The translations under genes were made by a program, and so were the position numbers. Shown here one piece after another: positions 1-49,834 of a stretch of 49,834 nt of DNA. The notes beneath the pieces are model-generated. The model was not told the origin of the DNA, did no database searches, and was given only the letters and a program-made list of their open reading frames with translations. Each line of letters starts with the position of its first letter. Within the stretch, counting starts at the first letter, position 1. Source of the stretch: Mayamaea pseudoterrestris (lineage: Eukaryota); the NCBI GenBank assembly GCA_027923505.1, contig BROI01000014.1, forward strand, positions 868,001-917,834, written 5' to 3'.

Positions 1-479
1 CTCCATTGGCGATTGAAAATTTGTACTTTACCTACATGCTGTTGCTTACCGCCGTGTCAAACGCAAGGAGTCGCTTGCTGCGTGACGCCGAGTCCGGAAC
101 CCTGTCACCAGAAGAAGCCAGGGACCTAAAAGCCATCCTGGCGTCTCCACTACTAGACAATCCATCAGTTGGCGTCGCTTCCCGTAAGCTGCACGATCAT
201 GCCGTCAAGGATTCTGACGCACTCGGCAATCTTTGGGAAGCGCGAATGCGGAGCCGCGAACTCATGCGCATCATGAACTGTGTCCAATGCAACAAGTGCC
301 GACTCCATGGCAAGGTTGCCGTCATGGGCTTGTCGACGGCACTGCAAATTTTGGTCGGCCGTACGGGAGAAGGTGGAGACATGGCGCGCATACATCGGGT
401 GGAGTTGGCGGCACTGATAACAACTCTTCACAAGTTCTCCAGAGCGGTAGACTTTGTTCAACAAATGCAAAAGCAGTAA
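1..479 (+). CDS. ERO1: ER oxidoreductin 1 (Ero1) family protein, C-terminal part (5' end outside window)
   Basis: Translation contains RIMNCVQCNKCRLHGK, matching the Ero1 CxxCxxC active-site motif, followed by the typical HRVELAALITTL helix. Stop TAA at 477-479. Confidence 0.85.
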   Translation, partial: PLAIENLYFTYMLLLTAVSNARSRLLRDAESGTLSPEEARDLKAILASPLLDNPSVGVASRKLHDHAVKDSDALGNLWEARMRSRELMRIMNCVQCNKCRLHGKVAVMGLSTALQILVGRTGEGGDMARIHRVELAALITTLHKFSRAVDFVQQMQKQ

Positions 480-774
480 CTAGTATTTTACAAATTGCAA
501 TTTTCACTCTGCAACAGATCTTGTGGTTTCTAGAGCTACAATGGATAACAGGAGTGGCAGAATTAGTTAGCCGGCGTGGATGCAACCGTCGATAACCAGT
601 ATGACACGCCTGTCACTTCGCTGTCAACGCAAAGGATTGATCCGAGCCACTCTCGACCTCGACGCTGCGATGACCATGGCCTTGGCTCGATTTTAAACAC
701 AGGCATCAAGCGTCCTTCACTTTGAAAGTACTTTATTAACTTAAAGGAGAAGAAGTACAAAAGGAAAATTGGAA

Positions 775-2900
775 ATGGCCGAGGAAGGGGGAGATGAGTA
801 CGGGTTTTTCGACGGACCGGCCAATCAGCCCGTTGACAATCATGAGGAGGATCCGGAACGACAGCCTCCGAACGAAATGTCCCTTCGTCGTGCGCTAGAA
901 ATGCAAGAGGCTGAAAGTCATGTACAAGACCAAGCCTTTCTTCGCTCCAATCAAGTCCGCGTTGGAGAAGCCGAGTCACCCTTGGCCGGTGCGCCTCCCC
1001 GAATCCCACTTGCGATGCGCCCCTCGAGCCAAGCCATGCTGCGCCAACAGGCCCATTCGCCCATTCACGCCCACCCTCCATCTCCTGCACGAAATCAGCA
1101 GCCTCCGCTGCATCTTCCTCTTTCGCCAGTACGTGTTCACCAACAACTTCAGATTGTTCCTGCGCCGCAGCCTGCAGCTGTTGCGAGGCTTGCGGCCGGT
1201 CCGCCACTTGGTGCTCATTATCAGGATCATGGTCCAAGCCTTCGACTACAGCACCAGCGCCCGAGCAACTTGTCCATTCATGTTCCTGAAAGCGAGGCTG
1301 GAGATGACTCGCTAGATTCTCCGTCGCCAGTCAGTGGATGGACGGAGGTGGAGGTGGCTCCTGGCAGCGTGGCGCCCTCGGCTCGATCCTTGCACGCGGC
1401 GGCTCTGTTGAACGGAACCATGTACGTGTTCGGTGGCTACGATGGACACGCTAGAGTCAACTCCTTTCATGCCTTTTCCTTTACCGAGAAGCGATGGTAC
1501 CCCGTTGTTCCGTCGGCCAATTCTGCTGGCGTACCGTCACCACGGGATCGTCACGTTGCCGTCGCTGTCGGAAATTCAACCATTTGCGTCCATGGAGGTT
1601 TCAACGGAACGTCAAGAGTGGCGGACTTTTGGGCGTTTGATCTGTCAACCATGGTTTGGCGAGAAATTGTTCCGCTACAGGGCCGACCACCGTCGGCGCG
1701 GCACTCTCACTCGGCTGTTGTCGCCGGGGAAAATGGAGCAGAAAAACTACTCATCTTTGGAGGATATGACGGAGCGTACAAGTGTGATTTGCACGAGTTT
1801 GATTTTCAGCTTTTGCGTTGGAGTGTCGTTCCTGCGGCTGGACGCCGTCCAAGAGCTCGGTACCGGGCGACTTGTGTCGTGCACAAGGTCAGTTTTGTTG
1901 CTTGCATAGCATTGTCTCGTGTATTGGACCCCTTACTCACAAAGTTTTTCTAAATTTACAGAATAATTTGGTGCTCTACGGAGGACATGATGGCACACGT
2001 CATTTGAGCGATACGCATATTTTCGATTTGGAAACGCGCACATGGAGCAGCTTGCTCGCCGAAGGAGTCCCTCCCATTCCGAGAGACTCGCATGTGAGTG
2101 TTATGCACAATCACAGCATGTATGTGTTTGCGGGAAGTAGTGGAAGTGCAATGAACGACTTGTTCGAGCTACAACTTCCGACCGACACATCCGGACAAGC
2201 GCGCTGGCGAGCGATTGACACCTCCTCGGGCGGTTTCCAGCCAAGTCACCGGTTCTGTCATGTTGCTGTCGCTTATTCCGACTCATTGTTTGTTTTTGGA
2301 GGTTATAGCGGCTCGGATCGTCTCAATGACTTTATTCGATTTGACTTTGCTGTTTATGACTTGAGCTTCGAAATCCCGCCTTCGACCATTTTGAACGATT
2401 TCCGCTCCATGATCAACGACAGCACATTGTCAGATGTCACGTTCATCGTGGAAGACAAGCCCATTTACGCTCACAAGCTTGTCCTCACTCGGTGCACATA
2501 CTTTCAAGCTCTCTTCCTTGGAAATATGCGAGAGTCGCAGCTCGAGTCCATTCGCATGGAGCAAGTTCGATATCCAATATTCATGCAGGTCATTGAGTAT
2601 CTCTACACGGATCATGTACGCATTAGTCTGCATGATGCAATGGAACTCTTTGAAGCTGCCGATCTTTTTTGCATTCCCCGTCTCAAAATGATGTGCGAGA
2701 AGCGCATGCTTCAATCCATTACGGTAGACAATTGTGCAGCCATATTCCATGCGGCCGACATGCATTCCGCCGTGGCGCTGCGTCAAAAGGCTAAAAAGTA
2801 CACTTTGTCGCACTTTGATGAAGCTAGCAAGACCTCGGCGTTTGAAGAAATGGGCCGCCGGAATAATGAGCTCATTTTCGAATTACTGCGAAGTCGCTAG
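775..2900 (+). CDS. Kelch-repeat plus BTB/BACK protein (LZTR1-like); exons 775-1887 and 1962-2900
   Basis: Repeated Kelch motifs (MYVFGGYDG, ICVHGGFNG, LIFGGYDG, LYGGHDG, LFVFGGYSG), then a BTB domain (SDVTFIVEDKPIYAHKLVL...) and BACK-like tail. A GT..AG intron at 1888-1961 joins the two ORFs in frame (HK|NNLVLYGG). Confidence 0.88.
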
Positions 2901-3193
2901 GCAGGGCGGGCAGCTTTTGCAATAAAATTTACTATAAAATGTGTGCGCAAGGATTGACGAATATACCAGTTCGTTAAGCTTGTACAGTACACACCTACTA
3001 CACCCATGGTTGAGTGCAGTGATACCGGTAGCTACGCCGAAGATACGATGTCGCACCGATACAGAATCATTCGCCACGCGGCGCGCGCAGCGTCCTCACG
3101 TTCAACCAACACAAATCCATGTGCGCATCCTGTTGCGAGTCTTGAACTATTTGCGACTTTTGATTCAGATTTCAGTCTTCATCTATATAAAAA

Positions 3194-5548
3194 ATGATCA
3201 TTAAGAAGCAGGCGCTGCTTGTCTTGCTGTCGAGCGCAATCTCGAACAGTTTGGCATCGCAATGGAATAATCCGCATGGGGTCACGTACAGAAATGATTT
3301 TGGCGCTTCCATTCAGCAGCAACAACAGCAGCAACAACCATTGCAGCAGACGGAACCTCCATTGACGGAGCGTAAAAGCTCATTGCCTCCGGGCTGGTCG
3401 GAGCATTTCGATCCCTCATCGGGACAGCCGTACTACTACAACTCGAACGATGGAACGACAACATGGGATCGACCGTCGTCTTCAGCAGAGTCAACTGGAG
3501 AAGCCATTATGCAGCCGCCAATCGACGACTACAAACCAAGCGACGCTTCAGAAACGGTTGAATCGAGTCCGCTTAGCTTCCAAGACGCTGACAGAAACGC
3601 TCGTAACGAGTCCATGTCGTACAACCAAGGACAGGGTGCGCAGCAGCCTCGTTTGGACCAGCCTGCACAGTCCTTTGCGAACAATGCTTTTGACAGCAGC
3701 AGCGAGGATAGAGCGTATGAAAATACTGAGAACATCAATCAGCCTGGATTTTCATCGTACAGACCCGATGCGCATCAGCAGCAGCAAGGCAATCCTGAGT
3801 GGCGCCAGCAGCAGTCAGCTCCGGCAGATGCAGCACCGAGCGACGAGAAAACGCAAGCTAGCAATGATGCATCATGGAATGAAGATTCAAGTAGGCAAAA
3901 CAATGCTAATGTTGCAACAGAAGACGCTAAGGTCGACTTGGATCGCGCAGAAGAACTATCGCGCGGCAACTACGCACCAGCTCAGCAACAAGGATACTCA
4001 GCGTCAACTGATACGCGTCCAATGCAACAGCAATCATTGCCAAGCTCATTTCCTCCTCGTGAAGAACAGAGAGACGAAGCACCGCCTTTAGCTTGGGGAG
4101 GGGATGCACAACCAACTGGGTCTCTGCGTGAGGACCAAACGCAGCCTCGGTTTACGCAGGTTCCCGAGAACAGTCAGGTGCCTCCCGCGCATGCAGGCGC
4201 AGGGCAGCAGCAGCAAGCATCGCTGCAAAAGGCTTGGGGAGCTTTAGCAGATGGTCGCCCCGCCTTTCGTCCTCCGACCGACGCCTACGGACGAATTCCG
4301 CCAAGTCAACCACAGCAACAACAAAGTGAACAGCGCCTTCCAGAACAGCGCCTTTCAGAACAAAGAATCACTTCTGGATCTTCTGTTTTACAGTCACATC
4401 CCCTAAACTTGCAGTCGCCATTGCAACAGCGACCAGCTCAACCGTTGCCTCAACAGCAGCAACGACCGGTGCAGCCTCTTCCGAACCAGCAGCAGCAACA
4501 ACCTCCACCAAACCCACAGCGACCGTATTTGCAGCAGCAGCAACAGCAACGTCCCCTTCAGCAAGGCACTCCTTACGGACAAGGACCTCAACGACCTTAC
4601 CCCGGACAGCAAGGCCCTCCGCAGTACGGTGGATATGGACAAGGCTACCCTGGACAGCAGCCACCGAACGCACGCCTATACGGACAATCATCTGGCGGCG
4701 CCTATGGACAATACAATCCATATGGCCAGCAGCAGCAACAACCGCAGGGACAGCTTGTCGAGTCTGGAGCAACAACGGCTGTCAAGGAAGCGCTTGGGAG
4801 AACATGGCAAGGGCTATTAGGGATTGGAAGCAGAACCAAGGAAGCTGTTGGCACGGTATCGGAAACCGTTGCAAAGGGTGCTCACGAGGCCGGACAAACT
4901 CTCGGCAGCACCAGTTCCAGTAAGTAATCTTTTCATTACCGGCGTCATTGCGGGGAGTTGTTATTTCCTTATCTAACATATGTATACATTCTATCAGGTT
5001 GGTTGGAGCGAGCCAAGAATACATTCGGCTCCATGTTTGAAGGCAGCCCTGACGACCAACAGTATTCGCTCTCGGGTACGCCTGGGTCTGCACCAAAGCC
5101 CATTCAGGACGCGTACCCGCCGCAAAGAGCGCTGCCTTATGGTCAACCTGGCTACCCGCCGAGACAAGGCTATCCTCAGCAGCAAGTGCCTCCTGGCCAG
5201 CAACAGCAAGGACCGCCGGGCCGGCTGCAGCAGCCCGGGCAGCCCCAACGACCAATTGGACAATATCCGCCAGGCTACACGCCACCACAAGCGCGCTATG
5301 ACCCTTCTTACCCGCAACAAATGCAAGGATATCAGCAGCAAGGTCAGGGCCAGCCTCCTCTGCAAAGTCAATATGGCCAGGGACCGCCGCCGGGGTTGGA
5401 TCCCAGGCGATATGGCCAGCCACCTCCACGGGCCGAGCAGCAGCAGCAATCTCCTCCGCTTCAGCAACAGAATCCACCTGCCGCCCAAGTTGACAAGAGC
5501 GAGCCATGGCAACATCCCGCTCTTGGTTTTGATGGATATCCAATGTAG
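3194..5548 (+). CDS. Signal-peptide protein with one WW domain and long Q/P/G/Y-rich low-complexity regions; exons 3194-4919 and 4998-5548
   Basis: Hydrophobic N-terminus MIIKKQALLVLLSSAISNSLA and WW domain LPPGWSEHFDPSSGQPYYYNSNDGTTTWDRP. Intron gtaagt..ctatcag at 4920-4997 keeps the frame. Confidence 0.82.
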
Positions 5549-6251
5549 CATCGCAATAAACAGGGCTACGTAGTGGGCGCAATATATTATGCTTAATTGT
5601 GGTAGGATATATCCGGACATGCTTCACGACATTAATGGGTGTAACTGTAACTTGGTGCGACATGCAGTACTTCTTGGCGTTCGTGCAGTCTACTCCAATG
5701 ACTCATTAATGACCGGTGGTTCTGCGACATCCGCTACCCAGCCGGTCGAGTTAGTATACGCGTACTGCGTCTGCTGTCTGGCAATGTTTGTACGCGCGTA
5801 GCGCGCAAACGTCGTTGCAGATGTTGTAACACCGTTGATCCTACCACCTCCCCGCCCCGCGAATGTGTTGTGTATCATTGACATTCACCCAAACGACCTT
5901 TAATCTGTAACTGCTGTCCCATTAACAAGGTAGCCCACGACTAAGTTGATTGGCAACAATGGCCTTAGCTACTGAGTCGTGCAATCTTATGCCCCGGAGC
6001 GACGCGCAATGCGTCACCCTCACGTCATTCGTTTTCTTCCACGTTTTCTATGGGATGGCAATCATGGCCATTCACCTTCATCGTTTCCACTTCAAGAAAC
6101 ATTATTGCGAGTATACCCTCGAGTCTCCAGTTCAGGCCGTATCGAACAAACAAACTCTGTACAGTGTGTCCTTGTCCACCACTGAGGAGAGTCCAAGAAC
6201 GATTTTCGCAAGCACGCAATCACGCGATCAATAGTCTCACGATCGAAAAGC

Positions 6252-7103
6252 ATGGCATACTCAAGCGCCGCCGTTGATGCTGCCTTTACAAAACTCTTGT
6301 CCTCGCAACGAGAGCTGTTGAATACAATGAATCAGCATACTACAGCTCGAGGTGCGGTGGTTGGATCGGCGAACGTCGTTACGTGTGGCGAAAATACTTG
6401 GCAAGATTCGGTGCAGCAGCAACAGTTGCAACCGCCACCACAGCAACAAACATCCAACAACGTTCATCAGCGCCGTCGATCCAGTCTCGAGCTAGTCTTG
6501 TCGTCGCGACGTCTTTCCATTGGTAGTATGGGCTATGATGACTTTATTATTCAGACAGTACCGAGTTACGATGACGCGGGCTGCTACAGTGGGCTTTTGG
6601 ACAAGGATTGGCTCCATAGCCTGGCAGCACAGCAAGAGTTTGATTTGGATTGGAGCGAGTCTTCTAATCACAAGAAGCGACGGCGGCTAAGTCAGTCCAG
6701 CAGCAGTATGTTTCTCTCTGATATGATGTATTTTCGCCGTGATTCGCTCCTGTTGTCCGTGTCAGAGGAACGACCGGATGCGCAAGAATCAGGCTATGGT
6801 TTTACCTCAAAGAATGATCAGTCTTTGAGCAAGACTAGACCGAGTGTTAATGAATGCGGCAACGACAAAATATGGAAACGGTTGGATGCTAATGCGCTCG
6901 AGACTTTTCAAAAGGCTATGAAACATAGCGAGTCATCTCGTCAGCATATTCACAAGTCTGGTAGCAAGTCACCTTTGAAGCTACAATTATGCTCAAAGAT
7001 GGAAGAGTCTTCACTGTCGCGAAAAAGGCTTTTTAACGTTTTGCCTCTATCTAGCGCTGATGAGTGTGCTTCGTCAACAGTGTCTGTATCGGAAGCTCAT
7101 TGA
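6252..7103 (+). CDS. Hypothetical protein with several RRxS motifs and a C-terminal helical motif
   Basis: 283-aa ATG-initiated ORF with RRRSSL, RRLSI, RRRLSQ and RRDSL, ending in FQKAMKHSESSRQHIH...MEESSLSRKRL. Confidence 0.7.
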   Translation: MAYSSAAVDAAFTKLLSSQRELLNTMNQHTTARGAVVGSANVVTCGENTWQDSVQQQQLQPPPQQQTSNNVHQRRRSSLELVLSSRRLSIGSMGYDDFIIQTVPSYDDAGCYSGLLDKDWLHSLAAQQEFDLDWSESSNHKKRRRLSQSSSSMFLSDMMYFRRDSLLLSVSEERPDAQESGYGFTSKNDQSLSKTRPSVNECGNDKIWKRLDANALETFQKAMKHSESSRQHIHKSGSKSPLKLQLCSKMEESSLSRKRLFNVLPLSSADECASSTVSVSEAH

Positions 7104-7438
7104 TTTTGACAGCCCATGATGTCAGAGTAAAATTGTTTGTAAAAAAGTAGTTATATGCATTAATCTCAAAGGTACCAGCTCATCTGTTATACCAAATGAG
7201 AAAGTGCATCGTAGCAAAAAGCTGCGGGTAGTGGTACGGCGGGAGTCGAAGGGAAGCGAGCGTCGCAAAGGATTGCGAAACATTGGTTTCCCGCTGCGAC
7301 AAAATGCTTTGTGAGAATTGCATTGCTCACCCTTTTAACCATGACGAGAGACCTGCTGCAGTGAGCAGTGATGGCGGGTTTGTGGCTGCCATTTGCAGCA
7401 GTGTACTGCACTACAATGATGATACTGCAGAGCTTTCT

Positions 7439-8455
7439 ATGTCAGCCAACATGTCAGATAATGCTAAGAAAGTTGTAGTCGACTTGACGGACTCGCCAGA
7501 ACCAGCCAAGTTGGCAATGGCGAACAACAGGTCGCGTCCCAAAAGGAGCGAGCCGATCGGCGTCAATATGACTTTTGACATTGTCGACCTGAGCGATGAA
7601 GCTCCTGCCGAGAATACCACTCTGAAGAAAAGTACAGCTTCTAAACCTAGCACGGAAAAGAAGCCAGTCGTCCAAACTCATCCGTTGAAGATTATTGAAG
7701 CGTCAAAGAAAAGGAAGCGCGAGCGCGAAGAAGCACGGAGGCGACAGGAGGAAGCACGACGCCAAGAGGAGGAAGACAGGCGAGCAGAAGAACTACGACA
7801 GAAGAATCTTATCAATGGCGTTAACTTTATAATGATTGATGATTCATCGGAAGAGGAGGCGAGCGACGACGACATTGAGGAGGGTATTTCCGAGCCTGTC
7901 GATCATGCGGCTACAGCAGGAGTACATGGAACAGTACCCGCTGCAGCAGCGCCATCAACATTTTCTCAGAAAAAGCAATCAGCAAGGACTACAGAGTGGG
8001 TATATCATTCGCCCGTCACATCTAAAAAGCCACGCAAAGCATATGTTGTACGACAGCAATTCTCTCAAGCACAAGAAGCGACATTCAAATTCAACACGGA
8101 ATATAATTATAGCATGAGCAACGAAGATGCAGCCCAGCTGCAGGAACGCATGTTTAAAGAAGCTGCCGCTAGGCTACGGGCGCGGCCACCCTCACCAAGC
8201 AGAATTATCGATCCGCATGCTCTCCGAGAGCCAATGCTTCATATTTGGCAATTGTTCCCCGACCACTGGCAGTGGAAGGAACCATTTGCCTGCTTGGGGC
8301 TTCCACCAAATTCATCTCTCGCGCTCATCAAGTCTCATTACCGAGCACTCGCACGCCTCTACCATCCCGACAAGTCCAAAGAAGCCAATACGACTAGAAA
8401 ATTTCAAGGCATTGCGCGAGCATACCACCGACTGACGCTTTTAGAGACGGGCTAG
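7439..8455 (+). CDS. C-terminal J-domain (DnaJ type III) protein; start codon uncertain (ORF open from 7283)
   Basis: C-terminus PFACLGLPPNSSLALIKSHYRALARLYHPDKS...FQGIARAY is a J domain with HPD. Upstream are a basic NLS-like KKRKRERE and an E/R coiled coil. Confidence 0.8.
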   Translation: MSANMSDNAKKVVVDLTDSPEPAKLAMANNRSRPKRSEPIGVNMTFDIVDLSDEAPAENTTLKKSTASKPSTEKKPVVQTHPLKIIEASKKRKREREEARRRQEEARRQEEEDRRAEELRQKNLINGVNFIMIDDSSEEEASDDDIEEGISEPVDHAATAGVHGTVPAAAAPSTFSQKKQSARTTEWVYHSPVTSKKPRKAYVVRQQFSQAQEATFKFNTEYNYSMSNEDAAQLQERMFKEAAARLRARPPSPSRIIDPHALREPMLHIWQLFPDHWQWKEPFACLGLPPNSSLALIKSHYRALARLYHPDKSKEANTTRKFQGIARAYHRLTLLETG

Positions 8456-8456
8456 C

Positions 8457-9570
8457 CTAGCCGCTCTCGTCCGCCAACGCCGATTCTTCCATTCTGGCTT
8501 GGTTGAATTGAGCAATAGCTGCGTAGATACTTTCGGCGGACCAGTCATCCTTCATTATAGCATCATCCAATGTAAATTGTCCCTGTTTTGTCCTCTCCAA
8601 TGACGTTGTCGTAGCAGCCGTCCCAAGCTTGTAGCCAATGTCGCGTATGAGACTACGAATGTAGGTTCCTCCTCCGCACTCAACGTCCAAGGTAAAGGCT
8701 GGAATATCGCAGCTCAACAAATCAATGCCATGGATGACGACTTGCCGAGATGGAATGTCCACTTCTTCCGCCGTTACGCCCTGACGTGCTTGCTCGTACA
8801 AACGCTTCCCGTCCTTTCGGATGGCGCTGTAGATGGGTGGAATCTGATCAATGGTTCCGACAAAAGACGGAAGGATCTGCGCCACATGTTCTGGTGTAAC
8901 ATGTTCAAATGGCTCGCGCTTGGTCACGTTTCCTTCCATGTCCAAGGTTGTCGTTTCAAACCCAAGTTCCCCACCCGCCCTGTATCGCTTGGAGCCATCG
9001 AGAAAGCTGAACGGCGATTAGACGAAAACGGTAAGTAGACATTCACTTCAAAGTGAGCAAAACGTAACCCGCAAGATGACGTGCGTACCTTTGCAGTTGC
9101 TTCGTTCCGCTTCCCACTCCAATCACCAAAACACCCGTCGCCAGCGGATCCAACGTTCCACCATGCCCCACTTTGATGACTCGACTTTTGTTTTTGCGCG
9201 AACCAACCTTGCTGGGCCTAGCACCTCGGACGGTGGCATCCCGCTCCAAAATCTTTCGCAGGTAGCTCACGACGTTGCTGGATGTCCAGTCGCAGGGCTT
9301 GTAGACGCAGAACAAGCCTTGCTCGAGATACAGAGGTGCATCAACAGCTTCATTTGGATCAGTTTCAATAGTACTAGCTGCGCCAATGGTTGCGTCATTG
9401 TCACTGACTGTAGTGGAGAAACGATGCAAGGATCGTCGTCGTGATGCCAATGTCAGAAACGTTTGAGCCCGGCGTGTAAATAATGATGGCGTCGTCGTCG
9501 CAAGTCCATATACAGACATCAATCGAGACGAGAAAGCAAACATGGTCAACGCCAACAGACACAATCTCAT
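8457..9570 (-). CDS. truB: tRNA pseudouridine(55) synthase TruB/Pus4 with N-terminal targeting extension; exons 9570-9089 and 9006-8457
   Basis: Motifs YKPCDWTS, KVGHGGTLDPLATGVL, QIPPIYSAIRKDGKRLYE and CGGGTYIRSL. Intron 9088-9007 (GTACGC..TTCAG) gives QLQ-S-FLDGSKRYRAGGELGFETTTLDMEG. Confidence 0.93.
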
Positions 9571-9997
9571 CGCAGTGATGATCGTTACAGGTATAATTGA
9601 ATTGATGCGATGTCGACTGCTTGTAACGCGGATCTATGGTGGATGGACGCGAAAGCGAAATCGCGAATCATGCATGACGTCGGACCGGTTCACATGTGAA
9701 TCTTGCTGCGACACTCGTTCTGATGAGAACGGACGAGAAGGAAGCATTGGATCGGACGCGAGGAAGCAGCAAAGAGTCCAAGCAATGGTTGCAAGCAGAG
9801 CCTATTGTGATTACTACTCGTGTACTTTCAATTCAAAGAAACTATGTTCTCGCTAACTTGAATCTGAAGCACATTTGCCACCCTTCGGAGGGGATCGAAC
9901 CCGCGTTTTGTTCGGATCCCACGGAAGGTTTGAGTCACGCAACGACAGAGAGAAACTGAAATGACCACAACATCAATCATCATGCATTCATCATTCA

Positions 9998-10442
9998 TCA
10001 CATCGAACCTTTTCCATCTTTACGATCATCAATCTTCGACCTACCATACGATAAGAACACTGCACTTAATGAAAATAGCGCTAATAATGCATTGCCGACG
10101 ACTGCAGAGGGCCCAACGTCAACGCCCACAAACCCACGAAAAGTCATCGCCCCCACTTTGCAAAGGACGATGGACTTGATACTTCGGCTGCCACACTCTT
10201 TGAGAACGAAGGAATCTCTCCATCCATCGTACTCGATGCCAGCGATAACAACATGAAAGAGGCAGGATCTAAAGTAGGTGATAGAATCAAGTTGCGAAAG
10301 AAAGCCAAAAGGCATTTGTTCATGTCGCGGCTTCTGCTGCGTCAGCTCCAAATCTAGCGCGACATTACCTCTGGCAACAACTTCAGCTGTGCAACATAAC
10401 GCTACGAGCGATATCAATGCCGTCCAACATGCAATGCCCATG
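9998..10442 (-). CDS. Possible small secreted or membrane hypothetical protein
   Basis: ORF with a signal-peptide-like start (MGIACWTALISLVALCCTA) and a C-terminal hydrophobic stretch. No family recognised and the exon structure is uncertain. Confidence 0.25.
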
Positions 10443-11075
10443 GAGCCTTCTGCTCGTCTCACGTCGACGGGCGAAAGTGCCGACGATCATAAAGACGCAG
10501 AAGACTTTCACTTCGTCGGAAACGGGTTTGGAACTGTCACTGCCCAGTTGTCGACTGTCAACAACCGCCTTTGCTGTATGCTGGCGACATGAAGAAACAT
10601 GTCACTGTCAGTCACTCACAAGGCATTGACTTTTTTGCCAATGCGGACGGGACTGGAAAGCGTATATTGATATCACATCACTGCTCGCTCTGCCTATACT
10701 TCTTGCAGTCATTCTTTGGTATGCGAATCCAAGCAAGTCTCGCGTTCTTGCTCCACCTCCGGGATTGTCATACTTCCTCTGCATCGCGTGTCCAAACGTT
10801 TTTCATGGCCACGCGCAGGAACCTAGCGCGTCATGTTGCGGAGCAACACGGCGGGCAGCCAGAATGTTGGATACATTGATGTACTGTTTTGTTACCCTGC
10901 TGCATCTGCGGCTGATGATGTCCACAGCGAGGACTAAGTCGCCACTATACCTATTGGCAAACATAGTAAGAAAAGTGCTGCATATCGAGTTAGGCGAACT
11001 GCCCGAGCAGCGAGCAGTCGTCGCTGCTGTAGCGCAAGTCACCCAAGGGGCCAAAAGGCGATACAGAAGAAGGTT

Positions 11076-11235
11076 ACAGGCCGATCGTCCAAACACCGTG
11101 ACGAACCTTCTACTGTTGCTCCTGATGCAACGAACGAGGATGTGCCGATTATTTGACAGGCCGATCGTCCAAACACCGTGACGAACCTTCTACTGTTGCT
11201 CCTGATGCAACGAACGAGGATGTGCCGATTATTTG
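11076..11235. repeat. Perfect 80-bp tandem duplication (2 copies)
   Basis: acaggccgatcgtcc...gtgccgattatttg occurs at 11076-11155 and again at 11156-11235. Confidence 0.95.
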
Positions 11236-11667
11236 TCTTGCACACGTTCCCGCGGTGGCCACAGCATTCGATCAACAGCAGGACAATGTTCCAATGCTAC
11301 CTAGTCCGCCTCGCAGTCACCCACACACAACTTGGCCGTTAATCCAACCATGCATGATGATCGCGGAGATCCGCGCCCACGTCTTGGTGAGAATGAAGCT
11401 CCTGGAATTCCAATATTCTTGGACGATGATGCTGAAGTATTTCCGTTGTTTCAAGTGTAAATGCTGGAACCAAAGATGATGACATTATACTAGAGTTCAC
11501 CAATTAAGTTTAAATATGTATGTGGGCATGTATGATCATGTATAGCATGCGAAATCATGGGTTAAAAGTGTCGTTGGCACTTTTGAGACGGCCAAAAATG
11601 CGCGGTTCTTCGCGGGATCATTACCGCACCCTTTGCAAAAGTAAACTGCGGGATCAAAAGGATAAGA

Positions 11668-11740
11668 CACCCTCGGGGGGGCTCGAACCCCCGACCACAC
11701 GGTTAAAAGCCGAGCGCTCTGCCGACTGAGCTACGAAGGT
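11668..11740 (-). tRNA. tRNA-Lys (anticodon UUU)
   Basis: Reverse complement ACCTTCGTAGCTCAGTCGGCAGAGCGCTCGGCTTTTAACCGTGTGGTCGGGGGTTCGAGCCCCCCCGAGGGTG folds into a cloverleaf with anticodon loop CT-TTT-AA. Confidence 0.93.
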
Positions 11741-12074
11741 GACAAGGAAATGGCATGAGAAGTTGTACGTGAAACCTAGCAAAGCAGTGCGACCCGGATC
11801 GTTTGCACCTTCATTTTAACACTTACGTGAACAAAACAATCAATATATAGATAACGAATAGTATACATTGATGTAAATGTTGATAGGTCGTGAGTTGTGG
11901 CCGCAAAGAACAGTTACATCACGAAGATACACTTCAACATTGCCTGTGTCACGTATAAAACGCGATTTCGTCCTACCGGTACTCGACATCAATTTCGGAT
12001 GCGCGCCGCGACGCAGATTCGACCACAAATCAACTTAGAAAACCTTGTCAGATGGCCTTATCTATCGGCAAATC

Positions 12075-14327
12075 ATGCTCGAATCCATCAGATGCTTTAA
12101 ATTAATATCTAGGTCGTCATCTTACGGATGCATTGCATCATTGTCAGGGAGCCATGTCCATGCAAGAAGAACTGACAACGCTAGCGGCATGCTCGCCGAC
12201 TCGTTTGCCAATCAAATATTTCCGCGTTTGTCATCATCGAAACGCCGGCTACTTGAGATATCGCGTCGTCAATTCTCATCGCAAGTAAGAGACACGTCGC
12301 GTGACCCAGTCTCTCACCAGATTCAGTTGGATTTTTTCGGTGAACCCGTCACATTTTTGTCTGCCTCGTCGACGGATCATACGACAAACGCCATGGCCGC
12401 CTTGGACGGCTTTCTCCTGGCCGTCGTTTCCAAGGGCAAGACTTGCACGGATGGTGGAGAGGAAGCTGGTTTGCACATTAAATCGATTCATTCGGCAGCG
12501 GTCAGCTGGGCGGAGTTGTTGAGGCACGCGACAACGTGGAGCGGCGAACCAAGTGTGGCAAATGGCAAGGCGGCACCACTGCTGGCGCACGTTGCGGTGG
12601 CTCCCATCTTAGCGGGAGCTGGAGTCGCCTATGTGAAGCATTTAGACTCGCTACTGAGTCATGCAAAGCCGGCGGCTCCTGGGCTCCCCGTGATTCAAAT
12701 GATTGACCTTGCCGCATCTGCCGTGGCGCGAAAAGATGACGACTGTTTGAATCGACGCGAGCGACTGCACCTGGAAGCATTGGAGGCGCTTTTGCAGGAT
12801 GATCACTCCACGGCCTTGGCCATCATTCTTCGAATACTGCGTTTATGTCCTGGTGACACGTTGGCGCTTTCGCTGGCGATGGATCTTTCGCAAACAACCG
12901 GCGACAAGGACGCGGCGCTTCGGGCGGCTGGCACCGTTTCGCAGTACTGGCATGAGCGTCGAGGTGGAATGATTCGACCAGCCATGCCAGGTCATTCACT
13001 AGCGTCGTCTCTCATGGCACTGGGACTTGCTGTTGGAGGTCGTCACGAGGAAGCTGAGCAGATTGCAGCAAACGCGCTCAAGCAAGGCAAAAGTGTCGCT
13101 GGAGGAATTGCGACTTGGGCTCAAGCGCATGTGTTTGACGCAAGTGGCAGAGTATCGGAAGGAATCTCTGCGTTGGCAAATTTTGATGGAGTGGCCAACT
13201 ACATGGGTTCGGGGTTGTTTCATTTTGATTGCCGTCTGGGCGGCTATGGGGCGCGTTTTCATCTAGATCGCGAAGAACGCGGACGAGGCATGAGCAAAGC
13301 GCTTCGGCTCTACGAAGAAAATTTTGACAGAGTATTAGATTACAGTGGGTTCGCTCAAGGGCGACCATGGCAGCGGCCCGTCCACAAGGCGCCTTTGCCG
13401 TGGTCGGAAGTAACAAGCATTGCAGAAGGCGACAAGCCAAAGTCGCTCTTCGACAAACTGTTTCGAAACGATGAAGAAATCAAGGAGCAAGAGATGCAGT
13501 TTGAAATTATTACCAAGCAATCCAATTCACCTTCGCTGCATATTGATAACTTGGACCCTTCCGTTGAAGATATTCTCACATGGATACCACCAACGCCAAT
13601 GTTCTTGACGGAAGCAACAATGCTACTCATGCGTTTTACGTTGAACGGAACCATTTCGCGAAAACACCCGCGCTGGGATAACTTGCGCAAGGCATGGGAA
13701 GCGACACTGTCAATTCAGAAAAAGTACAGTACTTCCCTCAGTTTCTGTCCCATTGCCAGCGTTGCAGCGTCGCTTCTTTTGCCTCCAACTGAAACGGGCG
13801 GTGATGCGGTTGGTAATGGAGCGTTCGGTCAAGGGCTCTTCATGCTTGGCGAGAAACTGCAGCTCGGTAACTGGGCTGTTGTTGAGAGCGACGAAGAGAC
13901 TGGCGCGCTGGCTCAAATTACAGCGGATCGCGAACCGGACTTTTGGCTGCCTGTCTTGCCGGGCGAATCTCAAAATGACTGGAAACTCATCACTGATTCG
14001 CTTGCCACTGCAATCGATGGAGTTGACTGTACCAATCGAAAGGATGCTGTTTTTGACCATTCTTTGCAGTTTCGAGCTTGGACGTTTGACGCCAGACCAA
14101 TCTTGGAGCATGCGATCGTTTACGCAGCCTGCAAGGCTGGCGATATTGAAAGCCTATGCCTCGCCAGATCAATCTGCAGTCAAGGTGTGACGATTCGATC
14201 CAACTCGCCGGAAGAATGGTGGCGTTATAGCATTGTCCTTGGTTTACTGGGCGACGAAGTTGCTTCCGAAAACGCACTCAACAACAGCATCAACCTGGGA
14301 GGCGGTCAAGGTGCGCGCGCAGCATGA
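12075..14327 (+). CDS. TTC38-like tetratricopeptide-repeat protein with probable mitochondrial presequence
   Basis: Intronless ~750-aa ORF. RERLHLEALEAL...ILRLCPGDTLAL...SQYW...ALGLAVGGRHEEAEQIAANAL...WAQAHVFDASGRVSEG resembles the TTC38 core as I remember it. The N-terminus is R/S-rich (RRQFSS). Confidence 0.7.
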   Translation: MLESIRCFKLISRSSSYGCIASLSGSHVHARRTDNASGMLADSFANQIFPRLSSSKRRLLEISRRQFSSQVRDTSRDPVSHQIQLDFFGEPVTFLSASSTDHTTNAMAALDGFLLAVVSKGKTCTDGGEEAGLHIKSIHSAAVSWAELLRHATTWSGEPSVANGKAAPLLAHVAVAPILAGAGVAYVKHLDSLLSHAKPAAPGLPVIQMIDLAASAVARKDDDCLNRRERLHLEALEALLQDDHSTALAIILRILRLCPGDTLALSLAMDLSQTTGDKDAALRAAGTVSQYWHERRGGMIRPAMPGHSLASSLMALGLAVGGRHEEAEQIAANALKQGKSVAGGIATWAQAHVFDASGRVSEGISALANFDGVANYMGSGLFHFDCRLGGYGARFHLDREERGRGMSKALRLYEENFDRVLDYSGFAQGRPWQRPVHKAPLPWSEVTSIAEGDKPKSLFDKLFRNDEEIKEQEMQFEIITKQSNSPSLHIDNLDPSVEDILTWIPPTPMFLTEATMLLMRFTLNGTISRKHPRWDNLRKAWEATLSIQKKYSTSLSFCPIASVAASLLLPPTETGGDAVGNGAFGQGLFMLGEKLQLGNWAVVESDEETGALAQITADREPDFWLPVLPGESQNDWKLITDSLATAIDGVDCTNRKDAVFDHSLQFRAWTFDARPILEHAIVYAACKAGDIESLCLARSICSQGVTIRSNSPEEWWRYSIVLGLLGDEVASENALNNSINLGGGQGARAA

Positions 14328-14971
14328 TTAGGCTTGACGTATCGCATCCATTACCACCATGGCCTGCTTGCAAGCTGGAATGTTTGTTTTTTTTAATCTG
14401 TAACATTTGGACTTGCAGGCAGGCATAGTTCGCTTCATTACCGTGGCAATTGTCAAAAGACAGTTCAAGCAGCAGCCGAATTTCGGTTTGGGTCCAATCA
14501 GCTCGCTTCTCTTACTCTGACTTTCGATACTGGAAGCGTTTACAGCAGGCAGCAGCGTCTTGGTCATTGTCAATGAGCGTTTGGTCTTCCGCCACGACTT
14601 CCCAGTTGATCAACTTTCATTGCTTCCCTCAGCTCGTCTCTGCTTGTTGATTGCTGCATCCAGTGCATTGTCTTCGGCTGCTTTCCAATTGGGTCGCATC
14701 TTGGGTGAGTGTCGCAGGCTGTCTCGGAAATAATGACGATTTCGGCACGCACATGCACTTCGCCGGCCAGCAAGAGTCGGATGCTCGGCAACGTCATCCC
14801 ACTTGATTCCTCTATACTTCCCGCCATTTTTATAAAATTCGAGTGCTTCCGTTAATTCATCGTCTTCCTCGTCTTCCCACCAGATAGAACTTGCTCTGCT
14901 CCTGTTAGATCAGTCGACGGCGACAATTCTGATTCGGCGTCGGAGCTGTCACAAATGGTTTGGAATGACAT
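14328..14971 (-). pseudogene. Multi-repeat Myb/SANT-domain gene disrupted by frameshifts and an in-frame stop
   Basis: Hand translation across frames. R1 WWEDEEDDELTEALEFYKNGGKYRGIKWDDVAEHPTLAGRRSACACRNR. R2 NWKAAEDNALDAAINKQ..[frameshift]..LINWEVVAEDQTLIDNDQDAAACCKRF. Then TAA, then R3-like DWTQTEIRLLLEL. Confidence 0.72.
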
Positions 14972-15374
14972 TGCTATTTGCTATGAATAGTTCGATACAC
15001 TGACAAGTGAATAAACGTAAAACAATCTTAGTTGATGCGTTATTGCTATAGAGACTGAGCTGTCGACAAGTGAATTGTTGTATTTCGCTTCGATTAGTAG
15101 CGCGGTAGCAACCACTCGGTTAGCGTACCCGCAGCCAGAAGCGGTCATTTGCAACGCAGCTGAGCGCGAATATCTCTCGGCAAGGAAGTTATTCTTTTGT
15201 AAAAGAAGGCATGGACACATTTTGAAGTTCTATAATGATGATGTGCTTACTCTAGTAACCATGAATAGTGAAGGAAGGCGCCATGATCGCGTCCAACGCA
15301 GAATGTCCGACTAAACTGTCGTACCGTTATCTGCAGTCGTGGCAAAAAAGCGCGAGTGGGAAAAAAGTTTGCAC

Positions 15375-15446
15375 TTCCCTCACCCGGGCTCGAACCGAGG
15401 ATACAGCATTCAAAGTGCTGGGTGATAACCACTTCACTATGAGGGA
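15375..15446 (-). tRNA. tRNA-Gln (anticodon UUG)
   Basis: Reverse complement TCCCTCATAGTGAAGTGGTTATCACCCAGCACTTTGAATGCTGTATCCTCGGTTCGAGCCCGGGTGAGGGAA. Anticodon arm is CAGCA-CTTTGAA-TGCTG and a T-run terminator follows. Confidence 0.9.
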
Positions 15447-15519
15447 CTGACAGAAAAAGCTCCAATTTTTATATATAAAACCTGGTATGCAGTCAAAACA
15501 AAATGGCAAGGACGGATGA

Positions 15520-15829
15520 ATCAGACATACAATCAGGCCTGTCGGCTCCTCCTTACGGACTTGCATATGAGCCTGTTGTCCCCTTTCAAATGGCAAAGCT
15601 ACAGTCAGGCCCTCTTGGTACACTACAACCAGTGGATCATCATCAAGATCCCAGGTACAGTATCAAGGAACCACCAACCAAATTCTATGGAGAAAGGCCC
15701 TGCACTACAAAAGGCAAAGCTAGAGTCAAACCCTACAGTAAAAATTGTGGTGCTATACAGTCACACAGGGATCACGTCCTTCCGCACGCAAGTGCTGGGG
15801 CAGTGCCACAGACCGTGAGGTCCCCTTGT
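15520..15829 (+). mobile_element. LTR-like sequence, inverted homologue of about 19449-19655
   Basis: aaatggcaaagctacagtcaggccctcttggtacac...ggtgctatacagtcacacaggga...gcagtgccacagaccgtgaggtccccttgt aligns with the reverse complement of 19449-19655. The left limit is approximate. Confidence 0.7.
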
Positions 15830-18800
15830 CGATCAATCTCCAACAACAGCTCCACCATTTTGCCAGTGAAACAAACGTGTACCAATTCGTCCATGTCGGC
15901 CTGCATAAAAGTGCCTGGAACATCAACCACAGCAACCTCATGCCCTTCTATAGCGTCAATGATTGCCGTCAAAAATATGGCCTCCGTTGTGCTCGTGGGA
16001 GATGCCGCATCTTCCTTCACTGTGTACGCTCTTTGCTTGCATCCGTCTGCGCACCCGTGCCCCTTGACAGTGCCACACCTCTTGCACTTGAGAAACATCA
16101 AATACGCCAATGCATCCTTTTGCTGCTGCGGAGTCAAAGTGCAATGGGAGACTGCCTTCATGATGTGTCTGTTGTGTAGCTGCTGCATATCCTTGTGCAC
16201 TGCTTCCACACCAGTGTTGCCAAATGCCTTTGAACCTTGTTGCATGTTCATCTGTGCCATGACGAGTGGCTCTGACACTTCCTCTGCAGCGGCGAGCATG
16301 AACAATGAGCAAACAACCTAGGTTTGCATGCACGCAGGCCATACCAACCAGTGTGTGGACCATAGTGCGCATCAAAATCCTCTTTGTCTGCAGCTCCCTT
16401 GTTGGCTGGCACTCCTTAAATTTTGCCTTCATCATTGGGCACTCCTTCAATTTTGCCATCATCCACGGCCGGCATGTTGTCAAGGTTGCCATCAATGGCC
16501 TCACCGTCTGGCACTCCTTCGATTGCACTGTCATCATTGTTGTTGCTGTCGCTGTTGTTATCGCCATCAGTCGCATTCACTCCTTCGCTTCCGCTGGCAG
16601 AGTTGTCATCGCTGTGCGAAGCATAATCATCATTATCAGAGTTGTCATCATTGTCCTTGCTGTCATCATCATGCCACATGACTGGTTCAGTTGCTTCCGC
16701 ACCACGGTGGCGATCCATGAAAATGATGCCCGGATTGGCCTTCTGTTGATGAGCGAGGTGATGCACGTGCTCAATGACATCGTCAGGCATAGGCAAAGGT
16801 GTAACGTGACCACAATTCAGAATTTCGCCCAAAGACAAACTGTGGAAATAATACCCACCCTGCACATTCCCAGTTGGGCGCAAAGCCAGCGCACCGATTG
16901 TGCGTGCCTGCATGTCATTGCTGTGCGACTCGTGCGTCTGCACATACTGTCCGAATTCATACTTGCAATGCCAAGTAAAATCAACTGTCTGACCAGTCAC
17001 AATTGTGCGTGGGCTGAAATCCTTTGAAATGCTGCACTCATTCAAAAACGCATTCAACCAAAACACAGCAGACTTTGTCATCTCGAGAACCAAGTGAGCA
17101 GGCACGTGCTTAAATGGCAATGTGTTGTATGTTGCGCGCACGCGTTCCTTCATGACGCGGATAAACCAATCAATTTCACCAACGTGCTCATCCTCAGATA
17201 GAGCGTTGAGCGCCACTCTGAGATCCGCCAATACGCCAAGCATTGGTGCGAATTCGCCATCCATCAAAGCCACGATGACACGGAACCCACCGCGTGCATA
17301 AATCTTCAACACCGACTCAATTGCTTTCACCATAACCGGAAGCGTACGGTTTTGAATCACCTCAACCGTAGCAAAATGAATACTGTGGGAGAATGTCACC
17401 AACATAGGGACCTTGTTGATATACATAATGTCAGCATAAAGAGTAATGTCTCGATAGCGACTCATGATTGCAGGTGGAAGCTGCTCAACAATCGCAGGCT
17501 TCACCAGGTGCGACGCGCGACGCGTCATCTTTCCTTTCAATGAACCAACATCTGGCCCGAAGATGTGCTCAGCAGCCATGATGTCAGCCTTCATCACGGG
17601 ACAGTTTGGCAACTGATTGCTAGTGAGGATGCGCAGGTAATCCTTGAGGCTCGGCCGTCCAATTTTAATTTGCAATTCCCTAGCTTTAACAGCACGTAAA
17701 TAGTCATTATTGGTGTAGTTAGTACGGTTATTGTCTACCGTAGTCACCATCACCATGGCATCCTTGATGTCGCGCTTGCCTTTTGAAAAGCACTCGCAAA
17801 CATACAGCCCAGAGTCAGTCTCGACGAACTCTCGCTGCTTACCAACCGGCTTCACCACCACAAACTTTGGACGCTCCACGCCCAGCTTGAAATACTCCAC
17901 CATGAACTTCTTCCAGACTTGCGCCAAACTCAAAATGTTTGCCAGTCCCTGCGGATACCACCACACGGGCCCGTAGCCCTCCAGGTCGCCCATCATGTTC
18001 GTCCTCACTGTTCCAGCGTTGCACTTGATGACCATCCAAGTTGGAACCGGGCAAATGTTCTTCAGCATCTTGGCATTGCAGAACAGATCCACTGTTGACT
18101 GATTGTCCAAGAGTACAGCCTTTTTCAAAATGTTCACCTTTGGCGGCTGCGCGAACATGAGTACATCCGAACAAATCAGCTTGAATGTCCATGACTTGAT
18201 CCACAAGTTTGCAGCGCCCTTCGTACGTATGTGAGATCTCTTTGATGATTGCCAGCAACTGAATTCCGTCCGTGTCTTCCTCGGCATCTTAAAACTTGGC
18301 ATGCGACTTGACACAATCCTTCATACGCTCCGTGCATTGTCCATACAACACGGCGTAGAGGCCAGCAAGGAAGTCAGAGTACATGCGCACACGCTCAACA
18401 TGCTCTTTTTTTGTCAGCCTTATATTCCTTGAGCATTATGGAACAGTCCGAGTCCATCGTGTTGGCATCATTGACTGGATGCGCAGGCTCATCAAGAATC
18501 TTCAGTTCCACGTTGCGCATTCCCTTGAGCAGCTCCTTGGTATATTTCTTGAAGAAGCACCCAATGTAAGTGATAATTTCATTTGTTGTGCGGATGAATC
18601 CATCGGGATTGCGTGAACCGTTGTAATCGTAGATGTAACCAGCCAGTGTGGGCTCGCTGCCTTGGAAATTTCCGAGGCGCACAACTCGGTCCATTGAGTC
18701 TGCTTCCATTGCTGTTGCCTTGATTCCTGGCACAATTCCCAGCATGATTACCATGACAATAATGGTTGCGTCAGCTTCCTTCACTTGCTGGTGGAGCGGG

Positions 18801-18925
18801 AGGCGTTGCACCTCAACTGCTCGATGTCGCTCCTGTCATCGGAGTATTGCTCATCATCAAAGACATGTCTTTTCACTCCCTTCTTGGAGAAAATGTTGGA
18901 TCTAGAATATTTCTTGCGCGCCATT
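15830..18925 (-). mobile_element. Decayed Ty1/copia (CoDi-like) retrotransposon body: partial gag, protease, integrase, truncated RT
   Basis: Gag-like GSEPTLAGYIYDY...FIRTTNEII..YIG and LYGQCTE. Protease VLLDNQSTVDLF. Integrase ADIMYIN...MDGEF...EHVGEIDWFIR. RT start FLKCKRCGTVKGHGCADG...ASPT...VVDVPGTFMQADMDE, cut at ~15830. Stops, frameshifts and many R->C/H/W changes. Confidence 0.92.
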
Positions 18926-19279
18926 TAAGCAACACAAATGATTAAGCAGATCAGAGTCAATAAAACCACTTTACTTATTTTCTCCAAGAAGTGATCGTCC
19001 TTGATCCACTCCTTCTTTGCCGCTTACCGCGCTTGCTTAAACGTGACCGTCTTTGTGACATCATCCGTGTCGCTTTGGTTTGGGTTCTCATCATTGCTCA
19101 ACATAGATGTTTCCAGACATCTGCATTTTTATTTAGGAATTGCTAATCCTTTTCAGACTACAGAGGGTGAGGACGCGTTGCAAATGCTTCTGTACTGGAA
19201 CTGCATCATGTCAGATCATACACTTTGGTCTTTACAACAAACCACTCTCTCGGGCACTGGTGATGACCACTCCCATTGA

Positions 19280-19905
19280 TTTATTGCACACTACAAGGGC
19301 AGCTGAGACAACTCGTTCCTTTGCTGTTTGAGGCTTCAATCTACACAAGTCAGGCAGACAGAGAGATTAAAGACCAAGGTGTATTTCAAGCATCACTCAG
19401 ATAAATCAACTCCCTTGATTATTCTTAGGGTATATATTCTCGCGGTATGTACAAGGGGACCTCACTGTCTGTGGCACTGCCCCGGCACTTGCGCGCGGAA
19501 GGAGGTGTTCCCTGTGCGACTGTATAGCACCGCAAATTGTAGTGTTGGGCTTGACTGTATCGTATTGGTAGCTGGATGGTAGCTCCCTGGGATCTTGATG
19601 TAGATCTGCTGCTTGTAAAGTACCAATAGGGCCTGACTGTAGCTCTGCCATTTAGAGTGAAGGGCTTGTCTCCATGGTCGTATTCGAAGCTGGATGGTAT
19701 CTCCATAGACACCTGAGACCACTTTCATTTGCTGCTTGTAGTGCAGGGTTTGTAGTGTGGGGCCTGACTGTAGCTCTGCCTTTTGCAGTGTAGTAGTGCC
19801 TTTCCCAATGGCTCGTATCATATAGCTGAGTAGATACATGTGCACCTCTGCATGTAGTGCACAGGTGGGTGACGGTAGCTCTGCTATTGTGGTTAGGGCC
19901 TGTCA
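19280..19905 (-). mobile_element. Putative 5' LTR/leader of the copia element, with an internal repeated motif
   Basis: Non-coding sequence upstream of gag, homologous to 15520-15829. Motif ggcagagctacagtcaggccc occurs at 19629-19649 and 19760-19780, with a variant at 19867-19884. Termini not determined. Confidence 0.55.
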
Positions 19906-20275
19906 ATAATATTAATAGTATATGGATGTTACCTTTTTCCTATGTTATGGTACTGTACAGCTTTGTGCGGTCCTTATAGTTATCTGAAGTAATGCGTCAA
20001 TGTGACATTTAGCATTCCGACGGGTTCTGTACGTTAAAGTTTCATTAATTTACCGGTAGTCACACAAACACCTTGACTGACAGACGCGAGAAAATTTATA
20101 CTCACTGGACCCTACTTCGTATGGGTCAGTGATTTCTCCCACTCCATTGATTCTACACCATGGCTACTGTCCAAGAAGAAGAAGACATAGCTCCTCCATA
20201 CCATGAGGTCAACACAGGATGAGTGTGAGAGTTAAATAACTGGATCACCCTTGGGATGTAGAATAACAAACCATG

Positions 20276-21420
20276 TCACATAAGATTCAGGCTCTCCATT
20301 TGCCTACATTGCATCATCCCCAGAGTCCAAGCTTGTGCTACTCCATCCTCCATCACCGTCTCACCTCTCCAGAAATGCACTGGCCAAATTAATGGCCCAA
20401 ACACCGCATGGGGAAATAACTTGGTAAGCACGTCACTCGTGTTCTGCTTGCCCGAGAGGTGCTTGAAATGTAGCACTCCAAAGGCAATTGCTTTGCGAAC
20501 CCTGTGGTACGCAAGTGCATGGTGTTGCTTGGTAAGTGACGAGTGAGAAATAGTTGACAAAGCGACAATGCTCTCATTGTCTCCAAACATCCACGCAGGT
20601 CCATCCAATGGAACACCCATCACATACAGAGTGTACCGGAAATCCATAATCTGCTCTGTCACAGTCTTGGCAGAGACAAACTTGGATCCATACGTGGCAG
20701 TCTCAACGTGTTCTGTCTCTTGGACAACCACTCAACCAGAGCCTGGTTCAAGAAATGCAGGACACCCATGGCAGTGCGGCCTGTAGTATATACATGATAC
20801 AGGTTGGCGTCTTCAAAAGTTGTCAGACGGATGAATTTGCCCCTTGTCATGGGCATGTTCCATGGCTCCTCATCAGCGCTGTCTCCATAGACAGTCTATA
20901 CCCGCTCCACTGGCTCAGGTGCATCATGATGAGGAATGCCAAAGCAAAATGAATATCAGCATCCGGATACCGAGCAAGGTAGCCATCAATCCATTTCAAA
21001 CGCTAAAGATGGCCATACAGCGGCGCAACTAAAAAATGACCCATAGTGAAAGTTGTAACGAAACAAGCTTATTGCCCACTGAAGTGTCTTAATCACAGAC
21101 TGGTACATCCGAATACCCTTCACATCCAACTCATCAATATCAAGCTCAGAATGGTCAGAATCGTCCATGGGCGACATCCTCGGCTTGGCCTTCTCACCAA
21201 ACATCGTTTCATAGTTCTTGAGCAGCCGACCGATGTAAGTCTTGGCGCCCATGCACAGCGTTCCGTCAGGATCGCGGAAGAAGTCCGCACCCAAATGGTA
21301 GGAAATCGGACCAACACCTTTCAACTTGTAGTTGTACTTGGACTTGAGCTCCTCCGTGAAGGCCTTGGGATCCTTCATAGCCATGGCCAAATCACCACAA
21401 AGACACAGACGTACTCATAA
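20276..21420 (-). mobile_element. Second decayed copia (CoDi-like) fragment: RT C-terminal half plus RNase H
   Basis: YEYVCVFV[DD broken by frameshift]LAMAMKDPKAF...KLKGVGPISYHLGADF, then FEDANLYH..TGR, then VETATYGSKFVSAK...GDNES...HHALAYHRVR...NTSDVLTK. Confidence 0.9.
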
Positions 21421-21554
21421 TGCGTCAAGCAGCCTTCACTACATATCCATTGCCCATGTCACAGGAAGACCGTGAGTTTCTCGACAAGGTCATGCGAGAC
21501 GGCATCATTGACGAGAACCAACGCAAGACCATTCTTTGGGGTTCTCAGGTCTTA

Positions 21555-23070
21555 CAACATCTTCTCAGCACATCTTCTCAGCACATCTTCTCAGCACATC
21601 TTCTCAGCACATCTTCTCAGCACATCTTCTCAGCACATCTTTCAATGCAGATGTTTTTCTCATGCGTGAAAGTGAACGGCAAATTTTCATGGCGGAGCAG
21701 CGGTGCCTGCCCAAAGACCTGTTTGCTGATGCCACTGCCTCATATTATGATGTCCTCTGCTTCAAGCAAATTGTGGCAGCCTGCCCGCAACCGCACGGAT
21801 TTGCAGGTTCCCCAAGCCAATCTCCTTGAGCTCAACACCAAGTCCCAGAGCTCCTCCCGCTCCACCCTGGTGCAGCCCGGGTGTTTTTTGCAGTTCCAAG
21901 ACCATAAATACTGTTGAGACTGCAATGTACGGATCCGAGTTGGTTGTTCCCAAGACTGCAACGGAACAGACTATGGATTTCCAAACAACATCTTCTCAGC
22001 ACATCTTCTCAGCACATCTTCTCAGCACATCTTCTCAGCAAATCTTCTCAGCACATCTTCTCAGCACATCTTCTCAGCACATCTTCTCAGCACATCTTCT
22101 CAGCACATCTTCTCAGCACATCTTTCAATGCAGATGTTTTTCTCATGCGTGAAAGTGAACGGCAAATCTTCATGGCGGAGCAGCGGTGCCTGCCCAAAGA
22201 CCTGTTTGCTGATGCCACTGCCTCATATTATAATGTCCTCTGCTCCAAGCAAATTGTGGCAGCCTGCCCGCAACCACACGGACTTGCAGGTTCCCCAAGC
22301 CAATCTCCTTGAGCTCAACACCAAGTCCCAGAGCTCCTCCGGCTCCACCCTGGTGCGGCCCGGGTGTTTTTTTGCAGTTCAAAGACCATAAATACTGTTG
22401 AGACTGCAACGTACGGATCCGAGTTGGTTGTTGCCAAGACTGCAACGGAACAGATTATGGATTTCTAAACAACATCTTCTCAGCACATCTTCTCAGCACA
22501 TCTTCTCAGCAAATCTTCTCAGCAAATCTTCTCAGCACATCTTCTCAGCACATCTTCTCAGCACATCTTCTCAGCACATCTTCTCAGCACATCTTTCAAT
22601 GCAGATGTTTTTCTCATGCGTGAAAGTGAACGGCAAATCTTCATGGCGGAGCAGCGGTGCCTGCCCAAAGATCTGTTTGCTGATGCCACTGCCTCATATT
22701 ATGATGTCCTTTGCTCCAAGCAAATTGTGGCAGCCTGCCCGCAACCGCATGGATTTGCGGGTTCCCCAAGCCAATCTCCTTGAGCTCAACACCAAGTCCC
22801 AGAGCTCCTCCGGCTCCACCCTGGTGCGGCCCGGGTGTTTTTTTGCAGTTCAAAGACCATAAATACTGTTGAGACTGCAACGTACGGATCCAAGTTGGTT
22901 GTTGCCAAGACTGCAACGGAACAGATTATGGATTTCTAAACAACATCTTCTCAGCACATCTTCTCAGCACATCTTCTCAGCAAATCTTCTCAGCACATCT
23001 TCTCAGCACATCTTTCAATGCAGATGTTTCCCTCATAAATTCTGAACACAACTTCTCAGCACATCTTTCA
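21555..23070. repeat. Composite higher-order tandem repeat: (CTTCTCAGCACAT)n blocks of 6, 10, 9 and 5 copies separated by a conserved 353-354 bp spacer (3 spacer copies)
   Basis: 13-mer blocks start at 21561, 21992, 22476 and 22947. Spacers are 21639-21991, 22122-22475 and 22593-22946 and are near-identical. Confidence 0.95.
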
Positions 23071-23341
23071 ATCAAAGTTAACCTTGCTGGCTTGTGCGTT
23101 GTGTAGGTTTTTTATATGGCAAGTACTTACAAAGAGAAGTAAAAGAAAATACCAGTATGGTGTCCACCACAAAACAAGAATGAAGCCTGACACAATAATA
23201 TCAGACCACCTTTATTCCAGCAGCTACAATGGACTAGGAGTGATCAACCTCCTTGTCCAACACAGCAAGGCAACAACAACAACTCAATTGCTAGAATAAT
23301 GTGTGTTACATCACTACTCTACTTGTTCACTTCTTCTCTGT

Positions 23342-26300
23342 GCATTGTTTCATGATGTCAAAAGTGCAATGCATTCATCACTAGCCCATGCAGTCTTCAA
23401 GTTCCATGACAGGGACAGCCATCATTTCATGTCCCCAGGCTTGTCCTCAGTAGCTGGCTGCCATAACCCACTCCAACAGCCAGAGTGGTATCAATAGATA
23501 GCTGGCAGTTGACAGGCATTGTTTCATAATGTCAAAAGTGCAATGCATTCATCAATAACCCATGCAGTCTCAAAGTTCTGTGACAGGAACTGCCAGCATT
23601 TCATGTCCCCAGGCTTGTCCTCAGTTGCTGGCCACCAAAACCCAGTCCAACAGCCAGAGAGGTGTCAATTGATAGCTGGCAGTTGACAGGCATTGTTTCA
23701 TGATGTCAAAAGTGCAATGCATTCATCACTAGCCCATGCAGTCTTCAAGTTCCATGACAGGGACAGCCATCATTTCATGTCCCCAGGCTTGTCCTCAGTA
23801 GCTGGCTGCCATAACCCACTCCAACAGCCAGAGAGTGTCAATTGAAAGCAGGCAGTTGACAGGCATTGTTTCATGATGTCAAAAGTGCAATGCATTCATC
23901 ACTAGCCCATGTAGTCTCCATGTTCCATGACAGGGACTGCCAGCATTTCATGTCCCCAGGCTTGTCCTCAGTAGCTGGCCGCCATAACCCACTCCAACAG
24001 CCAGAGATGTGTCATTTGATAGCTGGCAGTTGACAGGCATTGTTTCATGATGGCAAAAGTGCAATGCATTCATCACTAGCCCATGTTGTCTCCAAGTTCC
24101 ATGACAGGGACTGCCAGCATTTCATGTCCCAAGGCTTGTTCTCAGTAGCTGGCCGCCATAACCCACTCCAACAGCCAGAGTGGTATCAATTGATAGCTGG
24201 CAGTTGACAGACTTTGTTTCATGATGTCAAAAATGCAATGCATTCATCAATAGCCCATGCAGTCTCCAAGTTCTGTGACAGGGACTGCCAGCATTATTTC
24301 CCAAGGCTTGTCCCCAGTAGCTGGCTGCCATGAACCACTCCAACAGGCAGAGAGGTGTCAATTGATAGCTGGCAGTTGCCAGGCATTGTTTCATGATGTC
24401 AAAAGTGCAATGCATTCATCATTAGCCCATGTTGTCTCCAAGTTCAGTGACAGGGACTGTCAGAATTTCATGTCCCCAGGCTTGTCCTCAGTAGCTGGCT
24501 GCCATAACCCACTCCATTGGCCAGAGAGGTATATATTGATAGCTGGCAGTTAACAGGCATTGCTTCAAGATGTCAAAAGTGCAATGCATTCATCACTAGC
24601 CCATGTAGTCTCCAAGTTCTGCAACAGGGACTGCCAGAGTTTTGTGTCCCCAGGCTTGTCCACAGTTGGTGGCTGCCATGACCCACTCCAATGGCCAGAG
24701 AGGTATAAATTGATTGCTGACAGATGACAAACATTGTTTAATGGTGTTACAAGTGCAATGCATTCATCAATAGCCCATGTAGTCTCCAAGTTCTGCTAGT
24801 AGGACTGCCTGAATTTCATGTCCCCAGGCTTGTCCTCAGTAGCTGGCCACCATAACCCACTCCAACAGCCAGAGAGGTATCAATTGATAGCTGGCAGTTG
24901 ACGGGCTTTGATTCGTGATGTCAAAAGTGCAATGCATTCATCACTAGCCCATGTGGTCTCCAAGTTCTGTGACAGGGACTGCCAGAATTTCATGTCCCCA
25001 GGCTTGTCCACAGTAGCTCGCTGCCATAACCCACTCCAACAGCCAGAGAGGTGTCAATTGATAGCTGGCAGTTGACAGGCATTGTTTCATGATGTCAAAA
25101 GTGCAATGCATTCATCACTAGCCCATGTAGTCTCCAAGTTCCATGACAGGGACTGCCAGCATTTCATGTCCCCAGGCTTGTCCACAGTAGCTGGCTGCCA
25201 TAACCCACTCCAACAGCCAGAGTGGTATCAATTGATAGCTGGCAGCTGACAGGCATTGTTTCATGATGTCAAAAGTGCAATGCATTCATCAATAACCCAT
25301 GCAGTCTCCAAGTTCTGTGACAGGGACTGGCGGAATTTCATTTCCCCATGCTTGTCCACAATAGCTAGCTGCCATAACCCACTCCAACAGCCAGAGAGGT
25401 GTCAACTGATAGCTGGCAGCAGACAAGCATTGTTTCATGATGTCAAAAGTGCAATGCATTCATCACTAGCCCATGTAGTCTCCAAGTTCCATGACAGGGA
25501 CTGCTATCATTTCATGTCCCCAGGCGTGTTCTCAGTAGCTGGCCGCCATAACCCACTCCAACAGCCAGAGTGGTATCAATTGATAGCTGGCAGTTGACAG
25601 GCATTGTTTCATGATGTCAAAAGTGCAATGCATTCATCACTAGCCCATGTAGTCTTCAAGTTCCATGACAGGGACTGCCAGCATTTCATGTCCCCAGGCT
25701 TGTCCTCAGTAGCTGGCCACCATAACCCACTCCAACAGCCAGAGTGGTATCAATTGATAGCTGGCAGTTGACAGGCATTGTTTCATGATGTCAAAAGTGC
25801 AATGCATTCATCACTAGCCCATGTAGTCTCCAAGTTCTGTGACAGGGACTGCCAGCATTTCATGTCCCCAGGCTTGTCCTCAGTAGCTGGCTGCCATAAC
25901 CCACTCCAACAGCCAGAGTGGTATCAATTGATAGCTGGCAGTTGACAGGCATTGTTTCATGATGTCAAAAGTGCAATGCATTCATCAATAGCCCATGCAG
26001 TCTCCAAGTTCTGTGACAGGGACTGCCCGCATTTCATGTCCCCAGGCTTGTCCTCAGTAGCTGGCTGCCATAACCCACTCCAACAGCCAGAGAGGTGTCA
26101 ATTGATAGCTGGCAGTTGACAGGCATTGTTTCATGATGTCAAAAGTGCAATGCATTCATCACTAGCCCATGTAGTCTCCAAGTTCCATGACAGGGACTGC
26201 CAGAATTTCATGTCCCCTGGCTTGTCCACAGTAGCTGGTGCCATAACCCACTCCAACAGCCAGAGAGGTGTCAATTGATAGCTGGCAGTTGACAGGCATT

Positions 26301-29300
26301 GTTTCATGATGTCAAAAAAGCAATGCATTCATCACTAGCCCATGTAGTCTCCAAGTTCCATGACAGGGACTGCCAGCATTTCATGTCCCCAGGCTTGTCC
26401 ACAGTAGCTGGCTGCCATAACCCACTCCAACAGCCAGAGAGGTATCAATTGATAGCTGGCAGTTGACAGGCATTGTTTCATGATGTCAAAAGTGCAATGC
26501 ATTCATCACTAGCCCATGTAGTCTCCAAGTTCTGTGACAGGGACTGCCAGAATTTCATGTCCCCAGGCTTGTCCTCAGTAGCTGGCCACCATAACCCACT
26601 CCAACAGCCAGAGAGGTGTCAATTGATAGCTGGCAGTTGACAGGCATTGTTTCATGATGTCAAAAGTGCAATGCATTCATCACTAGCCCATGTAGTCTCC
26701 AAGTTCTGAGACAGGGACTGCCAGATCACGATTTCAATTGATCGCCAGGCATTGTCCAATCAAAAGTAGCTGCCATAGTCCCACTCCAACAGCCAGAAAG
26801 CCAGGCTTGTCACAACTCACAATTGATAGCTGGCAGTTGACAGGCATTGTTTCATGATGCCAAAAAAGCAATGCATTCATCAAAAGCCCATGCAGTCTCC
26901 AAGTTCTGTGACAGGGACTGCCGGAATTTCATGTCCCCATGCTTGTCCACAGTAGCTAGCTGCCATAACCCACTCCAACAGCCAGAGAGGTGTCAATTGA
27001 TAGCTGGCAGTTGACAAGCATTGTTTCATGATGTCAAAAGTGCAATGCATTCATCACTAGCCCATGTAGTCTCCAAGTTCTGTGACAGGGACTGCCAGCA
27101 TTTCATGTCCCCAGGCTTGTCCACAGTAGCTGGCTGCCATAACCCACTCCAACAGCCAGAGAGGTGTCAATTGATAGCTGGCAGTTGACAGGCATTGTTT
27201 CATGATGTCAAAAGTGCAATGCATTCATCACTAGCCCATGTAGTCTCCAAGTTCCATGACAGGGACTGCCAGCATTTCATGTCCCCAGGCTTGTCCACAG
27301 TAGCTGGCTGCCATAACCCACTCCAACAGCCAGAGAGGTGTCAATTGATAGCTGGCAGTTGACAGGCATTGTTTCATGATGTCAAAAGTGCAATGCATTC
27401 ATCACTAGCCCATGTAGTCTCCAAGTTCCATGACAGGGACTGCCAGCATTTCATGTCCCCAGGCTTGTCCACAGTAGCTGGCTGCCATAACCCACTCCAA
27501 CAGCCAGAGATGTATGAACTGATAGCTGGCAGTTGACAGGCATCATTTCATGATGTCAAAAGTCTAATGCAAGCATCACTAGCCCATGTAGTCTCCTAGT
27601 TCTGTGACAGGGACTGCCAGACCAGGCTTGTCCACAGTAGCTGGCTGCCATAACCCACTCCAACAGCCAGAGAGGTATGAATTGATAGCTGGCAGTTGAC
27701 AGGCATTGTTTCATGATGTCAAAAGTGCAATGCATTCATTCCTAGCCCATCCAGTCTCCAAGTTCTGCGACAGGGACTGCCAGAATTTCGTGCCCCTAGG
27801 CTTGTCCTCAGTAGCTGGCTGCCATAACCCACTCCAACAGCCAGAGAGGTGTCAACTGATAGCTGGCAGTTGACAGGCATTGTTTCATGATGTAGAAAGT
27901 GCAATGCAGTCATTGCTAGCCCATCTAGTCTCCAAGTTCTGCGACAGGGACTGCCAGAATTTTGTGCCCCTAGGCTTGTCCACAGTAGCTGGCTGCCATA
28001 ACCCACTCCAACAGCCAGAGAGGTGTCAACTGATAGCTGGCAGTTGACAGGCATTGTTTCATGATGTCAAAAGTGCAATGCATTCATCACTAGCCCATGT
28101 AGTCTCCAAGTTCTGTGACAGGGACTGCCAGAATTTCATGTCCCCAGGCTTGTCCACAGTAGCTGGCTGCCATAACCCACTCCAACAGCCAGAGAGGTGT
28201 AAATTGATAGCTGGCAGTTGACAGGCATTGTTTCATGATGTCAAAAGTGCAATGCATTCATCACTAGCCCATGTAGTCTCCAAGTTCTGCAACAGGGACT
28301 GCCAGAATTTCGTGGCTCCAGGCATGTCCACAGTAGCTGCCTGCCATGACACACTCCAACCACCAGCGGGGTATACATTCATAGCTGGCAGATGACAGGC
28401 ATTGTTGCATGATGACAAAAGTGCAATGCATTCATCACTAGCCCATGTAGTCTCCAAGTTCCATGACAGGGACTGCCAGCATTTCATGTCCCCAGGCTTG
28501 TCCACAGTAGCTAGCTGCCATAACCCACTCCAACAGCCAGAGAGGTGTAAATTGATAGGTGGCAGTTGACAGGCATTGTTTCAGGATGTCAAAAATGCAA
28601 TGCATTCATCACTAGCCGATGTAGTCTTCAAGTTCTGTGACAGGGACTGCCAGAATTTTGTGTCCCCAGGCTTGTCCACAGTAGCTGGCTGCCATAACCC
28701 ACTCCAGCAGCCAGAGAGGTATACATTGATTGCTGGCAGTTGACAGGCATTGTTTCATGATGTCAAAAGTGCAATGCATTCATCACTAGCCCATGTAGTC
28801 TCCAAGTTCAGCGACAGGGACTGCCAGAATTTCATGTCCCCAGGCTTGTCCACAGACGCTGGCTGCCATAACCCACTCCAACAGCTAGAGGGGTGAAAAT
28901 TGATAGCTGGCTGTTGACAAGCATTGTGTCATAATGTTAAAAGAGCAATGCAGTCAATATAGCCCATGTAGTCTCCACGTTCTGCGACAGGGACTGCCAT
29001 AATTTTGTGTCCCAGGCTTGTCCACAGTAGCTGGCTGCCATAACCCACTCCAACAGCCAGAGAGGTGTAAATTGATAGCTGGCAGTTGACAGGCATTGTT
29101 TCATGATGTCAAAGGTGCAGTGCATTAATCACTAGCCCATGTAGTCTCCAAGTTCTGTGACAGGAACTGCCAGAATTTTGTGTCCCCTGGCTTGTCCACA
29201 GTAGCTGGCTGCCATACACCACTCCAACAGCCAGAGAGGAATAAATTGATAGCTGGCAGTTGACAGGCATTGTTTCATGATGTCAAAAGTGCAATGCATT

Positions 29301-32300
29301 CATCACTAGCCCATGTAGTCTCCAAGTTCTGCGACAGGGACTGCCAGAATTTCGTGTCCCCAGGCTTGTCCACAGTAGCTGGCTGCCATAACCCACTCCA
29401 ACAGCCAGAGAGGTATCAATTGATAGCTGGCAGTTGACAGGCATTGTTTCATGATGTCAAAAGTGCAATGCATTCATCACTAGCCCATGTAGTCTCCAAG
29501 TTCTGCGACAGGGACTGCCAGAATTTCATGTCCCCAGGCTTGTCCACAGTAGCTGGCTGCCATAACCCAATGCAACAGCCAGAGAGGTGTAAATTGATAG
29601 CTGGCAGTTGAAAGGCATTGTTTCATGATGTTAAAAGTGCGATGCATCCATCACTAGCCCATGTAGTCTCCAAGTTTGGCAACAGGGACTGCCTGAATTT
29701 ATGGTCCTAGGCTTGTCCACAGCAGCTGCCTGCCATAACTTACTCCTGAGGCCAGAGAGGGATACATTGATAGCTGGCAGTTGACAGGCATTGTTTCATG
29801 ATGTCAAAAGTGCAATGCATTCATCACTAGCCCATGTAGTCTCCAAGTTCTGTGACAGGGACTGCCAGAATTTCGTGTCCCCAGGCTTGTCCACAGTAGC
29901 TGGCTGCCATAACCCACTCCAACAGCCAGAGTGGTATCAATTGATAGCTGGCAGTTGACAGGCATTGTTTCATGATGTCAAAAGTGCAATGCATTCATCA
30001 CTAGCCCATGTAGTCTCCAAGTTCTGTGACAGGGACTGCCAGAATTTTGTGTCCCCAGGCTTGTCCACAGTAGCTGGCTGCCATAACCCACTCCAACAGC
30101 CAGAGAGGTATGAATTGATAGCTGGCAGTTGACAGGCATTGTTTCATGATGTCAAAAGTGCAATGCATTCATCACTAGCCCATGTAGTCTCCAAGTTCTG
30201 TGACAGGGACTGCCAGAATTTCGTGTCCCCAGGCTTGTCCACAGTAGCTGGCTGCCATAACCCACTCCAACAGCCAGAGAGGTGTAAATTGATAGCTGGC
30301 AGTTGACAGGCATTGTTTCATGATGTCAAAAGTGCAATGCATTCATCACTAGCTTATGTAGTCCTTAAATTCAATGACAGGGACTGCCAGAATTTCATGT
30401 CCCCAGGCTTGTCCAACATAGCAGGCTGCCATAACCCACTCCAGCAGCCAGAGAGGTATACATTGATTGCTGGCAGTTGACAGGCATTGTTTCATGATGT
30501 CAAAAGTGCAATGCATTCATCACTAGCCCATGTAGTCTCCAAGTTCTGTGACAGGGACTGCCAGAATTTCATGTCCCCAGGCTTGTCCTCAGTAGCTGGC
30601 TGCCATAACCCACTCCAACAGCCAGAGTGGTGTCAATTGATAGCTGGCAGTTGACAGGCATTGTTTCATGATGTCAAAAGTGCAATGCATTCATCACTAG
30701 CCCATGCAGTCTCCAAGTTCTGTGACAGGGACTGCCAGCCATTCATGTCCCCAGGCTTGTCCACAGTAGCTGGCTGCCATAACCCACTCCAGCAGCCAGA
30801 GAGGTGTAAATTGATAGCTGGCAGTTGACAGGCATGGTTTGATGATGTCAAAAGTTCAATGCATTCATCACTAGCCCATGTAGTCTCCAAGTCCTGCGAC
30901 AGGGACTGCCAGAATTTCGTGTCCCAGGCTTGTCCACAGTAGCTGGCTGCCATAACCCACTCCAGCAGCCAGCAAGGTATAAATTGATAGCTGGCAGTTG
31001 ACAGGCATTGTTTGATGATGTCAAAAGTGCAATGCATTCATCACTAGCCCATGTAGTCTCCAAGTTCTGCCACAGGGACTGCCAGAATTTTGTGTCCCCA
31101 GGCTTGTCCACAGTAGCTGGCTGCCATAACCCACTCCAACAGCCAGAGAGGTATACTTAATAGCTGGCGGTTGCCAGGCATTGTTTCATGATGTCAAAAG
31201 TCTAATGCAAGCATCACTAGCCTATGTAGTCTCTAAGTTCTGTGACAGGGACTGCCAGAATTTCGTGTCCCCAGGCTTGTCCACAGTAGCTGGCTGCCAT
31301 AACCCACTCCGACAGCCAGAGAGGTATAAATTGATAGCTGGCAGTTGACAGGCATTGTTTCATGATGTCAAAAGTGCAATGCATTCATCACTAGCCCATG
31401 TAGTTTCCAAGTTCAGTGACAGGGACTGCCAGAATTTCGTGTCCCCAGGCTTGTCCACAGTAGCTGGCTGCCATAACCCACTCCAACAGCCAGAGAGGTA
31501 TGAATTGATAGCTGGCAGTTGACAGGCATTGTTTCATGATGTCAAAAGTGCAATGCATTCATCACTAGCCCATGTAGTCTCCAAGTTCTGTGACAGGGAC
31601 TGCCAGAATTTCGTGTCCCCAGGCTTGTCCACAGTAGCTGGCTGCCATAACCCACTCCAGCAGCCAGCAAGGTGTAAATTGATAGCTGGCAGTTGACAGG
31701 CATTGTTTCAGGATGTCAAAAGTGCAATGCATTCATCACTAGCCCATGTAGTCTCCAAGTTCTGTGACAGGGACTGCCAGAATTTCGTGTCCCCAGGCTT
31801 GTCCACAGTAGCTGGCTGCCATAACCCACTCCAACAGCCAGAGAGGAATAAATTGATAGCTGGCAGTTGACAGGCATTGTTTCATGATGTCAATTGTGTA
31901 ATGCATTCATCACTAGCCCATGTAGTCTCCAAGTTCTGTGACAGGAACTGCCAGAATTTTGTGTCCCCAGGCTTGTCCACAGTAGCTGGCTGCCATAGCC
32001 CACTCCAGCAGCCAAATTTGTATGAATTGATAGCTGGCAGTTGACAGGCATTGTTTCATGATGTCAAAAGTGCAATGCATTCATCACCAGCCCATGTAGT
32101 CTCCAAGTTCTGTGACAGGAACTGCCAGAATTTTGTGTCCCCAGGCTTGTCCACAGTAGCTGGCTGCCATAGCCCACTCCAGCAGCCAAAGATGTATTAT
32201 TTGATAGCTGGCAGTTGACAGGCATTGTTTCATGATGTCAAAAGTGCAATGCATTCATCACCAGCCCATGTAGTCTCCAAGTTCTGTGACAGGGACTGCC

Positions 32301-35300
32301 AGAATTTCGTGTCCCCAGGCTTGTCCACAGTAGCTGGCTGCCATAGCCCACTCCAGCAGCCAGAGAGGTATAAATTGATAGCTGGCAGTTGACAGGCATT
32401 GTTTCATGATGTCAAAAGTGCAATGCATTCATCACCAGCCCATGTAGTCTCCAAGTTCTGTGACAGGGACTGCCAGAATTGCATGTCGCCAGGCTTGTCC
32501 ACAGTAGCTGGCTGCCATACACTCCGACAGCCAGAGAGGTGTAAATTGATAGCTGGCAGTTGACAGGCATTGTTTCATGATGTCAAAAGTGCAATGCATT
32601 CATCACCAGCCCATGTAGTCTCCAAGTTCTGTGACAGGGACTGCCAGAATTTCGTGTCCCCAGGCTTGTCCACAGTAGCTGGCTGCCATAACCCACTCCA
32701 ACAGCCAGAGAGGTATGAATTGATAGCTGGCAGTTGACAGGCATTGTTTCATGATGTCAAAAGTGCAATGCATTCATCACCAGCCCATGTAGTCTCCAAG
32801 TTCTGTGACAGGGACTGCCAGAATTGCGTGTCCCCAGGCTTGTCCACAGTAGCTGGCTGCCATAGCCCACTCCAGCAGCCAATTTGTATGAATTGATAGC
32901 TGGCAGTTGACAGGCATTGTTTCATGATGTCAAAAGTGCAATGCATTCATCACCAGCCCATGTAGTCTCCAAGTTCTTTGACAGGAACTGCCAGAATTGC
33001 GTGTCAACAGGCTTGTCCACAATAGCTGGCTGCCATAACCCACTCCAGCAGCCACATTTGTATGAATTGATAGCTGGCAGTTGACAGGCATTGTTTCATG
33101 ATGTCAAAAGTGCAATGCATTCATCACCAGCCCATGTAGTCTCCAAGTTCTGTGACAGGGACTGCCAGAATTTCGTGTCCCCAGGCTTGTCCACAGTAGC
33201 TGGCTGCCATACACCACTCCGACAGCCAGAGAGGTATTATTTGATAGCTGGCAGTTGACAGGCATTGTTTCATGATGTCAAAAGTGCAATGCATTCATCA
33301 CCAGCCCATGTAGTCTCCAAGTTCTTTGACAGGGACTGCCAGAATTTCGTGTCCCCAGGCTTGTCCACAGTAGCTGGCTGCCATTACCCACTCCAACAGC
33401 CAGAGAGGTATGAATTGATAGCTGGCAGTTGACAGGCATTGTTTCATGATGTCAATTGTGTAATGCATTCATCACCAGCCCATGTAGTCTCCAAGTTCTT
33501 TGACAGGAACTGCCAGAATTGCGTGTCAACAGGCTTGTCCACAATAGCTGGCTGCCATAACCCACTCCAGCAGCCACATTTGTATGAATTGATAGCTGGC
33601 AGTTGACAGGCATTGTTTCATGATGTCAATTGTGTAATGCATTCATCACCAGCCCATGTAGTCTCCAAGTTCTGTGACAGGGACTGCCAGAATTTCGTGT
33701 CCCCAGGCTTGTCCACAGTAGCTGGCTGCCATAGCCCACTCCAGCAGCCAGAGAGGTATGAATTGATAGCTGGCAGTTGACAGGCATTGTTTCATGATGT
33801 CAAAAGTGCAATGCATTCATCACCAGCCCATGTAGTCTCCAAGTTCTGTGACAGGGACTGCCAGAATTTCGTGTCCCCAGGCTTGTCCACAGTAGCTGGC
33901 TGCCATAGCCCACTCCAGCAGCCAGAGAGGTATAAATTGATAACTGGCTGTTGCCAGGCATTGTTGCATGATGTCAAATGTGCAATGCATTTATCACCAG
34001 CCCATGTAGTCTCCAAGTTCTTTGACAGGAACTGCCAGAATTTCTCCCCAGGCTTGTCCACAGTAGCTGGCTGCCATACCCCCTCACGCCAAATTGATAG
34101 CTGGCAGTTGACAGGCATTGTTTCATGATGTCAATTGTGTAATGCATTCATCACCAGCCCATGTAGTCTCCAAGTTCTTTGACAGGAACTGCCAGAATTT
34201 TGTGTCCCCAGGCTTGTCCACAGTAGCTGGCTGCCATAGCCCACTCCAGCAGCCAAATTTGTATGAATTGAAAGCTGGCAGTTGACAGGCATTGTTTCAT
34301 GATGTCAAAAGTGCAATGCATTCATCACCAGCCCATGTAGTCTCCAAGTTCTGTGACAGGGACTGCCAGAATTGCGTGTCCCCAGGCTTGTCCACAGTAG
34401 CTGGCTGCCAAACTCCACTCCGACAGCCAGAGAGGTATGAATTGATAGCTGGCAGTTGACGGGCATTGTTTCATGATGTCAAAAGTGTTTACATTCATCA
34501 CCAGCCCATGTAGTCTCCAAGTTCTTTGACAGGAACTACCAGAAGTTCGTGTCCCCAGGCTTGTCCACAGTAGCTGGCTGCCATAGCCCACTCCAGCAGC
34601 CAAAGTTGTATGAATTGAAAGCTGGCAGTTGACAGGCATTATTTATTGATGTCAAAAGTGCAATGCATTCATCACCAGCCCATGTAGTCTCCAAGTTCTG
34701 TGACAGGGACTGCCAGAATTGCGTGTCCCCAGGCTTGTCCACAGTACCTGGCTGCCAATCTCCACTCCGACAGCCAGAGAGGTATGAATTGATAGCTGGC
34801 AGTTGACAGGCATTGTTTCATGATGTCAAAAGTGTTTACATTCATCACCAGCCCATGTACTCTCCAAGTTCTTTGACAGGAACTGCCAGAATGTTGTCCC
34901 CAGGCTTGTCCACAGTAGCTGGCTGCCATAGCTCACTCCAGCAGCCAAATTTGTATGAATTGATAGCTGGCAGTTGACAGGCATTGTTTTATGATGTCAA
35001 TTGTGTAATGCATTCATCACCAGCTCATGTAGTCTCCAAGTTCTGTGACAGGGACTGCCAGAATTTCGTGTCCCCTGGCTTGTCCACAGTAGCTGGCTGC
35101 CATAGCCCACTCCAGAGACATTGTTTCATGATGTCAAAAGTGTAATGCATTCATCTCTAGCCCATGTAGTCTCCAAGTTCTGTGACAGGGACTGCCTAGA
35201 ATTTCGTGTCCCCAGGCTTGTCCACAGTAGCTGGCTGCCATAGCCCACTCCAGCAGCCAAATTTGTTTGAATTGATAGCTGGCAGTTGACAGGCATTGTT

Positions 35301-36019
35301 TCATGATGTCAAAAGTGTAATGCATTCATCTCTAGCCCATGTAGTCTCCAAGTTCTGTGACAGGGACTGCCAGAATTTTGTGTCCCAGGCTTGTCCACAG
35401 TAGCTGGCTGCCATAGCCCACTCCAGCAGCCAAATTTGTATGAATTGGAAGCTGGCAGCTAACAGGCATTGTTTCATGATGTCAATTGTGTAATGCATTC
35501 ACCACCAGCCCGTGTAGTCTCCAAGCTCTGTGACAGGAACTGCCAGAATTTTGTGTCCCCTGGCTTGTCCACAGTAGCTGGCTGCCATAGTCCACTCCAG
35601 CAGCCAAATTGGTTTGAATTGATAGCTGGCAGTTGACAGGCATTGTTTCATGATGTCAAAAGTGCAATGCATTCATCACCAGCCCATGTAGTCTCCAAGT
35701 TCTGTGACAGGGACTGCCAGAATTTCGTGTCCCCAGGCTTGTCCACAGTAGCTGGCTGCCATAGCCCACTCCAGCAGCCAAATTTGTATGAATTGATAGC
35801 TGGCAGTTGACAGGCATTGTTTCATGATGTCAAAAGTGCAATGCATTCATCACCAGCCCAATTTTATCTCCAAGTACTGTGACAGGACTGCCAGAATTTT
35901 GTGTCCCCTGGCTTGTCCACAGTTGCTGGCTGCCATAACCCACTCCGACAGCAGCCAGAGAGGTGTCAATTGATAGCTGGCAGATAACAGGCATTGTTTC
36001 ATAATGTCAAATGTGCAAT
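23342..36019. repeat. 174-bp tandem satellite array, about 73 copies (span divided by period)
   Basis: Unit start gcattgtttc at 23342, 23516, 23690 and onward. Consensus gcattgtttcatgatgtcaaaagtgcaatgcattcatcactagcccatgtagtctccaagttctgtgacagggactgccagaatttcatgtccccaggcttgtccacagtagctggctgccataacccactccaacagccagagaggtgtcaattgatagctggcagttgacag, about 49% GC with no CpG. Confidence 0.97.
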
Positions 36020-37775
36020 CATGTTTGTTGTTGTTATGGGCCAATGCTTTGATCAGCTGAACCCGTTCCAGGCTTTGCCGCCATGTAGTATGCCATGGTG
36101 ACACTGAGCAGATTCAATAACTTGTTGGCAGTGCAACTCAAGTGGCACTTGAGACTGCCAGAATGGCCTGCCAATCTTGGAATACAAAGCTCATGGTGTT
36201 TATTATTGATTAGAATGCAAAGGCTTGTCATTTCAGGTGTGGAACCCTTCCCCCTGCTGCGAGACTCTGCACATTCAACCATTGGTCGAATGTGCCAGCA
36301 AGTCATCCTTTCTGGCTACAGGGACCATCAGCACAGCCTTCTGAGCCCTTCAATCCTTCTCCATTCATGTTTGTTGTCATGACGGGCCAATGCTTTGGTC
36401 AGCTGCACCCATTCCAGTCTTGGGTCATGTAGTATGCCATGGTGAGACTCACCAGATCCAACAACTTTTTGGCAGTGCAACTCAAGTGGCGCTTCTGCTG
36501 GTATGGCCTGCCAATCCTGGAATACAAAGCTCATTGTGATTATAGTTGATTAAAATGCAAAGGCTTGTCATTTCAGGTGTGGAACCCTCCCCCCTGCTGC
36601 AAGACCACACACATTCAACCATTGGTTGAATGTGCCAGCAAGTCATCTTGTCTGGCTACAGGGACCATCAGCACAGCCTTCTGTGCCCTTCAATCCTTCT
36701 CCAATCATGTTTGTTGTTGTGATGGGCCAATGATTTGATCAGTTGCACCCATTCCAGTCTTGGCCACCATGTAGATGCCATGGTAAGACTCAGCAGATCC
36801 AAGAACTTGTTGGCAGTGCAACTCAAGTGGCACTTCAGACTGCCAGAATGGCCTGCCAATCCTGGAAAACAACGCTCATGGTGTTCATAATTGATTAGAA
36901 TGCAAAGGCTTGTCATTTCAGCTGTGAAGCCCCTCCCCCTGCCATGAGACTCCGCACATTCAACCATTGGTTGAATGTGCCAGCAAGTCATCCTTTCTGG
37001 CTACAGGGACCATCAGCACAGCCTTCTGAGCCCTTCAATCCTTCTCCATTTATGTTTGTTGTCATGACGGGCCAATGCTTTGGTCAGCTGCACCGATTCC
37101 AGTCTCGGGTCATGTAGTATGCCATGGTGAGACTCAGCAGATCCAACAACTTGTTGGCAGTGCAACTCAAGTGGCACTTCAGACTGCCCAAATGGCCTGC
37201 CAACCCTGGAAAACAAAGCTCATGGTATAATTGATTAGAATACAAAGGCTTGTCATTTCAGGTGTGGAACCCTTCCCCCTGCTGCAAGACTCCGCACATT
37301 CAACCATTGGTTGAATGTGCCGGCAAGTCATCCTTTCTGGCTACAGGGACCATCAGCACAGCCTTCTGAGCCCTTCAATCCTTCTCCATTCATGTTTGTT
37401 GTCATGACGGGCCAATGCTTTGGTCAGCTGCACCCATTCCAGTCTTGGCTGCCATGTACTATGCCATGGTGAGACTCAGCAGATCCAAGAACTTGTTGGC
37501 AGTGCAACTCAAGTGGCACTTCAGACTGCCAGAATGGCCTGCCAATCCTGGAAAACAAAGCTCATGGTGTTTATAATTGTTTAGAATGCAAAGGCTTGTC
37601 ATTTCAGGTGTGGAACCCTTCCCCCTGCCGCGAGACTCCGCACATTCAACCATTGGTTGAATGTGCCAGCAAGTCATCCTTTCTGGCTACAGGGACCATC
37701 AGCACAGCCTTCTGAGCCCTTCAATCCACCTCCATTCATGTTTGTTGTCATGACGGGCCAATGCTTTGGTCAGTT
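36020..37775. repeat. ~343-bp tandem satellite, about 5 copies, alternating A/B variants
   Basis: Marker gggaccatcagcacagcc at 36321, 36661, 37006, 37346 and 37692 (periods 340/345/340/346). Confidence 0.95.
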
Positions 37776-38062
37776 TCAGCTCAGCAGCCCGTACCATGAT
37801 GTGACTGGTGTTCCAAGTACCGCTCCGACGGTCATTTTTCACACGATTGAAACCTCACCTAGGGATACACTCGCGGCGCGCGCAGTCTTTTCCCTCCCAA
37901 GCGGAGGGACGAGTTTGACTTTTGTGACCGACCGACAGCGACCATCGTTTCGTTCCTTCCTTCGATCCTCCTACTCCGACCGTCCAATTGCTCCACCTTC
38001 ACATGCCAAGGGATCAAGGGGACGACGACTCGCAGCAAAAGAACAAGACTAATAATAGACGA

Positions 38063-39743
38063 ATGAATCTGCAACTAATCTTCAAGTCATGGAAGGGATC
38101 CAAGGAGTTTGGATTGGCGCAGGCGCAAGTCACTTTGATTCTAGCACTCGCTTGGCTCGGGAATAACTTTCCAAAGTCGTATCCTCGCAATGACAATCAT
38201 AACATGTTCATGTTTTATGTGATGAATGCAGCGTTCGTTGTGGCGGGCTTGGTGACGCTTCATCATGATGCGCAAGGCTCGTCGCGAGGAGTGCAGCTGC
38301 TGAGTCGACCGCAAACGGAGGAGTGGAAGGGATGGATGCAGTGGGCCTTTATCATGGTGAGTCGAATGTGAATATTGTTAGTGTTAGTGTCGTATGGCAT
38401 GCGGTTCGGGGCTCGACAGTGTCGTGTGCTGCTTTTTGACGCGCCTCTTCTTTTGTCTCCATCGTTCATCTCACATGCACTTATATATACAGTACCACTA
38501 CTACAGAGCTTACAGCGTCTACAATGAAATTAGAGTCTTTGTATCAGCCTACGTTTGGATGACGGGCTTTGGAAACTTTTTATAGTACGTACATGCAATA
38601 GCGTAATGGTGTTTTGTCGAATCGACCCCTCATCGTTTCGACGACGGCCGAATAATCGGATTTGACCATTGTCTTAATTTTCAACGATCCCTATTCCTCT
38701 ACTTTTTTAGTTTCGACAAGAAGCAAGACTTTACCTTTGAGCGAGCCGTCAGCATGTGGCTCCGCATCAACTACTTTCCGCTACTGCTCAGTTTCTTTTT
38801 GGGCGTCAAGCTGGAGCTTTACTACGTTGTTCCACTGCATACCGCTGGGTTCTTTATTACCATGATTACCTGCTACGTGGCAAAGAAGTTGGAATCAGTC
38901 AAACCAACATGGAGTCATGACTATCGAACAGCCATTGCCATTGCCGCTTGCGGAGTGGCGCACGTTGTCTTTTACGAAACGTCGGCTGTCAATTTTCTAA
39001 AAGTCTTTTCCGACGAATACTTTTTCCGCTTCCAGTCGGACAAGTATTCGGCCTTTGTTGGTATCATGTCCGGTTTCTTTTGGGACAAGTTCAAAACCTA
39101 CATGAAGTGGGCCTTTAACGACGATCACGACCATGAGGCGGATCCCGCGCTGCACCAAAAGATTACGGCGTCGCGGTGGGCGCAGCGAGTCGGCGGCGTG
39201 GGATTAATGGCGGCTTGGTACTTGCTGTTTGGGCATATACAAGACAAGTATACCTACAATCCGATTCATCCATTTGTCTTTTGGATGCCCATTGCGGGTT
39301 GGTTAATGGTCCGCAACTCGAGCAAGTGGTTGACGGAGGTGCATTGCGGAGTCATGGAGTTTTTCGGTCGCATTACGCTTGAAACATATGTGTTGCAGTT
39401 TCATTTATTCATGTGTCGGGATGTTCAGCACATTCCTATTGTCATTCCTGGGTCTGGACCGGATGGACCGTTGTTCTTGAGGACGCTCAACATGCTCTTT
39501 TGCGGATGCATCTTTGTTGGAACAGCATGGTGGGCGCGACGAGTCACGGTTTCAACGCAAACGACAGTCACGGAACTGGTGGGACTGCTCATGAATGGAG
39601 GTCCAATAGGGGCGTCGTCGACGAATGGCGACGACCATGACGAAGGCGTCGCGCTTACCAAGCCGACTAGCCCGGGTGCGGCATCTCTTAACAACGACGC
39701 GCCGACGATTGACAGCAGCGGCAAAAAGATGCAGGAAGTTTGA
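38063..39743 (+). CDS. Cas1p/CASD1/RWA-family multi-TM O-acetyltransferase (Cas1_AcylT domain); exons 38063-38356, 38493-38584, 38711-39743 (alternative ATG at 38003)
   Basis: [14 protein letters not shown]...YHYY...[25 protein letters not shown] and [15 protein letters not shown]. Introns 38357-38492 and 38585-38710 are GT..AG and restore the frame. Confidence 0.92.
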
Positions 39744-41455
39744 TTCGCTAATAAAGAGATTGTTACATTATTTGTATAGCGGTTGGTATAATAAGTATTA
39801 GCCGCCGAGTTCCGGTCGCGGGTCGGATAGTTTGGATATCATAGAAGCTCCACACTACCGGTGGACAAGTCACGCTACGTAAAACTTTCAACGAAAGCAA
39901 CCGACGTCAACTGGCTCGAGTACATCCAGCCTCTTTCTCGGCGCGCCGATAGTCATTCCACCCAAAGGCCTATACACGTTTGCGCTTCTCTGTCACCCGC
40001 AGCAGGCGCGGCAAAAGAGGCAGCACGTCAAACTCATACTTCCGGAGTAAAGTATTCTAACTCTGCAACGTCGATCCCCTGAATTGCGGCGATAAACAAG
40101 TGAAAAAGTCGTGACCGACTCTGCCTCCAGCCCGCTTGGTGATCAACTCTCCATCTTGAGTCGCAGCAATCCTTTTTGATTCGCTGCAGCAGAGTCTGTC
40201 ACTCTCCACTTTGGATCGCAGTCGTAGGAAATGACTAGCACTGACGATTTAATTGAGCACCTTGTTTCCACTACCGGTAAAACATCAGAAGACAATAGTG
40301 CCCTCTAAACGTCGTGCCAGGGGACAGAATGAGCATTCGAAGTGTGGCAGTGTGACCTTTAATGTTAGTCGCAAGGTCCACGTTAAGCGCCCATGCCACA
40401 CACTTCCACCACGAGCCAGCGCCAAGCAAAGCTGAATGAGTCTCATCATCCGACAATCTTCGTCAGTTTCAATAGCTGCATGTTGGTTCCATTGAAATTA
40501 AGCTTGGAAATGACGTTCCAAAAGGCTTGCATCGGGACGCCGAACACCAAAACCTTCTTTCCAAAGCGCACGCTTGACGCTCTACTGCGAGCCCACTAAT
40601 GAATCGTACACAATTCAAGTTCCATCTCGATAGAACTCAACAAGTCTCCACTGCAACGCCATACTGATAGCTTGTCGAAGAGTGCTGTTGCTTGCACTTG
40701 CAGCCAATACTCATGCGGTGAATTGTCAAGTCGCGCGTCAGAGATGGATCTCAAGCAGTTGCTCTAGCGTAAATTCATTTTGCAGACTCGATTGTCAAAC
40801 TTGTATTGACTGTAAAATGATTTGATAAACGGTTTGGCATGGCAGCGTGCGGCAAGTAGGTGCACGGTGAAACGTCGATGGCCGACCGATTCAAGCATCC
40901 GAACCAGGGACTCCTCGAGCATCTCGACAAATATTTGCCTTGCTGATTGTAATTGTGACTTGATCTCTCGGTGTCTCGGCATGAGCTTGCCAGTGACTAC
41001 TATTTCCGTTCGAATGAAAGGTGATGATTGAGAGCTTAGATTCTTCAAAGCAAGAGAAAACATTGTCGAATTTGACCAAAGAAGCTCATGGAGTCTTGAA
41101 GCGCAAATCGAGAAAAGAGGGAGGGAGCGAGATGGCGTTCCATTCCCAATCTGATTTTGCCGTTTACGTAATCAACGGTTCCATCCAAGATGCAAAAGAT
41201 CAGGGGTCATCATCCAGGAGGTGCTGCTACTGGTTAGTGGTTCCCTTGAGCAGCAAATGTCGCCGGCATCAAATGGTAAACGGCGCTCATTGTGGCGTTT
41301 GCAAATGGAGATGGTGCTTGCGTGTAAGAGGCGATCGCCGACATTGTTGCATCGACATGAATGAATGTGATGTGTGGCACGACGAATGAAGAGCACCCCT
41401 GCGTCGTGCTAGTGAGACAGTGTACAAGGCCCCAATCCACGCCACCTCACGGAGC

Positions 41456-41528
41456 GGTCTTATAGTGTAGTTGGTTATCACAGCGGGTTCTGATTCCGCT
41501 AACCCGAGTTCGAATCTCGGTAAGACCT
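41456..41528 (+). tRNA. tRNA-Gln (anticodon CUG)
   Basis: GGTCTTATAGTGTAGTTGGTTATCACAGCGGGTTCTGATTCCGCTAACCCGAGTTCGAATCTCGGTAAGACCT folds into a cloverleaf and is followed by a T-run. Confidence 0.93.
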
Positions 41529-41931
41529 TTTTGTTGGTCAGTAGGAGAATCTTTACATGCAACTGTTTCTTATCACGCTTATGTAGACCATGTGCCCACT
41601 GTCGAAATTAAATCCTCGTCTACCGTAGGCCTCCCAGACAATCATTATTTTGTGGCAAAGGAACAATAGCTGATGACGCGCGACGACAAGCCGTCGCTCC
41701 GGTTTTGCGTTTCGATCGATTTCCGGTTCGACCACATCACCATGGCGGACTCATCGGTTGACGCGAGAAAACTGGAGAAGACGGTCGAATCGCCGCAAAA
41801 CCTTGATGCAATAAGACTGACTCGCGCAATGGATTGATTGCAGGTAGCAAATAGCTCGATACAACTACTGCAAGTACTCGAGGGACGCGCGTCAGAATCT
41901 CATTCAGACTCATTATTCGTCAGCAATCAGC

Positions 41932-43569
41932 ATGCTTCCAATTCCATCCTTTGACGGCTTGAACATTGCTTCGGCACGCATCCCTCCGCCCAGCGAGCGA
42001 CCCAAGGGTTCCACGGTACGAAGTACATTCGGACAGCAGGTCCTCTGGCTTGAATACAATGATGAAACGAACAGTCAGGCATCTGGAGATGAAAATGGAA
42101 CGAACAGTCACAGCAACAGCAGCGGTCGACATTTGGAGGCAGAGGTTTTGGAACCCTATCGCTTGCAGGGAGACGAGCCGATTGATAATATATTGAAACT
42201 CTTGGATGAGGAAGACAAGCGACTCAAAGCAGGCGACGATTTGCTTGATCGGATAGACGAAACAGTCAAACTGATGGAAGACATGAATCATGATGAATCA
42301 GCCAGCAGCAAAAACAAACTGTCGCCATCTCAAGTCGCCATGCTACAATTCCACAAGACATACTCCAAGCTTCCATCATGGGTCGATTTGACGCAACTGC
42401 AGCTTGGCCAGCAAGTCTTTTGCGCCTACGCTGGACCAATGGCGCTCTCACTCTACTATCGCAGCTTGGTGCCTGGCTTTTCGCTGCCGCGCATCGCTTC
42501 CGTCCTCGAAGCGACGCGCTATTTGGCGCCGCCATCCACACCAAACCAAGTCATGGCGCGATTGACGGACACGGGCGCCATGCTGGCCATTTGCGCAAGC
42601 AATAGTGTCGATACGCTGCTGGCCAATGGCGAAGGATGGAAAACGACGTTGCGCGTCCGCGTGCTGCACGCCAAGGTGCGCAAATCACTCTTGGCGAATC
42701 TCAAGTGGAACGTTTCAAAGCTTGGCGTTCCCATCAACCAGGAGGATACCGCGGCCACGCTACTGGCCTTTTCCATGAACGCCATGCTTGGCATTGAAAT
42801 GATACTTGGGTTTCCGTTGCCTCGCAAGGAGCAACTTGCCTACTTGGCGTATTGGCGGTATTTGGGATGGCTGCTGGGCGTGTCGACGCAGGAGGATGAG
42901 GTCGTAGATACAAGCAACAGCGATGGCAACAGTACAGACCTTTGTCCACTTGATCCATGTGGGCCTGGTTGGATTGTTAGCATGCCGGATCCGATGGAGC
43001 ACGCCAAGGCTGTCTTTGCGTCCATTGTCTTTCACCTGATGCATCCCAACGAAAAGTCGGTCAAGATTGCGCATTACTTGCTTGGCGTCGGATACGGGCG
43101 GAAGCGAAGCAGCGCTGACAAGGATGCTGCGGCCAACACGACGATTATGACGCATAATAATTGGTTCTACTATCGCGCCATGCAGTGTCGACGATTTATC
43201 GGCAATCCATTGGCCGATGCATTGGAGCTACCCAAACATCATCCACAGTGGTGGACAGACATTTGGCTACACATAATTGGATATTTATATTTGGTGTTTA
43301 TGCGGTTGTACATACTGGCTTGTTTGCCATACTCGCCGTTGCGCAACATGCTTGTCAAGCTTCACAAGCGACAGCTGCATCGATTCATCGACAGCTATTG
43401 GAAGGAAGATCATTCCAAGCGCATGGGCACGGATCCCAACAAAACCAAGGATGCCGCCAATGGTGGCGAGTCGAAGGCGTTAAAGGCAGAATCAACGTCG
43501 AAACCAGTGTCAATGTGCCCATTCGCCATGGTGTCGCCACCGAACTTGGAAGACGACAAATTGAAGTAG
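41932..43569 (+). CDS. ER-bound oxygenase MpaB / latex-clearing protein (Lcp) catalytic-domain family protein
   Basis: PSWVD...GQQVF...SLVPGFS...RLTDT...GEGWKTTLRVRVLHAKVR...WNVSKLGVPINQEDTAATL...YWRYLGWLLGV. The RVxHAxVR and PINQED motifs are typical of this family. Confidence 0.82.
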   Translation: MLPIPSFDGLNIASARIPPPSERPKGSTVRSTFGQQVLWLEYNDETNSQASGDENGTNSHSNSSGRHLEAEVLEPYRLQGDEPIDNILKLLDEEDKRLKAGDDLLDRIDETVKLMEDMNHDESASSKNKLSPSQVAMLQFHKTYSKLPSWVDLTQLQLGQQVFCAYAGPMALSLYYRSLVPGFSLPRIASVLEATRYLAPPSTPNQVMARLTDTGAMLAICASNSVDTLLANGEGWKTTLRVRVLHAKVRKSLLANLKWNVSKLGVPINQEDTAATLLAFSMNAMLGIEMILGFPLPRKEQLAYLAYWRYLGWLLGVSTQEDEVVDTSNSDGNSTDLCPLDPCGPGWIVSMPDPMEHAKAVFASIVFHLMHPNEKSVKIAHYLLGVGYGRKRSSADKDAAANTTIMTHNNWFYYRAMQCRRFIGNPLADALELPKHHPQWWTDIWLHIIGYLYLVFMRLYILACLPYSPLRNMLVKLHKRQLHRFIDSYWKEDHSKRMGTDPNKTKDAANGGESKALKAESTSKPVSMCPFAMVSPPNLEDDKLK

Positions 43570-44683
43570 TCGAAGGTACAATTGTTTATAAATCAACTTG
43601 CATTTGTGAAAAATGAACAATTGTAAATGGCTATAAAATACTTTTCTTGTGCGTTAGAAGTCTGTTTTCATCTCCCTTGCCAGCTCGCCAGCACGTGTTT
43701 CGATACGTCGGACTACATGTACCCCTCCCGACTACCGGTAGCCACTTTTCAGCTTCTCCTTGGATCTCTCCGTTGCAACGTTGGATTGGCTCTTTTCGTG
43801 GAGAGGAGGACCTATGATGCCACCCTTGCGCTAGCGCTTAGTGCCTTTTTTCGCCGCAAAGCTGCTGGTCGCCGTCAAAAGACGACGATTGTCCACGACG
43901 ACAGATCGCGTCATTTTCTCAAGATATCCAAGGTGTCCATCGCCCATCGCCCATCTCCCATCGCAATGCTCGACAATGTAATCATGGTTGATGACGCTTT
44001 TGCACTCGTACTCTCTAGTGCTGTCGCGGGAAACTTATTTTAACTCGCATAAACCCTTCACAGGCATCTTTGATGATTACTGTATCGGAGAATCTGCAAA
44101 CCGGGGCGTCGACGAGCTGGTGTCGATTGTGTAAATCAAATGAATGATCGAGACTAAAATGTCAAGGCGATGTCTGGACGCCAGTTTCCAGTGGCAGAGG
44201 CACGTTCGCACGACTGATTCGCAGTCATAATGACTTATGCCTTCATTCCAAAACTACTGCCCCCTACGCTTAAAAGTCGCATCTGTGACCGAATCACGAC
44301 GATCTGACAGCTACACGTCATTAGCGTCCGAAAGACGCGTCGAGGGCACATAGAATTGCTCGCTAGTTATAGGCATCGGGTAGTCATTTATATGACGTCG
44401 AATATTGCCTGGACCCACGTGCAGTGTCACAAATGTTTCCAGTCGTCTGTCTGGCTATGTAAACGCTGTCGTGCGTGGTGGTAAAGAATGTCAATGGTTT
44501 TTCACTCATATGAACCAGTTCGTAGCAGTTTCGCCGCAAAAGACGCTTTTACTATAGCCTCGATCGTTGCCACTGATTCCTTTGCCGATTCGCGTGATTC
44601 GGAGCAATTCGTTTCGGCTACATCGATGACAAGTTGCCTCACAACTTCTTTCACGACTTCCCAAACTTTCAGCGGCCATCAAG

Positions 44684-45043
44684 ATGATTCTTGGAATGAT
44701 TATTACCATCCCTCACGAGGAGCCGAGCAATGTGACCTCCTTGGCGCCTCGGCGTCGGCGACGTCAACGCCAGCAGCAGGAGGTGCTTCCTGCATCCGTT
44801 TCCAGCTGCAGCATGTCTATGTCGTCCATGCGCGATGCCAGTCCTCGACTACCACGACGAACCGTCGACCTGGACGTTTCGCCCACCATGCCCATTCGAA
44901 GGAGCTACTCTTACGATGAACCAAGAACCTCCAGAAGAACCAACCAGTCCAAGACAATGGAATGCAGCTCGAGCAGCTGCGATGTCGTCGTATTGGATCA
45001 GCGACGCATGAGTCTAGCCAGTGTTGCCGCAAGGACGGCTTGA
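44684..45043 (+). CDS. Small hypothetical protein with DxSPxxPxRR motifs
   Basis: 119-aa ATG ORF with DASPRLPRR and DVSPTMPIRRS, followed by an AT-rich 3' region. Confidence 0.5.
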   Translation: MILGMIITIPHEEPSNVTSLAPRRRRRQRQQQEVLPASVSSCSMSMSSMRDASPRLPRRTVDLDVSPTMPIRRSYSYDEPRTSRRTNQSKTMECSSSSCDVVVLDQRRMSLASVAARTA

Positions 45044-45615
45044 TTTGGCACAGTTTTGAAGCGAAAATGCAATTTTGTTAAATTACACGTAACATGAACA
45101 TACTATTAACGTTATGCGTCATTATACTCCAGCCTTATGCGTACATACACTTATGCATATTCGTAGCTGCTACCTGGTTTATTGTCGCCTTCGTGTCGCT
45201 GCAGCTTCACTAGTATTGTTGGAACTAATATTGCCAGCACCTTGCCATCAATCTAGTACATGAAGGAAGAATGCGAACAAGTAGGATACGTCATCTCACC
45301 ACGGAAAACCTATCGCATTCTTTCGTCGCAGGAAACGTTTGACTCCAATTGCAGACAATTTGGAGAGTGCAGAGAAGGAGTGACGGGTTGATTGCAATAA
45401 TCATGGTTGCGCGAACAGCAGCAACAGGAACCATATAGTCAATCGCGCCATAGCTACGGTTGGGTGGTTGCGCTGCGACATTCTGTCACACCTCCACGAC
45501 GGCGATGCAACTCACCATGGCATGGAGTCGCATGGAATGGCCATGACACGCAACGTTCGACTTGTGCATCTTGAGTAGCATCACAATGATACGAATCTTC
45601 TCTCGTTAGTTTTCG

Positions 45616-45825
45616 ATGATTAATCTGCCGCGAAAACAACGTTTGCTTTCCTCGCGTCGTGCTATCAACCATCGAAATGCAACTGCATCAAACAATGAGA
45701 AACAAACGACGACTCGTCGCGTTGCCATACTGCTAACTGGAGCATTCATGATGCTAGTCTTTTTCATTCTACGAGGGGATTCTACTTGGATGGCGATCAC
45801 CTCGATATTATTTGGCGACGGCGAC

Positions 45826-45866
<41 letters not shown>

Positions 45867-47475
45867 CAGGGTGAAACCCTACTCCGCAAGCCACACCAAA
45901 CGGAACAGACAAGACTCTCATAGAATTCATCAGACGCAGCAGCTCCATCACTATCTGTCAGCCATGGACTACCAGAGTCCACTGGAGCAATATCCTTCAC
46001 TTGCAGGCGAAGATGTTCCATTACCTCCGCCGCTCCAAGCCATGCAAACTTATATTCAGCAGCACAATCGTCACGTTGTCCTGAGCGAACTAGACGAGCT
46101 AACGCATGGACGACACCATCATCACACTCGACTATATACCATTGCCTACATGAGCTGCCCCCACTCGGCTGGAAACTGGCTGCACTACTTTACGTCAACG
46201 GTCAATTGGGCCATGCTCATGAATCGCACCTTGCTATTTAAATACATGGATAGTCACGAATGCAACGCCATTCGCGGCAGCATGGAATGGAAGTTTGAAT
46301 CGAGTCGATGTCAAACACCGTCAATCAATACTGAACAAGACTGTTTCTCGCATATATTGACACGAGCCAGTTGGTTGCCACGGTACGACGACGTGGCGAG
46401 TCGTCTCAGTTGGACGGATCAAACCTTGCATCGCATTCCTCGACTAGCCACCACGGACAATGTCGAGCGGCAGCGTGTCTACAGCAATGGACAGCAGCCG
46501 CCACCAGCGCTTGACAATCACTCGTACTACGCGCAGTTTCCACTCGTGACCATGTATCCGTGGCTCAAGCGGCTGTCGCATTTGCAGGAGCAACCAAACG
46601 CGCGCATGCGGCAGCTGCAGCATCAAGAGACGCGCAGCTATCTGACGCAGCACTTGTACGCGTGGGGCGTTCCGTTCTTCAACGGCATGGTGCTGCGCAG
46701 CTGCTACGACTTTGCGCCAAACGTCAAGCAGAAGGTGCGAGCTACACTGGTAAAGCATGACTTGTTGTTGCAAAATGGCAGTCATGGCTCGCTCAATGAC
46801 GATACGTTTTCCATTGTGTTGCATTCACGACATGTGGACCACAATAATGCAGGTTGCATGGTGGAGCGCGAGCAGGCGTGTCTAGAGGCAATGTTGCAGC
46901 AGCAGTCGAATGTAAACGCGTCGACAGCAACAGTCCCTTGCTCCGTTACGATTTTGTCGGATCGTCTTTGCACCATTAATAATCTTAAAGTTTGGCTCAA
47001 GCATGGTCGAGGTAGTGGCAGCCCGGCATGTCGAGTCATTGTGGCGGAACATGAAGGTTCGGCCTTGGTCAGCAACACTTCCGCAAAACACTCGAAAGCG
47101 TTCTACGACTCGATCTTATCGGAGCACGGTCCATTCTCCGACGCTGACTTTTTTGTGGATTTACTGCTCGCAAGCCTCACAGCCCGGCATGGCATGATTG
47201 GTGAGCTGGAACCGCGGGATGGCAATCGTTGGAGAACGTCGTCAGAGCTTGTGGAAGACTTGGTAGCCTACTCGCGCATGATGGAGTATTGGCAAGCGAA
47301 TCATGGAACGTCCGGTAAATATGGCTCCACAAGCGAATTCAATTCGCCAATGGATGCATTTCTGGAGTGTACATTGGCGGACGCAAATCTTTGGAAGCGA
47401 TCGTCCGAAACGGATTCGTCATCCGGCGATCGGTCGTCAACCTCGTCTGGACCCCTCAAGGTTGCAATACTGTAA
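45616..47475 (+). CDS. Type II membrane protein, fucosyltransferase-superfamily-like
   Basis: Basic N-tail, one TM segment (VAILLTGAFMMLVFFIL) and a Ser stem. Luminal motifs CPHSAGNWL, IVLHSRH, VTILSDR and DLLLASL..GMIG..TSSEL follow the order of alpha-1,2/1,6/O-FucT motifs. Confidence 0.65.
45828..45864. repeat. (AGC)n microsatellite encoding poly-Ser
   Basis: About 12 AGC units in frame within the 45616-47475 ORF. Confidence 0.9.
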
Positions 47476-47932
47476 GTATGCATCATGCTGGCGGCGACAG
47501 GCACGACGAGATGTCAGTCATGTATGTGCTCCACTAATATACTCTTACACATCCGTTCGTGCTTGCTGACTTTGGCGCAGCCCTCAAACATCTTTGGGGA
47601 AGACGTAGCTGCCCACTTGGCGGCCGCATTATCGCTCTTTCATTGGCTTATTCGAAATCGTCGTCATCATAATATACAAACGTCAACCTGAACATTTGAT
47701 TGCCACTTACCTCGCAAAGCCTCCTCCTACCGTAGACGGCTGTCCAGCATATCGATGTCATCGTCAAGCGCTACAGATACTGTAGTACTAATAATGGCGA
47801 TTAATTAATAACATAAATAGAACGCTAACCAACGCTAACCGATTACCTCCTTTAAACAAACCACTCATACTTCCTTCTGACCAAACACTTATGCACTATT
47901 CTGCTATAGTCTATCGTCGCCACTAATCTCGT

Positions 47933-49834
<1,902 letters not shown>

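Follow-up and report, generated by a model that had tools for sequence, protein, structure and literature searches.

To our knowledge, Phaeodactylum is the only diatom with CENP-A-mapped centromeres; these are tiny, low in GC and free of repeats, and the episome technology for diatoms rests on this type of centromere. Mayamaea pseudoterrestris is placed beside Phaeodactylum, with Phaeodactylum and Fistulifera, of the order Naviculales, as its nearest sequenced relatives (PMC9724779). As described in the respective accounts, the centromeres of Phaeodactylum tricornutum are short, lack highly repeated elements and stay below 33% GC for 500 bp or more, and are recognized by at least 500 bp of GC below about 33% and clustered 100-bp windows of GC at or below 32% (10.1101/096016), in agreement with the original prediction, which had described them as short, low in GC and non-repetitive. 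Equally, the predicted centromeres of Fistulifera solaris are characterized as short, with 36-42% GC and no highly repeated elements (10.1101/2021.11.10.468027).

More distant stramenopiles have been described with other solutions. In the accounts given, clusters of copia-like elements (CoLT) mark the CENP-A-mapped centromeres of Phytophthora sojae (PMC7082073), and putative transposon-rich centromeres of Ectocarpus span 6.8-154 kb, with ECR retrotransposon regions and tandem repeats stated at 3.5% (PMC11541908). Abundant satellites are reported as well, namely PpSat1 and PpSat2 of Phytophthora parasitica, of which PpSat1 has been proposed as a centromere candidate from its abundance and monomer length (PMC7290008), and a subtelomeric satellite of ~98 bp in Ectocarpus (PMC11541908). 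In the literature searched, no diatom was described as having an abundant satellite of nucleosome length.

A repeat island between gene-dense flanks

The window, the whole stretch of 49,834 nucleotides of M. pseudoterrestris analysed here, contains a repeat island of ~22 kb with a GC content of 0.48-0.49 and not a single non-transposon gene, while gene-like open reading frames fill both flanks, which bears out the predicted 22-kb island without intact genes in a compact gene arm. Ordinary genes without any low-GC stretch occupy the ~15 kb to the left and the ~12 kb to the right, and one protein encoded in the flanks shares 99% identity with a protein labelled M. pseudoterrestris. The left edge of the island lies upstream of a minus-strand tRNA-Gln gene (anticodon TTG; 15375..15446; ARAGORN; Rfam RF00005, 58.7 bits), ~35 bp from the gene's 5' end; this is the tRNA that had been predicted at the island and that lies just outside the proposed start at 15480. 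The right limit of the island is the first right-flank gene, a two-exon gene on the plus strand for a 10-TM acyltransferase of the Cas1 type (37928..39743, open frames 37928-38371 and 38607-39743), with its start at ~37990 and matches to Pfam PF07779 at E 2.6e-9 (profile 54-147) and 2.6e-26 (profile 180-465). Tandem repeats account for ~70% of the island in three arrays with units of 471, 174 and 340 bp; the 174-bp unit, the 340-bp unit, the transposon part and the flanks showed no mutual sequence relation by BLAST at E<=1e-3.

The left part consists of decayed copia elements, as had been predicted and as is borne out by 386 relatives, colinear tblastn matches and truncated, frame-broken pieces. 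The relatives, found at E<=0.001 with a 634-aa open reading frame (16416-18320, minus strand), in part carry RVT_2 (PF07727) or zf-CCHC (PF00098), and tblastn with those that do places gag (18679-18169), protease-integrase (18167-16695) and N-terminal reverse transcriptase (RT; 16508-15826) colinearly over 18679-15826. Together with Atlas integrase and gag_pre-integrs clusters, this delineates a truncated Ty1/copia-type (CoDi-like) retrotransposon on the minus strand (15826..18679), showing the Ty1/copia order of gag, protease, integrase and RT, with the copia type of the RT identified via the relatives, as the window's own RT pieces match Pfam weakly (E 0.02, below the cut-off). The N-terminal RT piece matches RVT_2 at E 0.021 (profile 33-98). 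A second decayed, frame-shifted copia fragment with the RT C-terminus and an RNase H-like part (20276..21414, minus strand) matches it at E 0.02 (profile 181-231 of 244), under the Pfam cut-off; judged by eye, its translations resemble copia RT/RNase H. No intact copia element with paired direct LTRs and full pol was found in the left part: the first element is truncated at about 15826 and has no RT C-terminus, RNase H or 3' LTR, and LTR-like fragments occur only as inverted copies of 71-92% identity. One of these, an LTR-like region that contains short direct repeats (19451..19902; inverted-repeat search, BLAST), may be what is left of the truncated element's 5' LTR, and the other, inverted relative to it (15480..15829; inverted repeats I1/I2/I6 87-92% complementary, BLAST 71.5% over 242 nt), is probably the remnant of a second element in opposite orientation.

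Adjacent to the copia pieces lies a tandem repeat of 471 bp in 3.2 copies (21559..23072, plus strand; TRF; repeats D1/D2, I3-I5; BLAST 80-86%), an array missing from the original prediction. Its unit combines a 13-bp microsatellite run (ACATCTTCTCAGC) with an inverted 69-nt copy of the copia segment 20639-20707, and judged by this composition the array demonstrably arose from a copia fragment. A unique spacer (23073..23341) separates it from the next array. It is part of the 500-bp segment with the lowest GC in the window (22851-23350), whose value of 0.398 is still far above 0.33.

The predicted array of ~12.7 kb with a 174-bp monomer was confirmed by TRF, BLAST and segmentation as 73 head-to-tail monomers on the plus strand (23342..36019; 12,678 bp). 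TRF resolved the 174-bp period into 23342-35114 (67.8 copies, 91% matches) and 35119-36019 (5.2 copies), and when the first monomer was compared with the window by BLAST, all 75 rows were on the plus strand and inside 23342-36019. Mean pairwise identity of the monomers is 0.89. The homogenized core with higher-order repeat that is typical, if not universal, of satellite centromeres was not seen in this array, identity being flat at 0.893-0.909 over lags of 1-24 with scattered best-partner lags; identity to the consensus is 0.948 for monomers 10-60, 0.922 for the first 9 and 0.902 for the last 13. The array has a GC content of 0.485, equal to the genome average, and contains no AT-rich tract, no dyad symmetry (z +0.85) and no TTAGGG or CCCTAA telomere motif.

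The last array, predicted as a ~343-bp satellite, has a TRF unit of 340 bp in 5.1 copies (36019..37773, plus strand) unrelated in sequence to the 174-bp unit; the earlier figure is fair, because individual units measure 340-344 bp. Every unit contains a palindrome of 25-27 nt (e.g. 36954-36979), strong in 5/5 units with z from -3.5 to -7.6. Both the 174-bp and the 340-bp units form the head-to-tail arrays of a monomer of ~100-500 bp that characterize satellite DNA. They are equally non-coding: in the consensus, each of the six frames is interrupted by one or more stops per monomer, and for a 123-aa frame from the 174-bp array no protein relative was found among candidates of 67-216 aa.

Genomic abundance and CpG depletion

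Contigs from two independent studies, X1 and X5, were matched over 5.7 kb (3953 and 1766 contigs, respectively). Summed word depth in satellite bins was 773-205,592 in X1 and 196-17,190 in X5, at a median flank depth of 120 and 35. Relative to the single-copy flank, the 174-bp family stands at about 560x (X1) and 180x (X5) and the 340-bp family at about 220x and 83x, which allows an order-of-magnitude inference, as contig depths are not copy numbers. This suggests that the haploid genome holds roughly 0.3-1.0 Mb of the 174-bp family and 0.14-0.4 Mb of the 340-bp family, the two together making up roughly 1-3% of the genome, and that, by contig depth, both reach the hundreds to thousands of genomic copies expected of satellite DNA. 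Confinement of the array to one locus, which would have spoken against the original prediction, is excluded since depth lies far above the single-copy flank in both studies; in order of magnitude, the total matches what a single array of 10-40 kb on each of 25-41 chromosomes would give. The species' repeat table lists 'Satellites 0' and 1259 Ty1/Copia pieces totalling 3.3 Mb, so that the Ty1/Copia class is not rare in this species.

The arrays are depleted in CpG, with an observed/expected ratio of 0.08 in the 174-bp, 0.17 in the 340-bp and 0.46 in the 471-bp array, 0.67 in the transposon part and 1.06 and 1.13 in the flanks. In the 174-bp array, TpG (1.64) and CpA (1.90) are raised, and the sole consensus CpG of the monomer (positions 87-88) reads CG in 25, CA in 29 and TG in 13 of the 73 monomers. 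Such decay of CpG to TpG/CpA would be a signature of methylated heterochromatin.

Heterochromatin, centromere or mobile element

The island probably represents constitutive, methylated heterochromatin of satellites and transposons, one of many sites of these families, with no role in the kinetochore. Interstitial heterochromatin, named as the alternative in the original prediction, fits at least as well as a satellite centromere. Copia elements would have landed near the tRNA-Gln gene through Ty1-like targeting of Pol III genes, as suggested by one insertion site; the arrays would expand, contract and partly homogenize through unequal exchange and replication slippage; and CpG methylation, to which the sequence decay points, would lead to the decay of CpGs to TpG/CpA. 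On the best reading, the heterochromatin view is supported by the lack of a Phaeodactylum-type low-GC stretch in the whole window (lowest 500-bp GC 0.398), combined with low-GC centromeres without highly repeated elements in the relatives. Only three 100-bp windows (50-bp steps) with GC at or below 0.32 occur, scattered at 11801, 14951 and 43551, and the island, composed of three tandem arrays and transposon remnants, is far from repeat-free.

On the other hand, a gene-free island of transposons and nucleosome-length satellite between gene-dense flanks also resembles a small regional centromere, which counts against the heterochromatin view. Strong palindromes, present here in 5/5 340-bp units, are sometimes linked to centromeres, and the type of centromere can change quickly between relatives. 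We regard it as doubtful, though worth considering, that the island is a satellite-type regional centromere with one 174-bp array per chromosome and CENH3 nucleosomes building the kinetochore; the 340-bp family and copia remnants might adjoin each array, and the type of centromere would then differ from that of Phaeodactylum through a change. A monomer near nucleosome length argues for it, as does abundance in two studies: 0.3-1.0 Mb of the 174-bp family divided by 25-41 chromosomes or contigs gives, as a rough figure, 7-38 kb each, compatible with one array per chromosome and bracketing the 12.7 kb observed. The 50-kb window holds no competing low-GC candidate, and precedents for transposon-rich centromeres are described in Ectocarpus (PMC11541908) and Phytophthora sojae (PMC7082073). 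However, GC at the genome average without an AT-rich tract and a pairwise identity of only 0.89 without higher-order repeat speak against it, as do the short, low-GC centromeres, described as without highly repeated elements, that were CENP-A-mapped or episome-tested in sister taxa; furthermore, a low-GC centromere could sit elsewhere on the contig, because the window covers only ~5% of its 917,834 bp. The full scenario, in which Mayamaea replaced a short, low-GC, repeat-free centromere by a CENH3-bound 174-bp array of ~10-40 kb per chromosome flanked by 340-bp satellite and copia remnants, is slightly more doubtful still.

It is less probable again that a mobile element carried or seeded the satellites, which could, for instance, be tandem repeats inside or at the ends of a non-autonomous transposon; their high copy number would then stem from transposition into many sites and subsequent amplification in place. 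In both X1 and X5, many contigs have in common only a short core of the 340-bp unit at the palindrome (about 36940-36984; 36940-37157) and then enter unlike, though mutually similar, sequence, with loose ends agreeing at 0.74-0.97; this pattern suggests several subfamilies that have diverged while keeping a palindromic core, and the neighbouring 471-bp array does derive from a copia fragment. Yet the loose ends may simply represent satellite variants with indels, the 174-bp and 340-bp arrays are not bounded by a transposase, terminal repeats or a target-site duplication, neither resembles the local copia pieces, and the 123-aa frame is without protein relatives.

A pericentromeric flank, with the true centromere a short low-GC stretch outside the window and the arrays its adjoining heterochromatin, would suit the heterochromatin-like CpG depletion and the low-GC centromeres described in relatives (10.1101/096016, 10.1101/2021.11.10.468027), but is very unlikely, as a low-GC centromere would not adjoin the arrays because both flanks are dense with ordinary genes and free of low-GC stretches. 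That a long-read assembler generated the array or its junctions, or gave them a wrong size, is scarcely credible: an array exceeding most reads can be collapsed or expanded, and the species' published assembly used nanopore reads with an N50 of 8.6 kb (the window may derive from another assembly), but the junction of 340-bp array and flank is bridged at single-copy depth by contigs of both studies (X1 record 2, 37678-38365, depth 85.7; X5 record 26, 37709-38220, depth 22.1) and satellite contigs number in the thousands in both runs.

New here are the abundance of the 174-bp and 340-bp families, the CpG loss of the 174-bp array and the lack of higher-order repeat, AT-richness and low-GC stretch. 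If the 174-bp family formed one CENH3-bound array per chromosome, close relatives would differ in centromere type through a recent switch, no diatom would have been known before to use a satellite centromere, and episome design for other diatoms would then need rethinking. If not centromeric, the island would still clearly exemplify satellite heterochromatin decayed through methylation, in a genome of 30 Mb.

Comparison with known centromeres and satellites

Ty1-type elements of budding yeast integrate upstream of tRNA genes, and the copia-type remnants equally start ~35 bp upstream of the tRNA gene 5' end; unlike Ty1 targeting, this is seen at a single site, the two other tRNA genes in the window having no transposon alongside. 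With the centromeres of Phaeodactylum and Fistulifera the island shares an intergenic position in a compact genome of the order Naviculales, but differs from them in its 22 kb, its GC of 0.48-0.49 and its composition of repeats.

As far as the stramenopile satellites are described, the arrays resemble PpSat1/PpSat2 and the ~98-bp satellite of Ectocarpus as abundant satellite families, of which PpSat1 is likewise a candidate for a centromere, yet differ in sequence and monomer length; the array in the window occupies an interstitial position between genes and contains no telomere motif. The gene-poor cluster of LTR-retrotransposon remnants recalls the centromeres of P. sojae, with which it shares a copia-type element, and of Ectocarpus, the island size lying inside the 6.8-154 kb given there, but about 70% of the island is tandem compared with the stated 3.5% in the Ectocarpus regions, and its copia pieces belong to a class that is not rare in the species.

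Centromeric satellites of animals and plants have monomers such as human alpha with 171 bp and Arabidopsis with 178 bp. Unlike these, the 174-bp array extends over 12.7 kb instead of hundreds of kb to Mb and lacks both higher-order repeat and AT-richness; like them, it consists of head-to-tail monomers of near-nucleosome length, belongs to an abundant family, adjoins retrotransposon remnants and has edge monomers more diverged than its central ones.

Island layout and origin of its components

The layout put forward by the original prediction, that is an island without intact genes within a compact gene arm, which combines a tRNA gene, copia elements, a 174-bp satellite and a second satellite of ~343 bp, is borne out by the analysis. 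Long ORFs occupy 1-15374 and 37774-49834 (~67% of the left and ~51% of the right flank), and the stretch from 15447 to ~37990 holds transposon- or repeat-derived frames only. TRF assigns a 174-bp period to 23342-36019 in two rows (67.8 and 5.2 copies, 91% matches) and a 340-bp period with 5.1 copies to 36019-37773; an additional 471-bp period with 3.2 copies at 21559-23072 is new. The tRNA gene is tRNA-Gln-TTG at 15375-15446(-), called by both ARAGORN and Rfam as are tRNA-Lys at 11666-11741(-) and tRNA-Gln-CTG at 41456-41528(+), and Rfam finds no family beyond these three in the entire window. Three tRNA genes in 50 kb, two to the left and one to the right of the island, seem dense for a 30-Mb genome. 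In fission-yeast centromeres, tRNA genes serve as chromatin boundaries.

The copia identity was taken from relatives of the ORFs and not from direct Pfam matches; six transposon ORFs gave 0 Pfam families at E<=0.01. No Pfam family matches the 634-aa frame 16416-18320(-) itself, yet the frame has 386 relatives at E<=0.001, some with RVT_2 or a gag zinc knuckle and one named as a Fragilaria reverse transcriptase, and its Atlas features lead to diatom integrase and gag-pre-integrase clusters. By tblastn, seven relatives align colinearly on the minus strand with gag at 18679-18169, protease-integrase at 18167-16695 and the start of RT at 16508-15826, which identifies the left element as copia-type, broken off within RT. 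The fragment 15480-15829, an inverted copy of 19451-19902, is probably an LTR remnant from another element, and a second copia piece at 20276-21414(-) shows a weak RVT_2 match only (E 0.02, below the cut-off). The 471-bp unit consists of a 13-bp microsatellite and an inverted 69-nt copy of 20639-20707, and the 471-bp array is therefore a local product of copia debris. The entire copia/repeat cluster starts ~35 bp upstream of the tRNA-Gln 5' end; yeast Ty1-type elements integrate at such a position upstream of tRNA genes, an analogy that hints at Ty1-like targeting and can be taken as a lead.

In the flanks, the product of ORF 7304-8455 shares 99% identity, across 70% of the query, with a Mayamaea pseudoterrestris protein encoded on a contig of 917,834 bp, which makes the source this raphid pennate diatom or a close kin of it. 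The ORF 41932-43569 matches the MpaB family only in the Atlas search. A perfect 80-bp tandem duplication in the left flank (11076-11235, 2.0 copies, 100% identity), 430 bp from tRNA-Lys, looks very recent, and short CAG/CAA and GCA codon repeats inside flank ORFs (3314-3338, 5177-5232, 45827-45869) appear to be polyglutamine- or polyalanine-type tracts of the ordinary sort.

Abundance of the satellite families

Six sequencing runs contain parts of 19000-28999. Contigs of X1 (n=3953) and X5 (n=1766), sequencing runs from two studies, were matched to 34280-39999 only, a 5.7-kb stretch at the right-hand end of the island that comprises ten 174-bp monomers, the 340-bp array and the adjoining 2.2 kb of flank. 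Flank pieces matched without a single other letter in both runs (X1 records 3, 4 and 6; X5 records 27 and 28), which shows that both contain the organism. The flank has a median word depth of 120 in X1 and 35 in X5, and summed word depth spans 773-205,592 (X1) and 196-17,190 (X5) across the 18 satellite bins, far above the flank, which excludes that the array is confined to this locus, the outcome that the original prediction had named as speaking against it. Calculated as summed depth x bin width / flank depth, the 174-bp family totals ~0.96 Mb in X1 and ~0.30 Mb in X5 and the 340-bp family ~0.38 Mb and ~0.14 Mb, figures to be read as orders of magnitude only because summed contig depth does not equal copy number. 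Bins with equivalent monomers are 40-fold uneven in depth, suggesting that each contig was placed once and not at all fitting copies; even if overestimated ten-fold, the 174-bp total is still several times the local 12.7 kb.

On 34280-37717, X2 and X3, runs of the X1 study with other organism labels, hold low-depth contigs of both satellites at ~0.04-0.08% of X1 depth with the flank nearly uncovered, and their bin profiles track X1 (Spearman 0.89 for both). These contigs are likely within-study carry-over or stem from a very close relative; they do not speak for conservation of the satellites in other species. Metagenome contigs were scanned for conserved monomer words, of 22 nt in one scan and 25 nt in the other, with 0 matches each.

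The same contig comparison touches the right flank. A piece of the acyltransferase (Cas1-type) gene, 38732-38962, is represented by two contigs of similar depth in each of X1 and X5, one equal to the window sequence and the other, a paralogue or else a second allele that has diverged strongly, with 22 differences in 231 letters. At 38341-38549, between acyltransferase exons, DNA contigs of X1 and X5 carry joints omitting 207 and 116 letters, which may represent an allelic indel in an intron of this gene.

The genome report on M. pseudoterrestris describes an assembly of 30.6 Mb in 41 contigs (N50 1.07 Mb) and, in its Table S3, 19% repeats, mostly Ty1/Copia (3.3 Mb), with 2.26 Mb 'Unclassified' and 'Satellites 0' (PMC9724779). 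The words centromere, satellite and telomer- are absent from its main text, and satellites go unmentioned in the 49-genome annotation paper. Satellite DNA adjoining transposon debris is a well-known kind of feature. A full-text literature search, with subscription-only papers and bioRxiv supplements outside its scope, found neither an abundant nucleosome-length satellite nor a satellite centromere described in diatoms.

Sequence properties and CpG depletion of the arrays

Searched by BLAST against the whole window, the first 174-bp monomer gives 75 rows, on the plus strand throughout and all within 23342-36019. Cut into 73 monomers, mostly of 171-175 bp (outliers 137, 157, 163, 177 and 200 bp) and with a mean pairwise identity of 0.89, the array displays no higher-order repeat, with identities of 0.893-0.909 across lags 1-24 and scattered best-partner lags. 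Identity to the consensus is 0.948 for central monomers versus 0.922 for the first nine and 0.902 for the last 13, a centre-to-edge gradient that unequal exchange yields in any array. The GC content of 0.485 equals that of the flanks, dyad symmetry of the dimer is nothing unusual (z +0.85, 79/100 shuffles fold equally well), and telomere-like motifs number 0 in the array. Stops interrupt each of the six reading frames of the consensus, and a protein search with a 123-aa array frame returned one candidate, which was not significant. The uneven distribution of substitutions over codon phases (293/225/182, chi-square p 1.5e-6), examined for a coding origin, was given no weight because a few shared hot-spot columns drive the signal and the monomers are non-independent.

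CpG observed/expected ratios are 1.06 in the left and 1.13 in the right flank, 0.67 in the transposon part, 0.46 in the 471-bp array, 0.17 in the 340-bp array and 0.08 in the 174-bp array, where TpG reaches 1.64 and CpA 1.90 as compared to 1.16 and 1.25 in the flanks. All 73 monomers together contain 58 CpGs, and the only CpG of the consensus (positions 87-88) is kept as CG in 25/73 monomers and replaced by CA in 29/73 and TG in 13/73. CpG loss with gain of TpG and CpA is the trace that methylated CpG leaves on deamination, and the arrays would thus be CpG-methylated heterochromatin, now or long in the past.

Readings of the island and comparison with known centromeres

The island is probably methylated heterochromatin, seeded by copia, extended in tandem and housing one array among the many that two satellite families form across the genome. 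A copia insertion upstream of the tRNA gene would have seeded the island and local tandem amplification would subsequently have enlarged it, while unequal exchange would maintain the satellite families.

That the island is the satellite centromere of the original prediction is considered rather unlikely. Phaeodactylum has 25 chromosomes, and for M. pseudoterrestris the chromosome number had yet to be estimated according to the genome report (PMC9724779). Divided by 25 chromosomes or 41 contigs, 0.3-1.0 Mb amounts to 7-38 kb each, a suggestive match to the local array of 12.7 kb; many interstitial sites, or few large blocks together with small ones, fit the family total equally well.

Spread of the satellites by a mobile element is still less probable. 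All five 340-bp units carry a palindrome of 25-27 nt with arms of 11-12 bp (~36269-36295, 36610-36634, 36954-36979, 37294-37319 and 37640-37665), which folds as single-stranded DNA with z -3.5 to -7.6 and is equalled by 0-1 of 200 shuffles. The palindrome segment is the most widely common part among contigs matched to the 340-bp array, and many contigs fit only ~36940-36984 or 36940-37157 and then enter unlike but mutually similar sequence; the 340-bp family therefore consists of subfamilies that have diverged from one another while the palindromic core stayed conserved. BLAST at E<=1e-3 gives no shared origin among the 174-bp unit, the 340-bp unit, the copia pieces and the flanks.

That the island lies in the flank of a centromere, a reading favoured by the CpG depletion of the arrays and opposed by the dense genes on either side, appears highly improbable. 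An assembly artefact can practically be dismissed, as contigs at single-copy depth in both runs (X1 record 2, X5 record 26) bridge the junction between 340-bp array and flank, which is therefore real. Compared with the window, the bridging contig (37678-38365) shows 18 differing letters and 7 gaps in X1, and 24 differing letters and 13 gaps in X5, suggesting that the array edge varies between alleles or strains or still carries long-read errors.

Returning to the centromere, known systems point in two directions. In the phylogeny of the genome report, M. pseudoterrestris and Phaeodactylum tricornutum form a group (bootstrap 93), followed by Fistulifera (PMC9724779). Phaeodactylum centromeres are described by a signature of ~500 bp <33% GC with clustered 100-bp windows <=32% (10.1101/096016), and the words tandem and satellite are absent from the Phaeodactylum telomere-to-telomere paper; predicted centromeres of Fistulifera have a GC content of 36-42% and are without highly repeated elements (10.1101/2021.11.10.468027). 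The window harbours no Phaeodactylum-type signature, its lowest 500-bp GC being 0.398 with three scattered 100-bp windows at GC <=0.32, and, in contrast to these low-GC centromeres, the island is not low in GC, which counts against a centromere. On the other hand, transposon-rich regions have been proposed or mapped as centromeres in Ectocarpus, where the putative regions measure 6.8-154 kb, the median being 38.6 kb (PMC11541908), and in Phytophthora sojae, where CENP-A is bound to copia-like clusters (PMC7082073), which counts for it.
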